From NCBI GenBank assembly GCA_040285745.1, contig JAUFOR010000008.1, forward strand, positions 682,001 to 746,000: a DNA stretch of 64,000 bases. The letters are read 5' to 3'. The notes beneath the pieces are model-generated. The model was not told the origin of the DNA. It made no database searches and saw only the letters and a list, made by a program, of their open reading frames with translations. This document shows positions 1 through 64,000 of the stretch, in pieces (position 1 is the first letter of the stretch; each line of letters starts with the position of its first letter). The position numbers were made by a program, and so were the translations under genes. The stretch comes from Barthelona sp. PCE (lineage: Eukaryota).

Positions 1-11
1 TTGGATTTTTA

Positions 12-3000
12 ATGAAATTTTTAAATATTTTTGCAAAAACAATGAAGAAAAAACAAGTTGTTCAACTTTTTAACATTCTTTCCCCCTATCTCAATTCCAA
101 CAATGCCTTTTTAAGCAGATTTTCTTCAATGGTCTTTGGAGTTCTTTTACGTAAGAAATCTGTAGATAAGCTTGATCGCTTTTTGTTATTTGCGTTTGAG
201 TTATTCGGCGACAAGATATCTCACCAGGCTCAAGCCCTCTTTTTATTTGAAGGTTTTCGTGGGTTTAAACGAACTTTATCAAGTCGAGCAAACATTATTT
301 TTGAGTTAATTCTCAATACAGTGACAATAGATTATACAGTAATGCTGCTACTTATGAAGCTTCTCTCAGTGCATACGACATCGGACACAAATAAGCCGAT
401 TTTGGACATGCTTTTCGGAGCAATCAACTTACCAACGCACTTACCTCAATCGTTGTTATTGGACGCAATCGAAGTATTTGTCTCTGATTTCAGAGGAAAG
501 AAGTTCAAGCACCATACCGAGTTATACGATTTCGTATTTGGTGTTCTTTCAGATATTTCGAGTGTTTCAGATTTTAATGTCCCAAGTCTCTTAACTTGTA
601 TCACATTTCTTTGTGTTTCATCCCCAGATAGCCTCGCGCATCGCGTACCAGAGCTCCTGACCGCTGCGGTTGAGCTCCCTTCAAGGATGGTTGTCTCACT
701 CTGTTTTGGCTTGATTGATAGGGGATCGGTGAACTCACTGGCATTCCTGAACAAGCTAGTGCTGAAGGATGTTCCGCTATTGGATAAAATTGCATGTTGC
801 TTTGCTAGTATCGGACACAAGGTGAGTTTCTCACTACGCCCACTTCGACTTTTAAAGTTTTCAGCAAAAGCTGATTCATTCATTCAGGAGCTCGTTGACA
901 ATGTTAGCAACAAAGACGATGGGCTATTTGGCTTTTCATTGGGAGAGATCGCAGTTGATATCCTGCTTCACATTGCATTTTCTGATGATAATGTTGCTTA
1001 TCTTAGGGAGCATACAAAAGATTGCACAGATCCCAACGTTCTCTTTCTGCGCCACTCAAATGGGTGCAGTTTGCCCAAGGTCACCGTTGCTGATGTAGAT
1101 CTTGCTGATGTCGCTTGGCTCCGTCTCGTTTGCTGTGACACAGGTGTTGCCCCTGCTCTCACACTACCCGATTTATTGCCGCTGTTTGGACACCCATCGC
1201 GCGTTGTTCGTCATCTGGTCTGTTTAGTTGCAAAATCGCGCTTTGCTTCATCGGAAGAGGAAGAGCTTGTTTTGCAACACTTAATCGATATCCAAGCCAC
1301 TGCACACACCGTTGAACGTTCTAAGGACAATGTTGCATCTATCCTTGCAGTCGGTGCTCTTGTTGAATTCAAGAGAATATCTACTGAATTTATTGAAGTT
1401 GTTTTCTATTCCGTCATCGGTCTAATGTTTGATGGATTTAAGCCCATTCAGCGCCACCTTCAGCGCTGTGTTGCACTTTGCTCGCGTACAATGACACAGT
1501 CATCAATCATTGAGCTAGCTGCTTTACTACATAAGACGGCTCATTCGTCCAATCTTTTGAACCTGGAAGAGGTCAAAGCTGTGGATTACACACCCACAGG
1601 AAGAGGTAAGCGGTCGAAGGTAAACATCCTTGACGGTTACGAACCTGAGGCAGTCGATTTGGATGAGTACATCACCAAAAACATCGAATACAACGTCGCA
1701 AACATGCTCATTTCGCTTAATGCACGTATGCGCACGGAGAATGATGACTACGATCACGTACTCAGACTGAAAAATATCATCTCTCCTGATCAGGTAGAAA
1801 CACTGCAGAAAATGTCTGATCACCGTCGTGTAGGCCGCGCAATGAACGTACTAGTTAACTTCTTTGAGAGCCTTCTGTCGACCGAGCACGATTTTGAGTT
1901 CTCAGTCAATTCAGCCTTTCGCGACATGGCCATTTCACTCTTCTGTCTCATGATTCACGAACAATTTGAACCTGCCTTCTCAATGTACCTGTTGGACGAA
2001 TCCCTCCGCTTCTATGTTGAGAAGATTGCTTCACTTACCGGCGTAGAGCAGAATACAACTGTTATTACAGCATATGAGCAAGAAGACGTGCCTGCTCAAT
2101 CAAAGGAAATTAAATCCATGGCAGCCCAGTCAGTCACTAAACTCATGACGGTTCTTGAGAAGTGCAAAGGCCTGAACCATGCTGACACAACAACGCGGAA
2201 ATTATTTGAGCGGATCTTGTTAAATTTACTTCAACACACTGATCCAGGCCTGCAATTCATTGCATTTTCATGCCTCATGCGTATGGATGGTAAGTATAAA
2301 TACCGCTCTCTCTTCTCTTTCGAATCATCAGAGGATATCATTACTGTGCGCCTAATTCGTGATCTGCTAAGTGAAACATCTTTCCGAACATCGCTCACAT
2401 CGATATATGCAATGTTTAGTGGGGATAAGATCGAGAGGAGCATTCGTGCAGCTTCATCAGAAATCGTTACACGCTTGCTGTATGGTAAGATGTTGCGTAA
2501 GGGTGGTAAGGCAGTTATTCGTGTTAAAGATATTGCTACGTCAAGCGGTAACCGTCGTGCGAATATTACACAGCGAATGCGCGCCATTGTTGACTTCATT
2601 TGTGTATGTCCACCCATTGCTCGTCAAACTTTTGAGTCATGCATGCTCGACTCGCTTGAAATGGTACCCCAGACAGAGTGGGAGATGCCTACATCCCGTA
2701 TGTATTTTTCACCCTATAAGATCAAGGCGTTTAACGTCATTGCACCTTATTACATTGATAGCGTTTGCTCGCTGGATGTTAATATATCATTCGTTGAGCG
2801 TCTTGGCGCTATGTACTTGCAGGTGCTCGAGTTCATCGAGCGTACAACAAAGAACGTTACACTACGTAACCGCTACAGGAACAGTGTTTGGAGTTCTTTT
2901 GCGCTCTTTGTGCTTAACTTTGTTTCATATGATGAGTGCAAGGCTGTTGTTCGTACAGTCATGGAGAAATACGAGTGTCGCGACGATACTGGTTTACTGT

Positions 3001-6000
3001 TCGGGCGCATGGTGCCACTCGCGCATCTCTCATTGTGCGACACATGCATCATGGAGCTTCTCAACGAAACTCACTGGTTGGAGACGATGGTCAACAGCAT
3101 TCACGTGTACAGTGTCAAGTCGTCCACATATGCCAGAGACGTCATTCGTAGCACAAGTGTTCTCATCAGATCATGCAACATTGAGCCTCTCAGTAACCGT
3201 TTAGGTTCGCGTTTACTTCGTCACGCCGACTCCATGTTTGTTGACTCCGTGTTCGACGTACCCCTCACTGGTGACAAGCGCACAGATCTGCTTGAGGCAG
3301 TGTTTGAGGAGCTGTTCATATGCATCAGACGAACAAAGGTAGCCTTCACACCTCAGCTCGTTATGTTTGCACAGCTCCTTCCCCTTTTCCCACAGCATTA
3401 TGCACGTGTGTTCACTCTCATCTGTGAGCATCTCAAGGCGCTTGTGACATATCGTGGTTGTCGTACAGCTATGAACTCGCACTTAAACGGGTTAACAATT
3501 TTTTGCGTTTGTCTTGCTGATATTGCCCCAACTCTTGACAGAGAGTTCGTGCAAACCAACCTAAACTACATTCTTCCAGTTTATTTGCAGTTTGCAATGT
3601 TCTCAGAAGCGTCCACTCGTCGTAACCAGTTTTCAATGGCTAACTCAAGCGACTTCCTTTTGAAGCTCATGGTTGAGGTGGTTGTTCCAATCGACAAGTC
3701 ATACACAACGCTGTTTGCCACTGACGAGGCACTGAACTTCAGAGGTAAGTACGCTGAACTTCTTCAGTTCCTCAGATCAACAGATGAGCTCCCATTGGCG
3801 GACGAATTCCAGCAATTGTGTACATCGTATGCTGTGTTGAGATGGTTATCTCACAGCGATCTTGGACTGAGAGATGCTGCTACATACATGCTAGCAGATC
3901 TTATCGACCAATGTGGAGTTGTCCAAGAACGTGTTTTGCCATATATCAAGCGATTTATTAAGTTCAGAGATGGAAACATCCGTTTTGCCTGTTTACACAT
4001 AGCTTCTATTCTTTGCGATAGAGATTCACGTTTCTTTGAGGCTGACTACTGTTATCTTTCAGAAATCGGAGTTTTAAAGCAATGGATGATTTTTACCCCT
4101 GGTCACTTTGCAGACGGTCTTCGTTTGTTGCGTGATTCAGAACTGAAAATGTCATTCTCGTTTATCAGGCGAACGCTCATGACTGTTATGTTCAGTCTGT
4201 TGTACGAATACACTCAGTACATCCACGTCGAGAAGCAGAACCGTGGTGCCTTTAAGGAACAGCAGAATGCTGTAGCACAGCTAATGGCAAGTTTTTGTCG
4301 CCGTGTTGCGCTGCATTTCAGCACTAAACAACAGTATCTCATTTTTGCACGTACAGTTGTCGACCAGGTTACAAAGTGGAAACGCTCACGAATCCGTGGA
4401 AGTGCTAAAAAGGCACTGTTGGACAGTGGCCTCAAGGTTTGCACTTCTGTATTTGATGCTCTTGATCCCGAAGTATTTGAGGAAGCACAAGGCCTAGTTG
4501 CACAGGGTATCTTCGAAGAAGCCGATGTTGTTGAGCCAACTGAGATGGAGCCAGTCACTGTCGAGTCTGCTGAGCCTGAAATGGTTGAGGTAGAGAGCGA
4601 AGAAGAGTCTGAAGAAGAAGAAAGTGAGAGTGAGAGCGAAGAAGAAGAAGAAGAAGTAGTTGATTCTGAGTGGGAGTCTGACAGTGAGGATGAAGATTCC
4701 GAGCCCGAGAAGGAGATTTTCCAAGAGGAAGTTTTGGATCCTGCAATGCAACGTGCCAGCTCTTCAGCTATAAAGTTCATTTCATTCAAACTTTTACGCC
4801 CCATTCTCAATTTGGTAACATCCCGTAAGTCCGATGCTACAGCTACAATCAACTCACATCTGGTATCATCCATATGTTCCGTCGTTATTAAGATGGGGTT
4901 CAACGTTGGTGACAACGTTATTCCACAATTGCTCAGACAATTGCTCTCCATCATGCACGATAAGGATGAAGATACACGTCGTGTTTCTCGCGAGGCCATT
5001 CGTATGGTCTTCACCTTGGTTGGTGCCCGTTATTACGCTTTCCTTTTGGCAGAGTTGGAGACTGGTTTCACACGAGGTTTTTATGTTTATGTTCGTGTTT
5101 ACACCGCTATTGCAGTTCTCCAGTCGCTTTTTGAGGCATCCCGTGCGATGCCTGAATCCGACATGGATCTATATGCAGTGAGCGATTGTGCTAGCCCTGT
5201 GCTCAATGTCCTCATGCTGAGTCTTTTCGAAGGTAAGGTTGATGAGGAGAAGGGGCGGTTCGTAAAGGAGGCCAAGGCGCAGCGTGGTATCGAAGCCATG
5301 CGTTGGTTTGCCAACCTCATTGATCAGAACGCATACATGATGGTCTTTGATAGGTTGGTCGGGCAGGCAGCAAAAGAGAACGTCGAGAAGAGAATTAGGC
5401 GTGTTTATGACGCCTGCAACCATCTTTTATTGGGTATCATCGACTCATCACCTCATACCGAGATTTTACCACTCATTTTCGCAATGAGTGTCAAACAGGT
5501 TTATGTAGCTGAGAACAACGAGCATTTAACGAAGCGAACGAGCGCCATTAAGGCAAACCCGCTTTCTGCTGTTGAGATCAAGAGGGTGTCGCTTTACGAG
5601 AAAATGAGGTATGTACGTCCAGAAGAAATTTCTTTCCACTTTGTTCGTCCAACCAATATGGTTAATTCAATGCTCGCTTTGACGTTGTATGAATGGATCG
5701 CCCTGCGTTTACTATTATCTCTATTCAAAATGCACGTGGGTACACTTAAGAAGGGGTTCCGTAGTGGTGACGATACAATCACAAAGTATTTGAAGGAAGT
5801 TGTGCTGCTGGTTGACACCGTGCTGAAGAAGCGTCAGTTCTCCGAGGCATCCACTATGGCACTCCGAGCAACACTCGCCCTACTTGACATTCCCTTACTC
5901 ATATCAGAGGATGACTTGGACAATGTGATGGAGTCTGTGTTCTTCTACTTCAAGGAGGCAACGGGTGATGGCCGTGCGCAGGCTCGTTCTGTGGCTGTGA

Positions 6001-7811
6001 AGGTTATTTCGCGAATCCTTGAGTTACAAGACGGCAAGCTAGCAAAACGCGTACGATGCAATGAATTCGAGAAGGCCAAGCCTGATTTCATCCCGGATCA
6101 GAACCTGGACGCTATTGTCGCTTACTGTCGCGCCCATCTGCTCCAGCAGACTGAGGATTCTACTAGTGTCTTTTTCTTGCTGAGTCTCATTGTTAAAAAG
6201 CGTGTTATCTCAAAGAATCTTTATGATTTAGTCCAGAAGGACGTCACTGAGTTGTTCTTTGACACAACAAAGCTGTTTAAAGAACCCGACCGAGTCTACA
6301 ATTTACTTCGCCTAATTCTCATTGATTTCTACACAAAGTACCCACTTTCAACTCGTAACAGAAACAAGCTCTTCAATACGCTCATCACACAGCTGAAAAA
6401 CCCATACGTTTCGGACCGTATAACCAACCAGATCTTTGCTCTCATCAAGGATATTATCACATACTTCCCTGTTGCATATCTTAAAGATCGTGTTGTTCTA
6501 ATGTTCGTATCACTTGTCTTTTCATGCAAATGGTTGTTTACGAGCCTAAATTTCGAAGGAAAGGAATCTGTGGATGGTAGGTTCGTTAGTTCCACAACAA
6601 TGACTGCATTCGACGATTGTGTCCAAGCTATATATGACATGTGTGTTAAATGCTCGCTGGGAGAGGAGCTCCGTACTCTGAGAGACCTTTCTTTCTCATG
6701 GATTAAAGATTCCGCTGAACTGGACTCCGTCAAACACTTTTCAGTTACTTTATTCGGCACAGTAGCTCTTCGCGTCATGATTGCATCACCAAATTCTTTT
6801 TCCGCACTGGAAACAGGTTACTATGTTACTCAAACACTCACTGACTTGATCACAACCCTGCTCGACCGTCTCCCTGATCTCTGTCGTCGCCTGGAGTCCT
6901 TAAAAGAGTTCCCGGACATGCTCAGCGATGTCATCAACGAGCAGCGCTTCTATATATCACTTTTAAACGCTAGCATGCGTTGTGTTTTGCTTTTACCTCA
7001 AGAGCAGTTCCTTGGCTTTATTCCATTTTACTTCAAGTGCTTTGATGTTTTCACACGTCAACAGGACCTGGAACTTACTGTCACCATCATCGAACGCGTT
7101 GTTGGCGTTGAATTATTAGCTGAACAACGGGGTTTGATTTATACTCGTGTGCTCAAGTTGTGGCTTATTCATCATAGTAAGCTATCTGCATTCGGTGACA
7201 GAATCGCAAAGATTCTCCTTTCAATCATTGACACACCTCTTGAAACCGACGCGCTTAAAACAATTGAAAGATTGTCTGGCTCTTGCCGAAACCCAAAGAA
7301 CCGGGCTATCCACACGCATTTGTTGCATCTTCTCATTGCATCGGGCCTCAAGCTCCTTGCTGCTGATGTGTACAGCATTGAGATATTCGGTACACTGATG
7401 GTTTCTATTGTTTGGGCGTCAAAGGTTGAAGAATTACGTGAAACTGCGAATGAAGCAGTTTCTATCATCAGAGATCGATTGGGGTCCGAGAGGTACATCG
7501 ATAGTCTGAACAGAGCACGTGAAATGCGAAAGGATAGAAAACAGAAGAAGAAGAAGGAGACTAATCTGGACGTTTTTATCAGAAAGAAGCAACAAAGGGA
7601 AAGCTCAAAGAAATTCAAACAGAAAAAGATGGAGCAGATCAGGCTGAAGCACAACAAACGTGCACGCGGTAAAAGCGATGGACCTGTTGACATGGAAAGA
7701 ATTAATCAACAGATTCGTTCATTGGAACGTAATTATAGTGAAGCTGAACAAAAGGAAAGAGCCAGGAGGGCAATTACCGGTGAAGGATCAAAAATTCAAA
7801 AACTTGAATAA
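12..7811 (+). CDS. UTP20: U3 snoRNA-associated protein 20 (UTP20/DRIM), HEAT-repeat SSU processome subunit; probably 5'-truncated by the window edge
   Basis: 2599-aa helical ORF with UTP20-like blocks LLQHTDPGLQFIAFSCL, RLLYGKM, TRGFYVYVRVYT, KEAKA and FYTKYPLS, plus a Lys/Arg-rich C-terminus. The frame stays open upstream of the ATG to the window edge. Confidence 0.8.
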   Translation: MKFLNIFAKTMKKKQVVQLFNILSPYLNSNNAFLSRFSSMVFGVLLRKKSVDKLDRFLLFAFELFGDKISHQAQALFLFEGFRGFKRTLSSRANIIFELILNTVTIDYTVMLLLMKLLSVHTTSDTNKPILDMLFGAINLPTHLPQSLLLDAIEVFVSDFRGKKFKHHTELYDFVFGVLSDISSVSDFNVPSLLTCITFLCVSSPDSLAHRVPELLTAAVELPSRMVVSLCFGLIDRGSVNSLAFLNKLVLKDVPLLDKIACCFASIGHKVSFSLRPLRLLKFSAKADSFIQELVDNVSNKDDGLFGFSLGEIAVDILLHIAFSDDNVAYLREHTKDCTDPNVLFLRHSNGCSLPKVTVADVDLADVAWLRLVCCDTGVAPALTLPDLLPLFGHPSRVVRHLVCLVAKSRFASSEEEELVLQHLIDIQATAHTVERSKDNVASILAVGALVEFKRISTEFIEVVFYSVIGLMFDGFKPIQRHLQRCVALCSRTMTQSSIIELAALLHKTAHSSNLLNLEEVKAVDYTPTGRGKRSKVNILDGYEPEAVDLDEYITKNIEYNVANMLISLNARMRTENDDYDHVLRLKNIISPDQVETLQKMSDHRRVGRAMNVLVNFFESLLSTEHDFEFSVNSAFRDMAISLFCLMIHEQFEPAFSMYLLDESLRFYVEKIASLTGVEQNTTVITAYEQEDVPAQSKEIKSMAAQSVTKLMTVLEKCKGLNHADTTTRKLFERILLNLLQHTDPGLQFIAFSCLMRMDGKYKYRSLFSFESSEDIITVRLIRDLLSETSFRTSLTSIYAMFSGDKIERSIRAASSEIVTRLLYGKMLRKGGKAVIRVKDIATSSGNRRANITQRMRAIVDFICVCPPIARQTFESCMLDSLEMVPQTEWEMPTSRMYFSPYKIKAFNVIAPYYIDSVCSLDVNISFVERLGAMYLQVLEFIERTTKNVTLRNRYRNSVWSSFALFVLNFVSYDECKAVVRTVMEKYECRDDTGLLFGRMVPLAHLSLCDTCIMELLNETHWLETMVNSIHVYSVKSSTYARDVIRSTSVLIRSCNIEPLSNRLGSRLLRHADSMFVDSVFDVPLTGDKRTDLLEAVFEELFICIRRTKVAFTPQLVMFAQLLPLFPQHYARVFTLICEHLKALVTYRGCRTAMNSHLNGLTIFCVCLADIAPTLDREFVQTNLNYILPVYLQFAMFSEASTRRNQFSMANSSDFLLKLMVEVVVPIDKSYTTLFATDEALNFRGKYAELLQFLRSTDELPLADEFQQLCTSYAVLRWLSHSDLGLRDAATYMLADLIDQCGVVQERVLPYIKRFIKFRDGNIRFACLHIASILCDRDSRFFEADYCYLSEIGVLKQWMIFTPGHFADGLRLLRDSELKMSFSFIRRTLMTVMFSLLYEYTQYIHVEKQNRGAFKEQQNAVAQLMASFCRRVALHFSTKQQYLIFARTVVDQVTKWKRSRIRGSAKKALLDSGLKVCTSVFDALDPEVFEEAQGLVAQGIFEEADVVEPTEMEPVTVESAEPEMVEVESEEESEEEESESESEEEEEEVVDSEWESDSEDEDSEPEKEIFQEEVLDPAMQRASSSAIKFISFKLLRPILNLVTSRKSDATATINSHLVSSICSVVIKMGFNVGDNVIPQLLRQLLSIMHDKDEDTRRVSREAIRMVFTLVGARYYAFLLAELETGFTRGFYVYVRVYTAIAVLQSLFEASRAMPESDMDLYAVSDCASPVLNVLMLSLFEGKVDEEKGRFVKEAKAQRGIEAMRWFANLIDQNAYMMVFDRLVGQAAKENVEKRIRRVYDACNHLLLGIIDSSPHTEILPLIFAMSVKQVYVAENNEHLTKRTSAIKANPLSAVEIKRVSLYEKMRYVRPEEISFHFVRPTNMVNSMLALTLYEWIALRLLLSLFKMHVGTLKKGFRSGDDTITKYLKEVVLLVDTVLKKRQFSEASTMALRATLALLDIPLLISEDDLDNVMESVFFYFKEATGDGRAQARSVAVKVISRILELQDGKLAKRVRCNEFEKAKPDFIPDQNLDAIVAYCRAHLLQQTEDSTSVFFLLSLIVKKRVISKNLYDLVQKDVTELFFDTTKLFKEPDRVYNLLRLILIDFYTKYPLSTRNRNKLFNTLITQLKNPYVSDRITNQIFALIKDIITYFPVAYLKDRVVLMFVSLVFSCKWLFTSLNFEGKESVDGRFVSSTTMTAFDDCVQAIYDMCVKCSLGEELRTLRDLSFSWIKDSAELDSVKHFSVTLFGTVALRVMIASPNSFSALETGYYVTQTLTDLITTLLDRLPDLCRRLESLKEFPDMLSDVINEQRFYISLLNASMRCVLLLPQEQFLGFIPFYFKCFDVFTRQQDLELTVTIIERVVGVELLAEQRGLIYTRVLKLWLIHHSKLSAFGDRIAKILLSIIDTPLETDALKTIERLSGSCRNPKNRAIHTHLLHLLIASGLKLLAADVYSIEIFGTLMVSIVWASKVEELRETANEAVSIIRDRLGSERYIDSLNRAREMRKDRKQKKKKETNLDVFIRKKQQRESSKKFKQKKMEQIRLKHNKRARGKSDGPVDMERINQQIRSLERNYSEAEQKERARRAITGEGSKIQKLE
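4585..4710 (+). repeat. GAA/GAG/AGT-rich low-complexity tract encoding an acidic Glu/Ser/Asp insertion in UTP20
   Basis: (GAA)n runs translate to VEVESEEESEEEESESESEEEEEEVVDSEWESDSEDEDSEPE. Confidence 0.85.
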
Positions 7812-7838
7812 ACACTAATTCGTTATACGTTAATCATT

Positions 7839-7846
7839 CCTTTTCA
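7839..7846 (+). promoter_or_regulatory. CCTTTTCA candidate core-promoter/initiator element
   Basis: 32 nt upstream of ATG 7879; the same 8-mer precedes other genes. Confidence 0.55.
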
Positions 7847-7878
7847 CTAATTTAGTGTGTTTTGAACCCGTAAAAGGT

Positions 7879-10095
7879 ATGCCACACTATCAGGGTAAGC
7901 GTGTTTATGCACCATTGTTATCAGAGGAGGAGAAAGAGGAGCCATTTTTCCGCGAACGCACTTCGGGTGGTGAATTCACAAAGTATGATGAGTATCTCGC
8001 GTGCCACTACCTCCTCAAGGAACGTATTTTTAATCAAAGTTATTGTAAGCCAGGAAAACTTGTATCTTTTCATGAAGCACTTGTACAAGAGCAAAATGAA
8101 ACTAAGAAACGGTTTGAAGTGCCAGATCAATGCATGGTTGATGTTGAGAATCATCTAAAAGCATTCAAACATGATTCTTTTGAAGAACTTGTTGTCAAAG
8201 CTCTTCCTATCATTCAGCAATTTCCTCTGAAGGGTGAGAAGGTACGCCTTGAGCAGCACCAGGGCCAGCCTGACGGTTATATTGTTGGCTACGCCGAGTC
8301 TCTGGATGAGCACTCTAAAGACTATGGGACTGCGATCGGTCAACCAGTATTTATCACTGTTAAGGTCGATAGGCGTCTTGTTACTGTGCCTAACACAGAG
8401 TCAGAAATTGCAGCGTATAAGTTTCACGCAGACGAGTATTTTTCTCGCATCGTTGTTGATAGTTTAATCAAAAGAGGACGTTTGCAATGTGACTTCACAT
8501 CACAGGTATCACTTGGCACCCTGGCAAAGAATATCCAAGTTGAGGAAGTGGAGCCAGAGAAGAAACCTAGAAAACCACGTAGGAAAAAAATTAAGGGAAA
8601 AACAGTCACTTTACCAAGTGGTATTGTGGAGGAGAACTCTCGTCTGGCGTTCCCGTGCGAAGACAGCGATGTTGAGATGGTGGAAGATAAGACAGGCATG
8701 CTCAAGAGTGAGAGACTGACTGTTGCTTTACCTGAGAGCATTGATATTGTAGAAGACGCTTCTCTTACCGTGCTACTCAACACGTATTCACTTCTCACAT
8801 TGTTTAATGATTTCTTTGTTGTCCCAACTCCGTCTCTCAATGATTTTTTGGTCGAATTCTCATCAGATTTCATGTCGAATCTTTGGATTGAGCTCTGGAT
8901 CGCAATAATCCAAGCAGGAATAGTCTGCTTTGACGTTTACAAAAATATGGTTGCTGTTACACCAGAGAACGTGTTGGATGTTGCACTTGAAGCTTTGAAA
9001 GGATTTGTCGTTGATGATGAAAAGGCAAAGGCAATTGTTGAAAGCATTTCTTTCCCTAGTTTTGAGGAATTGTTTACGCATCTCCATGATGAGGGGGAAA
9101 ATGCTGAAGATCTCAAATTTGTGAAAGAAATCGTTGAAAGTATGGAGTTTGAGTGGATTTACAGTGTTGAACCCGAGCAGAAGAAGGTTGTCAAAGAAGT
9201 GGAGGACGAGGATGTTGATTATGAGGAATTTTTCTATGAATATGTCAGTGAGGAATCAGAAAACGAGAGTGATGGTGTGTACGAGAGTGATGATGGTTAC
9301 GATAGTATAAGTGGTGGTGAGGAAGAGTCTGCTGTTGAGACTGCATCAGAGGATGAAGTTGAGATGGAGGAATCCGAGATTGAGAGCGAAAGCGTAAAGG
9401 AAGAGGAGCCAGTCCAGAAGGAAGAAGAAAGTGAATCAGAAGAAGTAGTAGTAGAAGACCTCACATTGGAAGAGCGCATCAGCAGAGCGTTAAAACAGCA
9501 ACGAAGTAGCGATAAAGGATATGATGCAATCACCGACACTGTTAAAGTACCATATTTTTTGAGCAAAAACTTTGAGCGACGCTTGTTCTTACGTATGCAG
9601 CTGTGTTACAGATCGCTTACAGAGGAGCAACGTGTTCAACTACTTGATTGGTTTGTCTCTGGTATTATTCGTACCGAAAGTTTCCGAGCAGCTGTTGTTG
9701 AGAATGTTGAGAATAGCATATCAACGAGGATCATTCCGTTGGGTTATGACAGGAATAGGAGACGTTATTGGCGATATCCCAACTCAACAGATATATATGT
9801 TGATCGATATTTTGAGATAGCAAAGCTGAACAATTGTTTCACACATGAAGTCGATGAGTTACTACAATCAGAAACCAATGAGGCGCTCTGGGGATACTTC
9901 TCGGTCGATATGATTGAAAGCTTGAAGAAAACCCTTGATGTTAGAGGTATTAGAGAGAGGGGTTTACATGAAGCTCTAACAGCATTCCAAAAGGAACAAC
10001 CCAAAGAGCATGAAGAAGTAGCTGAACAGGAAGATCCTTTAAAGTACCTCCTTACAAAGAATAAGAGACGCAATCGGTATTATTCATGGAAATAA
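7879..10095 (+). CDS. WAC-DDT-WHIM domain protein (ACF1/BAZ1A/Itc1-like ISWI accessory subunit) lacking PHD and bromodomain
   Basis: WAC-like N-terminus (GEFTKYDEYL...ERIF...SFHEALVQE), DDT-like LLNTYSLLTLFNDFFVVPTPSLNDF, WHIM2/WSD PLGYDRNRRRYW and WHIM3 LDVRGIRERGLHEAL. First ATG is at 7879; the ORF track starts at a GTG. Confidence 0.8.
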   Translation: MPHYQGKRVYAPLLSEEEKEEPFFRERTSGGEFTKYDEYLACHYLLKERIFNQSYCKPGKLVSFHEALVQEQNETKKRFEVPDQCMVDVENHLKAFKHDSFEELVVKALPIIQQFPLKGEKVRLEQHQGQPDGYIVGYAESLDEHSKDYGTAIGQPVFITVKVDRRLVTVPNTESEIAAYKFHADEYFSRIVVDSLIKRGRLQCDFTSQVSLGTLAKNIQVEEVEPEKKPRKPRRKKIKGKTVTLPSGIVEENSRLAFPCEDSDVEMVEDKTGMLKSERLTVALPESIDIVEDASLTVLLNTYSLLTLFNDFFVVPTPSLNDFLVEFSSDFMSNLWIELWIAIIQAGIVCFDVYKNMVAVTPENVLDVALEALKGFVVDDEKAKAIVESISFPSFEELFTHLHDEGENAEDLKFVKEIVESMEFEWIYSVEPEQKKVVKEVEDEDVDYEEFFYEYVSEESENESDGVYESDDGYDSISGGEEESAVETASEDEVEMEESEIESESVKEEEPVQKEEESESEEVVVEDLTLEERISRALKQQRSSDKGYDAITDTVKVPYFLSKNFERRLFLRMQLCYRSLTEEQRVQLLDWFVSGIIRTESFRAAVVENVENSISTRIIPLGYDRNRRRYWRYPNSTDIYVDRYFEIAKLNNCFTHEVDELLQSETNEALWGYFSVDMIESLKKTLDVRGIRERGLHEALTAFQKEQPKEHEEVAEQEDPLKYLLTKNKRRNRYYSWK

Positions 10096-10110
10096 AACCA
10101 ATCAAACTAA

Positions 10111-11505
10111 TCAAACTTGTGGTTTTGAAAGCTGAAACAGATGCTCGATCTGCTGACGTAGCTCAGCATATGAAGCGCTGATGACCTGTCTCTCATCTGG
10201 ACTTACCAATAGAATGCGTTGGGGAACACCAAAGTCAAGTTTGTTCAGGTTTTGGTATATCCACCCAAACGTGCTTGCTGGCTTTCCAGATTCGGTGGAC
10301 TGCCCGAACACAAAGTACAGGAATAGAGATATGGGTAAACGGTCGTGTTTAAGGATGTTCGGGGAGTGCATTACAACATTGATCATGGTAAGTAAGCGAT
10401 ACAGTCGATCATATACGTATAGTTGACGGCTTGTCTGTTTGAAATCGTCGCATTCCTGTGTGATGCTGCAGAAAATCGTTGGGAAAAACGGAAAAAACAG
10501 TTGAAGCGTGCGCTCGATACGCTGCGAAGAGCTCAAAGAATCGTCGGTCAGGGGCTGTAATCCAGCAACAAACTCGTGCAGCCCTGGCTTTCCTGTTCCT
10601 GTTGCAGACGAAACAGGATAGCCGTAGATCAAAGACAGAAGAATGTGATACATTGCCAAGCAATCGCGATGCTGCAATTCATCGAGTTCTTCATCTGATA
10701 TGACGTCCATGATTCCAGCAGCTGTGATGACTGCCCTGTTTGTAGGGTGGTACATTAATACCTTCGTTAGATCCAGACTATCAAATGCGCTCTTTGCACT
10801 GTGCACTTTTGAGACTGCGCTAAGTAAAGATACTGCAAAGATGGCAAATGGTTCTATGTTTGTGGTGTCATCAAGTTTTGAAAGTGCTGGCATTGCGCTA
10901 GGAATAAATTCATGTACAAAAAACAGAGATGTATTTTGATCGCCTGGAAAAACATCGACAAAAACATCCAAAATAGGTGCTACTCCGCCTACAGTGCGTG
11001 ATAACCTGTGCCACTTGGCAATTTGATCGTAATCTAAATCTTTTGAAGGACGATAATTTCTAAAAATCCTAATAACAACATACATGTAAGATTTCGTCTC
11101 AATTGCAATGTAAGTATCTGTGTTATACCCGAATAAGCCTCCAAATTGTGCCCTATCCATGTCACTGTAACCATCAGATCGAGAGTCCATCAAAACCCAA
11201 TTAATGAATTTCGAATCGTTAATACGCCCAAGATCTGGGTTAGCGGCTCGCGACGAAAACATGTTAACGATTTGATATTGCTCTATTATAATGGATTGAA
11301 CCAACGGAGATGGTCCGACATTTGTGTTAATATTTTGTCTAGATTCAGCTGGTTTCTTTGCCGGAGGCTGTTGTTTCGGTGCTGATGTCTTTGCTTTGTT
11401 GGGATAAAATGGAGCTGATACACTTTTAGTTGAAGCTGTTGGGATGAAAGGCCTTACTGATTGATTTCGACGTGGTTTCCCGCCAATTTGCTGCTTTATA
11501 CCCAT
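10111..11505 (-). CDS. PAN3: PAN2-PAN3 deadenylase subunit PAN3 (pseudokinase plus C-terminal knob)
   Basis: Kinase-like central region without catalytic motifs. The C-terminus DRLYRLLTMIN...FVFGQ...GKP...LNKLDFG...ILLVSPDE...SYAELR matches the PAN3 knob. FxP motifs (RPFIP, APFYP) in the N-terminus resemble PAM2. Confidence 0.85.
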   Translation of the reverse strand: MGIKQQIGGKPRRNQSVRPFIPTASTKSVSAPFYPNKAKTSAPKQQPPAKKPAESRQNINTNVGPSPLVQSIIIEQYQIVNMFSSRAANPDLGRINDSKFINWVLMDSRSDGYSDMDRAQFGGLFGYNTDTYIAIETKSYMYVVIRIFRNYRPSKDLDYDQIAKWHRLSRTVGGVAPILDVFVDVFPGDQNTSLFFVHEFIPSAMPALSKLDDTTNIEPFAIFAVSLLSAVSKVHSAKSAFDSLDLTKVLMYHPTNRAVITAAGIMDVISDEELDELQHRDCLAMYHILLSLIYGYPVSSATGTGKPGLHEFVAGLQPLTDDSLSSSQRIERTLQLFFPFFPTIFCSITQECDDFKQTSRQLYVYDRLYRLLTMINVVMHSPNILKHDRLPISLFLYFVFGQSTESGKPASTFGWIYQNLNKLDFGVPQRILLVSPDERQVISASYAELRQQIEHLFQLSKPQV

Positions 11506-11584
11506 GCAATGAGTTATTCAAGTACTAAACCAAAAGAGAAGGTGTATTTACATATAACACCTCCGTCAAAGCAATGTTTTAGTA

Positions 11585-12748
11585 ATGTCTGTTGTTTCTG
11601 TACAAATAGGGCAGTATGGTAACCAATTGGGCTCATTATTTCTCCAAAATCACTTTTGCAATGAAAATACAGAGAATTCTATATATTTTCGCAAAACAAA
11701 GGCAGGTAAATGGGTATCACGCGGGATACTTCTTGACACGGAACCCAAACCTATTGAAACCGCCGTTAAAGTGGCTAGAAAAACAGGGTTCAATTATCCT
11801 GCTATAGTGCGACGTTTTGGAGGATCTTCAAACAATTGGGCATTGGGTTACAACTGTGATGCAGAGTTTTTACATGATACGATTGATGTACTGCGTAAGC
11901 AATGTGAGAAATGTAATTCGATAGAAAGTCTTTTATTTTTCGCTTCTTTAGCTGGAGGCACAGGATCTGGATTGGGGTCGCACCTTGTTGAGGAGATATG
12001 CGATATATGGACGTGTCCAATTGTGGTTCAATCAATCTTACCTTTTGCAAGTGGCGAAATTGCAACACAGTCGTTAAACACAATATTAACGTTCAATAGT
12101 CTCTTTGAGTGCGCTGATGCAGTTATATTGGCAGATAATGGTCTGGCATCCGATTTGGCAAGGAGAATACATAGAGTTGAACTTCCAACTTACTCTGATT
12201 TAAATACTGTCATTTGTTCTGGTATAAACAGATCCCTTGCATTAAGAAGGAGCACATCATCACTTATCCAATGTACAACGCATGCCCATAAGTTTTTTCA
12301 CGAATTTCATGTACCTCATCTGGCACAAAAAGCTTTGCAATTTGATTCCTCAACGTGGAACGGCCTATCCAGCCAGGTTGAGCGCATGGTTGTCAGTGGA
12401 ACAAAAAATCCGTTCGTTATACCAAGGAATTATGACCAGGTTAGTGTTTTTGGAAATTTTTGTGTTGGATATGGTCAAGGGTCAGAAAATATCGGTGAAA
12501 CGCTGAAAGGGATCCACAATACACGGTCCATTATGTCAGAATATTCGTGGGGAACTGAAAAAAGTATATCTTGTTGCTCATCTTCATCATCCACACTTAT
12601 CCCGCTGAAAAGACAGTTAGACGTTGCAGAGAGCATGTTCTTGAACAGCGCTTACCTTCATCATTATTATTCGCACGGTTTGTGTGAAGAAATATTTAAT
12701 TCAGCTTTTTGTAATATTGAATATCTGTTGGGTCTGTATGACCTGTAA
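11585..12748 (+). CDS. TUBD1: delta-tubulin (divergent)
   Basis: MSVVSVQIGQYGNQLG, DTEPK, NNWALGY, LAGGTGSGLG signature and C-terminal AYLHHY..HGL. The MSVV start, GEIATQ and the absence of an acidic tail favour delta over alpha/beta/gamma. Confidence 0.8.
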   Translation: MSVVSVQIGQYGNQLGSLFLQNHFCNENTENSIYFRKTKAGKWVSRGILLDTEPKPIETAVKVARKTGFNYPAIVRRFGGSSNNWALGYNCDAEFLHDTIDVLRKQCEKCNSIESLLFFASLAGGTGSGLGSHLVEEICDIWTCPIVVQSILPFASGEIATQSLNTILTFNSLFECADAVILADNGLASDLARRIHRVELPTYSDLNTVICSGINRSLALRRSTSSLIQCTTHAHKFFHEFHVPHLAQKALQFDSSTWNGLSSQVERMVVSGTKNPFVIPRNYDQVSVFGNFCVGYGQGSENIGETLKGIHNTRSIMSEYSWGTEKSISCCSSSSSTLIPLKRQLDVAESMFLNSAYLHHYYSHGLCEEIFNSAFCNIEYLLGLYDL

Positions 12749-12801
12749 TAAAACTTGTGAGTTTGAACAATATTTTGATAAATTGTTTCAACACATTCAT
12801 T

Positions 12802-12809
12802 CCTTTTCA
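12802..12809 (+). promoter_or_regulatory. CCTTTTCA candidate core-promoter/initiator element
   Basis: 10 nt upstream of SCAMP ATG 12820. Confidence 0.6.
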
Positions 12810-12819
12810 TACTGTTATT

Positions 12820-13429
12820 ATGTCAACAGAACAAAAAATAACCTGGACACACTATAATTATCCCCCTGTACTAAGGCTTGTGCATCTGAATATTAATGAA
12901 CTGCCTTCTAATCGTATTTTACCTGCACGTTTAGCTCATTGGTCGTTTATTATGATGGTTATTGGGTTTGTCTTCAACAGTATGTATTTCTTTGCACATG
13001 TAGAGCGACTTATATTTAGCATTGTACAGCTTCTCATTTGTTTTTGACGATGTATCTGTTTGGAAGCCATTTTTTTACAGTCTCTTCACAGGATTAGTGT
13101 ACAGCATGATCGGGGGCTTTGCATTTTATCAGTGTTATCGTTGTTTGGCAATCAACTCTCCTTCAACAACAAAGCTATATATAATCACTGAGGCTATTGT
13201 TAAGGTCATGGTGTTCTATATTTTCATCACTTGTAGTAACAGCTCACATGGTGTTATGTGTTTAGCCAATGATTTAACAATTTTTGGTTATATTTTCACA
13301 ATTATTGAGAGTTTATGTTATTTATCATCCATTGCTTTGAGTGTCTTTGCCTTTTACAAAATTTATCATGCTATTTTTTCCGCAGCTGCTCGTTTAAAGT
13401 CCATTCGTAATCGTACTAGTCGTAAATAG
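12820..13429 (+). CDS. SCAMP-family four-TM membrane trafficking protein; exons 12820-12979 and 13020-13429
   Basis: NYPP..RLVH..I.E.P motif in exon 1, CYRCLA E-peptide-like segment and about four hydrophobic helices. The two ORF-track frames join cleanly after removal of a 40-nt GT-AG intron. Confidence 0.7.
12980..13019 (+). other. spliceosomal intron, 40 nt, phase 1
   Basis: GTATGT...TATTTAG. Removal gives AAC A|CA TTG TAC, restoring one continuous frame. Confidence 0.8.
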
Positions 13430-14182
13430 ATTATTCTCTTTGTTTAATTGTATGTTTAAAAGATCTTTCATGTAAATCACATCATTTTGAGGTAATTCCG
13501 GTCCATAGACAACGGCCATTGCATATGAATGATTTTCAATACTAATCACATCGATTATACATTGTAACGGAACATCACAATCATCACACATACACGCCAC
13601 TCTCACGGGTCCACCTACACACTTTGAAATTGATGAATAGTCGAATTGTAGCCGTCCTACATCAAAAGTAAGCCCCAGTCCCATACACTTGGTAACGGCC
13701 TCTTTTAGAGAAAACAGATGATGAAAGTAACGTAACGCTTCCGATGAGTTGTCCTCTGCTGTTGATTCAAGAAAATAATAGTCAGAATCATTGAGTACAC
13801 CAACGCTATGAAAGTCATTGAAGAACTGCAAGATTGAATCACTTCCATAAGCATGTATGTGTGAGAGATCTATGCCAACGCGTTGCTTTTCATTCGAAAT
13901 AAACGCTAAAAGATGATATGAGTGAGATAAGTTGAAATTCATTGACAAATCTTCATAAAAAGGCATTCTTAAAGCAGTCCTCCTAACTACGCTCCCCGGG
14001 GATCGGTTTTTAATCATAAATCGTGAGAGAAAATACAATTTACGATCCCTTTCAAAATAAAACTCATTGTGCTGCTTAATTTCTTCTTCACTACAAACCA
14101 TAACTAATCTGTCCCTCGTGTACCCATCGGATACTGCGCTAATGGGGATTAAATACACAATATCATGATGAAAAGGTTTCAT
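13394..14182 (-). CDS. 4'-phosphopantetheinyl transferase, Sfp/AASDHPPT type
   Basis: FNLSHS, RVGIDL and FSLKEAVTKCMGLGL motifs; 262 aa fits the monomeric Sfp-type size. Confidence 0.9.
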   Translation of the reverse strand: MKPFHHDIVYLIPISAVSDGYTRDRLVMVCSEEEIKQHNEFYFERDRKLYFLSRFMIKNRSPGSVVRRTALRMPFYEDLSMNFNLSHSYHLLAFISNEKQRVGIDLSHIHAYGSDSILQFFNDFHSVGVLNDSDYYFLESTAEDNSSEALRYFHHLFSLKEAVTKCMGLGLTFDVGRLQFDYSSISKCVGGPVRVACMCDDCDVPLQCIIDVISIENHSYAMAVVYGPELPQNDVIYMKDLLNIQLNKENNLFTTSTITNGL

Positions 14183-14196
14183 ATAACATTTACACC

Positions 14197-15327
14197 CTAT
14201 GATTGAAGTCTCATTAAAGAAATTGCACTTCCAACCTCAGAAAATTCTTCTTTTGTGATCCATAGCGCTTTAAACACATCAATTCCTGCTACAATAGCTC
14301 CACCCAACCAACTAGCAACAGCTCGTTCATCAGTACTAGCGTATTGTATTTTTGATCTACCAAACTCCTTCACACACTTCTCTACTCGCTTTACGGCATG
14401 TTTCGTTGCAGAAAGACCACCGCAAATCACAAAATCACTCATCAACTGACCACGTGCTTGAGGTGCTACCGATGTTATACATTGCTGATAGCAATCATTA
14501 AATGATGATGGAATTGTTGTTGCCAGCTCTAGATCACTCAATATAGATGGTTGGAACAGTGATTCCGTGACCAAATAGCTTGGTACCAACAAATCAGATC
14601 CGTCCGGTAACTTCATAGATGTTGTTCTCAGAAGATCTTCCTTTGCGGCCGTGTACTGAAGGAAACTTGAGTTATCTTTCCTGATTTGATCCAGATATCT
14701 ATCAAACGAAAAACTGAGGTACGAAGATGATGCATCAGCCGGTCTATCAATGTTGAGATCATCAACCAGTAATGAGTGCAATACTCTGTTCATGTACTTG
14801 CCACCTACAGGTGTGAATGTACAAGATGAGTGCAAACAAGTACCGGACTTGACAGGCGAGAAACGAACACCACTGTAACCCATATCAATAACTGTAGCGC
14901 TCTGTTTACCAGCAGAAAACGCCGACAGGACTGACTGATTCATGAAATACAGCGCAGGGAAATCAAACCTTTCAAATAAGCCTTGAATCGCTGCACCAAT
15001 GTTATCACTAAATTGTTTGAAGAGCGATACATCTGTTGGGTTGGGGAAGCTAAAAAGCATCACTGTATCCATTGTGTCTAAGTGTGTAGTTTCAAACAAA
15101 TTTTCTACTTGCAATAGAAAGTTATCAATGTCCAACATTCCCGTTTCGTTTGACACCATGTCCGATATGAAGCCCTGCTTTCCCTTATAAAGTGAACTAC
15201 CGAAGTAGGTGCGATCTTCGAATGACCCCACAACGCTTTCTGTAGTAATCGCTGGTCGATCTGCGTTAGCGTATCCAAAATGCGTGTTAAAGCTGCCAAC
15301 ATCAAGTACAGCTACCGGAATTGACAT
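14197..15327 (-). CDS. nuclear actin-related protein, Arp4/ACTL6-like
   Basis: VLDVGS...FGYA...P, VLSAFSAGKQSATVIDMG, SWLGGAI and LWITKEEF actin-fold motifs. The GYA and VLSAF..G patterns suit Arp4. Confidence 0.75.
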   Translation of the reverse strand: MSIPVAVLDVGSFNTHFGYANADRPAITTESVVGSFEDRTYFGSSLYKGKQGFISDMVSNETGMLDIDNFLLQVENLFETTHLDTMDTVMLFSFPNPTDVSLFKQFSDNIGAAIQGLFERFDFPALYFMNQSVLSAFSAGKQSATVIDMGYSGVRFSPVKSGTCLHSSCTFTPVGGKYMNRVLHSLLVDDLNIDRPADASSSYLSFSFDRYLDQIRKDNSSFLQYTAAKEDLLRTTSMKLPDGSDLLVPSYLVTESLFQPSILSDLELATTIPSSFNDCYQQCITSVAPQARGQLMSDFVICGGLSATKHAVKRVEKCVKEFGRSKIQYASTDERAVASWLGGAIVAGIDVFKALWITKEEFSEVGSAISLMRLQS

Positions 15328-15587
15328 GCTATATTGTGTAGAAAGTAAAAATGCGCTTTACAGATGGTAGCCTATTTGTTATGGTTTCCTCGGTGTTGCA
15401 CCTACATTATATTTACATTTTACAAATTTTTACAAAGAATAATCTGCAGAATGGTAAAAAAAATTCTTTGCAGGGTTTTCTAAGAAAGCTTACGCTCTAT
15501 CTGTCAAATGTATCCACGTAAAGCACACATTTGATGCTATTGGGTTGCAAATGCAGATAATGAATTATCTTATTGCTTTATTTTCTT

Positions 15588-15596
15588 CCTTTTTCA
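15588..15596 (+). promoter_or_regulatory. CCTTTTTCA variant of the candidate initiator element
   Basis: 6 nt upstream of MFS ATG 15603. It could alternatively be a splice acceptor (TTTTCAG). Confidence 0.5.
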
Positions 15597-15602
15597 GAAC
15601 CT

Positions 15603-17339
15603 ATGTGGCTAACGGTACTCCTCACATCACCACTAACGGTTTCAACGATAATGTGGTTCACATTTCCTGGAATATTTGCAGAAAGTTTCAAAACATATTT
15701 TAATGTCAATCAGGTGTATATAGGTTGGTTATATACTCTCTACAGTGTGGGATCCATAGTACTGGGGTTGATTGGAGGGTTTTTGGCAGATAAATTAGGT
15801 TTAAAACGAATGTTGCTTTACTCACAAACGGTCATCTTTTTAAGCATAGTATTAGGTTCCTTGACAAGGAATAGCACGCTATTCTTCATTACACGAATTT
15901 TTTTCGGTGCAGGTGAACTTTCCTTAATTTTACAACCGAAGATAGTACGTCATTGGGTATGGGATACAAAAAAGCACCCTCTCATTTTTTCCATCAACCA
16001 CAGCTTTCTATACCTATCAGAATTGGGTAACGCAGCGCTTCTGTTTGTTGGACTCCCCGATGCGTTTTATGTATATCTAGTGGTAGCCATAGTTATATAT
16101 GGTTTGTCATTGTACGTGTATCATGTGTATGAAAAGAACCGATGCATCAGTAACACACATAAACCGGCTCAGGACGTGTTGGAGTCCAGAACTGCAGCAA
16201 TGGAATTTCAGCTCCACTCAGAAAAAAGCGCCTTAACTAGTTTTAACAGTTCTCCTGTATTCAACGATGACTTAAACTTCAACACAGATGAACTTAACGT
16301 AAACGATGACTTCAATTTTGGTTCTGAAGTGATGGACAACGAGTTTCTTGGTTATAACAGCGGTTTAAGTGCTATGAACGCAATCGAATCGAATGCAATG
16401 TGCATGCTTGATGACATTGATATCAGCACACTTGAAGGTGAAGATTCGACTATAGAGGAGGCACTACCGTCTGATGAATTCGCTCTAAATGAAAAAACAC
16501 ACAGTATAGGACAGTTTTCCACCTTTGGAGTAGATTCCACAGTCATCAACAATCTAGACAGCAAGGTTAATGTGCATGTCGATACACATAATTTTGTAGT
16601 GTCTACTGCTCTATTTGCCTCAGCTGATCCTGAAGATACTAGCTACAAAAATTTCAACAGTGTCTTTTACTTGCTTCTACTTGCTCGAATTTGTCTTGTA
16701 GGCAGCTTCTTACAGCTGACATCTGTCATAGTGCCAGTTATGATTGGTAAGTTTGATATTGCTGAGACAACTGCAGGTAGCGCCTACGCTGTTGCTGAAT
16801 TTGTAATGTTGATAATGTCAGTTGTATGGGGTGCTGTCGCTACCTGGAGTGGGAAAATTATTTTGATTGTTTTGATTGGTACTGTAGGAATGCTAATTGG
16901 TTTGGCTGCTTTCTTCTTAACAACCAATTATTATCTGATTTGTTTTTTGATTGCGTTCTTTCACAGTATGATACCATCAAATTTATTAGGATTCGTAACA
17001 CAGGTAGTCAGACATGAACAATTAGGTTTTGGTGTTGGTCTGAACTATTCCTTGCAGTTTATATTTGTTCTAATATTTGCTCCTATTCTGAGTCTTATGA
17101 TTGATAATCACCAATATGATCACGTCATCTGGGCATTATTTATACCACACTTGATAGGGTTTATTGTAGTTGCTCTTGCTTTAAAGATTCACAGGAAAAA
17201 TCTGAAAAATAGGGTATGCGAATCTATATTTATGAGCGAAACAGATAGCATGACATCATCACAAGGATCACATCCAATTTCAACAGAATTATCTGAAATT
17301 ATTGAAAATAGCGGAGTTGTACTTTCTGAAGTTGATTAA
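15603..17339 (+). CDS. major facilitator superfamily transporter (MFSD1-like) with a long acidic central loop
   Basis: MFS motif A GGFLADKLGLKR, RIFFGAGE, and two bundles of about six TM helices. First ATG is at 15603. Confidence 0.85.
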   Translation: MWLTVLLTSPLTVSTIMWFTFPGIFAESFKTYFNVNQVYIGWLYTLYSVGSIVLGLIGGFLADKLGLKRMLLYSQTVIFLSIVLGSLTRNSTLFFITRIFFGAGELSLILQPKIVRHWVWDTKKHPLIFSINHSFLYLSELGNAALLFVGLPDAFYVYLVVAIVIYGLSLYVYHVYEKNRCISNTHKPAQDVLESRTAAMEFQLHSEKSALTSFNSSPVFNDDLNFNTDELNVNDDFNFGSEVMDNEFLGYNSGLSAMNAIESNAMCMLDDIDISTLEGEDSTIEEALPSDEFALNEKTHSIGQFSTFGVDSTVINNLDSKVNVHVDTHNFVVSTALFASADPEDTSYKNFNSVFYLLLLARICLVGSFLQLTSVIVPVMIGKFDIAETTAGSAYAVAEFVMLIMSVVWGAVATWSGKIILIVLIGTVGMLIGLAAFFLTTNYYLICFLIAFFHSMIPSNLLGFVTQVVRHEQLGFGVGLNYSLQFIFVLIFAPILSLMIDNHQYDHVIWALFIPHLIGFIVVALALKIHRKNLKNRVCESIFMSETDSMTSSQGSHPISTELSEIIENSGVVLSEVD

Positions 17340-17354
17340 AAGTGTAAATAATCA

Positions 17355-18608
17355 CTAGTACTCCAGGAATAAACGTGCATGAACTTCGTCTTCGAAACTA
17401 AGTTTCAAAGGCACTTGAATAACGCTGTTAAATCCTTCTTTTCTTGTTGGCATCTCCATCGCATTCGATTGCTTGATAATGACAAACGTTGGTACAGCAT
17501 TATATTTATCACCCAATCTTCCAAAAGACTGCAACTTCTTACGCATACGATTCAAATGTAGTGACATACCCTGAGCCACGGACATTCTCAAACCAACAAC
17601 GGGTACTCCCAATCGTTTGGCTAGGTTGATCCATTGCGATCTCGATGCAATATCAACATTCGTATTGTCAATAACTGCGCTCTTTCCACACATGAGCACT
17701 GACTCAGCTTGTTCCTCACATTTTTCCATCGATCCTAGTATGTCACGAGAGACTCGTACAACGCCCTTCTCCTCAAGATACTCACATACAGTCGATTTTC
17801 CACTCGCGGCAACTGCAATCATGACAAACAGAGTTGGGTTACTCTCAAAATCAGGTAAAGGAAGAGCATTCATACCTTCAAATACGTCCGAAGCCTGTAA
17901 CGCCAGAGATGGATTAAATGTTGGCTCTGCGATGACACGATCATCATGGCGGCCCCAGTACTGCTCTGGTGTATAAAACTCGAGCTTTGCATTAAGTGCG
18001 AATAACAAGTCGGTAATTGCATGATCTTTTTTCTTTCCCTTTGCTGCAGATCTTCCAGCAGCATCACCCACGTAAAAACTTCCAGGGTCAGCCATCAATA
18101 CTGCTTCATCTGCAAACAATGAGTCATCCAATTCCAATGACATATGACGACGTGATGGAGCGCTTTCACCCAATGCTGAAAAGTTTTTCATATACAAATA
18201 ATGCATTCCGGGTCCGGATTTGCGGTAGTAACAATCTTCCAAGGCGAAAAATCCAATGAATGGTGGAAAAAACGAACTGACAAACCTAATCTTTTTCTTT
18301 AAGAAGTCCAGAGTAGTTCTACCAGTGCTGACACCCCTTTGGTTACTGTATATAACAATGGTGTACCCATCAGCCACAAGCCTTTGAAGTTTGCTTGAAG
18401 AACCGATAAACTCATGATCTTCAGGTCGCTTAGCGAATGCTGATTTTCCAAGAGCACTGATAAGGGTGTCGTCGAGATCAAATGCTGCTATCTTGGTTGA
18501 TAATACTGCTCCCGGTGAATAATAGCATAAAACTGTGTTATCTTCATTTAGCATAAATTTACCCCTAGGACGCTTGGATCCTCCGAAATTAAGTTGCATT
18601 TGTCTCAT
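17355..18608 (-). CDS. PNKP: bifunctional polynucleotide 3'-phosphatase / 5'-kinase without FHA domain
   Basis: HAD motifs KIAAFDLDDTLI, SNQRGV, YRK..PGM and FYVGDAAGR; kinase P-loop ASGKST, SRDILGS and VIDNTN. Confidence 0.93.
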   Translation of the reverse strand: MRQMQLNFGGSKRPRGKFMLNEDNTVLCYYSPGAVLSTKIAAFDLDDTLISALGKSAFAKRPEDHEFIGSSSKLQRLVADGYTIVIYSNQRGVSTGRTTLDFLKKKIRFVSSFFPPFIGFFALEDCYYRKSGPGMHYLYMKNFSALGESAPSRRHMSLELDDSLFADEAVLMADPGSFYVGDAAGRSAAKGKKKDHAITDLLFALNAKLEFYTPEQYWGRHDDRVIAEPTFNPSLALQASDVFEGMNALPLPDFESNPTLFVMIAVAASGKSTVCEYLEEKGVVRVSRDILGSMEKCEEQAESVLMCGKSAVIDNTNVDIASRSQWINLAKRLGVPVVGLRMSVAQGMSLHLNRMRKKLQSFGRLGDKYNAVPTFVIIKQSNAMEMPTRKEGFNSVIQVPLKLSFEDEVHARLFLEY

Positions 18609-19006
18609 TGAATGTGATAGGGTGCTTGGTCAAAAACTGTAAAGTAGGAAGAAGTTGTGATTACAACAATTGATGCTGTAACTGTTGAATTTATCACATA
18701 AACACAATTGTTGGGTTAAATAGCATAGCTGATTAGCAATGCAAAAGAAGTGAAGTATGCAGAACATATCCCCTGATCTGCAACAAGTAAAATTTTAGAA
18801 CGCTACCTCTACTTATTTAATCATCAGTCCATCTTTTTCAGAGAGTAAGTCATGCTTCACACCAAAGTAACATGAAAGTAAAGGGAACAACTTTTTAACA
18901 CTCCTTCGTTTCATACTAGTGTATAAACTTAGAACAAACACATATAATTAATGTACTTACTCCTTTACAGACAACGACAAAGTGTATAAACCCTGTTATT
19001 CAATTA

Positions 19007-20218
19007 ATGAACTTCTTTCGGAAGGCACAGGAAGCGTTTCAAACCATTCTAAGACCAATCGGTTTACCGGAGCCGCCGTCAAACGATCCGAGACATCACA
19101 ACAATGATGAAACTCCGCAAATTGTTGAAGAAAAACCAGTTCTTACTGTTGCTCAGCGTTTGAGGTTGAAGAAAGAACGCATTGACAATGCACTTCTTAA
19201 CTCTGAAGTGTTTACAGATGACGAATTTCGGGAAATATGCTTTGAAGGTGTACCACCCAATTCTGACAGTCATAGGGGCACATTGTGGCTTCCTCTTCTG
19301 CTAATAGATTTACCAAGATCATATGCCGATTGGAAGCAGTATTTCTCTGATAAAAAAGACTTGTATAACGAATTTGTTCGTGATTTTTATCATGGAAGGC
19401 CGACAATAGCGAGAGATCCGCTCGGTGAAAGCCCTGAGTGGGATGAATACTACAAGGACCAAGATATCAAGTTTGAGATTGCCAAAGACGTTGTGCGTAC
19501 TCACCGTGGTCTTCATTTTTTCAACATTGGTATTGACGCTGAGGGTTTAGAAATGCATACACCAAGCGATGAGATATTCAAAGTTCTTAATGCTTGTGAA
19601 CACCACGCTGCTTTACATAGAATCTTGTTTGTCCTCTCAAAAGTTAACCCCGCTCTACAGTATGTGCAGGGTATGAATGAACTAAGCGCACTCATATATT
19701 ATGTATTATACAACTCTACATCGCACCTGAAAACGCTCGACATTGAATTTCATGCGGAATCAGCCGCTTTTTGGGCTATGAACTCGTTATTAAGTGATAT
19801 TGGAGGTTTGTTTTCGACTCAAATGGATCAGACTGAAGCGGGGATGCGTGGAGCGTTCCGTAAATATCGAAAACTGATGAGAAAAGTCGATCCAGAAATG
19901 GACGATCATTTCCGTTCAATATGTTTGGAGGAAGAGTTTTATTTGCTCAGTTGGATTACTTTGTTCTTCACACAGCTGTTCAGTCTTCCTGATGTTATTC
20001 CTCTGTGGGACTTTTTCCTGAGCGAAAAGAATAGCACATCACGATTAAATCGTGTTTTAATTTTTGCGGTTTCAATTTTTGAGTTAGAACGTGAAAAATA
20101 CCTGTCAATGAATCTGAGTGAGATATTAACAGATGTCCAGGAAGTGAAGGCTGCCCCTAATGAGATTCTAAAGCATGCAAAAGCTCTAGTTAAGGAATTC
20201 TTTCCAAATACTGTTTGA
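19007..20218 (+). CDS. TBC-domain Rab GTPase-activating protein (TBC1D13-like)
   Basis: IAKDVVRT (Arg finger), YVQGMNE (Gln finger), WITLFFTQ and LPDVIPLWD. Confidence 0.92.
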   Translation: MNFFRKAQEAFQTILRPIGLPEPPSNDPRHHNNDETPQIVEEKPVLTVAQRLRLKKERIDNALLNSEVFTDDEFREICFEGVPPNSDSHRGTLWLPLLLIDLPRSYADWKQYFSDKKDLYNEFVRDFYHGRPTIARDPLGESPEWDEYYKDQDIKFEIAKDVVRTHRGLHFFNIGIDAEGLEMHTPSDEIFKVLNACEHHAALHRILFVLSKVNPALQYVQGMNELSALIYYVLYNSTSHLKTLDIEFHAESAAFWAMNSLLSDIGGLFSTQMDQTEAGMRGAFRKYRKLMRKVDPEMDDHFRSICLEEEFYLLSWITLFFTQLFSLPDVIPLWDFFLSEKNSTSRLNRVLIFAVSIFELEREKYLSMNLSEILTDVQEVKAAPNEILKHAKALVKEFFPNTV

Positions 20219-20227
20219 GATCACTCA

Positions 20228-21454
20228 CTATTTACTAAATGATGTATATAGGAATTTAACCATCAGGTCGTGGCTAGCTACAGCAAACGATACTACCAAA
20301 AACTCTGTTAACGCGTGAAAGTTAGCCGCTCCAGTGAAAACATTCACACATGGAATTCCTTTTTCTGCCAATATAGATGCGTCTAAACCACCTCTAATAC
20401 CTGTGCTCTCCATGAGTTTAAGCCCAGACTCGTTGAATAAATCCATCAGTATATCTCTGTATAACTTTGCGTCATCCGTCAGACTGAATCCCATATTATC
20501 ATATTGCTTAACAATAGATACACTTACATCACAGTCTACTTCAGCTGCACATTCTCTAGCCGTTGTTTGAACATGCTCTTCCAACCCTGCCATATCTTCT
20601 CGAGTGAAGGCACGTAGAATCAATGTTGCTGACACCTTTGTGATGTGTTCCGACTTTAGATCTGTACACAGTATGTACGGCTCCTTGTCTTTCGTTGTCA
20701 TGCACAATTTGTCACTCGGAAACATGGTGAGGAACCTGCCCAGTGCTGCTGGAGTGTTTCGCATATCGCTTTGGTACGCTTCGCCTGGGTGAATAGAGGG
20801 GCTTGAAAATTCAACCACAGCTCGTTTACCAATAAATGTCTGATCCTGGATGCTAGGTAGTCCTCCGTCAAGATTGAGACAGATATCACATGGCTGAAAG
20901 AACTTATAAAGATCGTCTGTGACGCCACAGCATCCAATCTCTTCATCAAAAGTAAAAGCTACTCTAATTTCAGGATGGTCATCCTTCATGGACTTACATA
21001 CAGCTAGGATGATTGCAATGCCGGCTTTGTTGTCAGCGCCCAATAATGAATCACCACTACTCACAACAAGTTCTTCACCATGCAGATCAGCCAGCTCAGG
21101 GTTTGTTTGGTCGTTTATCTCGATGCTATCGTCCTCTGGATACTTTACGCAACCATCGTATGTGACAACGCGTGGGTTACAAAGACCAGAATATGTGGGA
21201 GCTGTGTCCATATGGGCAAAAAGTCCAACAGACTTATCAACTCCTTCAGAACCTGGTAAAACACCTGATATACCAAAATCCTGTAATGTAATATCAACAA
21301 GGCCCGCGTCTGTCATAAAGTTCGTCAATAGTCCGTTGCAGAGTACAGTTTCATTGGGATTGGAAGGTAATGTTTTTGAGCCTTCAACTGATTGTGTATC
21401 TACACGGGCCAGCGGCAGAAAATAATCCAAAATCTGTTTCTTAACTTCAGTCAT
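20228..21454 (-). CDS. pepT: peptidase T-like tripeptide aminopeptidase (M20B)
   Basis: DTQS..S...PS, AHMDTAP, LLGADNKAGIA, FTFDEEIG, NLDGG, HPGEA and IRGGLD...GIPCVNVFTGAANFH. Likely start is MTEVKK at 21454; an upstream in-frame ATG lies at 21505. Confidence 0.9.
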   Translation of the reverse strand: MTEVKKQILDYFLPLARVDTQSVEGSKTLPSNPNETVLCNGLLTNFMTDAGLVDITLQDFGISGVLPGSEGVDKSVGLFAHMDTAPTYSGLCNPRVVTYDGCVKYPEDDSIEINDQTNPELADLHGEELVVSSGDSLLGADNKAGIAIILAVCKSMKDDHPEIRVAFTFDEEIGCCGVTDDLYKFFQPCDICLNLDGGLPSIQDQTFIGKRAVVEFSSPSIHPGEAYQSDMRNTPAALGRFLTMFPSDKLCMTTKDKEPYILCTDLKSEHITKVSATLILRAFTREDMAGLEEHVQTTARECAAEVDCDVSVSIVKQYDNMGFSLTDDAKLYRDILMDLFNESGLKLMESTGIRGGLDASILAEKGIPCVNVFTGAANFHALTEFLVVSFAVASHDLMVKFLYTSFSK

Positions 21455-21843
21455 AATGAATGAAATAGAGAATAAAAAGAAAAACAACTCCTTTATATGA
21501 TACAACTATTACTATATCTTCTAAAGGGGTAAAATTGGGGTTTTATCTCCTGTCAAACTGCAATGCAGATGAAATTGCGTTCAACATGAAGGCTCAAAAT
21601 CTGCTCTTGGCAATTCTGCTGATTTCTTATGTACCCATCATTTGTTGTGGGAAAACTTAATACTTATACATGTTTTTCGTTCTTAATAGTGAAAAAAAGA
21701 GTGTATAAACATGTTTCTCAAATCAAATCCATTGCTTATCGTTCACATTTTAAACTCTTACACCATTCCAGTAAACGCTAAAATTGCGAATAACACCGTA
21801 ATTCAAATACCAAACTCCTGTCTAAAATTTGTTACTCTTTTTC

Positions 21844-22599
21844 ATGTTCAAATACACGTGTTTCATTTTATTAACCGTGCTTATTGGGGCCTGCATGGGT
21901 GCCAGACATACATTTGATCGTAGCGATCCTACTTCTTCATATATATGTCTTGATGGCAAAATGAAATGCATTACTTTCAAAAACAACAAGGTTGACGGCA
22001 CATATTTCGATCTGACCTATAACTTCACATCGCATAGACTAGTATTTGGTGGAGAAAATTTCCTTTTCAATGATGTTAAGTCTAGTTTCGTTAAACTCGG
22101 TCACATTTCAGGATTACATGATGCCTTCCACTTCAGCGACCGCTTTGGAGGCCTTGAAAGTTATGAGAGTCTCCATTGTGTTGATAAAACTGTCCTAATC
22201 AAAAGTGATGAGCAAGGCAAGGATTTTCAAACAATCAGTTCAACAGACTCTATTTTTATTGACGGCAATCTCGTTCTCAACAATGCTGTTGTTCCTGATG
22301 TAGGTTCCGTGTATGTAGGACGAGTTGTCTCAAAGATACATGAACATGATGTTGTGTTGAAACTTATTCCTTTAGAAGTATCTCAATCAAGAGTCACAAT
22401 TCTATACAGTACTATCGATATATTGGAAGGAGAAGTATTTCCGTGGTCACTGTTTTTCATCGCTCTTCTGTTACTCACCGTTGTTGTTTTGGCTTTGTTT
22501 TTGAGGAAGATAATCAAGAAAGATAATCAAAAGAAGCAAAGAGCCTTTTTAGTAAGCAAAGCACGATCAAAATCGAATATATATGATGATGTATTTTAG
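21844..22599 (+). CDS. hypothetical type I membrane protein
   Basis: Signal-peptide-like N-terminus, beta-rich ectodomain, TM segment WSLFFIALLLLTVVVLALFL, and a basic tail ending YDDVF. Confidence 0.7.
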   Translation: MFKYTCFILLTVLIGACMGARHTFDRSDPTSSYICLDGKMKCITFKNNKVDGTYFDLTYNFTSHRLVFGGENFLFNDVKSSFVKLGHISGLHDAFHFSDRFGGLESYESLHCVDKTVLIKSDEQGKDFQTISSTDSIFIDGNLVLNNAVVPDVGSVYVGRVVSKIHEHDVVLKLIPLEVSQSRVTILYSTIDILEGEVFPWSLFFIALLLLTVVVLALFLRKIIKKDNQKKQRAFLVSKARSKSNIYDDVF

Positions 22600-22637
22600 T
22601 AGGAACGTACTGCGTTAAATAGTAAACTTTAGCATAA

Positions 22638-24485
22638 CTAGAATTCGTGTATATCACAAAATTGAATATCAGGAAACAGACCAAGAGAAGCTGGTACAAC
22701 CGCCGGTAGACACTCGTTCTGCATCGGAAAATAATTCTCACTGGGAAGTGCAGCTTGTGATAATCGTGCGTCTGGAGACGTTAACTGATATGACGTCGAT
22801 TGGGGCACAAAATCGGTGGGAAGGGCGGGAGAAACAATGATATCATCTGTAAGCACTGCAGAAAGATATGCACTGTCTGTACCCTTCAAAGGGGTATCGA
22901 TCGATATCATGTTCGTCTGCGGTGCATTGTATATGGGAACACTATCGTCAACTAACTCCTCTTCCAAAATGGGCATATCAAAATGCTCCTCTGTTTCTTT
23001 CAATTGGGAGGGTTCATTGTTGTCTGATTGATACGGGTTTAATGACATGAACTCCTCATTAATGGCGATACTTTGAACCATTTCAGTAAGCAATACCTCT
23101 ACTTCATCGTCAGATTCATCACTGTCGAAACCCGTTGATGGTTCATTAGGGGTGTACTGCCATACACCTGCTTCATTGGTATCTGTTGCTACAATCTCTC
23201 CTCCTTCAAGTGTCTCTACCTTCTCAGATACATTTTCTTCAGCTTCTTCCTCGCTTTCTTCCGATTCAGGTGCGTTTTCCAAATAGTCTGGGTTATCAGA
23301 ACAGTAATTTTTAAGAACTCCAATAACTTCAGCATGCGAAATCTCTAAAACAACTGGTACTTCTTCTTCTTTAATCAGCTTTGCTTCAGTCTCAACACCA
23401 ACGTTTGGATAAGATTCTTCCTCAACTGCGAGTTTCTCGATCTCTGCTGTCGGATACATGTTGATAGGTTGCGGTAATTCCATGACAACCTCATCTGACT
23501 CAAAATTTATCCTTTCAACCACGTCCTTCAGCCTCTCAGAGTCTTTTTCGGCTGATGCAGGTTCGTTGGGTGTGTTTTCAAGAGAAAACGCTTCAACAAT
23601 CGATCGAGGTGAAGGTGTTCGAGGATACAAGTTGGGGCTACTCAACAAGGGGCTTAACTGCTCTACTTTCTCGGGTGATGTGGCGAGCTCTATCGATGAT
23701 ACAGTATTTTCTGACGTTATAAGCGGCTTTGTTGGACTCAATGGGGGACGTTCCTCAACTGTGAATGAAGTAACTTCATTTTCATCACTCTCTACTGTAC
23801 TCGGCATAGGAGATACATCGTGGCTGTTTGCCTCATCTATTGTGTCCAAAGTGTGCATCAGTTCATCTAAATCTTGTTTCGTATCATTCAACACGGATTC
23901 ATCCTCACTCAGAGCAAACGCATCTGTCATGGGCTCAGGGCTGTTGACCTCTCTTTGGCCACTCTGTGTTGAACTAGGAGAGAAAAAACTGGAGTTGACA
24001 TTGGGCAACCTTTCAATCAAATGCTTAATATCAAATAACGCTGCACGTACTTCCTTATCAGTACTATATGCACCAATATTCGATATTATCTCACGGGTTG
24101 CAAATGTAAATGTCACAAAATGCTGATAAAATGAAGGTGTGATATCATCATAATTTTTATCTTCACAACTATCGACAAAATATCGAGCCAACCGATTTAC
24201 CTCGGGTGTTAGTGGCTTGGAGGGCACGGTAGTAGCCACAGGAGAGCGAAAATTCGGATCCAAAATCTCAGAAGTTTGTAAAGGAATAGATTGTGACATA
24301 ACATGGTTTGGTACGGATGGAACTGGTCTTATGGGGCGGAGAGGTGCAGCGCGCTTTGGTTTTTGTGGTGAATCTAGCTGGAATTTCTGCGATTTAAATC
24401 TTATTGGTGAAGTAAGTACTTTTATGCTGCCCGATTGCTTTTTTAAGGCAATATGTGAGCTGTTAAACGCCCTTCTTGTTAACAT
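22638..24485 (-). CDS. hypothetical acidic, Ser/Pro-rich, largely disordered protein
   Basis: 615-aa ATG-initiated ORF filling the space between neighbours; no recognised domain. Confidence 0.7.
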   Translation of the reverse strand: MLTRRAFNSSHIALKKQSGSIKVLTSPIRFKSQKFQLDSPQKPKRAAPLRPIRPVPSVPNHVMSQSIPLQTSEILDPNFRSPVATTVPSKPLTPEVNRLARYFVDSCEDKNYDDITPSFYQHFVTFTFATREIISNIGAYSTDKEVRAALFDIKHLIERLPNVNSSFFSPSSTQSGQREVNSPEPMTDAFALSEDESVLNDTKQDLDELMHTLDTIDEANSHDVSPMPSTVESDENEVTSFTVEERPPLSPTKPLITSENTVSSIELATSPEKVEQLSPLLSSPNLYPRTPSPRSIVEAFSLENTPNEPASAEKDSERLKDVVERINFESDEVVMELPQPINMYPTAEIEKLAVEEESYPNVGVETEAKLIKEEEVPVVLEISHAEVIGVLKNYCSDNPDYLENAPESEESEEEAEENVSEKVETLEGGEIVATDTNEAGVWQYTPNEPSTGFDSDESDDEVEVLLTEMVQSIAINEEFMSLNPYQSDNNEPSQLKETEEHFDMPILEEELVDDSVPIYNAPQTNMISIDTPLKGTDSAYLSAVLTDDIIVSPALPTDFVPQSTSYQLTSPDARLSQAALPSENYFPMQNECLPAVVPASLGLFPDIQFCDIHEF

Positions 24486-24614
24486 TTAACAATAAATATG
24501 GAAGAAAGGATGTAATGCAAAAAACAAACCGCTTTACTTATTTCAACGTTATTTCATTCTTCTCAAAGGGTTTAATCCTTGTTTTATTGTCTTTTTAACA
24601 CATATATTACGTGA

Positions 24615-25361
24615 ATGTATTTTCTGCCACGATTAAAACGCCGTTTACTTTATATAGCCGTTAGTATCTTTTGCTTTTACTCTCCTGTGGTCTTTTGGCC
24701 ATTTTTGTTTTGGAATACTGAGCGTATATTCAATTTAATATGTGCCACGTACCGTTTTGTTTACAAACCTCACACAACGTTAATCAACAATAACAACACA
24801 GATTATGAGAATTTCAATGGCCTCATCCTCACCAGTCACAAATCACATGTTGAAGTAATCATCCTTCAACAACTTGGAAAAAAACACGGTCTTATCGGAC
24901 GGTTGTTAATGTTTGTGGCAGCTCTTCCATGCACACTCAGTCTGTACTTAAGCGGGAGGTATTTCCCATTCAACAGAGGTGAAATACCAATCAAACGCAG
25001 ACGCCCAATGCGTGAATTATTTGACACAGTCTTTAAAAAACTGGGATCATTCACTCTGTATCCAGAAGGTACTAGAGAACCCAGTAGAGCTGTGAGACGT
25101 CTTAAAATGGGATGTATTAAGTACTGCTATGCTAATTCGCAACCTATTTTAATGGCTCCAGCTGACGGATGTCAGGAATTAATCGATCATAAGCGTGTCA
25201 TCCTTGGAAGGAAAAAACAAATCGTCACATACATTGGGGACATAGTTCATCCCAAAGACTATGAAACAGAAGAATCTTTTTGCCATGCTGTCACGGAAAA
25301 ATATATTGACAGTTATATGGAATGTTGTAGAGAACGCACGCGCCTCCTAACGAGCGGTTAG
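24615..25361 (+). CDS. PlsC-family (LPAAT-like) acyltransferase
   Basis: Motif I SHKSHVE (HX4D variant), motif II FPFNR, motif III YPEGTRE, LKMG and an N-terminal hydrophobic segment. Confidence 0.8.
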   Translation: MYFLPRLKRRLLYIAVSIFCFYSPVVFWPFLFWNTERIFNLICATYRFVYKPHTTLINNNNTDYENFNGLILTSHKSHVEVIILQQLGKKHGLIGRLLMFVAALPCTLSLYLSGRYFPFNRGEIPIKRRRPMRELFDTVFKKLGSFTLYPEGTREPSRAVRRLKMGCIKYCYANSQPILMAPADGCQELIDHKRVILGRKKQIVTYIGDIVHPKDYETEESFCHAVTEKYIDSYMECCRERTRLLTSG

Positions 25362-27017
25362 TTGCTCCAACCTGTCAATATGACTTAGTAAACTGTTCCT
25401 TTCCGTGCATTCCTTTTTCACAATGTCCTTCAACATTGTAATTTGCTTATCCTTCTTTGCCAACGATGCTACCAGTTGCTCCATGTGCTTTGAAAGCTGT
25501 TCTACCGTTGAAGTTATCTCAACTTCACGTTCATCCCACTTTTTCACCCACTTATTTCGTTCTTCTCGTATAGCTTCATCAGCATTGTTTGTAGTATGTT
25601 GTGCGTTGTGCAATTTATCTTCAAGAACATCCTTTTCGGATTGTAACAATACCGCTCTGTTCATCAATTCCATTATCTTCTTTCTGTTTAGATCAATGTC
25701 ATTCTCAAGTTCTTCGATGGATTGCTTCAATTTCTGCTTTTCAACATTAGAAATATCCATTTTTAGGCGCCAATCCTGGTTTTCTTCCGTTAAAGTACTC
25801 ACTTCTCCCTTGAGTTCATCTATCTTTTCTTCCAACGCTTCGACTGATCCTCCAACAGCATTGGCCCTCCTTAATTTTGATTCTAGCTCTTCCTTATCCT
25901 CCTCTAGTGTGACAACGCGAGCATTTAGCCCATCAATCGTTTCCTTAGCTTTACGTTGCTGTTCCAGATTTCGTGTCGTCTCCTCTTTAAGACGATCATT
26001 TGCTCTTTTCAAACGAACACGCATCTGATCAAGTTGCCTAGCTTCACCTGCGCTCTTGTTACTCTCCATCTTTGCAATTCTAGACTTTAGCATTGAATTC
26101 TCAGATTCCAACTCTATGCTACGAGTTTTTGTTTCTCCCAACATTTTCACAACCTTTTCCAGTTTCTTGCGCAGGTTAATAATAGTCTCATCATGTGATT
26201 CACCGTTATGTAAAAGCTCTTCTTCTAAAGACTGGATTCTATCTTGCAAAACTGTCTTATCTTGTAATAACTCTTTTCTAACATCATTCCACTCAATCTC
26301 CTTCTTCCGAAACACTGAAAGTGCATCGTCTGATTGTCTCTTTTGCTGTCTCATATCTGATTTTAGCTTATCAATGGTTTGCTCAAGTTGATTCATAGCT
26401 GTTTCCATTTTCTCTCGTTGGAGTGTTCCTCCTGTGTTTTCTCCGCGTAGGCTATCTATTGTACCCTTAAGGTTCGATATTTGACGCTTTTGCTTTGCAA
26501 TTTGATCATGAAAACCTGTGAAAGCATTTTGAAATGGAGCAAAAAACTTTGAATAATCTCCCTTGACAACAGGCATTAATGCATTAACCACTGTGTCTGT
26601 AATAGAATTTTGCTCATTTCTCATCTCAGTAATAAATCCCGCAAGTACATTCTCCTTTTTGACATAAAAATCTTTCAAAGAACGGAGCTCCTGCTCTTTT
26701 TCATGAAATCGTTCATCTGCCTCGACTGCCTGACCCTCTTTTTCTTTTAGAACTTCAATTCTTGCCTCTAAATCAGATACGCGTTCTTGCCAAACTCCGT
26801 CAGCTTCCCGCAATTGTTTTTCAAGGTATTTGTTCTTCTTATCAAGCCCCTCATATGCTGTCAATTGCATATCAAACCTATCATTTGCACTTTTAAGGTT
26901 CTTGTGCAAAGAATCAATTGTTTTTTGAAGCTGTTCGATTGGCGCATTCCTAAAAGCCATCACCTCGGCTTCCAGTCGCTCTATTTTGTTTAAAAGTGCC
27001 CCTACTTCACTTGTCAT
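25347..27017 (-). CDS. long coiled-coil protein
   Basis: Continuous E/K/L/Q heptad-like composition over about 555 aa. First ATG is at 27017. Confidence 0.75.
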   Translation of the reverse strand: MTSEVGALLNKIERLEAEVMAFRNAPIEQLQKTIDSLHKNLKSANDRFDMQLTAYEGLDKKNKYLEKQLREADGVWQERVSDLEARIEVLKEKEGQAVEADERFHEKEQELRSLKDFYVKKENVLAGFITEMRNEQNSITDTVVNALMPVVKGDYSKFFAPFQNAFTGFHDQIAKQKRQISNLKGTIDSLRGENTGGTLQREKMETAMNQLEQTIDKLKSDMRQQKRQSDDALSVFRKKEIEWNDVRKELLQDKTVLQDRIQSLEEELLHNGESHDETIINLRKKLEKVVKMLGETKTRSIELESENSMLKSRIAKMESNKSAGEARQLDQMRVRLKRANDRLKEETTRNLEQQRKAKETIDGLNARVVTLEEDKEELESKLRRANAVGGSVEALEEKIDELKGEVSTLTEENQDWRLKMDISNVEKQKLKQSIEELENDIDLNRKKIMELMNRAVLLQSEKDVLEDKLHNAQHTTNNADEAIREERNKWVKKWDEREVEITSTVEQLSKHMEQLVASLAKKDKQITMLKDIVKKECTERNSLLSHIDRLEQLTAR

Positions 27018-27103
27018 GTTGTTAAGGAATAACTTCACAAAAACGGCGAACTATTATTCAACATCTAAACAACTGATTTTACTACATATTAAACCACAAA
27101 ACT

Positions 27104-28804
27104 CTAACCTGCGAAACTTGCTGATCTTACTAAACCATTTGTTGAGAATTGCCTCGAAAACTGACTTGGAGCAAATGAACTGTGACGTTGTAATGTAGGA
27201 GCTTCTTCTTGAAGCTGGTTTATGAGGTTTGTGAGTTGTGGAATGGGATTTTCCATTTTTAAATGAACCTTTGCTGTTGTTTTCAAAAAATTCAATCGTG
27301 AACGATCAAGCATGAGTCTCTTTAACTTTGGTTTCATATAAAAATAATTTGCTATGGCAACAAAACTTCGAAGAGCCTTCATATCTGATGAAACTTTCGA
27401 AAAAACAAGATATACAAGCTTAAATATTTGTACTGAGTTAAACACCGACTCTTCTTCTGCTTGAAAATGTCCAATCATACGACCAAGGAACTTAAGAAGT
27501 GCGCGTGATATCGTCAACAGTTCTTCTTCCTCAACATCATCAAAATATACATCGTTGAACAAATCGAAAAATTTGAAGTTTTTGAAGTTTCTATACACCA
27601 ATTCTGCAACATCGTAAATCGCCACCAGCTTACTCAATAAGTTCCAATACTCCGGTACCTCAAAGAAATCTTCTAGCTTGATAACTCTAGCTGAATAAGT
27701 ACTGATCATCGTCATCATCTCTGGGGTTCGAATTTTATCAAGAATCTCGACAAAGAAGAACAAAATTGAATCTGCATCGTTCGAGTCGCACTCTTCATCC
27801 TCTAAAGCCATGAAAACCAAAGGAATAACTTTTCCAAAGGGAAAATCACTTAAATATTTAACCATATTTCCAATAGTTAACGCTACATAAGCTGTAATTT
27901 TGGTAATTCTATGATGTGAAGATAAAGTCTCTCGCAATAAATTCGAAACATCATATTCAACCAGTTGTTTCATCAAATCTTCGTCATCAGACATTGATAT
28001 TTGACTAAGAAAATGAAAAAATGGTGAAATGACAGTAGGCATGTCCATGAAATCATACAAAATGCTAAAAAGTATTGGAACAATCCTCAGAAAATTGGGA
28101 ATTCCATCAACACTATACGTTACAGCTAAATTACCTAAAGCACCACATAGAGGAGCAACCATCCTATGATCGCCGCGAAACCGAAGCAGGCAATTTAATA
28201 AGGTGATTATTACATGTTTAGTAGCAAATATTTCCACAAAATCTGTATTCTCATCTAAATTCTTAATTAAGACAGCGAATGACAATGTAAAGAACGGAGA
28301 ATCAAAAAACTTCCACACTTCATCTACATTATTAAGCTCCTCAATCTCCAAATCCTCAAAATCTATTGAATAATCTATCTCATCCTCAGTCAATCCAATT
28401 ATATCATCTCCTTCAATGTCAAACTCCCCTGATGTTGATGAAAATGTTCTAGAACCAACAGGTGTGAAAAAATTTAATATTTGGAAAATTTTCAGCATCA
28501 CTTGTAAGTCTTTTCCATATTTGGTTATTAATTGCGTTATGAGATTCCCAAAATCGCTGTTACATAGTCGTATGAGATTTTGTAATCGGTTTGCTAGCTT
28601 TCTGTCTGAAACCAATTCCAAAGTATCAGATAAAAGTTGAACTACGACCGGTCTATCTTCAATATGTTGCAAGCTAAATCTACAAAAGGCTGTGAAGTCT
28701 GCTTTCCTTAAGGATCTTCTGATATCTGTGTCATTCAGAAGAAGACTGTCTAGGGAATCAATTGCAATAACCTTCTTGGTAGCTGTTTGCCATCTGCCCG
28801 ACAT
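27104..28804 (-). CDS. ARM/HEAT-repeat-like hypothetical protein
   Basis: ARM-like helices (CGALGNLA, ALTIGNM) in a 566-aa ORF. Confidence 0.65.
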   Translation of the reverse strand: MSGRWQTATKKVIAIDSLDSLLLNDTDIRRSLRKADFTAFCRFSLQHIEDRPVVVQLLSDTLELVSDRKLANRLQNLIRLCNSDFGNLITQLITKYGKDLQVMLKIFQILNFFTPVGSRTFSSTSGEFDIEGDDIIGLTEDEIDYSIDFEDLEIEELNNVDEVWKFFDSPFFTLSFAVLIKNLDENTDFVEIFATKHVIITLLNCLLRFRGDHRMVAPLCGALGNLAVTYSVDGIPNFLRIVPILFSILYDFMDMPTVISPFFHFLSQISMSDDEDLMKQLVEYDVSNLLRETLSSHHRITKITAYVALTIGNMVKYLSDFPFGKVIPLVFMALEDEECDSNDADSILFFFVEILDKIRTPEMMTMISTYSARVIKLEDFFEVPEYWNLLSKLVAIYDVAELVYRNFKNFKFFDLFNDVYFDDVEEEELLTISRALLKFLGRMIGHFQAEEESVFNSVQIFKLVYLVFSKVSSDMKALRSFVAIANYFYMKPKLKRLMLDRSRLNFLKTTAKVHLKMENPIPQLTNLINQLQEEAPTLQRHSSFAPSQFSRQFSTNGLVRSASFAG

Positions 28805-29229
28805 ATTATTCGTATTTTGCCCGTATTTTAGTGTTCAAAAACTTGGAACGCAAAAGAAATCACCATTTTCAAACGAAATGGGATAAATTTGATATAGCGC
28901 AATTTTATCATTCAGTAAAGCTACCTGATGACATGCTCAAGCTTTGCAACTTACTCAACCACTACAAACGAATAGGAACAAACCTCACATGATAACTCTA
29001 CATGTATAATTATATCTGGGTTTAAAATCACTGATTGACCAAATATACTTTAAAAACACTTCACTTTGAGCAAAATCGAACAAAAATTATCAAACTTAAA
29101 CATTTTGTGGTTGGAACTTTAGTTCATCATAACACCACTTAAACGTGGTAAAATCCACAATAAACGGTTTGGTCCTAAAATTGGATCAATATTCATAATG
29201 AAACCTTTTTTCTTACCTCTTTCACATAA

Positions 29230-32200
29230 ATGGATGAATTTATATCATTGATTAGTGCTGATTTAAGATACGACGAATTGTTTTCTGCTATTTATAAGTC
29301 AGAAATCGATATTTCCTTATTGAAACTGGAAGATATGCAAAGCCTGAAAGCTAAGCGTATTTTTATCGACTTATGCATCTCCCGCAAGGCATATGACTTG
29401 GTTTATGGATTCGGGATAAATTCAGATGTCGCCTGGGTTAGAAAATACGTCTCTAATTTACTCAATAAGCATAAAAGATTTGCACATCACATGCTTTCTA
29501 AAGAAGACTTTTTTGATGTTTTTTTGTCAGCTCCCATTGTTTTTAGAGAAAAATTCCTTTGTTTATTAGCCCGTTTAGGTCGTTATGGGAAATACAAACA
29601 CATTGCTGATGCATTCATCACAAACCCAAAATATGGATCACTCATTAGTGGTGAGAAACGTCGCTCCCTTTTTGTTGCTGCCAGTCTTGACGTTGCACGT
29701 GGCTATATTGAAAAGTATTGGGAAGAGAAGAAAAGCATTCAAGAATTCTTTTTGCAACCCAGGTTCTATATTATATTTGATGAAATAGTTTTTAAGCTTG
29801 CTAACCGCAATCATCTTTCCACTTTTCATACGAATTTGAAAAATGATATCCATTTATATCGTTTCTATAATTGGATTTTAAATGATGAAGAAAAATACGT
29901 CAGTCTTGCAAAGCTTTTGCTATCAAAACATTTTAGTTTGAGTAAGTTTGTTGAAACCATATATGGATTTAAGCTTAAAAAGAAGAAGTTATGTACACGA
30001 ATTATTCTCAAATTTGCTACAACATACCCCAATGATTTTTTGGAAATTTACAACAGCGATTTACGGAATAGACGATTTACTTTTAGATTATATCCATTTT
30101 TTAAACAATATCTTAACGACGATAAATACGTTGAAAGTATGAAAATTTTTTATGCTAATACAAGAATGAAATTCCGAGACTTTGCTAAGAATCATGAAGA
30201 AAATGGAATTGCTTTTTCTACCGATCCTAAAGGTGTGTTTGTTCGCGTGTTGGACATGTACCTTTCAGTCAAATCGGATGTGTTTAAAATATCCAAAGAT
30301 GCTGCATCCTTGTCATCAGGCGATCTTTTCAAATCGTTTGTAGCTGTTTCTGAATACATGAGTCTTGATGGGAAATGGGAGCTCTTTCCCCAAGTGTACG
30401 AGAAAAAAAAGAGAATTGCAAACTATTTTTATCGTGTTCTGGATCATCAGGATTACTGGACTAAATACTTCAAACCAGAACACATGTTTAAATCATCACT
30501 TATTTCGTTCTTCCACTACATCACAGTCGAACGTGCTGTCACACCTAAACCCGAGTACACCATCAGAATTAATCAAGATGACGTAGAGGTCAGTCAAATA
30601 CTGTATTTCCTTTTTGGAAGGAATGGACTTGTACACACACATCCATCAGCTGCACTACAACATGCCGTGATGCATTTCATTTGCACAGGAGACTGGTCAC
30701 AATGGGGTGTTGTGCAGAATCTTATTCCTCTTATTCACAATCGTGAAGTCCACGCTTCTTTACCGATTTTCAAATTCAATACATCATGTTTCTTTTACAA
30801 GCCAGAGACCGTTAAGAACTTTGCAGAATATATTCGATTGATAATGGATCAATCATACGCTTCCAATGTATTTTATAATATTTCACTGTTCCAGTCCGTT
30901 ATGAACCATAAAATTGCACCGTACTACTTTCCAATTGAAGTCGTGCAGAATTACTTCAACACTATGCTGCCCATATACGTTGAATATGACGAAATTATCT
31001 GTAGGACCGATGATTCAGCATTTCCAATGAGCAATACGATGAGTTTTAAAGATTTGTACAGTCAGAAACCTTGCTTCATTCTTCCTTCTTCCTTTGAGAA
31101 GGGTAGGCAATTCCGATCTATTGAAAGAAAGGCGCACAAACCAAAAATGTTCAACTGCGTCAGTGAAGAAATGTACAAATTTGTGATTGAAGCTCTGATC
31201 GATGGTCAAAACAATACCAATACGGACAATACCACGTACCAACAACTCTTCTCAGCTTTAATATCGTGCCTGGCTAATACTACATCGAATGTTGTTGTTG
31301 AAGATGAAGACACATTGTGTAGGATTCCAAATTCTGAAGTAGTTCGCTCATTATCAATGAATGAATACATCATTCTGTGCAATGGTTCGTGCAGCGCTAA
31401 GCTTTGCAATTTACTTGTTGACCGTCATTTAAAACGAGCCAATCCTTTGAAACAACATCGCAACGATCGACCAAAACTGAAGCACAAGGTCATTATCAGT
31501 TATTCAGATCCATTAACTAACAAACGTATCATCAGCAAGGGTGATTTGAAGAAGATTCACAAAATCCATTCGCCCTATGATATCCCAAACATGGAACGCT
31601 TTGATTCATTGATGTGTCAAGTGAGAGATGATGTTGTTGAAATGTTGCCCATGTTTTTAGACATGCTAAACACATATGTACGCATCGAGAGTCTTGATAA
31701 AAATATTAGAAAATTGGCTATTGCCAATTTGGATGATGAACAAGTGTCTATTACGTTTAATGCTTTGAAAAAAGATCGTAAAGGTGAGTTTGAGTATCTA
31801 GAATCATTGAGAGACATTGTGCCTCTTCCTTTGTTGAAGCGCCACTTACGTACCTTGAGATATGCGCTTGATGTCTCCACATCATTCGTTGACGAGGCAT
31901 TTTTACAAGGTATTGCCGGCTGTCTTCAGCTCACTAAACGTTCATCCGGAGATAATCAGATTTTGTCGATTGTTAGATGGATTTTTGCATCACTTTATCG
32001 CATCATGTGCGTCATGGACAAGAGCTGGTCGGATCGATCCCGTGATACATTCTTGAAGTCTCTGGTATACGCAAGATCTGCGCCTATCACACGAACTTTT
32101 TTCGAAGGATATTTAAAACATACAACTGTTGTGGAACAGAAGCGTCTCTTTGATGATTTAGTGGCATTAGTCGACGAATCTGGTGATAGTTTCGGCATCA

Positions 32201-33585
32201 CGTCAATGAAAATGATCATTGGTATTGTTCAAATGCTGGCGCGTCAAAATACAAACGTTAACCCTGCTTCTTTTCTCAAGACTATGTGGAACCAGGAAAA
32301 TCTTGCTGTTGATGTTCGTCTTGTTCTGCTCAATTTCTCCGTGGATCAAATTTCGCTTCTCCTTAACAAGGGCTGGAGCCAAACTATTATTGAGAGCGAA
32401 TACTGGAATATAGTCACCCTTGCTGCACAACGCTTCTATGGTGTTCGCATTATAGTCAACCGCATCATATCCTTTATACCATTCTTATATAAGAAAATAG
32501 GAAGAGAGTATTGGAATGATGCATATAACCATGTCGTCTGCCAATGGTTCTGCCCTATCATTGAACAAGAGTTCCGTGGAACCAAGACAGATTACAAAAA
32601 TGTCGAATGCGTTCTAGATTCAGTTTTAGAATCGGCTTTCAGACAGAAGGATTACCCTATGGTTGCTGCATTGCCTGATCGCTTCTTGCAGTTCTGCGAG
32701 AAATACAGTCAGCCTCTCTTCCGTTACTTTGCCCGCTATACTGAGCTAATTGTCTTAGTTTTTACTTTTAGACGTGATAAAACACGTTTTCTCGCAATGC
32801 TTGAACCATTAAAGGATACATTCCGTGATAATCTGACTGTTTGCTTCTCAGAATCAATGAAAGTAGCGGAAGATCCGAAATATTCAGAGTTTTATGTGCC
32901 ATTCTTACATCAAAACCAAATTGCTAAAAAGATTATTCATGCACAAAAGTACTGTTTGAAAGACCTTCCTCATGTGTCTAGAGACATGATGAGTGTCATT
33001 GCTAAATTTCTTTTATCTTGTTTTAATGAGGTTAGAGGCTTTTACCTTGGTGTTGAATTTTGGAAGATATTTTTCGCATCATTCACTTCGCTCCAAGATA
33101 TGATAACAGCAGCACTTAAACTGCATGAAAGGAATGGAATGAAGATTCCTCTTATCCGCCTGGAAGATTCTAATTTTGAGCTTGTTAATGCAATGTGGGA
33201 AAAATATGCTGTTAAATTCAATGAACAAGATTTTATTGAATCCATGAATATTGTTCAACAGTCTAAGCTTCCTGATTATATTCGAGAAAGATGGATTGGC
33301 ATTTTGATGAAGGTGCTACATGATGGTGGAATGGGCCGAAGGAGGTTCATGAAGAAATCTGCGTATTTTGTTAAACATATTCCGTTGGAGGAAATAATGA
33401 ACGTGAGTTGTTCTGACCCTTATTATTACGTAATTATCAATGAATTCCTTAAGAATGTACGAGAAAATAGTATTTGTAACAAGATTAAGCGTTCAAAGTT
33501 GATAGAGTACAGTATCATTGATGCAGTTGTACCTGCGGATAATGAAATTGATAGCTATATTCGTCCAATCATACGCAAAGAGTAA
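29230..33585 (+). CDS. large hypothetical alpha-helical protein
   Basis: 1451-aa uninterrupted ORF rich in F/Y/K/I/L; no catalytic motif recognised. Confidence 0.75.
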   Translation: MDEFISLISADLRYDELFSAIYKSEIDISLLKLEDMQSLKAKRIFIDLCISRKAYDLVYGFGINSDVAWVRKYVSNLLNKHKRFAHHMLSKEDFFDVFLSAPIVFREKFLCLLARLGRYGKYKHIADAFITNPKYGSLISGEKRRSLFVAASLDVARGYIEKYWEEKKSIQEFFLQPRFYIIFDEIVFKLANRNHLSTFHTNLKNDIHLYRFYNWILNDEEKYVSLAKLLLSKHFSLSKFVETIYGFKLKKKKLCTRIILKFATTYPNDFLEIYNSDLRNRRFTFRLYPFFKQYLNDDKYVESMKIFYANTRMKFRDFAKNHEENGIAFSTDPKGVFVRVLDMYLSVKSDVFKISKDAASLSSGDLFKSFVAVSEYMSLDGKWELFPQVYEKKKRIANYFYRVLDHQDYWTKYFKPEHMFKSSLISFFHYITVERAVTPKPEYTIRINQDDVEVSQILYFLFGRNGLVHTHPSAALQHAVMHFICTGDWSQWGVVQNLIPLIHNREVHASLPIFKFNTSCFFYKPETVKNFAEYIRLIMDQSYASNVFYNISLFQSVMNHKIAPYYFPIEVVQNYFNTMLPIYVEYDEIICRTDDSAFPMSNTMSFKDLYSQKPCFILPSSFEKGRQFRSIERKAHKPKMFNCVSEEMYKFVIEALIDGQNNTNTDNTTYQQLFSALISCLANTTSNVVVEDEDTLCRIPNSEVVRSLSMNEYIILCNGSCSAKLCNLLVDRHLKRANPLKQHRNDRPKLKHKVIISYSDPLTNKRIISKGDLKKIHKIHSPYDIPNMERFDSLMCQVRDDVVEMLPMFLDMLNTYVRIESLDKNIRKLAIANLDDEQVSITFNALKKDRKGEFEYLESLRDIVPLPLLKRHLRTLRYALDVSTSFVDEAFLQGIAGCLQLTKRSSGDNQILSIVRWIFASLYRIMCVMDKSWSDRSRDTFLKSLVYARSAPITRTFFEGYLKHTTVVEQKRLFDDLVALVDESGDSFGITSMKMIIGIVQMLARQNTNVNPASFLKTMWNQENLAVDVRLVLLNFSVDQISLLLNKGWSQTIIESEYWNIVTLAAQRFYGVRIIVNRIISFIPFLYKKIGREYWNDAYNHVVCQWFCPIIEQEFRGTKTDYKNVECVLDSVLESAFRQKDYPMVAALPDRFLQFCEKYSQPLFRYFARYTELIVLVFTFRRDKTRFLAMLEPLKDTFRDNLTVCFSESMKVAEDPKYSEFYVPFLHQNQIAKKIIHAQKYCLKDLPHVSRDMMSVIAKFLLSCFNEVRGFYLGVEFWKIFFASFTSLQDMITAALKLHERNGMKIPLIRLEDSNFELVNAMWEKYAVKFNEQDFIESMNIVQQSKLPDYIRERWIGILMKVLHDGGMGRRRFMKKSAYFVKHIPLEEIMNVSCSDPYYYVIINEFLKNVRENSICNKIKRSKLIEYSIIDAVVPADNEIDSYIRPIIRKE

Positions 33586-33591
33586 ATCTTA

Positions 33592-34647
33592 TTATTGATC
33601 AAGTAATGAACGCATTCTTGTGGATCCCTGCTCCCTCAAAGCACTATCAATGTCTTGAACTTGCTCTGGAATAAAGGCAGCTTCATCATTTTTGTAGACC
33701 CTCTCCCACAGCCGATCTGTAACTGTTGTACCCAATAGTGTGTTATCCATTATTTTTGTATCGCCACCATTAGGTCTGAAACATGGAACAAACCTTCTTC
33801 CCAAGAGGATTCGGCCAATGTCATACGTGTGAGTATGATATAACATTCCAAGAGTACCGCTATCCGTTCCTGTAAAAATTATCGTGATCTTTGCATCACC
33901 GACATCAAGATCGGTCCAAGTCATATTAGCTAAAAAGCTATTCGGAAGGATACGATGTGATATTGTCCATACTCCACCAAAGAATACAACTTCGCTGTGC
34001 TCGATTGGTAGAAGTACCGTTATTCTGTCAACACCAACACCAATTGTAAAATGACACTGTACTGTTGCGTCCAGAATCGATCCCCGCTTCTTGTTCATTA
34101 TGCGCATCGTAAGTATGGGTGTCTTCTCGTCCTTGTCGAGATGGACTGCGCAGTGACGTGTGAACTCAAGAAAAGCCGTTGGTTTCGGTCGCGCAAACTT
34201 ATTATAGACAACACCTATGAACATGGGGATGTATATAAGGGCTGTCAGCTCTTGCATAAGCAAGATTACGTTTGCCCAAATTGTGTGTGGGTAGAGTGAC
34301 CCAAATCCAATTCCACAAGTCGACTGAATCGAGTATATGAACAGTTTAACAAATGTTAAAGTATCTGAAACTTCACCTCTCCCGTCTGTTCCAATCGCTA
34401 AAGGTTGAAAAGATAATACAAATGCAAAAAATGAATGAATAAAGAAAAAGAACATGACCAGCGAAAAAATTACATTAGGCCAATTGCTCTGGACGAGAGA
34501 CGCAAAAATATCTTCGTACCTCTGCTTTGGCATCGCTTGAGTGACTAAATCCTTTGGAAGTGAACTTACACTCATAATCTCTTGCTGTATCTGTTTAAAC
34601 TGTAGCTTTCGTGCTAGCCTTCGCCGCATACGCCGCTTTCTGCGCAT
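33592..34647 (-). CDS. inward-rectifier (Kir/KirBac-like) two-TM cation channel
   Basis: Slide helix DIFASLVQSNW, two TM helices flanking F.YSIQSTCGIGFG, KFARP, and a cytoplasmic domain with PILTMRIMN.KR, WTISHRI and GRRFVP. Confidence 0.85.
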   Translation of the reverse strand: MRRKRRMRRRLARKLQFKQIQQEIMSVSSLPKDLVTQAMPKQRYEDIFASLVQSNWPNVIFSLVMFFFFIHSFFAFVLSFQPLAIGTDGRGEVSDTLTFVKLFIYSIQSTCGIGFGSLYPHTIWANVILLMQELTALIYIPMFIGVVYNKFARPKPTAFLEFTRHCAVHLDKDEKTPILTMRIMNKKRGSILDATVQCHFTIGVGVDRITVLLPIEHSEVVFFGGVWTISHRILPNSFLANMTWTDLDVGDAKITIIFTGTDSGTLGMLYHTHTYDIGRILLGRRFVPCFRPNGGDTKIMDNTLLGTTVTDRLWERVYKNDEAAFIPEQVQDIDSALREQGSTRMRSLLDQ

Positions 34648-34873
34648 TTTCTATCGTTGTTTTTGTGAAATAGAAAAGAATTGGAATAACACAGCGATAA
34701 CTTTATTTATTGTCTCTATCATTCACATGAGAGGCTTTTGGTTTCAAAAAAATGCTTTTTATGGATCAACAGCCTATATTATACCGCTCAATTGTACAAT
34801 ATTCACTTTTGTAAACAAAACAGGCTGCAATAAATAATTTGTACTGTGATTACGCTAAAAAAACGAAACTATC

Positions 34874-34914
34874 AATGAATTTATTCATTAAACAGTTCTA
34901 GAACTAATGAATAA
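34874..34914. repeat. nested inverted repeats in the Kir/GPAT divergent intergenic region
   Basis: AATGAAT-tt-ATTCATT overlaps TTATTCATTA-aaca-GTTCTAGAAC-TAATGAATAA. Confidence 0.6.
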
Positions 34915-35054
34915 TAATGGGTTATAAACATACTTATGCAGTTCCTGTACTTGTTTTGCAGTACTTGGGTTTCCTTGAACCACAAATTCACCCTTCATAA
35001 AAAGATTTCAGTATCATTTATTTGTTTCTTCGATTATCTCTTTTTCTAAACATA

Positions 35055-36332
35055 ATGGATAAACCTCCAACCCGTGATCAACCTACCCCACCCATATCTG
35101 CCACCAATACTGTTTCATTAACCATTCCAAATGCACAATGTAATCCACTTGACTCAGATTTCCCCGATGTACCGTATGATTTCACTTTCGCAATCGATCT
35201 GGCTTCGCATGGCTTCTCAAACATCTTCACACAAGTGGATGATTATTGGAAAGTCTTTTCACCAAACAAAAAGCAAATTTTTTTCAAGGCTTGGTATTTG
35301 AAACCATTCTTCCTCTTATCAACGCTTATCCGTAACCTTATCATCTTTCCCCTGCGACTGGTTCTTTGTCTCCTTGTTTTATTGTTGGGTTCTGTAGCAC
35401 TGTTTTTACTCCAGCTTCTTCCACCTGGTGTATATCGAATGGAAATGCAGCGCAGTGTAACTCGTACAATTGTCCGTATGCTTTTAGCTGTTTGTTCAGC
35501 ATGCATACGAATCCATGGAGAAATCCCCAAAAAGTTTCCTTCAACACTTGTATATGTATCAAACCACACTTCTCTCATGGATTACCTTCTCCTCAGCCGT
35601 CTTCAGATGTTCTCCGTGCTCGGACAGCGTGCAAAACCATTTTCATTTCTTGGCTTTGTCCAGAACGTTCTTCTGGAAGGAATGGACTGCCTTTGGTTCG
35701 AACGTGACTCGCTACGTGACCGGTCATCAATCAAAGATCAGATTTGCGCCCACGTCAAGAATCCATGCAAGCCCCCATTGCTTCTTTTCCCTGAGGGTTC
35801 ATGTGTTAACAATAACTACACTGCACTGTTCCGAGCCAATGGTGCGTTTAATATGGATGGCGTCGGTGTATTTCCCGTTGCTCTCAAATATAACTCTTTC
35901 TTCCTCGATCCTTATTGGCCTATGGGCAAGTCCCTTGTTGAACACTTTTTGTACATCATGAAAAGATGGGCTATAGTTGTTGATGTCCATCTGCTACCGC
36001 AAGTTTTCAGGAAACCGCATGAAACACCCATCGAATTTGCAGCACGCACTAAGGAAATGATCAGTGAGGCAGCTGGATTAAAATCAACTGAATATGATGG
36101 TTTACTAAAGAAAAAGACTGTGTCAGACAAGGTCATTGCTCTCAAAAAGAAGGAAGTGTGCAATGAGCTTGTTCTTAACCTTACAACTGTTGAACATGAC
36201 TGCGTTGAGAATCCAACTGTTCAATCGCGAAAAGGTGCTTTAAAGGCTCTCCTCAGTGTAAGTACACCTGTGTCGAATGAATCGCTGAAAGAACGCTGGA
36301 ACAATGCGCGTTCACCGTCTATTATGCAGTAG
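35055..36332 (+). CDS. ER glycerol-3-phosphate acyltransferase (GPAT3/4, GPAT9-like)
   Basis: NHTSLMD, WFER, LLFPEGSCVNN, PVALKY and FAARTK..I...AGL. First ATG is at 35055. Confidence 0.9.
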   Translation: MDKPPTRDQPTPPISATNTVSLTIPNAQCNPLDSDFPDVPYDFTFAIDLASHGFSNIFTQVDDYWKVFSPNKKQIFFKAWYLKPFFLLSTLIRNLIIFPLRLVLCLLVLLLGSVALFLLQLLPPGVYRMEMQRSVTRTIVRMLLAVCSACIRIHGEIPKKFPSTLVYVSNHTSLMDYLLLSRLQMFSVLGQRAKPFSFLGFVQNVLLEGMDCLWFERDSLRDRSSIKDQICAHVKNPCKPPLLLFPEGSCVNNNYTALFRANGAFNMDGVGVFPVALKYNSFFLDPYWPMGKSLVEHFLYIMKRWAIVVDVHLLPQVFRKPHETPIEFAARTKEMISEAAGLKSTEYDGLLKKKTVSDKVIALKKKEVCNELVLNLTTVEHDCVENPTVQSRKGALKALLSVSTPVSNESLKERWNNARSPSIMQ

Positions 36333-38063
36333 CTAGTGTCCTATCATTTGGTTTCGTAATTCAATGTATTCCCGATCAACATTTTCCAGTCTATCAAGAG
36401 TCTCAGACCCCAACTCAATGACTTCTTTCAATTGACGTCGTAACAGATGCGTCTTATTTCGATTCAAATATCGTTTTATACCCTCGAATTCATTCTTTAA
36501 GGGTTCAACAACGCTTAGCATTCGAATTTTCTTTTCAACCAGCTTAAATAAAGATCCAAGGTTCGATTCCGATGGCTCTTCAGTTTGTGTATGTGCATTT
36601 GCCAATTCAGTCAATGGACTGCAGGCACGGGGTGTATGGAACTCACTTGCCCTGTTGCTACTGAGAGACTCGCTAACCCTGGTCAGAGAAATGCTCTGCT
36701 CCATCTTCTGAGCAGTCTTTGAACTGAAATCAATGTGAATAGAAGGCGCTTCCAGCACATCAGCCACCATCGTTCTTACCAACTTCTTTTCTGAATCTAT
36801 TTCTGCCAACTCTGTGTTGACTTCCGCCAATTTAATCTCAAATTCTGCTTTATCCTCTGATGCTTGCGTCTCGAAGTCGTTATATAAAGAATTCTCCCTC
36901 AAAACATCCTTGAAAACTATGCCTAACTCGATTGGGGGTGGGGTATTTGGCTTCTCCGTATTAAGTACCCTGTTTTCCGCGCGAAGACGATCAAGCTCCT
37001 TCTCCATTCGCTGCTCGTTACGTTTATGATACGATACAACAGAAGACATGCGTGCTTTCAACTCGTCCAGTTCTTTCTTGTTTTTTGCCAACATCTCGTA
37101 TACCTGCTCCTCTGAATTGTGTTGGTTCACAGAATGTAACAAAATACTATCAATTTTTTTTGGTATTCCCCTCAGAACTCGATTTGCTGTTGTAAGATGC
37201 TTCATTGTAGTCTTGTGGATGCCATTGTTTTGGTCATCCAGGATCATGCACACGTCGCTTATGTTTTTTTGGTATGCATCCTTAACCTCTCTAATACTGT
37301 GCACGTATTTCGCCAACTTCTCATCGCCTCTCCTCTTAATTTTCGATTTCAGAGAAGTTAACCCCTTTCGGGAAAGTAGTTCTGCGAAAAGCCCCTCCAA
37401 TCGACCCACAGTTACAATTGTGCTCTTGGCTCGATGAATAAGTAAATGCTCAATTTCCTTAAAAAATGTTGAATTAATATCAAACCAGCGTTCTGAAAGC
37501 TGATTGTACATCTGCATCACGTGCATCGCTACAGCCGTTGATGCACGCAGTACACTAGTCAAATCGGTGCATATATTGTATAAATCATCATCCAACTCAT
37601 TGGTGTTTGATAATCGCTTTTCAAGGATATCACAGACTGATTCAAGCCTGTCAACGTTAAACTTCCGCTTGTCAATGAGTGCCTCGCTGTAGATTTCCTT
37701 TAAAACATCAGCAGTCTTGACGCCTGCAAGTTCTGTGCTGCCTAAATGATTATCAAGAATTTTCTGGTAAAAATCAATCACTGTGGTCTTTATATCATCA
37801 ATTGATCCCTTTAAATATCCAGTTTCAGTATCTACGTATGAACTCAATCCAATCACATCTTGCTCGAGCTCCATCAAAGATGTACGCAATTCAGGTATTT
37901 CTCCTGTGTAACTACTGAACTTAAACATGATAGTAGCCAATTTTTGCATCAATTTCTCATTTTCAGACCTTAATTGAAAAACTTCATCAGAAACACTACT
38001 TTTTGAATCCTCTTCACCTTGCACAGGCTGCGATTCCTCTTTTCCTTCGTGAGTTTCACTCAT
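36333..38063 (-). CDS. hypothetical coiled-coil protein
   Basis: 576-aa ORF with heptad-like segments; no recognised domain. Confidence 0.7.
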   Translation of the reverse strand: MSETHEGKEESQPVQGEEDSKSSVSDEVFQLRSENEKLMQKLATIMFKFSSYTGEIPELRTSLMELEQDVIGLSSYVDTETGYLKGSIDDIKTTVIDFYQKILDNHLGSTELAGVKTADVLKEIYSEALIDKRKFNVDRLESVCDILEKRLSNTNELDDDLYNICTDLTSVLRASTAVAMHVMQMYNQLSERWFDINSTFFKEIEHLLIHRAKSTIVTVGRLEGLFAELLSRKGLTSLKSKIKRRGDEKLAKYVHSIREVKDAYQKNISDVCMILDDQNNGIHKTTMKHLTTANRVLRGIPKKIDSILLHSVNQHNSEEQVYEMLAKNKKELDELKARMSSVVSYHKRNEQRMEKELDRLRAENRVLNTEKPNTPPPIELGIVFKDVLRENSLYNDFETQASEDKAEFEIKLAEVNTELAEIDSEKKLVRTMVADVLEAPSIHIDFSSKTAQKMEQSISLTRVSESLSSNRASEFHTPRACSPLTELANAHTQTEEPSESNLGSLFKLVEKKIRMLSVVEPLKNEFEGIKRYLNRNKTHLLRRQLKEVIELGSETLDRLENVDREYIELRNQMIGH

Positions 38064-38131
38064 TTAATGAAAAAAAAAAGCAAAAAAAATGAAAAATCAC
38101 TTGAATGAGGTGGAAATAATGAAACATTCAA

Positions 38132-40105
38132 TTATTTATTGTAACTACGGTTTAACTCGTTTAAAAGCCATACCCTACTCGACTTACGTGTCGATCTATG
38201 GCGCATAACACCCTCCTGACGATCATTAATCTTCTCAACTGCGTGATGACTAGCAATGAAGTGCTCTTCCGTTACTGTATCCGTCTTTGGTTCAATTACG
38301 GTTCTTATACGTGTTGCTGCGAGTTCATCCATATCTATTGCTGTTGGTGGTGATGTATCAATCACAATAACTGGAATAACCTCAAGCAATCTGTATATCC
38401 GCTCAATTGGGGTTGTACACGTCACAATGACAAAGTTATCGGTCTTAATCAATGGTTCCTTAAGTTCAATGCGCGCTTCAGCGTTGAATTCGAGCATAGC
38501 TGCATGAAGACGTTCAAGATCACTGCGAGTTGCAACACCAACAACGCTACCGTTTGGATCTGTAACTGAAAACACATTTCCATCGTTTGAGAACAGAAAA
38601 CTGCCAAGTTCCACCACATTCGTCTGCTGCCTAATAGAAACTGGCTTTTTGATCAGAAGACCACATTCCACAACCTTGGATTCAATCGGTGGCTGCGTCC
38701 ACTGAGGAATTGCGCCCTCGTCATACGCTACTGAGTCGATGATACTGGGCCCAAGAAGACGACGTATCTGACTTGTGATAACACATATGATAAACAGTGG
38801 GACACTCAAGGAAAAGGAAAAAATCTCACAGAAAGCAATACCCACTGCTAGAGGTAGCTGCGTGTATGCGGTGAGAAATGCTCCACCACAGCAGATAGAA
38901 AGAGTGACAATAGTAACTTGGCTTTCGTAAAGTGCCGATCCTAACGCAGATCCTGCAAAACAACCAATATAAATATATGCAACGAATATTGTACCCACAA
39001 ACGGCCGGCCGTATGCAACTATTGAGGATAGAGCCAGTACAATCGCGGCTCTTGATACGTTTTCGATGGTACCACTTGTAAAAAGTGACTGACTCAACAA
39101 ATCTTGTGAGTGTGATAATTCCGCACTTGTGTATATAAGAAAGACAGCGATGAGGGCGAAAAATGGTCCCGAGAACCACAGTTCATGTGCAGCAAACACT
39201 CTATTTCTAATTTTGTGAAGTGAAGCCGTTAAATACTCGAGAAAAAACTCTGTGAACGCAATAATAAATCCTGAAACCAACAATGCAATGAAAAATGACC
39301 ATGAAAGGTCCACCGTCAGTTTCTCATCAAATAAAATGATTGGATCAACTGTGAACAACTCTGTTGTTACCGTTGTTGCCAATGTTGCGAAGAAAAGCAT
39401 TGGGTACTCTTCTGTCGATAATTTAAGAAAACCGACAGCAAACAAAATCGAACCCCATCTAGTACCAAATACTGTTGAACTCGACATACTTATTGATACA
39501 GCAACAATCTGTCTAATAGATAACTTGTTTGTACTTATCCTGCTTGGAAGTCGTATTAAAAGCGTTGTTGTTATGAATATCATTGGAAAAAAAGTATCAA
39601 AACCTGTAGGCAAATGCGAACCACGAGCGATAATGGAACCAACAAAGATAAAAATTGAATTCTTTAAAGAGAACAATTGCTTTGGGTTCTTCATGACATG
39701 AGCTGATAGAACGTGTGGCATAGAAGGAAATTCCTTTAGAAAAACAGCAAAAAAACTTGCTAAAAATACTAGAACCATAGAATATGAAACCCAACTCAGT
39801 ATAGGAAGAAATGAAACTAATGAGTTATTGAAAACCGAGGAAGAGGCAACGTGCAAATTCGCTAAAATATCGTTCACCTCAACAAGTACAATATATACAA
39901 GAGAAGATAAAACTGCAACTACAAAAAACAATAAAAAGTTCAATAACGTCTGCCATATGCGATACATGCTGTATATAAGAGCACCTCCAGTCGCAGCAAG
40001 AGCCCTTTGTGGTCTAGATCCCTCAAAAACAACTGTGCCTCTATCGATTAAAATACGCCTGAGTATCTTCGTTTCACGATCGGCTGATGTGAAAGACTGG
40101 GTCAT
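38132..40105 (-). CDS. highly divergent CLC-family membrane protein with C-terminal CBS-like domain
   Basis: CLC helix order is preserved: FGTRWGSILFA resembles FxAPxGGxLF, GGAFLTAYTQLPLAVGIAFCE resembles AAxxxGxTx..S..VI..E, followed by SIID and CBS-like VVGVATRSDL. Confidence 0.7.
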   Translation of the reverse strand: MTQSFTSADRETKILRRILIDRGTVVFEGSRPQRALAATGGALIYSMYRIWQTLLNFLLFFVVAVLSSLVYIVLVEVNDILANLHVASSSVFNNSLVSFLPILSWVSYSMVLVFLASFFAVFLKEFPSMPHVLSAHVMKNPKQLFSLKNSIFIFVGSIIARGSHLPTGFDTFFPMIFITTTLLIRLPSRISTNKLSIRQIVAVSISMSSSTVFGTRWGSILFAVGFLKLSTEEYPMLFFATLATTVTTELFTVDPIILFDEKLTVDLSWSFFIALLVSGFIIAFTEFFLEYLTASLHKIRNRVFAAHELWFSGPFFALIAVFLIYTSAELSHSQDLLSQSLFTSGTIENVSRAAIVLALSSIVAYGRPFVGTIFVAYIYIGCFAGSALGSALYESQVTIVTLSICCGGAFLTAYTQLPLAVGIAFCEIFSFSLSVPLFIICVITSQIRRLLGPSIIDSVAYDEGAIPQWTQPPIESKVVECGLLIKKPVSIRQQTNVVELGSFLFSNDGNVFSVTDPNGSVVGVATRSDLERLHAAMLEFNAEARIELKEPLIKTDNFVIVTCTTPIERIYRLLEVIPVIVIDTSPPTAIDMDELAATRIRTVIEPKTDTVTEEHFIASHHAVEKINDRQEGVMRHRSTRKSSRVWLLNELNRSYNK

Positions 40106-40168
40106 AGCGTGAACGTAAAATTATGATACAGGGTATAATGTCTAAAACATCGTTTTAAATCATATACT

Positions 40169-40176
40169 CCTTTTCA
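40169..40176 (+). promoter_or_regulatory. CCTTTTCA candidate core-promoter/initiator element
   Basis: 18 nt upstream of IFT139 ATG 40195. Confidence 0.6.
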
Positions 40177-40194
40177 TTCGCTGTTCTGTATAAG

Positions 40195-43100
40195 ATGCAG
40201 GACCTATCAACATTCAAGTACTACTTCAGAGAGGGGTTCTTCAATATTGCGCGTTCGTACATTGCGAATGAAATGAAACTTCAATCTATGAAGCCTGAGC
40301 TGGTTATATGTCAGGCCATGGTATTGTACTGCATTGGGGAGGTTAATGAGAGTCTGCGCTTACTTCAGCCATTTATAAAATCCGATAATAGCGACCACTT
40401 TCCTCTTACAGCATGTACAGTTTTTCATCACATACAAGATAATATGGAGAGCAAGAACGATGATGTTGTGTTTGAGTATGAGAGCAAAATTGATGATCAC
40501 GAGAACGGTGGTTATATTTCTATTGATGACTTTAATCTGTCCATTTTCTTTCATCATGTTGTAGGAAACTCCTCTAGGGCATCGGATCTCATCGATTCCG
40601 CCGGTTTGGAGGATCCTAGTAACCCAGAACTTGAAAACCTTGGAGCTTGGCAGATTCTCATGTTTCATACAGATGTATCCGATCTTGAAGACGCTTTTGG
40701 CACCTTCAAGTCCCTTGTTAGCGCAAATTATAACTTTGTAGACGCACACGTAGGACTTTTCGAGACCATCATGAAAATTTTGGAAAAGAATTCTAACTCT
40801 GATCTACTTGATGATTTTGATATCACAGAGTTTATCAATTCCTTCATATCCCGCCATTCAAAACTTCCATTTCTCAACGAGATCCGTGCTCGATATTTCG
40901 CTACCAAAAATGATTGGCAGAATGTGTACGGTATAGTCAGTGGTGAGCACACGAGTGTTGTGTCTTCTCTCTACCTCGTCCTGTATTATTGTGTGAGCAA
41001 ATCCAACACAAAGATGCTCGTCAAGTCACTCGAGCATTTATATCGTCTGCTCGATAGTATGGAGACAAACAACCATGCCCTTTGGTTCCACTGTTGCAAC
41101 GTCATTTTTCGGTTTGCATCAAAGAACAAGAATGTATACAAAATCCTGAGCAACATGCTACAAACCGTTATTAAACTGAAGAAATTACCCGAATACCTCT
41201 TACTGTTCTTACAGTTCTCGTATGCCAAGTCTGTGAATTCTTACACAAAGACATATAACTCTCTGAAGTCAATTCCCAATCTGCCAATCTCGTTCTTCGA
41301 GGCAAATACCAGGTTTTTACTAAAATCAAACGATGTAGCACAAGCCAGATCATTCATGAACAGTTTCGCTTCAGTTGCTGAGAGTCTCGGAGAGTCAGCA
41401 GAGTACATCTTCCTCAATGCACATATTTCTTTGTTTGAATTGGGAGACGTCGCTTCCTTCTTCGAAGAAGTTAAACGCTCTCTTGATCAGCACATGCGTT
41501 CTGCCAATCTTTGCATTTCAGGTGAGGACGAGGAAGTGTTTGATGACTTTGATCTGTTTGATGATGCTGAAGGAAAAACAACATCAGCGTTCATGTCTCA
41601 CGTGGAAAGATTAGGCAGTGTCAATCCTCTTTTCCTGACTGACCTATTTGCTGCTGTCTACAGATTCATACCCATCGATGGACTTCCCACTTACCCACTC
41701 AGTCTTCACATTGACACATTCACCTTTATTGAACCTTCTCTCCGTTGCGATCTACCCCTCAACGGTGTTATAGATTTTCTGACGTCCATCGTTGACATCC
41801 TCAATATATATTGCCCTGGATACCTTCCTGGCCAGATGTGCTCAGTTTTACTTCAGCTATTGAAGGGTAAGAAACCACAGCGTGTACTTTCATTTATCGA
41901 GCGTTTAATTGATGAGAATGAGGCCAACCAATCACTGTTGCTCTTACAAGCATACATTCAGCTTCTGTGCGACATTGATCCAAGTATCGTTGATCAGACG
42001 CTTGAGCAGGCGGTGAGTTTGAACTTCAAAATTAGAGATTTTCCCTTCTACAAGGTTCTCACTGCCCGTGTTTCTTTCTTACTGAAAAAGTACTCAATAG
42101 CACTGCAAAACGTGCTAGAAATTCTTCAAAGCTATGGCTTTGTATCGAATTTCGTCGTTAGTAATCTCGAAGTCAACTTAGCAGACATGGTTGTCAATTT
42201 GCCCACACACTTTGTGAATGAGGTGGAGTCTGATCTAATGGATAGCAAGATGGGAGTAGATGCACTTGTCTCTCTCCCAGGACTGCTTAAGGGTGATTAT
42301 TATAATGTATTGTTCATTGAGAGGCTGTACTGTGAGGCAATCATCTATTACAGTCACTATGTCTATCAGCAGCGTTACTCATTTGAGGTCTATCTCAGTG
42401 TGATGACCCAGTTGGTTGATAAGGGATACGATAAGACTGAGGCAGAAACAAGAACGAACGGTGATTTGATTTTTGCTAAACTCTTTTTCTTCACTCTTTT
42501 CGAGTTTTACGATGATTCTACTGATCTTTTAAAGCAGATTTCACCGTCTAGCTCCCGGTACGCCTTCTCCAAGAGGGTAATGGGTCGTATTCTACTTATG
42601 TCCGGCCGAAACCAGGCATTCATTAATGTTTACAAGGATCTATGCTCCCAAAGTGAGCCCAAATCTCTCGACTTTGTACACAATCATCTGATGCTTGCTA
42701 AGGCTTATGAGGACCTCAACAGATGTTTTGAAGCGCTTAACACGTTCGAGATCACCTACAAGACCCTCAATAGAATGATAAAGGATCTCAGACGTTTGAC
42801 GGTATCAGACGAAGAGAAGGAGAGAAGGGCCGCAGAACTTCGAATTCTGGTTGAATCAGTCGTTTTCTCATTGGCTGACATGAAGCTCCGCACTTACAAC
42901 TTCAATGACGCGTATGTATTGTACCAACAGGCGCTTAGAGCAGCAACTAACCCGCTCACTATCATGCGTCTAAAGAAGAGTATCGTTCAAGTATTGGTTA
43001 TCCTCAACAAAAGTGAAGACATAATGAAATTCCTTGACGTTAATGATCTGATGGCGAGATCCACTGCTTATGATAGTGAAACGGTCGAGATCAAGCACGT

Positions 43101-44694
43101 TGGTGCCTTAAGTCTCTTTGAAGTGGGTAAACATAAGCTTCTTCTTGCGAGAAACCTTCCTTCCACTGAAAAGTTCAAAGTTTTCCGAGAGGTGCAAGAT
43201 ATATTCAACAAGAGTCGTAAGGTGATGCAGACCGTGCTAAATCAGACGTCTACACAGGAGGTTGATGTAAGAAACGCTATCGAAAAGGAGTTGTGTGACA
43301 TATTGGTTGAGTATGGTAGCTTGCTCGAAGAGATGCGACGTGAAAGTCAGGCACTCACGTTGTATAATGCTGCAATTGAGCTTAACCCAGATAATGTTAG
43401 TGCGCGTATCAGTATTGCTGAACTTTTTATGCATCAGGCTGATTACGACGGAGTTATTTCTTCTCTCAAACCACTCGTGGCGAGAGGCGTTCGAAACCTT
43501 GACGTCTCAGTGTATAGTTTGCTGGGAAAGGCATATCTTCAAATTGACGGCATCAGCGAAGCTTTGGATCACTATGGACGTCTGCTTGGAATAGAATCAG
43601 GAAAAACATCCCGAACAGAGATAGATTATGCGGTTCTGAGTGAGTACATCCAACTCGCACTTCGTTCTGATAACCAGGAATGTTTAGAGAATGCTGAACA
43701 ACTTCTTCAACTGTTGAAATTGCACAGGCGCGATAATGATGTTGGTTATCACTTTGCTTTAGGCATGCTGTATTTTTACAGAAGCAGATTCAATGATGCG
43801 ATTAAAGAGCTTTCCCATGCCAGACACCATAAGCGCTTTGGTCTTGAAGCATCACATACAATGATCAACATATATTTCTCACAGTTGCAGTTGTTCACAG
43901 TACCGTTAAAGAAGAACCAAGATATCATAAACAGAACACAGCTTGCAATAATTTCTGGTGAGGCTCTGAACCTAGACATCGATGATGTGAACGAGCGCGT
44001 GACGGAGGATGATGGTCTGAACAAAACTGCCGTATCTATGATCAATACTGTGTATCACTTGATTGACGAGATGCCTGATGCGTTCTTGCGCTACCAACAG
44101 CAGCGTGAGGTTTATTTTTCGTTTTGCAGAATTGCAATGAAAGAGAAGCAGACAGTTAACGACGCTATCAGAACATTGCAAGAAATTGTTGCACAGAACG
44201 AGTGTGATGAAGCTTATCTGTGCTTGGCAGCTGCTCATTTCAGATCAGGATCGGTCCCGAAGTGCCGTAACGCACTGGGTAAGGTTGTTCAGCTGTCTGA
44301 TCCTCTGTCACTCACATTTGAAAGAGGTGCAATAATGCTTGCTGCTCTACATCTAAACAGCGCAAAGTTCGACAATGCTCAGTCTTTGTGCGGTCAGATT
44401 TTAAGAGTCAATGAAAGTCATAGCACTGCTTACGAATATCTTGGAGACATAAAGGAAAGAGAGCATGCTTTTATTGATGCTATTGACCTGTTTGCAAAAG
44501 CATGGGAGCTCAGTAGTAAGAGTGACCTGCTTGTTGGTTTTAAATTGGCTAGTTGTCACCTTAAAGCACAAAACTACGTTGAAGTTATTAATATCTGTCA
44601 CCAAATTTTTGAAATTGACAGCAATTGCACAGAAGTATACGTAAAACTCCTTACACCTGCAAGAAAGAAACTTAAGCGTAAAATCAGAAGCTAG
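40195..44694 (+). CDS. TTC21B: IFT-A subunit IFT139 / TTC21B (TPR protein)
   Basis: N-terminal YYFREG, TPR arrays, AVSLNFKIRDFPFY, KCRNAL, AYEYLG.I.ERE and C-terminal VGFKLA..HLKA..YV..I.ICHQ. Confidence 0.88.
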   Translation: MQDLSTFKYYFREGFFNIARSYIANEMKLQSMKPELVICQAMVLYCIGEVNESLRLLQPFIKSDNSDHFPLTACTVFHHIQDNMESKNDDVVFEYESKIDDHENGGYISIDDFNLSIFFHHVVGNSSRASDLIDSAGLEDPSNPELENLGAWQILMFHTDVSDLEDAFGTFKSLVSANYNFVDAHVGLFETIMKILEKNSNSDLLDDFDITEFINSFISRHSKLPFLNEIRARYFATKNDWQNVYGIVSGEHTSVVSSLYLVLYYCVSKSNTKMLVKSLEHLYRLLDSMETNNHALWFHCCNVIFRFASKNKNVYKILSNMLQTVIKLKKLPEYLLLFLQFSYAKSVNSYTKTYNSLKSIPNLPISFFEANTRFLLKSNDVAQARSFMNSFASVAESLGESAEYIFLNAHISLFELGDVASFFEEVKRSLDQHMRSANLCISGEDEEVFDDFDLFDDAEGKTTSAFMSHVERLGSVNPLFLTDLFAAVYRFIPIDGLPTYPLSLHIDTFTFIEPSLRCDLPLNGVIDFLTSIVDILNIYCPGYLPGQMCSVLLQLLKGKKPQRVLSFIERLIDENEANQSLLLLQAYIQLLCDIDPSIVDQTLEQAVSLNFKIRDFPFYKVLTARVSFLLKKYSIALQNVLEILQSYGFVSNFVVSNLEVNLADMVVNLPTHFVNEVESDLMDSKMGVDALVSLPGLLKGDYYNVLFIERLYCEAIIYYSHYVYQQRYSFEVYLSVMTQLVDKGYDKTEAETRTNGDLIFAKLFFFTLFEFYDDSTDLLKQISPSSSRYAFSKRVMGRILLMSGRNQAFINVYKDLCSQSEPKSLDFVHNHLMLAKAYEDLNRCFEALNTFEITYKTLNRMIKDLRRLTVSDEEKERRAAELRILVESVVFSLADMKLRTYNFNDAYVLYQQALRAATNPLTIMRLKKSIVQVLVILNKSEDIMKFLDVNDLMARSTAYDSETVEIKHVGALSLFEVGKHKLLLARNLPSTEKFKVFREVQDIFNKSRKVMQTVLNQTSTQEVDVRNAIEKELCDILVEYGSLLEEMRRESQALTLYNAAIELNPDNVSARISIAELFMHQADYDGVISSLKPLVARGVRNLDVSVYSLLGKAYLQIDGISEALDHYGRLLGIESGKTSRTEIDYAVLSEYIQLALRSDNQECLENAEQLLQLLKLHRRDNDVGYHFALGMLYFYRSRFNDAIKELSHARHHKRFGLEASHTMINIYFSQLQLFTVPLKKNQDIINRTQLAIISGEALNLDIDDVNERVTEDDGLNKTAVSMINTVYHLIDEMPDAFLRYQQQREVYFSFCRIAMKEKQTVNDAIRTLQEIVAQNECDEAYLCLAAAHFRSGSVPKCRNALGKVVQLSDPLSLTFERGAIMLAALHLNSAKFDNAQSLCGQILRVNESHSTAYEYLGDIKEREHAFIDAIDLFAKAWELSSKSDLLVGFKLASCHLKAQNYVEVINICHQIFEIDSNCTEVYVKLLTPARKKLKRKIRS

Positions 44695-45364
44695 AAGACC
44701 GTTTTGATGATGTAAAGAAATCGGAAATTGTTTTTTGCTTTTTGCGCTTTGGTTCCCCTTCATTTCCATGTATAGGACGCAGTGAAGCATGTAAAATTGC
44801 ATGGAACTTGCGTGCCTTTGTCGAACCTACCCCGTCTATAGACTGAATCTCACTTATGGATGCACTACAAATTGCACGAAAGGTTTTGAAACGCTGAATA
44901 ATTGCACTAGCATTAGTAGTTGATAGTCCTGCAATGTGAAAAACGCGCTCTAGTACATCAACAATGTCACCAACGTTCTTCAACTGCGAAGTATCAGAGT
45001 TAAGAGAGTGGTGAGTTAGTAAAGTAATGTACTTTCCTGCCTCTGTAAAACCGTTTGCCATCAACAGAGTGCACCTATTTAGCACACAAAAGTGGTTCAA
45101 CAGGTTAAACGTTTCAGCGGAATCGTCTTCATTAACAATCGCGATAATAAATATGGGATTTTCACCTACCGCTTGTAAAACACAATTTCGAATATAATTG
45201 GGGTTTCTAGTAAGGTATGATACCTCAACAACAAACACAATTATGCGATCATTGAGAAAATAGTGGAAAGATGCATTATCCACAAATTGAATAGAATACC
45301 CCGGAATACAACGTACAACAGGACTCTTACGTTGGTTTTCGTGTGCAACAATACTGTGTGACAT
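44684..45364 (-). CDS. ERCC1: ERCC1/Rad10 DNA excision repair protein
   Basis: Q..SPV, Y...NPNYI and CTLLMA...EAGKYI central domain; tandem HhH motifs (IAGLSTTNA, IDGVGSTKA). Confidence 0.85.
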   Translation of the reverse strand: MSHSIVAHENQRKSPVVRCIPGYSIQFVDNASFHYFLNDRIIVFVVEVSYLTRNPNYIRNCVLQAVGENPIFIIAIVNEDDSAETFNLLNHFCVLNRCTLLMANGFTEAGKYITLLTHHSLNSDTSQLKNVGDIVDVLERVFHIAGLSTTNASAIIQRFKTFRAICSASISEIQSIDGVGSTKARKFHAILHASLRPIHGNEGEPKRKKQKTISDFFTSSKRSSSF

Positions 45365-45400
45365 TCATGAAAATGGAAAGGGTGAAAAATTCGAAAACAA

Positions 45401-47680
45401 CTATTTACGTTTATTTGGTCGCACCTTACGCGATCTGACTGATGGTTTTGCCTTTGCAGCGACTGCATTCTGAAGTTGAGAATATCTATCTTCAAGTTTC
45501 TGGCCTTCTTTATCAGCAGGCTGTTCAGTATTAGCATCCTTATTGAAATCAAAGTTAAGAAACTCGCTTTTGAATTTGTTAAGTACGAAATTGCCCTCCA
45601 AATCCTTGATAAAAAAATTTAAGAAATTTGTAAAACTAGGCTTTGAATTAAACACTTCATCATGCTTTATATGTGCCTTTCTGGCAATTTTAAGCAAAAA
45701 TTCCACACAGTGGAATAAAACATAAAGCGGAAGTTTAAGACAAGCGTCGAAAACATCACTTAAACTGAGTGAAAATATGTTAAAACATAGTACAATGAAG
45801 AATATGCACAATTCCAACGATCTGTCCATTAAATGGTTATTGTTGCTTTGCAAAGCAAACATAAGTTCAATAAATGACCCGAATCTTAAACGAAAAGTAT
45901 AAAGCAACAAAATTACAACGACAAAATGAACAAAGTAAGAATAAATGAGTGATGTAGATATTGACATGTGGTACAAAAGAGCATGTGGGAAACGCAAAAC
46001 TAATGTAGCAAAAAGGATTGCCAGGAATAGCTTGACAAAAACGTTAGTAAAGATGATTGTTGCAGTGTGTGAGTAAAACTTCTTATCACTGTAATGAAAA
46101 TGGAAACATAAAGGTAATAAAAAGCAACCGAGAACCAACATCTTCTTACGCTTACGTCTTATTGTGATTTTGTTCAATGGATCGCTTAAAAATACGTTAC
46201 GGGATGCGTCTAAATCCCTAAAAGGTGGCATAAAGTATTGCAAGTAATCGTTGTGCAAGTTTCTTAGTAAGTGTAATAAATAACTCAACACAAAACGTAA
46301 AACAATGTACAACGTTCTTAATTGAATAAACGGAAGGAACATGACTAAAAGAAACTGTTCAATAAGAACAACACGCTTGAAATTCGCAAAAATCAAATAA
46401 CAAACAATGATAAACGCTTTCAAGCGCTCAAAGTCGGTTACTTCAACAATATTACCAGTCTTCATCACATCACGCACGATCTTAAAGAAAGGGCGCTTGA
46501 GCTTCTTCCTTTTTCTGACCTTATCCTTGTATTGATTTTTGCTGGATGATTTATGTCTCCTTCGAACTTTAACCTTCTTTTTCTTTGCGTACAATGCATA
46601 ATTCGCTTGATTAAACGCCTTAATGGTGGTGTAATCAATCTTTGGAAGCAGCAAGAATACAAAAAGAATGAAGCTATACCAAGTTGAAGTAACTTTGTAC
46701 TGAACAAACAGAACAATATTAAGAACAATGATGAAAACAATAATATCCAAGGCATACACGCTCAGGTATAAGTAGCTCTTTAGGTTTTTCATGTTCAAAT
46801 TGTTTTTAATAAGAAACGAAACAAAGAAGTTAAAAAGAAGGCGTAGAAAACTTATTCCAGTGAGAAATCGAAATATTTGTATTACCAACTGATTGAAACT
46901 GACTGTGAGGGTTACTATCGAACCCAAGCATAACAAAACTCCAATTAACGTCATAATTATCGTTGGATTAGTTGACACGGATATCCGACATATTAAAACG
47001 CCATAAATTGCTGAAACAAAGCACAATATTGTTATTGGCAGATACCCATTAAGGAATATGTTGGGGAACAAACTTAGTAGCACACATACAACCATATCTC
47101 CTAGCAATCCGATCAATGTAGCACATAAATGCACTACCAATGCAACTGCCATGTACTTGATTGATTGGCGCTTCTTTGCATAAACCAAAAGTGCGAAACC
47201 AAACAAATAGTAATTGCCAAACACTGAAAAATTTCCAACGTTAAACCCTGCCAAAATCATGAATAATAATTGAAATATAAGCAAAACTGGTGAAACTGCG
47301 CCAATTACGACACTTACAAGAACATGTGAACAAAATCGTGTGATATCCAAAGTAAAGGAGTAAATCATTCTGAAATTACCGAAAAAAGAATTCATTCTTT
47401 GAAATACCATGGGAATTGACATGTTACTCAAAAACAAATTAAGGCAGAAAGAAATGTATGTGGAGAGAAAAACCCATAAAAAACGAATGGAGAACACTTC
47501 AGCAACATAATCATTAAATTGGCGGTATGTGATCTTCTCACTCCCCTCTTTCTCAGGCTCTTCTGCCTTCTTCTCAAAAAAAACACCCAGTTTCTCATCT
47601 ATCTTAGGTAAAAACGAATCTTCCCATATTGACATGTGCTCAATGATCGCATCCTTCCGCAGATGCACGTCTGAGAACAT
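45401..47680 (-). CDS. hypothetical polytopic membrane protein with a basic internal loop
   Basis: 759-aa ORF with more than ten hydrophobic segments, interrupted by KKKKVKVRRRHK...KRKKLKR. Confidence 0.7.
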   Translation of the reverse strand: MFSDVHLRKDAIIEHMSIWEDSFLPKIDEKLGVFFEKKAEEPEKEGSEKITYRQFNDYVAEVFSIRFLWVFLSTYISFCLNLFLSNMSIPMVFQRMNSFFGNFRMIYSFTLDITRFCSHVLVSVVIGAVSPVLLIFQLLFMILAGFNVGNFSVFGNYYLFGFALLVYAKKRQSIKYMAVALVVHLCATLIGLLGDMVVCVLLSLFPNIFLNGYLPITILCFVSAIYGVLICRISVSTNPTIIMTLIGVLLCLGSIVTLTVSFNQLVIQIFRFLTGISFLRLLFNFFVSFLIKNNLNMKNLKSYLYLSVYALDIIVFIIVLNIVLFVQYKVTSTWYSFILFVFLLLPKIDYTTIKAFNQANYALYAKKKKVKVRRRHKSSSKNQYKDKVRKRKKLKRPFFKIVRDVMKTGNIVEVTDFERLKAFIIVCYLIFANFKRVVLIEQFLLVMFLPFIQLRTLYIVLRFVLSYLLHLLRNLHNDYLQYFMPPFRDLDASRNVFLSDPLNKITIRRKRKKMLVLGCFLLPLCFHFHYSDKKFYSHTATIIFTNVFVKLFLAILFATLVLRFPHALLYHMSISTSLIYSYFVHFVVVILLLYTFRLRFGSFIELMFALQSNNNHLMDRSLELCIFFIVLCFNIFSLSLSDVFDACLKLPLYVLFHCVEFLLKIARKAHIKHDEVFNSKPSFTNFLNFFIKDLEGNFVLNKFKSEFLNFDFNKDANTEQPADKEGQKLEDRYSQLQNAVAAKAKPSVRSRKVRPNKRK

Positions 47681-47772
47681 TCTTTAATTGCAGAAAAGGT
47701 ATACAAATAGAATAACAAGTGTTATAGCTTATCTCACCTTGTACATATATTTTTGGGATATTTATCACACAT

Positions 47773-49299
47773 ATGGACTTCTTGGACGAGCTCTTGGGAG
47801 ATCTTAAACCAACAAAAGCGGTAAAACCAATCGTTGCAGCACGACAACCTGTGGCTGTTTTTGATGACTTTGATGATGAAGACGATTTTGATGACTTCAA
47901 CGAGTCAGAGAGTAGCTTTGATGATCTTTTAGATGTCATTACTAAACCCGCGCAACGTCAATTTCAGCCCAGGAAAACTAACACTGCAAAAGTTGCTCGG
48001 TCACATCAGGGATCAAATCATACATACTCTCCTCCCCAAAGGACAAAGAGCGTTCCACAAAAACTGGTTAAAAACATAGACCCAATGGAACGGTGGCAAG
48101 CGCTGCAAAAGATTGTAACCTTTTCTGAACAGCATTTTAATATTTTAAATATGAGACCCATGACCAAAAGTGAGATGCACAGCCAGGCTCTTATGGATTT
48201 GAGTGTGAAACATGCTCGAACTACAACACAAGAATTCCAAGTTGACTTCAATGGTCAAACTGAGCATCTCCTGAAGAAGAATGTAGGCGTACAGGCGCCA
48301 ATCATGGCTGTAACAGATGTTTCTATGAGCGAAGTTGACGAGCGAAGAAAGTTGGACGAATTTGTTCACAAGGTCACTGCTGTCGTTCTTAATACACTCA
48401 AATCAGTTGGAAAGCTGTCAAATTTAAGCATAATCAACTACGCTGAGACAGCGGATATGACTGTAGCAAACAGCACGTATGATAGTCAATTCGCAGTTGT
48501 TACACGAATATTGAACAAATCGATAGTAGCTGTGTTTGACACCGCTACGATGATAACTAGACGTGAGTTTCATGGAACTGTGACGTGTATTGCTTTCCGC
48601 GGAAACTTTTGTGTTCTGGGATTCGAAGATGGATGCGTTGGTCTTATCAACACAAATCACACGTTTTTTGGTATTGATGCAATGCTTGTCGGTATGCACA
48701 CCATGCGTGTGGAGGCTGTGAGTTTCATTGACGATGAGACGGTGCTATCATGTGATCAGGGAAGCCATGTTTGCAAGTATATTTTGTCAGACTATGCACA
48801 ATCGGTGCTAGCAGGTGGCGAGTTCGGCCTTCAGCTGGCCAAAAGCGCATTCTTGCTCAGCATTCTTGGAAAGGTGCGTGGCATGTGGGGTGAAACCATC
48901 ATCACAGACGATAGTATACTTGTCCTGAACAAACGCAAGGTGTCACTCAATCAACAGTGTTTTCCTCTCGATGGCGGGTGCATTGATGGGGTCAACACCG
49001 CGGCAAACAATTGTATTTTATTGTATTCTCAACACCGCAGTATGAAATATGATATGACACGAAAACAACAAATATTTACACTCGAACCGGTGGGAAACGT
49101 ACCATGCATTGGACTTTTTGAGAATAGAGATCGTTACATACACTTTACACCAATTTCAGTATACGTTTATGATGCATCTGGCAATCAAATCACTCATATG
49201 AAATTTAATGGTGGTCAAATCGTAAAATCTGTCATACAGGTGGGTTCTTTCTTTGTACTCACAGGTCATGATGAGTCATTAATGAAATTTACTATATAA
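47773..49299 (+). CDS. WDR60/DYNC2I1-like dynein-2 intermediate chain (short, divergent WD40)
   Basis: RWQAL...FNILNMRPM...QTE...VGVQAP resembles the WDR60 light-chain-binding region. It is followed by WD40-like blades (VTCIAF, LGFEDGCV). Confidence 0.6.
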   Translation: MDFLDELLGDLKPTKAVKPIVAARQPVAVFDDFDDEDDFDDFNESESSFDDLLDVITKPAQRQFQPRKTNTAKVARSHQGSNHTYSPPQRTKSVPQKLVKNIDPMERWQALQKIVTFSEQHFNILNMRPMTKSEMHSQALMDLSVKHARTTTQEFQVDFNGQTEHLLKKNVGVQAPIMAVTDVSMSEVDERRKLDEFVHKVTAVVLNTLKSVGKLSNLSIINYAETADMTVANSTYDSQFAVVTRILNKSIVAVFDTATMITRREFHGTVTCIAFRGNFCVLGFEDGCVGLINTNHTFFGIDAMLVGMHTMRVEAVSFIDDETVLSCDQGSHVCKYILSDYAQSVLAGGEFGLQLAKSAFLLSILGKVRGMWGETIITDDSILVLNKRKVSLNQQCFPLDGGCIDGVNTAANNCILLYSQHRSMKYDMTRKQQIFTLEPVGNVPCIGLFENRDRYIHFTPISVYVYDASGNQITHMKFNGGQIVKSVIQVGSFFVLTGHDESLMKFTI

Positions 49300-49422
49300 C
49301 TATTTGCAAAAATTTTTGTTTGAGTCTTGAGAAAGAATACATCAAGTTTGTGACACACACACAGTTTAATAAAATTGCAGAAAATTAATTCTTCCATCGC
49401 ACAAGTATTATTCCATTTTTTA

Positions 49423-49430
49423 CCTTTTCA
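49423..49430 (+). promoter_or_regulatory. CCTTTTCA candidate core-promoter/initiator element
   Basis: About 55-65 nt upstream of the giant surface-protein start. Confidence 0.45.
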
Positions 49431-49496
49431 ACGCAGTTGCGCTTCTTTTTTTTTTTTAGTTTCCATGGGGTTAACAGTGAGTATATGCTTAAATAT

Positions 49497-52400
49497 ATGA
49501 ATATAAGAGTTTTTTTGCTGCTTAGTTTGTTCTTCTTAAAAACTTATGCTTCTGTATACGTTTTAACAGAACAATTAATCAAGGATCAGACTTCAATCGG
49601 GAAATCATACTCACATGTTACATTCGAAGATGGAGTTGAACTTAGCGGAGAAGTTTTTCCAAATTTGGAATGCTTCGAACCACTAGATTTGTACTTCCTG
49701 GAACACATGAAGACAATTTGTGGAATATTCCGGAATTTTAAGTCCGTTTACGGACTTACAACAGACACAGTGGAGTTTTGTGAAGATTTTTCGATCACCA
49801 CTAGTGTGTATCAAAATTGGACTATATCTGTTCTTTCATCTGTCTATCCAGTATCACTGCCCACTTTTACGCTTCATGTAGACCAGTTAAACATAACTGG
49901 CACAAAAGTTATTGTGAATCAACTGCTACTATTTGATGAAGCATTTTTCAAAAATGCATTCATCACTGCTCAAGGTGTATTTGCTTATAATCAGTTAATG
50001 ATTGAAGAGACCCTGGTTGGTAATGAACTAACTGTACCCATAACGATCCTTCCCGGAGGTACGTTAAAAATGTATGGTCAAGCAGAAACTCTCAGTATTC
50101 AATTTCTATTACACACAGGTGCAACAGTTGATGGTATCTTAACAACACAACATCATGTATTTGTTAGTAACCACGTTAAATGTACTGAGGGATCTATTGT
50201 AACAGCGTCACATATCATAAAAAAGGATTTTGATCTGTATAATGAAGATTTTGGACTCATTAATACTTATTTCGTTGGATATGAATTTCCAGAATGGTGT
50301 TTTGCACAAACAGACATCGGTTTAGACGAGCACATTGCTGGTTTTGAAGACGAAGCCAAGAAAGCGCTCGTTTCTCGTGAAGGTAACACTATTTCCTTTG
50401 GTGACCGAATATTTGAAAAAGCAGTTCCTAAAACAGTGGAGCATAAACGATATGTTCCCAATTTGAATATCAACAATGCAACTGATATATTCATTGATAC
50501 TGTCTATGCTGGGGATTTCACTGCCATTGGGTCATACATAATTGTGGAAGGGTTGGAATGCGATAGCTTAACTCTTATAGAAACGCCGTTACGGTTCAGA
50601 AAAGCCGACGGTACAGCATCAACTCTTAAAATAGCAACTATATTCGAGACAGATGGTGTAATTCACTTGGAAAATGATGTCATTATTGATGGAAATGCTC
50701 AATTAGGAACTATAGTATGGGGATACGGACACAAATTAACGGTAAATGGTGTATGTTATGTTAATAACAGTATTGTATTGCATGAGTTAACGCTGATGTG
50801 TAGCTCTATTGTGAGAACTGAAAATTCGAACAGATTTATACATTTTGAATTGGAGTATCATACGCTTTTACAAACACAATCTATTGATCTGGGTGTTTTC
50901 TCGCTCTTTTCGACTGACTTATTGTCTGTTTTGGAAGCCCAATTATGCCACATTTCAAACAGCACTACCTTATATTCAGCAAACCTCGTATGCAAGAATC
51001 TGTTTGTTAAAGGTGGTGCTGTGACAGACGGGGTTGCTGCGAGAAACCTTACCTTCAGCGACTTTCACTTTGATATGGAGGAGTGCCCAAAGTTCATTCA
51101 GAAGACTACAGGTAACCTAACTTTTGCTGGAGATACAGACAGTTACAACCGGGAGATAATCCTTTCTCAGTATCTCGCCTACTATGTCCAACACTACCGT
51201 GGCGCGATTGTGCGAACACATACGAACTTAAGGCAAGCTATAACTATTGTGAACTGTGTATTTGATGACCTTCTCATCAATACAAATCACGAAGTTAAGA
51301 TTATGGATTCAACAATCACAAAACTAACACTGATGACGAATATGCGTGTCCGTACAAGTGGTGATGTGAAAGTTGGTGCAATCACAATGTATCATGGGTC
51401 GCGCATCACTGGTGACACGATCCACATTGAGCTGCTGACCATTGATCGTGATATAACTATGGGCCCCTTTAATCTTGCAGTGTATGACAAGATACACTCT
51501 TCAGGAAACCACGTGCTCACAATTATAGACGGGCGCCATATTGCAACAGTTATTGACATGGGATCACCCTTTGGAATTGATGGATCGGGTATTTTTTCTC
51601 CTGAAATGATTATCAACAACGGATCTTGTTCATCTTGTTTGCTGTCAGTTGAAGCCGTGTTGCAAACACCAATAATACAATTAAAAAGCATTCTTCTATA
51701 TGTCAATATTACTGCCAGCATTGAAAAGATAACTATTCAGTACAGTCAAGTGACATGTGCCGGTTTCTGTGAGTTTGGCAGCGTACATATCCGCGAGGGT
51801 GGATCAGTGAGGGTGATGTCAAACTCAGAAACAGATGATGCAATGCTACAGATCAATGATCTGCTCGATATTGACTCTGTTAACGGAGGATTCGCGTCAT
51901 CAAGTTACGTCATCTACATTGCATCATCTGGAACAGCGTACTTTGGTGGAACCGTTAGAGTTGGTGTAGATGCGTATATATACATTGGTAACGCTCTTAT
52001 AATAACTGGAACAGTGTATAATTCGACTGACTGCCATTTGTTCTTGAATTTTTACTGTGCAGTATATCGTTTTTTTGCTCTAAGTGTACCGAGTAACACA
52101 GTTGGTTTAGCTGACGAGTGTAGCACAGTTGAACAACAGAGACGAATGTACTTTCCTTCAAGACCAGACAGGGGGTTTTACCCCACGCCAACAGGTTTTA
52201 GCAGTTTCAAGTTCACAAACAGAAAAATCACCAATCCAGGCAAGTTTCCTGAAACCAATTACGCATACATTGTTATGCCTGATACAGATTTGATAATGGA
52301 TCATTCAAATCACAAAGATTACCCAACGATGATTATAGTTGCACTTCCTGGTGTAACTATTTCAATTTCTGGAGAGTTTCTCATTGAAAGGTGTTATGAA

Positions 52401-55400
52401 TACCGCTACTTTGTTTGTCCAAATGGAAACATTGAAGTTAATTCTGGTTTTAGTTTGACACAACAGAAACATATATCCACTTGCACCAATCAATACTTCT
52501 ACTTTCTTGGAACAGTAACTACAAACTTTGTTACTGCTCGTATGGAACATTTGAAGCTTTTTATTTTCAACGGTGTTATGGATTTCCACACAACAATGAG
52601 CTGGCCGATGACTTTAACGAATTCTAAGCATATTGGAGGACCGTCGGCCGTAATCAAAAGCACAAACGACGCTGCTTTATCAGGGTTCCTGTTTGATGAT
52701 AAGATAACCTTTATTAAGACTGACAATGCTTTTTTAGTAGTACCCAATGCTGATGCTACAATTAATTTAGCTGCAATTCCGGAGATGGAAAATGGCGCAT
52801 ACACCTTGCCAGATTGTCCAAAGTTAATGAGATATGCAACAGATGAACCTATTTTGATCAGGATGGAATCCTCCTGTGCTATAAGGGGACAGTTCCCCGA
52901 ACGCTACCTGAGTCACACTACCATAACGTCTGATGGTGTTGTACACATTGATGCTCTATCACTATCCGCATTGTCGATACAGTCGTATGGTATCATCATC
53001 CATAACCAGTTATTATCCTCGAAAACGGAACAATCTGACATGACAAAGTTGGAAGCCCAATATCTACACGTTGCATATGGTGCGACAGCAAAGTTTAATC
53101 TGCTGAGAATGGACTTCACCGTTAAGGAAACTACTGTTGATGTTGGTGGAATGCTAATTTTTACAGGAGGAGAAGGTAACAAAGCGTCTAACGGCTTATA
53201 CTTCAAACTGTACATGGTATATAATGTGGAGCTGTATGTATATGGGGAAATTAAATTCTTACTTCTGGGCAGCACATCAATAGCCGTCTTTGCCTTCCCT
53301 GAACTTGGAGTGGATGCATCTGAGTGCACCCTACATCAACACATTTATGGGAAGTACACAGTAGGTGATGCGACTACATTCTTACCAACAAGCAGATCAG
53401 TCATGCACGTTTATCCAAGCGCTACACTTATTCTCAACGAAGGTATCATACTAGTTGATGACACGTTCACAAGTTTAGAGACTAGAATGGCTTTCATGTG
53501 TCAGCCTTGGCGGTATATGTGGACCAAGAAGATTGCACACACAGATTTTTGGAACGACCTGGAGTGGTCTGTAATTTTCTCAACCGAATGTCATCGTTCT
53601 GAGCTAATTGTGGAGTGGTACGATGGATTTGAATCGAGTAGCAGAAATTTCAGAGGTGCAGATAAGTTCCCTCGCTTCGCTTCTCTTGTTAGTACACGAA
53701 ACACTTGGCATCTTTTTGAAAACCCTAGTGGACGTTTTTCTTGTGAAAACTGCTTGTTTTATCAAGAAACTGTATCTTATGTTGCCGATACCACGGTGGA
53801 TAATCCCAATAAGCCGGTTAAAGCAATTAGTGGTGCAAAAATCACCAGTGCCAGTACAACAGTCACACACACAGCAACACGTGGCTCTATTCAGTATATT
53901 GGAACGTCCTCAAACGCCGAAGTAGTGGATAAATCAAGTGGTCAGGTTGGAGAAATCATTATTGAAATGAGCGATACCTCTTACGCCAAGTTTGTCAAGC
54001 TTGAGGCATTCGTTTCTTATGAACATGAGTCGATGCTCCTGTCTATCAACAGCCATATTGAGTTTTATATACCGTCAGATGCTGATATCATCAAGTCAAG
54101 AATTCATGTAATGAATAATGGATGGTTATCTCTTTATAGCGCACAGACAGAGGCTATCATCTCTGATATTTCTATTATTGTGCGGGAGGGTGGAACTATC
54201 AACTTTAGAGAGACAACCATCATCCTAGACTCTGAGAATTCATTGTATTTGTACCCAAAATCCACCCTGGACTTTTCTGCAGTTTCAATGTGTGTGTATA
54301 TGATGTTCAAATATGATCACGATATTGATATTGTGATTACAGCTAAACTATTACAAAACTCTTGTAATCCTAAACTTGAGTTTCAAAGTGACTCCAAGTC
54401 CATTACCATTAACTCTCAAAGACCGATACCACTAACAATTGATCTCCTGGGCGTTTCTCATAGCATCTCTATTGGATCTTGTGAAATAATTGACGTAAAC
54501 ATAAATTCGTTTGAGTCTGCCCAGCTCACACTCTTTATACATGGGCGGAAACCGAATTTATTAGGACAAAACATACCCACTTCCTTCCATTTGAGGAGCG
54601 GCATGGAAGTTTGTTCGTTCGATAATTCCGTTGCAGCAGACGTTTTCAGTGGGCAATTTGATGTAGAGTCCATTTGGTATGAAGATCAACCAGGAATGTG
54701 CATTGGAGAAAACGTTCCCATTGATATCGTCTGCGTCAACGTGCTTCCGTGCTCAGAATCCCAAACAATTGTGTTTAAGAAAAACCTAGTGTTGTACAGA
54801 GATATGGATCCTGATATGCCTTCTATTTTTAATCTTATGTGGACCACGGCTGCATCCACGAACATATATGTACACGGTGTAGAGCTGTCTGCTCCTAAAC
54901 CGGTGATAGCTGATACTATTCATTTCAGTAACATCAAGCTAGTCTTCCAGAATTCGCAATCATATCTTGACTGTGGCGACTATATTGCATCAAATGTGTT
55001 TCTAACTTATGAACAGTATCAGGCAGATGATTGTCCAGTTCAAGCCAGCAGATCTGCTGTGATTCATGGTCCCCAACAGTATTTTGCTTCCGTATCAGCA
55101 GCACTGCGTGTTAAAACACCTTATGTTTTAATTTACGATTGTCCAGATCCAATTTTAATTGATTTCCCGTCAATAGTTCGTGCTGGAAAAGCATCGATAG
55201 AATACACTGATACACATGCAGTAGATCTACATGTGTACGGACCATTATCTATACATGGCCCGGCAAAGACAAGCGCAAAGATATACTGTGCACAGTGCGT
55301 GCCTCATCTCCAAACAGAGACGCAGTTGCTTGTTCGATCTGCTGGTGACATAGAGTTGAATTCTTCAGCAAACACAGATAATGTTGTGTTCAGCTCCCCC

Positions 55401-58400
55401 ATGTCATTCCATTCAATATCTGATGACAGGGTGCTCAATGTATCTGATGGTATGTTTTTTGCAAGCCAGACGAACGTAAACTTCACTCTGTCACGTGCAT
55501 TATTAAACATGCATACGTACGCTGAAGGTGTAGCGTTTGTTGATTCAAAAAATTCAACTTTTGTTGTCTATAACACAAGTAGCGAGCCGTACATTACACC
55601 CTTGAACGAAGATACACAGAGTGTTATTGGATATTCTATCCTGAAGCACAATGAATGGAGATATCTTGACCCAGCAGATATGCAGCTGGCCTTATCTTTC
55701 AAGTCATGCGCTGTCACTGAGTTTGCTTTCAGTCACCAGCCACAGAGCGTCATCTGCGTAGGTGACTCATTGACAGATCAAATGCTAGTCTGGATAGAAT
55801 TGAACTGTGGTGTACCTCAGTTAGTACCATTCACAGTTATCAATCGCACTGCTGTTGTGCTAGAGTATCCGTCACATATCGGTCACGGCAACCTTTTCAT
55901 TCAGACAGATGGTATTAATGGACCTGTATTGGACACGTTCATGCATCCACCATCCCTAATCATTAAAACAGGTGACACGGTCTGGGAGGGTGACGTAATC
56001 TCCATCACTGCAGAGTTTGACCTCCAAGGGGGATCTTGTCCTTCATACGAGATGAAACTGGATGATATAACGTTTTCTTTATTGCAAAATGAACTCGTTT
56101 TTGAGGTGCCTGTTGTGTATGGATATGATCGAACACTCTCATTGAGTGTTGATGGCGTTGTTGTTCATCAAGAGGGCATTGATGTCAGACCACCCTCAGT
56201 TGTTGCTGTTGCCTTCCTGTCATATGACGTCATTATGACTCTTTCGTTTATTCCAACAGGAATGATGCCACTTTTGTACGTAAATGATTCTTTGACAGCA
56301 GTGTCTGGAGATGGAAATATGTTTACTCTCAGGAATGCTCTCCAGTCTATATGTTACTCTCAATCAGTGAGTTTAACAGTTGATTTGAGCGGTTACCAGT
56401 ATAACTTTAGCTTTATAGTGGATACTCCCTCACTAAACGGTACTTTCAACCCCAACAGCCAGTCTGCTGAGGTGTTGATCCCTGTTAAGCACTTACAAGC
56501 CGAAAACTGTGGTCTTTCTCTGTTACTTTCCCCAATACAGTATATTTCTGGATACAGTGCAAGAGTTAATGGAAGTGGAGTTGTATTAGCGGTTGATGCT
56601 GTGGATATGATCACAGTTGCGACCAGTAATGGTAGTTCAACAGCTTCGGTAATCTTTCCGTTACCAGTTGTGTTGAACGTTGATGGATTAGAGTCACCAA
56701 AGTTTCCGACGACAGGAAGCACAATGACTGTGTCTGGATCCCACTTTGGATTCAAACACACTGCCGGACTACTGTCAGTTGAAGGTATGGACTGCATATT
56801 CTCATCGATGGAGGAGCTAGTGTGTTCTCTACCGCCTGGCACCGGTAAAAACCACAGAGTTTTGGTCAAGCTAGCATCACAAGCAGCCGAACCATTTACT
56901 TTCTCGTTTAAACCTCCCATAATAACACACACAAAGCCAATGTTTGCTTACTGCTCAATTCCGACACGACTGACGCTCTTTGGTAGTAACTTCGGAAGAT
57001 GGGATGACCGCGTTGATGTGATTGTTGATGGTTATGTAATCAGTGTCAGTAGCGTGGATCACACATCAGCAACTGTACTCATTCCGCCTCGTGCGGCAGG
57101 GTGTGATGGAACTGATCTACGTTCTTCAATGATCGTTAGTGTTGATGCGCAGAGCGTTGGTCACTCAATTCAATATGCAACTGTGAGCGATCCATCACCG
57201 CTTTTCTGTCGCAGAGGCGCATGCACCGTTTACTTCAGCGCTCCTGCAACTATGAACATTGACCAAGTCAAGCTTTCCGATGCAACATTCAAGTGCGACA
57301 AGACCAATAAGTTTTCCTACAAGTGTAGTGTTTCTGCTGGACCTGGTGTGTACAGAACATACGTACATGATGCATTGGGTGGTGGATGGCTCCGCACAGC
57401 TGACATTACATTCTTTGATGTGCATACTTCCAATGTAATCGCTCCGCTTCAATCTGCAACCGTTAAAGTTGAGGGTATCCTCATCGATTCAGATGTAACC
57501 GTCATCCAAAAACCGTCTGGTGATAGGGGTTTGGTTCCAGCGTATGGTTCATTCTTCTGGACGACCATACGTTCCGATACAACAACCGTATCATATTCTG
57601 TTGGAGATTCGCTACTTGTTGAAGATTTGATATCGGTGAAGCGGTTAACAGCAAGGACAGATGATGTACTGTATTCTATCGAAGAGATTGAAACAGCTAA
57701 ACTAATCATTGAGGTTAGCGTTGAGATTCTTTGGGAGGTGCAATTGGTTTTTGATAGCACCCCTGTAACTTGTCAATGGCATGGTGTCAGAATGTATACA
57801 TGTCCCTTCCCCGCATCAGGAACGTCTGCTGCTCCTGTTCTGTCGTTGTATGTCAGTGAAAATACACTTAGCATTCCCGTTCAAGGTCGTGTTGAGGTTT
57901 ACTCAGTTCACACAGTCAGTGAGAATATACTGCTCACAGGTGCAATAACCAAAATTACATTGAATGGAGAGTATCTACCAACTACAAGCCTGTATTGCGG
58001 TACTGATACTTTCACATGCGATTTTAACTCATCATCTTCAGTCTTTTGTGAAGTTATCTTTTTGAATTCGGGTCTAGTGAAGTGTTTATATGGTACAACA
58101 ACTGTGCCACCTCTTTCACTGGAGAAACCATTGGTTATTGACCTTCCCACGCGTGTTCCCGCTAACACACGCATATCAGTGTATTATACAGTACTACCAG
58201 TTGGATCAACACTAATTACCAATGAAGCTCCTGTCACAACACACCTCCCACCGCTGACTGCAGGCGACCACATTGTGCAGGTGTGTCTGGCAAGTAGCTG
58301 TGTTGATGTCACCATTATCACAGTTGTGAACCTGACAATATCCCTCGACGAACCCATCATTAACGTTGCGGAATCTCTTTTGGTGAGGATCATTGTTGAA

Positions 58401-60923
58401 CATCAGTCACTCTTCTTCGGTCAGTTTGGTAAGGACATTGGATCTGCTAATATTTTGTTTGAATCTATGAGTGCTGTAGTAAGGGTCGAACCAGTCATAG
58501 CGGACAGAGGTGTCATTTTGACACTGCCAGACTCTCTCCATGCTGCAAACGAGTACAATTGCACACTTATCTTTGACAACGGACTGCATTCAGACCCCGC
58601 TAGGCTGCGCGTTGTGGTACCTTACTCGCCTCTATGTGACCCACAGTCCATTCCTGCAAATGTTCGGAAGCAAGTGCCTGGTGCCGGTGTTGTCAGTAGT
58701 AGTGATACATCCAGATGCATTGCATCTCCGAGATACGATACTGATGACGTAGTAACGTTATCTGTTCATAACAAACATGTTTTAGGTGTTTTAGTTACCT
58801 TCTTTGATGCATGTGGTGACAGCACATTCGGTGTGCTTGGGAAACAAGCTGTTGAGCCCATCTGCACCCAAATTCCGTCGTTTGGCATTACTCATCAGAT
58901 ATGTTTCATGGATATCGACACGGTGCGGGAAGACATTCATGTTTCTCAGTTCAATACGTGTATTGGAGTAACTGCTGTTGATGCTGTGGGATATTCTCTC
59001 GATGAGATGGTCTCGTTAAGTCTTGTTACTGATGAAAAGTACGTGCCATATCCCCGTAGCGCACTTACGATTTCGATCACTCCACTAAATTCTATTGGTG
59101 CAGTACTTGAGACACAACACTCTGCCAAAGTGATCTCTATGAATGAAGTGCGAGATGTAACTGTAGCTGGAACAACCACTATTGTTCTTGCAGTTCACAA
59201 ACGAGGTCTCCTTTGTATATACGTCGGAATTGCATCTATCGAGAGCATCGTGTGTGTTTCTGTGCTCGAAGGTCCCCCTGTCAGCTTCTGTGACAATGAT
59301 ATTCTGTTCGAAAGTCCTCTTACAGTAGATCTTGACTTATATGTGATGATTCCTTCATTTTGTGATGCTATTGGTGCTTCAGTCGATGAAACATGCTCAA
59401 TAGATTGTATCTCGAACGATATCAACTGTACTAACTCAAATGGCAAGCTACATATGAAGGGTGCAGTGCTCAATGGAACAGATTTTGTGGCAGTAAGCCC
59501 TAACTGCAGTTTCTTTAGTGATTCAATCAAGTTCCAAGTGCATAAACCAGTGTTGAACTCTATTGAAATTATTTCTCTTCAACTGTCACCCCAAAAGAAC
59601 GGACATACTACTCTAATCTTCTCAGATACACTTCATGAGATGATGCACCGCGAGATAGCTGTTAATTACACAGTGTTCCAACAAGGAGTACACATAAGCA
59701 ACACAGAATTCCATATTTCACACAACACAGGGTTTGTCTTACCTCCAACGAACGTTGCACATGGAACTTTGCTTGTCATCTGTTTCACACACAGAAGTGA
59801 TGCTGGTATTGTTGAGACATGTCGTAATTCAACAGTTAAATGCGATGAAAACGAAATTTGGAGCAGAAACGTGTGCTTGTGTGCCGCTGGATTCACTCTT
59901 GTTGATAACGTATGCAAACCGTGTGGTATGGGCTCTTTTAAATCGGAACTTACCAATCCTTCTTGCTCTCCGTGTCCGCCCACGATGACGTCGCTAATCG
60001 GGGCGCGTAGTGCTGATCAATGCCACTGTCCGAATGGAACTTCGTGGGATAAAGCGGCCAGCGCGTGTTATTTATGCCATCGTGGATACATGTGCTTCAA
60101 TGGGTCCATCCAAGCCGTACGCACTGGGTTCTATCTCGTTGAGGGAGATGTTGTTCCTTCTGAGTGTTCATCGATGCAGTGCACAACTATTAGTGCATCA
60201 GTCAGCACAAAGTGCAGCAACGGTTCGCTTGGCCTGTTGTGCAACATGTGTGAGGATGGATATGTTCGGAACAGACGCACCTCGTGTGTCGAATCCTTTG
60301 CCAACACAGACTGGCAGACTTCATTAATTGTAATTGCTGGAGTTATGATCACTGCACTTACAATGAGTATTTGGCCAGGCTCTTCTGTGTACTTGGTTTC
60401 GCTTTTTGCATCATGGAAGTTGGCATACGTCACAGTATTCCGTAATTGGATCTTTCAAGTTGCATCTCTGTCGATTGCATATGAATCTCTTACTTCATTT
60501 CCTATTGTTGTAATTGAGGTGGTGTTGTTCATATCACTTATGTTTATGAGATTAGGGAAGCTAAAGAAACTTATGTACATAAAGCACGTTTTAATTTTAC
60601 TGGTTTTGGACTTCTGCTTTTTTTCAGGCCTTTCAACTCCTTCTTTGCGTAATTTCTCTCTAACATTCACATCTTCTGCACCTATGCATTCTGCTGTAGG
60701 TGTTATTTTCGTTCTTTTATTGAAAGTGAGCCACGAAAACAACTTTGTCAAGCACACCTTTATTTCCTCAGTGCTATGTGCTTTGGTATTCTCTTTCCAT
60801 CCTTCTTTGATGACTGCAGTTTCATTTTTGATGTTTGTATCCCTTATACTACATTCATCGTTACATACACAACGACTTATTCTTCACATTATTGGAATTT
60901 TCATTTATCTCCTCTATATTTAG
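49497..60923 (+). CDS. giant cell-surface protein: signal peptide, beta-rich stalk, IPT/TIG repeats, Cys-rich GCC2/GCC3-like repeats and a C-terminal multi-TM block
   Basis: Signal MNIRVFLLLSLFFLKTYA (alternative ATG at 49485); VSGSHFG, LFGSNFG and CSLPPGTG IPT motifs; CAAGF...CKPCGMGSFK...CSPCP repeats; C..GSLGLLC..C.DGY; about seven hydrophobic segments at the end. Confidence 0.85.
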   Translation: MNIRVFLLLSLFFLKTYASVYVLTEQLIKDQTSIGKSYSHVTFEDGVELSGEVFPNLECFEPLDLYFLEHMKTICGIFRNFKSVYGLTTDTVEFCEDFSITTSVYQNWTISVLSSVYPVSLPTFTLHVDQLNITGTKVIVNQLLLFDEAFFKNAFITAQGVFAYNQLMIEETLVGNELTVPITILPGGTLKMYGQAETLSIQFLLHTGATVDGILTTQHHVFVSNHVKCTEGSIVTASHIIKKDFDLYNEDFGLINTYFVGYEFPEWCFAQTDIGLDEHIAGFEDEAKKALVSREGNTISFGDRIFEKAVPKTVEHKRYVPNLNINNATDIFIDTVYAGDFTAIGSYIIVEGLECDSLTLIETPLRFRKADGTASTLKIATIFETDGVIHLENDVIIDGNAQLGTIVWGYGHKLTVNGVCYVNNSIVLHELTLMCSSIVRTENSNRFIHFELEYHTLLQTQSIDLGVFSLFSTDLLSVLEAQLCHISNSTTLYSANLVCKNLFVKGGAVTDGVAARNLTFSDFHFDMEECPKFIQKTTGNLTFAGDTDSYNREIILSQYLAYYVQHYRGAIVRTHTNLRQAITIVNCVFDDLLINTNHEVKIMDSTITKLTLMTNMRVRTSGDVKVGAITMYHGSRITGDTIHIELLTIDRDITMGPFNLAVYDKIHSSGNHVLTIIDGRHIATVIDMGSPFGIDGSGIFSPEMIINNGSCSSCLLSVEAVLQTPIIQLKSILLYVNITASIEKITIQYSQVTCAGFCEFGSVHIREGGSVRVMSNSETDDAMLQINDLLDIDSVNGGFASSSYVIYIASSGTAYFGGTVRVGVDAYIYIGNALIITGTVYNSTDCHLFLNFYCAVYRFFALSVPSNTVGLADECSTVEQQRRMYFPSRPDRGFYPTPTGFSSFKFTNRKITNPGKFPETNYAYIVMPDTDLIMDHSNHKDYPTMIIVALPGVTISISGEFLIERCYEYRYFVCPNGNIEVNSGFSLTQQKHISTCTNQYFYFLGTVTTNFVTARMEHLKLFIFNGVMDFHTTMSWPMTLTNSKHIGGPSAVIKSTNDAALSGFLFDDKITFIKTDNAFLVVPNADATINLAAIPEMENGAYTLPDCPKLMRYATDEPILIRMESSCAIRGQFPERYLSHTTITSDGVVHIDALSLSALSIQSYGIIIHNQLLSSKTEQSDMTKLEAQYLHVAYGATAKFNLLRMDFTVKETTVDVGGMLIFTGGEGNKASNGLYFKLYMVYNVELYVYGEIKFLLLGSTSIAVFAFPELGVDASECTLHQHIYGKYTVGDATTFLPTSRSVMHVYPSATLILNEGIILVDDTFTSLETRMAFMCQPWRYMWTKKIAHTDFWNDLEWSVIFSTECHRSELIVEWYDGFESSSRNFRGADKFPRFASLVSTRNTWHLFENPSGRFSCENCLFYQETVSYVADTTVDNPNKPVKAISGAKITSASTTVTHTATRGSIQYIGTSSNAEVVDKSSGQVGEIIIEMSDTSYAKFVKLEAFVSYEHESMLLSINSHIEFYIPSDADIIKSRIHVMNNGWLSLYSAQTEAIISDISIIVREGGTINFRETTIILDSENSLYLYPKSTLDFSAVSMCVYMMFKYDHDIDIVITAKLLQNSCNPKLEFQSDSKSITINSQRPIPLTIDLLGVSHSISIGSCEIIDVNINSFESAQLTLFIHGRKPNLLGQNIPTSFHLRSGMEVCSFDNSVAADVFSGQFDVESIWYEDQPGMCIGENVPIDIVCVNVLPCSESQTIVFKKNLVLYRDMDPDMPSIFNLMWTTAASTNIYVHGVELSAPKPVIADTIHFSNIKLVFQNSQSYLDCGDYIASNVFLTYEQYQADDCPVQASRSAVIHGPQQYFASVSAALRVKTPYVLIYDCPDPILIDFPSIVRAGKASIEYTDTHAVDLHVYGPLSIHGPAKTSAKIYCAQCVPHLQTETQLLVRSAGDIELNSSANTDNVVFSSPMSFHSISDDRVLNVSDGMFFASQTNVNFTLSRALLNMHTYAEGVAFVDSKNSTFVVYNTSSEPYITPLNEDTQSVIGYSILKHNEWRYLDPADMQLALSFKSCAVTEFAFSHQPQSVICVGDSLTDQMLVWIELNCGVPQLVPFTVINRTAVVLEYPSHIGHGNLFIQTDGINGPVLDTFMHPPSLIIKTGDTVWEGDVISITAEFDLQGGSCPSYEMKLDDITFSLLQNELVFEVPVVYGYDRTLSLSVDGVVVHQEGIDVRPPSVVAVAFLSYDVIMTLSFIPTGMMPLLYVNDSLTAVSGDGNMFTLRNALQSICYSQSVSLTVDLSGYQYNFSFIVDTPSLNGTFNPNSQSAEVLIPVKHLQAENCGLSLLLSPIQYISGYSARVNGSGVVLAVDAVDMITVATSNGSSTASVIFPLPVVLNVDGLESPKFPTTGSTMTVSGSHFGFKHTAGLLSVEGMDCIFSSMEELVCSLPPGTGKNHRVLVKLASQAAEPFTFSFKPPIITHTKPMFAYCSIPTRLTLFGSNFGRWDDRVDVIVDGYVISVSSVDHTSATVLIPPRAAGCDGTDLRSSMIVSVDAQSVGHSIQYATVSDPSPLFCRRGACTVYFSAPATMNIDQVKLSDATFKCDKTNKFSYKCSVSAGPGVYRTYVHDALGGGWLRTADITFFDVHTSNVIAPLQSATVKVEGILIDSDVTVIQKPSGDRGLVPAYGSFFWTTIRSDTTTVSYSVGDSLLVEDLISVKRLTARTDDVLYSIEEIETAKLIIEVSVEILWEVQLVFDSTPVTCQWHGVRMYTCPFPASGTSAAPVLSLYVSENTLSIPVQGRVEVYSVHTVSENILLTGAITKITLNGEYLPTTSLYCGTDTFTCDFNSSSSVFCEVIFLNSGLVKCLYGTTTVPPLSLEKPLVIDLPTRVPANTRISVYYTVLPVGSTLITNEAPVTTHLPPLTAGDHIVQVCLASSCVDVTIITVVNLTISLDEPIINVAESLLVRIIVEHQSLFFGQFGKDIGSANILFESMSAVVRVEPVIADRGVILTLPDSLHAANEYNCTLIFDNGLHSDPARLRVVVPYSPLCDPQSIPANVRKQVPGAGVVSSSDTSRCIASPRYDTDDVVTLSVHNKHVLGVLVTFFDACGDSTFGVLGKQAVEPICTQIPSFGITHQICFMDIDTVREDIHVSQFNTCIGVTAVDAVGYSLDEMVSLSLVTDEKYVPYPRSALTISITPLNSIGAVLETQHSAKVISMNEVRDVTVAGTTTIVLAVHKRGLLCIYVGIASIESIVCVSVLEGPPVSFCDNDILFESPLTVDLDLYVMIPSFCDAIGASVDETCSIDCISNDINCTNSNGKLHMKGAVLNGTDFVAVSPNCSFFSDSIKFQVHKPVLNSIEIISLQLSPQKNGHTTLIFSDTLHEMMHREIAVNYTVFQQGVHISNTEFHISHNTGFVLPPTNVAHGTLLVICFTHRSDAGIVETCRNSTVKCDENEIWSRNVCLCAAGFTLVDNVCKPCGMGSFKSELTNPSCSPCPPTMTSLIGARSADQCHCPNGTSWDKAASACYLCHRGYMCFNGSIQAVRTGFYLVEGDVVPSECSSMQCTTISASVSTKCSNGSLGLLCNMCEDGYVRNRRTSCVESFANTDWQTSLIVIAGVMITALTMSIWPGSSVYLVSLFASWKLAYVTVFRNWIFQVASLSIAYESLTSFPIVVIEVVLFISLMFMRLGKLKKLMYIKHVLILLVLDFCFFSGLSTPSLRNFSLTFTSSAPMHSAVGVIFVLLLKVSHENNFVKHTFISSVLCALVFSFHPSLMTAVSFLMFVSLILHSSLHTQRLILHIIGIFIYLLYI

Positions 60924-61119
60924 TTATTTTCAGCAGACAAAATTGTATAACTTGGGCCATAACCGTTCAAAAACGGTTATGACATGTGAAGTAACCATAA
61001 ATGTTTACCACAAAAAATTTTTCCCTCTACACGATAATTTTAGGATGAATAGACCAATAATAAAACATACCCACTTAGTATTTTCTTAAAAATGTAAAAG
61101 CTTGAGACACATAGTCAAC

Positions 61120-61127
61120 CCTTTTCA
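61120..61127 (+). promoter_or_regulatory. CCTTTTCA candidate core-promoter/initiator element
   Basis: 7 nt upstream of Rab ATG 61135. Confidence 0.6.
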
Positions 61128-61134
61128 AAAATCG

Positions 61135-61764
61135 ATGGAGTCTGAAAGAGCTTTGAAAACCGCTCCCATTGGTAAAGTGTGCACACTGGGGCAAGCATAT
61201 GCTGGTAAAACAACACTCATATATCGTTTCACTGAGAATGAGTTTAATTCAGCAACAGCACCAACATTAGGTGTTTGTTTCGCTACAAAAAACGTAGAGC
61301 TCACAGAAGAGGGACTCGTGGTACCATTAAAAATATATGATACTGCAGGAGAAGAGAAGTTCACTTCTTTAAGTCGAATCTATTACAGAGGAGCTGATGT
61401 CGCAGCAGTGTGCTACGACATGAGCAATAAGGACTCGTGGGATCGTGTCAAATTCTGGGTGGATCAGTTGCAGAAGAACAACGATAACTCACACTGTCGT
61501 ATTTACATTGTTGGTCTAAAAGCTGATCTTATCGCAGATTTGGATGAGAGTCAACACCCAATATCACCACAAGTTGTTGAACAATTCGCTCATGAAATCC
61601 ACGCTCGCACATTTGTTACTTCTGCCTTAACCGGTATTGGTGTTGTAGAACTCTTTGAGGAAATTGCAAGAGACATCGCCAGTGTTTCGACACAGAGCCA
61701 AATTGATGAGCCAAATATCTTTCAGTTGGATGATGAACAAGAGGATCCAATTTGTTGGTGCTAG
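61135..61764 (+). CDS. Rab GTPase, Rab24-like
   Basis: GQAYAGKTT, DTAGE, SRIYYRGA..A.VCYD, VKFWV..L, CRIYIVGLKADL, TSALTG and a C-terminal CWC prenylation motif. First ATG is at 61135. Confidence 0.85.
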   Translation: MESERALKTAPIGKVCTLGQAYAGKTTLIYRFTENEFNSATAPTLGVCFATKNVELTEEGLVVPLKIYDTAGEEKFTSLSRIYYRGADVAAVCYDMSNKDSWDRVKFWVDQLQKNNDNSHCRIYIVGLKADLIADLDESQHPISPQVVEQFAHEIHARTFVTSALTGIGVVELFEEIARDIASVSTQSQIDEPNIFQLDDEQEDPICWC

Positions 61765-61976
61765 ATTCAAATGAAAGAACATCTACTGGAAATTTTATTG
61801 TTGTTGAACACGTACGCATATGAATTTACACCAGATTTAAATATAGTAAAATTATCTTTTTTTTTTTACAGGACAGGAGACATTCAGCATAAACGTTTTA
61901 AAAAGTTGAAGTATCGGCGGTTGACTTAACATTAAGAGATCAATCTTTTCTTTTAAGACCAAGAATGGTTCGAGTA

Positions 61977-64000
61977 TTATTCACTCCTGAACCTTAGAGC
62001 TTTAAAATCCTCGATAGAAATTGCTGACGTTGCAGTACTATTATTGAACACGTACCAACTATACCGCAATTGCGGTTTAATTCTTGATTGCTGTGCACTA
62101 TGAGAATTTTTAAATCTAGAAAACCCAAGTTCAATACCAGCATTACTTGCTACAGTGTTTTTGTACTTATGCACTAATTCCCGTATCTTTTCCACACCTT
62201 TCACTGCTGGATTCGTGTGACCATAGGCAAGCGCTAGACGGATATCAGTTTCACGCACACCCTGATCGGAAAAATCATACTTATTCCTCTCAGTCCTCTG
62301 AATACGTGTTGGTGTGCCGTCAACTGTTCTCGATTCTCTGGCTAGTCTTCTTCGTCTTGGGGATACTATAGCAATCATAAGAAATTGGGAATCATTTGAT
62401 CTCTCTTCAACGGTTTGATGTACAATTCCCTTTTCCCGACTTTCGCAGGAAGCAGAGAAACATGCATCAAAATTGGAACAGAGAATGGAAATGATATGGG
62501 CAACCAAGCCTTTGTAATATCCAAAATTCCTGAACTCATTACTTATCTCCCGTTCAAAATTAGTGTGTAAAACTGTAATACTAGCAAAAGGGAAATCGGG
62601 CCCAGCCGCTTGGAACTTTGTTGGCAAAAATGAATAGATCATCAATCCTTTAAGACGTGCAAATTCAAAGCTTTTATCAGAAAGCTCAGTGTTATCAGGA
62701 GCTATGATATACTTCAGCTTTGCTTTTAAAAACTCGTCATACAACTCTTCAGCAAAACTACTCCTATGTTCATTAGAAATGGTTTCAACCCACACATCTT
62801 CTTCACTGCAGAGCAGATATGCTGCCAATGGTTCGGGCATTATGAGATACTTGCAAAAATAATGGCGCAAATACTCGAACAAACCAGAGAGGTACTTGTA
62901 CAAAAATGTTTCTGTGTGCTCTCTTGCAGCATCACTTCGGTTCTTCAGGATATAGAACAGCAACTTTGCAACGTGATGATAAGCTTGCAAAACAGACGTT
63001 GATTCGGCGCTGCACAATTGTTGCACGAACACCATACAACGAAAAGCACGCAGATATACACGGCACATTTCCCACATCTCTTGCTCCAAAGAAAACCCTT
63101 GAGGCTCCTTGTATAAAGGGCTTAGAAAGTGACGATAGTGTGTATTGGAATCATAAGTGTTATCAGTTGAAGATAAAATGCGCTTGATTTTCAACATTGA
63201 TTCATCGTCATTCTCATACCTGCCGTAAAAAAAAGTTCTTTGTGAGTTCAAAATGTGAAATATTTAAAACTATTGAGGTAGAAATACTGTCTGTTGATGC
63301 ATCATCATGAATTTCAACATCAAGTGCTTGTTCCAACGCACCCAAGGGTATATCAACGTACAGAGATCCGCATAAGATATCGCAAATGGACTCTACTGAA
63401 CCCCATCGAACATGTTGAAGGACACTACTATCTCTAAAGTCACACAACAATAAGTGGTACTTTAACCCTAATTGCATGAGTTCAGCACTTAAAATGGTCT
63501 GAATACCAGCGAATGTCTTCAAGTACTGCTTTTGTTGCTGTATCTGCTTGGCATAATCGTATAACGGTGTTAATGTGAGATGGTAGGTAAAGTTGCTGTA
63601 GTTGGGCACTGTTTCTTGAAATGACGGCTGCTCCCTGTTCTGTGAAGATCTCCCCCTTGCCTCATAACCAACGATGTTATTGACAAACTTTTGAATATCT
63701 AAAAATTTGTAATTCTGATGCTGGTTCAAAAAATCGACACATGATGACTCAAAATACGATACATATGCAAACATGAAGAGCAGCGCTTCATCCTTAAAAT
63801 TCTCATTGGTATCATACACAATACTAGAGAATGTCTCATCATCTACTTCTTCAATCGAAGCATTATCTGGAACATCCTCAAACAACTCATGGGTCTTATT
63901 GAGTTGCACCACAGAGGATAGCCTAACCAGGGGGGAGCGTGCTATACAGCGATTGGTGAAAAACTGTTCGCCTTCAAGCTGCTTGTAAAGCCTCTTGACA
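61977..64000 (-). CDS. hypothetical protein split into two overlapping frames (61977-63251 and 63214-edge); 5' end lies outside the window
   Basis: The upstream frame is open to the window edge. The two frames overlap by 38 nt around a T8 run and a CAG|GTATGA donor-like site. Confidence 0.55.

Follow-up and report, generated by a model that had tools for sequence, protein, structure and literature searches.

A pyrimidine-rich sequence element found directly upstream of start codons is probably this genome's general core promoter for RNA polymerase II, and would at the same time phase nucleosomes of 12–13 helical turns on both of its sides. Its position, strand, spacing and prevalence were observed directly, both in the window (the whole 64,000-nucleotide stretch of DNA that was analysed) and in a larger sample. 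The full element consists of a YGTTWT box with its G at −17, a TTT run and the core CCYTTTTCW, and lies 7–55 nt before the ATG. The host lineage is a barthelonid-type metamonad, not Trichomonas; it is a free-living protist with a small, intron-poor genome. A metagenome scan for relatives returned two distant loci (39–41% identity).

The main sample, the window together with 80 stretches of 10 kb, covers 864 kb with 440 flanks defined by our own ab initio gene calls; 110 kb with 55 genes was held out. The window contains nine exact copies of the 8-mer CCTTTTCA, five of which lie in sense 5′ flanks (7839, 12802, 40169, 49423 and 61120). The other four are found at 22062 and 55892, within coding sequence, and on the minus strand at 14176 and 9025; the 14176 copy sits six bases into the first codons of an ORF. 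Five of 27 flanks (62 nt) thus carry the 8-mer, whereas 5000 base shuffles gave a mean of 0.055 and a maximum of 2. An earlier note on this DNA, which had read the 8-mer as a fused M5/Inr core promoter and judged it far above chance, was right as to the sites and their excess. In the whole genome the 8-mer occurs 1069 times, compared with 399 for the pattern read backwards. The enrichment is positional and strand-specific beyond the window as well: among the 440 flanks of the 864 kb, CCTTTTC is found in 54 sense 5′ flanks versus one antisense and no distal flank, CCTTTTCA in 23, 0 and 0, and CCTTTTCT in 22, 0 and 0. In held-out DNA exact CCTTTTC occurs in seven sense versus three antisense flanks among 55. 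The M5-like part of the earlier proposal also holds, CCTTT being present within 55 nt of the ATG in 153 of 489 flanks (24 antisense, 25 distal) and within 20 nt on the sense strand in 54 (controls 8 and 5).

The element is present in 203 of 431 sense flanks, compared with 29 antisense and 25 distal ones. A model of it was fitted on the ab initio calls; at a cut-off of 8 bits it scored 295 of the 434 genes used for training, but no more than 28 of 55 in held-out DNA. The full element precedes roughly 50–80% of genes. Tandem (77/162) and divergent (119/250) genes carry it in equal share, and it is found before genes of all kinds. Six ribosomal-protein genes and TCTP, a small sample, possess pyrimidine tracts but score low with the general model; the ribosomal-protein genes examined, which are classically the TCT class, mostly have a CTTCYT box in place of GTT.

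Four seeds of the motif EM converge on an element of approximately 30 bp, in which the G of the (T/C)GTTWT box lies 17, sometimes 16, bp upstream and the TTT run occupies −8 to −6. GTT is found at −17 in 48 sites where six are expected. YGT at −17/−16 accompanies 46 of 100 flank cores, but only 10 of the 154 sense-strand cores in coding sequence and 14 of the 274 on the antisense strand; at a control offset none of the 100 flank cores has it. Genome-wide, YGTT-N14-CCTTTTC occurs 179 times, versus 23 for the reversed pattern and 56 with N17. The frequency of G at −17 is 0.72–0.88, and the C residues at −1/0 and +6 are likewise position-specific; at +7, the position after the last C of the core, A accounts for 49%, T for 30% and G for 9%. 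A mixture of three upstream-box classes gave only spacer variants. T runs at −16 to −13, −8 to −6, +2 to +5 and +12 to +16 are about one helical turn apart. TATAWA shows no positional peak upstream, where there is only a broad A-rich zone at −45 to −21.

On the plus strand of the window, the full element is found at 7820–7846 (CGTT box, G at 7822, i.e. −17; core CCTTTTCA at 7839–7846; 15.5 bits) before a WAC/WSD, ACF1-like gene (ATG 7879), at 12783–12809 (TGTT box, G at 12785; core CCTTTTCA at 12802–12809; 16.1 bits) before ATG 12820, and at 40150–40176 (CGTT box, G at 40152; core CCTTTTCA at 40169–40176; 15.7 bits) before TTC21/IFT139 (ATG 40195). The CCTTTTCA core at 49423–49430 (12.9 bits) lies 62 nt from ATG 49485 of a 3812-aa ORF, with ATG 49465, out of frame with this ORF, between them; that at 61120–61127 (10.3 bits), before ATG 61135 of a Rab GTPase, is without a GTT box. 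Minus-strand cores with a TGTT box are CTATTTCA at 21461–21468 (ATG 21454, peptidase M20; 19.4 bits) and again at 34666–34673 (ATG 34647, IRK channel; 16.7 bits), CCTTTCTTCCA at 24499–24509 (ATG 24485; 15.0 bits), CTCATTCA at 38102–38109 (ATG 38063; 13.5 bits), CTGTATCA at 40124–40131 (ATG 40105, CLC channel; 15.8 bits), CCCTTTCCA at 45374–45382 (ATG 45364, ERCC1; 26.2 bits, the best score of the window) and CCTTTTCT at 47692–47699 (ATG 47680; 19.4 bits). The same box precedes plus-strand variants of the TTTTTCTA type at 35041–35048 (ATG 35055, acyltransferase; 13.2 bits) and the CTTGTACA type at 47738–47745 (ATG 47773; 14.1 bits).

Further minus-strand cores are CCTTCTCT at 11535–11542 (ATG 11505, Pan3; 8.6 bits), variants at 15337–15344 (ATG 15327, actin-related; 9.4 bits) and 18640–18647 (ATG 18608, PNKP; 12.1 bits), and CCATTTCG at 28874–28881 (15.5 bits), which is atypical in that 77 nt, including a short upstream frame, separate it from ATG 28804. 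Those on the plus strand are a CCTCCGTCA-type variant at 11561–11568 (ATG 11585, delta-tubulin; 10.2 bits), CCTTTTTCA at 15588–15596 (ATG 15603, MFS transporter; without G at −17; 15.6 bits), CTTTTTC at 21837–21843 (11.5 bits), adjoining ATG 21844 without a gap, and CCTCTTTCA at 29216–29224 (ATG 29230; 14.9 bits). The variants that the earlier note had listed (on the minus strand they start at 24509, 45382 and 47699) score 14.9–26.2 bits here, except for CCTTTACA at 18962–18969 (ATG 19007, TBC RabGAP), a weak match of 3.0 bits without an upstream box. Back-to-back elements are separated by 19 bp (11535 and 11561), 38 bp (40124 and 40169), 39 bp (47692 and 47738), 245 bp (15337 and 15589), 368 bp (34666 and 35041) and 369 bp (21461 and 21837).

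The distance between core and ATG is flat over 7–50 nt, and the behaviour is that of a core promoter with short leaders (7–55 nt), as had been proposed. The sequence downstream of the element behaves as a scanned leader. In a shuffle test, out-of-frame ATGs number 34 downstream of the element where 52.8 ± 7.0 are expected, but 132 upstream of it (125.8 ± 9.7 expected); 34 of 265 leaders retain one. Of the downstream out-of-frame ATGs, 25 of 35 open a frame that ends no later than the main ATG, compared with 14.7 expected, and no such effect is seen upstream. These two tests alone separated ATG from its permutations, which raw trinucleotide densities did not. Since ATGs are purged only downstream and no AG follows the tract (see below), the element most likely marks the 5′-end of the mRNA. 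As start markers, the 5′-end of U2 snRNA had no clear copy of the element, and U1 snRNA was not found in the genome.

As to the exact base, the start in Trichomonas M5 promoters is the second C, and the metazoan TCT initiator has the consensus YC+1TYTYY. By analogy with both, we surmise, with slight preference, that transcription starts at one of the first C residues; the A that follows the last C is decidedly less probable as the start. The YCTYTYY core is found in 195 of 489 flanks, against 37 and 42 in the controls, in agreement with a TCT-type initiator. The Trichomonas Inr consensus HCAHW precedes the ATG in 302 sense, 213 antisense and 255 distal flanks of 489, which does not amount to enrichment.

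The fused M5/Inr of the earlier note, in which a CA+1 initiator would follow an M5-like tract and transcription would begin at the A of …TTCA, has its core-promoter and chromatin parts in common with the reading preferred here and is, as a separate account of the start, unlikely. CA at +6/+7 is coupled in 126 sites compared with 103.5 expected, CCTTT followed by CAHW occurs in 29 of 489 flanks versus one and one, and ATG distances from the first C pile up at 7 nt (22 sites) and 8 nt (14 sites). In favour of a start at or before the core, as in the preferred reading, an ATG that immediately follows the last C serves as main start in 22 sites and is out of frame in two (8 and 2 with a core-only matrix); among these genes is that for β′-COP, the N-terminus of which is conserved. 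With a fused Inr, such genes would yield leaderless mRNAs or mRNAs with a one-base leader, for which there is precedent in that Giardia, according to Li and Wang in 2004, reportedly translates a one-base leader. Against this, cap-adjacent AUG starts would be required in about 7% of genes, the A at +7 is optional, the T and rare G there are unlike a Y/R start, CCTTTTCT is as common as CCTTTTCA, and there is no information beyond +7: HCAHW is completed in 73 of 115 CA sites, about the level of composition, and in 22 of 323 sites the A following the last C belongs to the start codon. The modest CA coupling thus leaves room for some starts at A, but a general fused Inr is not supported. A search for the IBP39/IBD domain (PF10416) gave no candidate in the genome, although the control genomes also gave no positive. 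With PF02854 only a CWC22-like gene was recovered. The name "M5BP" used in the earlier note does not appear in the papers that a literature search on the subject listed; the factor named in reviews is M3BP.

The Myb recognition element is CNGTTR, and the Trichomonas M5 element and M3+M5 promoters were reportedly described by Smith et al. in 2011. Like these, the present element combines CCTTT near the ATG, short leaders, lack of a TATA box and an upstream partner, and is found in the same supergroup. The upstream box is nevertheless no match to the M3/Myb site: GTT is fixed, whereas the C two bases before its G has a frequency of only 0.17–0.22. A c-Myb-like repeat protein (L086) is encoded in the genome. 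In PMC7370421, PMC4693282 and PMC4450334, Inr is given for ~75% of Trichomonas vaginalis genes and M5 (CCTTT) as the less frequent alternative; here the pyrimidine core predominates, reads CCYTTTTCW and has leaders of up to 50 nt. The element resembles the metazoan TCT/5′-TOP type in its C followed by a pyrimidine run and in the presence of two divergent TBP-family genes, but metazoan TCT (PMC6954239) serves mainly translation genes and uses TRF2, whereas here genes of all kinds are served and those for ribosomal proteins have another upstream box. Another metamonad, Spironucleus salmonicida, possesses a pyrimidine-rich putative promoter motif some 10 bp upstream of the start codon; as given in PMC3916229, it is C-rich, occurs in 16.7% of genes, is enriched in ribosomal-protein genes and accompanies a TATA motif, unlike the 50–80% of genes, absent TATA enrichment and fixed GTT partner seen here. 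A literature search outside subscription journals found no description of the pyrimidine + GTT element, and the genome paper on BaSk (PMC11316075) uses none of the words "promoter," "motif," "UTR" and "transcription" in its main text.

The element most likely also anchors unusually short chromatin repeats of about 120–130 bp. GC content oscillates with a period of 121–131 bp on both sides (amplitude 0.033; null maximum 0.008); its peaks at −76 and +60 are separated by 136 bp. The phase is fixed by the element, not the ATG: across leader lengths it is constant relative to the former (48, 42, 45) and shifts relative to the latter (35, 16, 3). Anchoring on the stop codon reduces the amplitude to 0.005. 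The oscillation was replicated in held-out DNA (period 125). AA/TT has a period of 10.0–10.2 bp, its 10-bp phase locked to the element. The GC amplitude is 0.071 at codon position 3 versus 0.015 and 0.009 at the others, and the upstream oscillation is also present for tandem genes and in non-coding bases; protein repeats as its source were rejected, since the signal is strongest at synonymous sites and extends to non-coding bases. Divergent promoter distances have a period of 121 (R 0.72; 0 of 1000 nulls as strong), with spacings of 10 + 121n bp in 45 of 51 back-to-back pairs, whereas ATG–ATG distances are not periodic. Successive same-strand promoters show no period at 121–131 bp. The 10-bp phasing of divergent distances has p = 0.008 below 180 bp (n = 31) and p = 0.36 over all 66. 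A dispersed 120-bp repeat behind the quantized spacing was also rejected: among the intergenic BLAST matches listed there are a few families of ~235–300 bp and no 120-bp unit.

Short repeats in Trichomonas and Giardia, and CCTTT initiators in Trichomonas, are already published. In PMC2577358 (Chen et al. 2008), a periodicity of 120.9 nt with a ~120-bp MNase ladder is described for Trichomonas and ~132 nt for Giardia; in the Giardia nucleosome 125 bp are resolved (PMC8421212 and PMC9396995). Recent sources count 151–154 bp among the shortest nucleosome repeats. The period of 121–131 bp, its strength at third codon positions, the 10.1-bp AA/TT signal and the loss at the stop-codon anchor agree with PMC2577358, as does the absence of a linker histone match (PF00538) in a profile search of our genome; the GC oscillation may likewise reflect nucleosomes. 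In that description the signal is only downstream, and transcription and translation starts are inseparable. What is new here is that the element rather than the ATG sets the phase, on both sides, and that divergent distances are quantized; the phasing and the fixed GTT box were absent from the earlier note and found in the follow-up.

In the preferred core-promoter reading, a protein or the pre-initiation complex would read both the pyrimidine core and the GTT box from one face of the helix, the promoter comprising an A-rich zone without TATA consensus, the GTT box, the TTT run and the pyrimidine initiator. Transcription would start within the core, giving leaders of 7–55 nt. The bound complex would act as a boundary from which nucleosomes of 121–131 bp are phased both ways, leaving a GC oscillation in the DNA, and back-to-back promoters would be confined to one gap (18–49 bp) or to positions a whole number of nucleosomes apart.

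The tract might instead be mainly structural, with nucleosome-excluding or bending T runs, or an RNA-level 5′-UTR element, starts being dispersed slightly upstream. The helical spacing of the T runs, the AA/TT phase locked to the element and the divergence of the TBP-like proteins would suit this, but the base- and strand-specific positions and a spacer fixed to one base point to read-out by a protein, and the flat distance to the ATG speaks against a ribosome-binding site; we consider it improbable. Its pyrimidine-rich, sense-strand position directly before the ATG might suggest that the element belongs, as polypyrimidine tract, to a splice acceptor (cis or trans) of the 5′ leader. This is very hard to sustain, being contradicted by the lack of an AG closely following the tract: between tract and ATG, 131 of 265 sites are free of AG, in the others AG is spread over 40 nt, G is only 0.06–0.10 at the two bases following the core, and the few predicted introns end in CTWA(C/T)..TTTAG, unlike the element. 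A predicted 40-nt intron of the window, GTATGT...CTTATATTTAG (12980–13019, plus strand), has such an acceptor ending in AG, and its removal gives a 189-aa membrane-protein frame (12820–13429). An initial search for introns gave too much noise (224 clusters), and stricter lists were read by eye; exact CTWACHWTTAG occurs 11 times, as does its reverse.

More speculatively, a C-starting polypyrimidine initiator, a special class in other eukaryotes, may have become the default for most mRNAs, the promoter sitting in a gap barely wider than a linker between 12–13-turn nucleosomes; the genome would have been compacted by whole nucleosomes, which would account for quantized intergenic lengths, and the position of the first nucleosome or limited ribosome scanning would hold leaders to about 50 nt at most. 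The element provides a first model of the core promoter in the sister group of Fornicata and suggests that a CCTTT/TCT-type initiator is old in metamonads and able to be the main form. The small, intron-poor genome and sharp promoter anchor make the short-repeat question directly testable, and offer a clean system for the little-followed result of nucleosome repeats below the 147-bp core. The element model also improves start-codon annotation: 26 of 80 site-less genes have a site before a later in-frame ATG.

The genome of Barthelona sp. PCE comprises 10.23 Mb in 8 contigs and is that of a gene-dense eukaryote, with a coding share of approximately 87% by ab initio calls. The window encodes, among others, delta-tubulin, IFT139, UTP20, Pan3, ERCC1, and a Rab. 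Among named homologues of its delta-tubulin, the best comes from a skoliomonad-type metamonad (30% identity), and a ribosomal protein of the genome is identical to one assigned by NCBI to a Barthelona species. On these grounds the organism is taken to be a barthelonid, a member of the BaSk clade, the position of which in the available text of PMC11316075 is sister to Fornicata. The DNA sampled consisted of the window and 80 stretches of 10 kb, to which 11 held-out stretches were later added, for a total of 974 kb, less than 10% of the genome. Gene calling relied on a Markov model and took the first in-frame ATG as the start, so that some starts are wrong.

The earlier note listed five exact copies of an 8-mer ahead of start codons (7839, 12802, 40169, 49423, and 61120), together with variants, and all were found at these positions; the window has another four exact copies, within coding sequence or against it. 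That this is far above chance is borne out, since the 8-mer is present in 5/27 window flanks, where shuffled sequence gave 0.055 on average. The whole genome has 1069 copies, compared with 399 of the reversed pattern. Among 440 flanks CCTTTTC occurs 54 times in sense, once in antisense, and never distally, with CCTTTTCA and CCTTTTCT equally common (23 and 22). In these flanks a check for positional enrichment revealed copies spread evenly over -50 to -1, followed by an abrupt end (16 copies at -50 to -41 and one at -60 to -51). Four EM seeds converged on the core YCYTTTTCW, which is present in 82-86% of flanks. The core-only matrix scores at least 8 bits in 203/431 genes, compared with 29 antisense and 25 distal controls and with 3.9% of windows in coding sequence; tandem and divergent genes score alike. 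The element is real and genome-wide. At 14176 on the minus strand a good element (11.2 bits, TGT at -17) sits six bases past the putative start of the phosphopantetheinyl-transferase ORF. At 49423-49500 on the plus strand the first ATG past the element (49465) does not share the frame of a 3812-aa ORF specifying a surface protein with TIG and cysteine-rich domains, a mismatch that could stem from a uORF, a sequence error, or a short intron in the 5′ region.

A feature overlooked in the earlier note is a fixed GTT partner of the core. Counting from the first C of the core, GTT with its G at -17 is found at 48 core-anchored sites versus 6 expected. With cores defined without the GTT block, YGT at -17/-16 accompanies 46/100 flank cores, 10/154 coding-sense cores, and 14/274 antisense cores; at a control offset it accompanies 0/100 flank cores. 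Genome-wide, YGTT-N14-CCTTTTC occurs 179 times, compared with 23 for the reversed pattern and 56 with a 17-base spacer. The joint model reads, in order, A-rich zone, YGTTWT, TTT at -8 to -6, and CCYTTTTCW; this arrangement is present in 79% of flanks, the spacer being fixed in 76% and one base shorter in 20%, and a site with posterior >0.5 is found in 324/431 genes. The model is partly overfitted, because at least 8 bits is reached in 295/434 training genes versus 28/55 held-out genes (held-out controls at 8 bits: 3 distal, 8 antisense). Of its 23 peaks of at least 11 bits in the window, which belonged to the training set, 19 fall no more than 80 nt ahead of a start. Inspection by eye revealed a CTTCYT-like box near -20 instead of GTT in 5/6 ribosomal-protein genes examined and in TCTP (CTTCYT(T) in 5′ flanks of L008, L010, L048, L057, L069, and L105), possibly a translation-gene promoter subclass.

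In Trichomonas, transcription from M5 starts at the first C residues. By analogy, the barthelonid element would start transcription at the first C residues of its core, without need for cap-adjacent AUGs. The earlier note proposed a fused M5/Inr element, with start at the A after the last C; of this, the M5-like CCTTT part holds genome-wide, whereas the Inr part is weaker. Following the last C, A stands in 49% of sites (T 30%, C 12%, G 9%), and positions beyond this base are without information; CA at the core end is mildly coupled (126 vs. 103.5 expected), which favors the fusion. Where an ATG begins immediately after the last C, it serves as the main start 22 times and lies out of frame twice (core-only matrix: 8 and 2); the model's preference for A inflates the 22 but leaves the frame ratio unaffected. 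One gene with such a start is beta′-COP, residue 8 of which aligns to yeast residue 10. Start at this A would require cap-adjacent AUGs, and start at the first C residues would not. On this evidence the fused element is the weaker reading. Start at a C residue is also described for the TCT initiator in the literature available. The element appears to behave as an initiator of the M5/TCT type to which a fixed box upstream is added; it is not classed as Inr, M3, or TCT, since some of their defining features failed and others are only putative here. Against the pyrimidine tract being a splice acceptor stand the lack of AG between core and ATG in 131/265 sites, the rarity of G directly after the core, and the few predicted introns, which take the form GTATG...CTWA(C/T)..TTTAG.

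Downstream of the core, out-of-frame ATGs are fewer than expected (34 vs. 52.8±7.0), but upstream they are not (132 vs. 125.8±9.7), and those closing by the main ATG number 25/35 downstream (14.7 expected) and 97/151 upstream (96.5 expected). Depletion and early closure only downstream fit the prediction of a scanned leader starting at the element, although 34/265 leaders still hold an out-of-frame ATG, counting against a strict version. The sole MIF4G match in the genome (L097) is CWC22-like, and the missing eIF4G-type match may bear on the ~50-nt upper limit of leader length. The gene behind the 12802 element is an unlisted two-exon gene (12820-13429, plus strand) with a predicted 40-nt intron (12980-13019), removal of which opens a 189-aa membrane-protein frame; its NYPP motif is presumably that of a SCAMP-like protein, and its exons, searched separately, gave no Pfam match. 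Three ribosomal-protein introns (L008:641-685, L010:5904-5948, and one in L048 ending at 630) share the 3′ end CTTACATTTAG, which suggests a branch point fused with the acceptor. A divergent U2 snRNA (L085:1501-1673) has two bases inserted behind the branch-pairing GUAGUA; no U1 snRNA was detected.

A positional scan of the 5′ flanks gave no TATA peak. Both TBP-family proteins keep the first DNA-kinking phenylalanine pair and have Asn and Tyr as the second (by alignment for one protein, by eye for the other), reminiscent of Giardia TBP as presented in the available text of PMC12209930. The genome has three TFIIB-family genes; no IBD domain was found in it, in a search with an uninformative control.

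GC content oscillates about the element, which sits in a trough, with peaks at -689, -565, -437, -319, -199, and -76 and at +60, 172, 294, 422, 555, 687, and 824 relative to the first C. The amplitude is 0.033, with nulls reaching no more than 0.008, and is 0.005 when stop codons serve as the anchor; fourfold-site GC swings from ~0.23 to ~0.43. The period is 126 (125-128) over +60 to +560 and 131 when the range is extended to +860; upstream it is 121, and held-out DNA gives 125 (122-131). Anchor-free autocorrelation peaks at 130, 260, 390, 510, and 650. For short, middle, and long leaders the phase is constant relative to the element (48, 42, and 45) and slides relative to the ATG (35, 16, and 3). 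Phasing upstream extends to 124 tandem genes (0.020 vs. 0.011) and can also be seen in non-coding bases. An element-locked AA/TT period of 10.0-10.2 bp stays coherent for several hundred bases, 121 and 131 bp being arithmetically 12 and 13 turns.

Back-to-back elements lie at preferred distances of 18-49, 117-160, 233-279, 365-398, 478-488, and 599-628 bp, with a period of 121 bp (R 0.72, 49 pairs; 0/1000 jittered nulls), whereas ATG-ATG distances of those pairs give R 0.20. Within 60-700 bp, 45/51 distances fall within 25 bp of 10+121n (42% expected). Held-out distances are 27, 115, 126, and 2248, and those of the window 19, 38, 39, 245, 368, and 369, the off-grid window pairs (314 and 336) each including a weak or atypical site. 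Spacing of successive same-strand promoters showed no such period. A short nucleosome-size period is itself not new: the available text of PMC2577358 gives periods of 120.9 and 10.1 nt and an MNase ladder of ~120 bp for Trichomonas, and ~132 nt for Giardia, in a signal that is downstream only and does not separate transcription from translation start. Likewise, in the literature available, CCTTT initiators are already known in Trichomonas, and a C-rich motif occurs in 16.7% of Spironucleus genes. A search of freely accessible main texts found no published description of the barthelonid element, of its fixed GTT partner, of its use as the majority promoter, or of intergenic lengths quantized by a nucleosome-size period. 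The sharp promoter architecture makes the neglected question of sub-147-bp repeats directly testable.

By the residue numbering that we assume, Ile, Pro, Asp, and Ala of the main H3 replace Tyr41, Arg42, Arg/Lys53, and Lys56 of solved H3 chains. According to the available text of PMC8421212, Arg49 and Arg53 of H3 hold the DNA ends, and only 125 bp are resolved in the Giardia-histone nucleosome. A profile search of the genome gave no match to linker histone. The histones of L109-L119 are divergent, including an H3 whose position 53 is Asp and whose C-terminal tail is acidic, two more H3-like variants, an H2B with an acidic C-terminal extension, and an H2A with a long Lys/Ala-rich tail.

In the 974-kb sample, convergent gene pairs are separated by a median of 19 bp, frequently with overlapping 3′ ends, and AGTAA/GTAAA is sense-enriched at or just past stop codons (120 vs. 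50, n=503), resembling the Giardia AGURAA poly(A) signal in the available text of PMC9014877. Also present are a dispersed repeat family of ~235 bp with copies 98-100% identical, a ~280-bp family related to it, and ~295-bp units arrayed in tandem (repeat and array loci: L003, L015, L031, L072, L077, and L078, intergenic; L044-L045).
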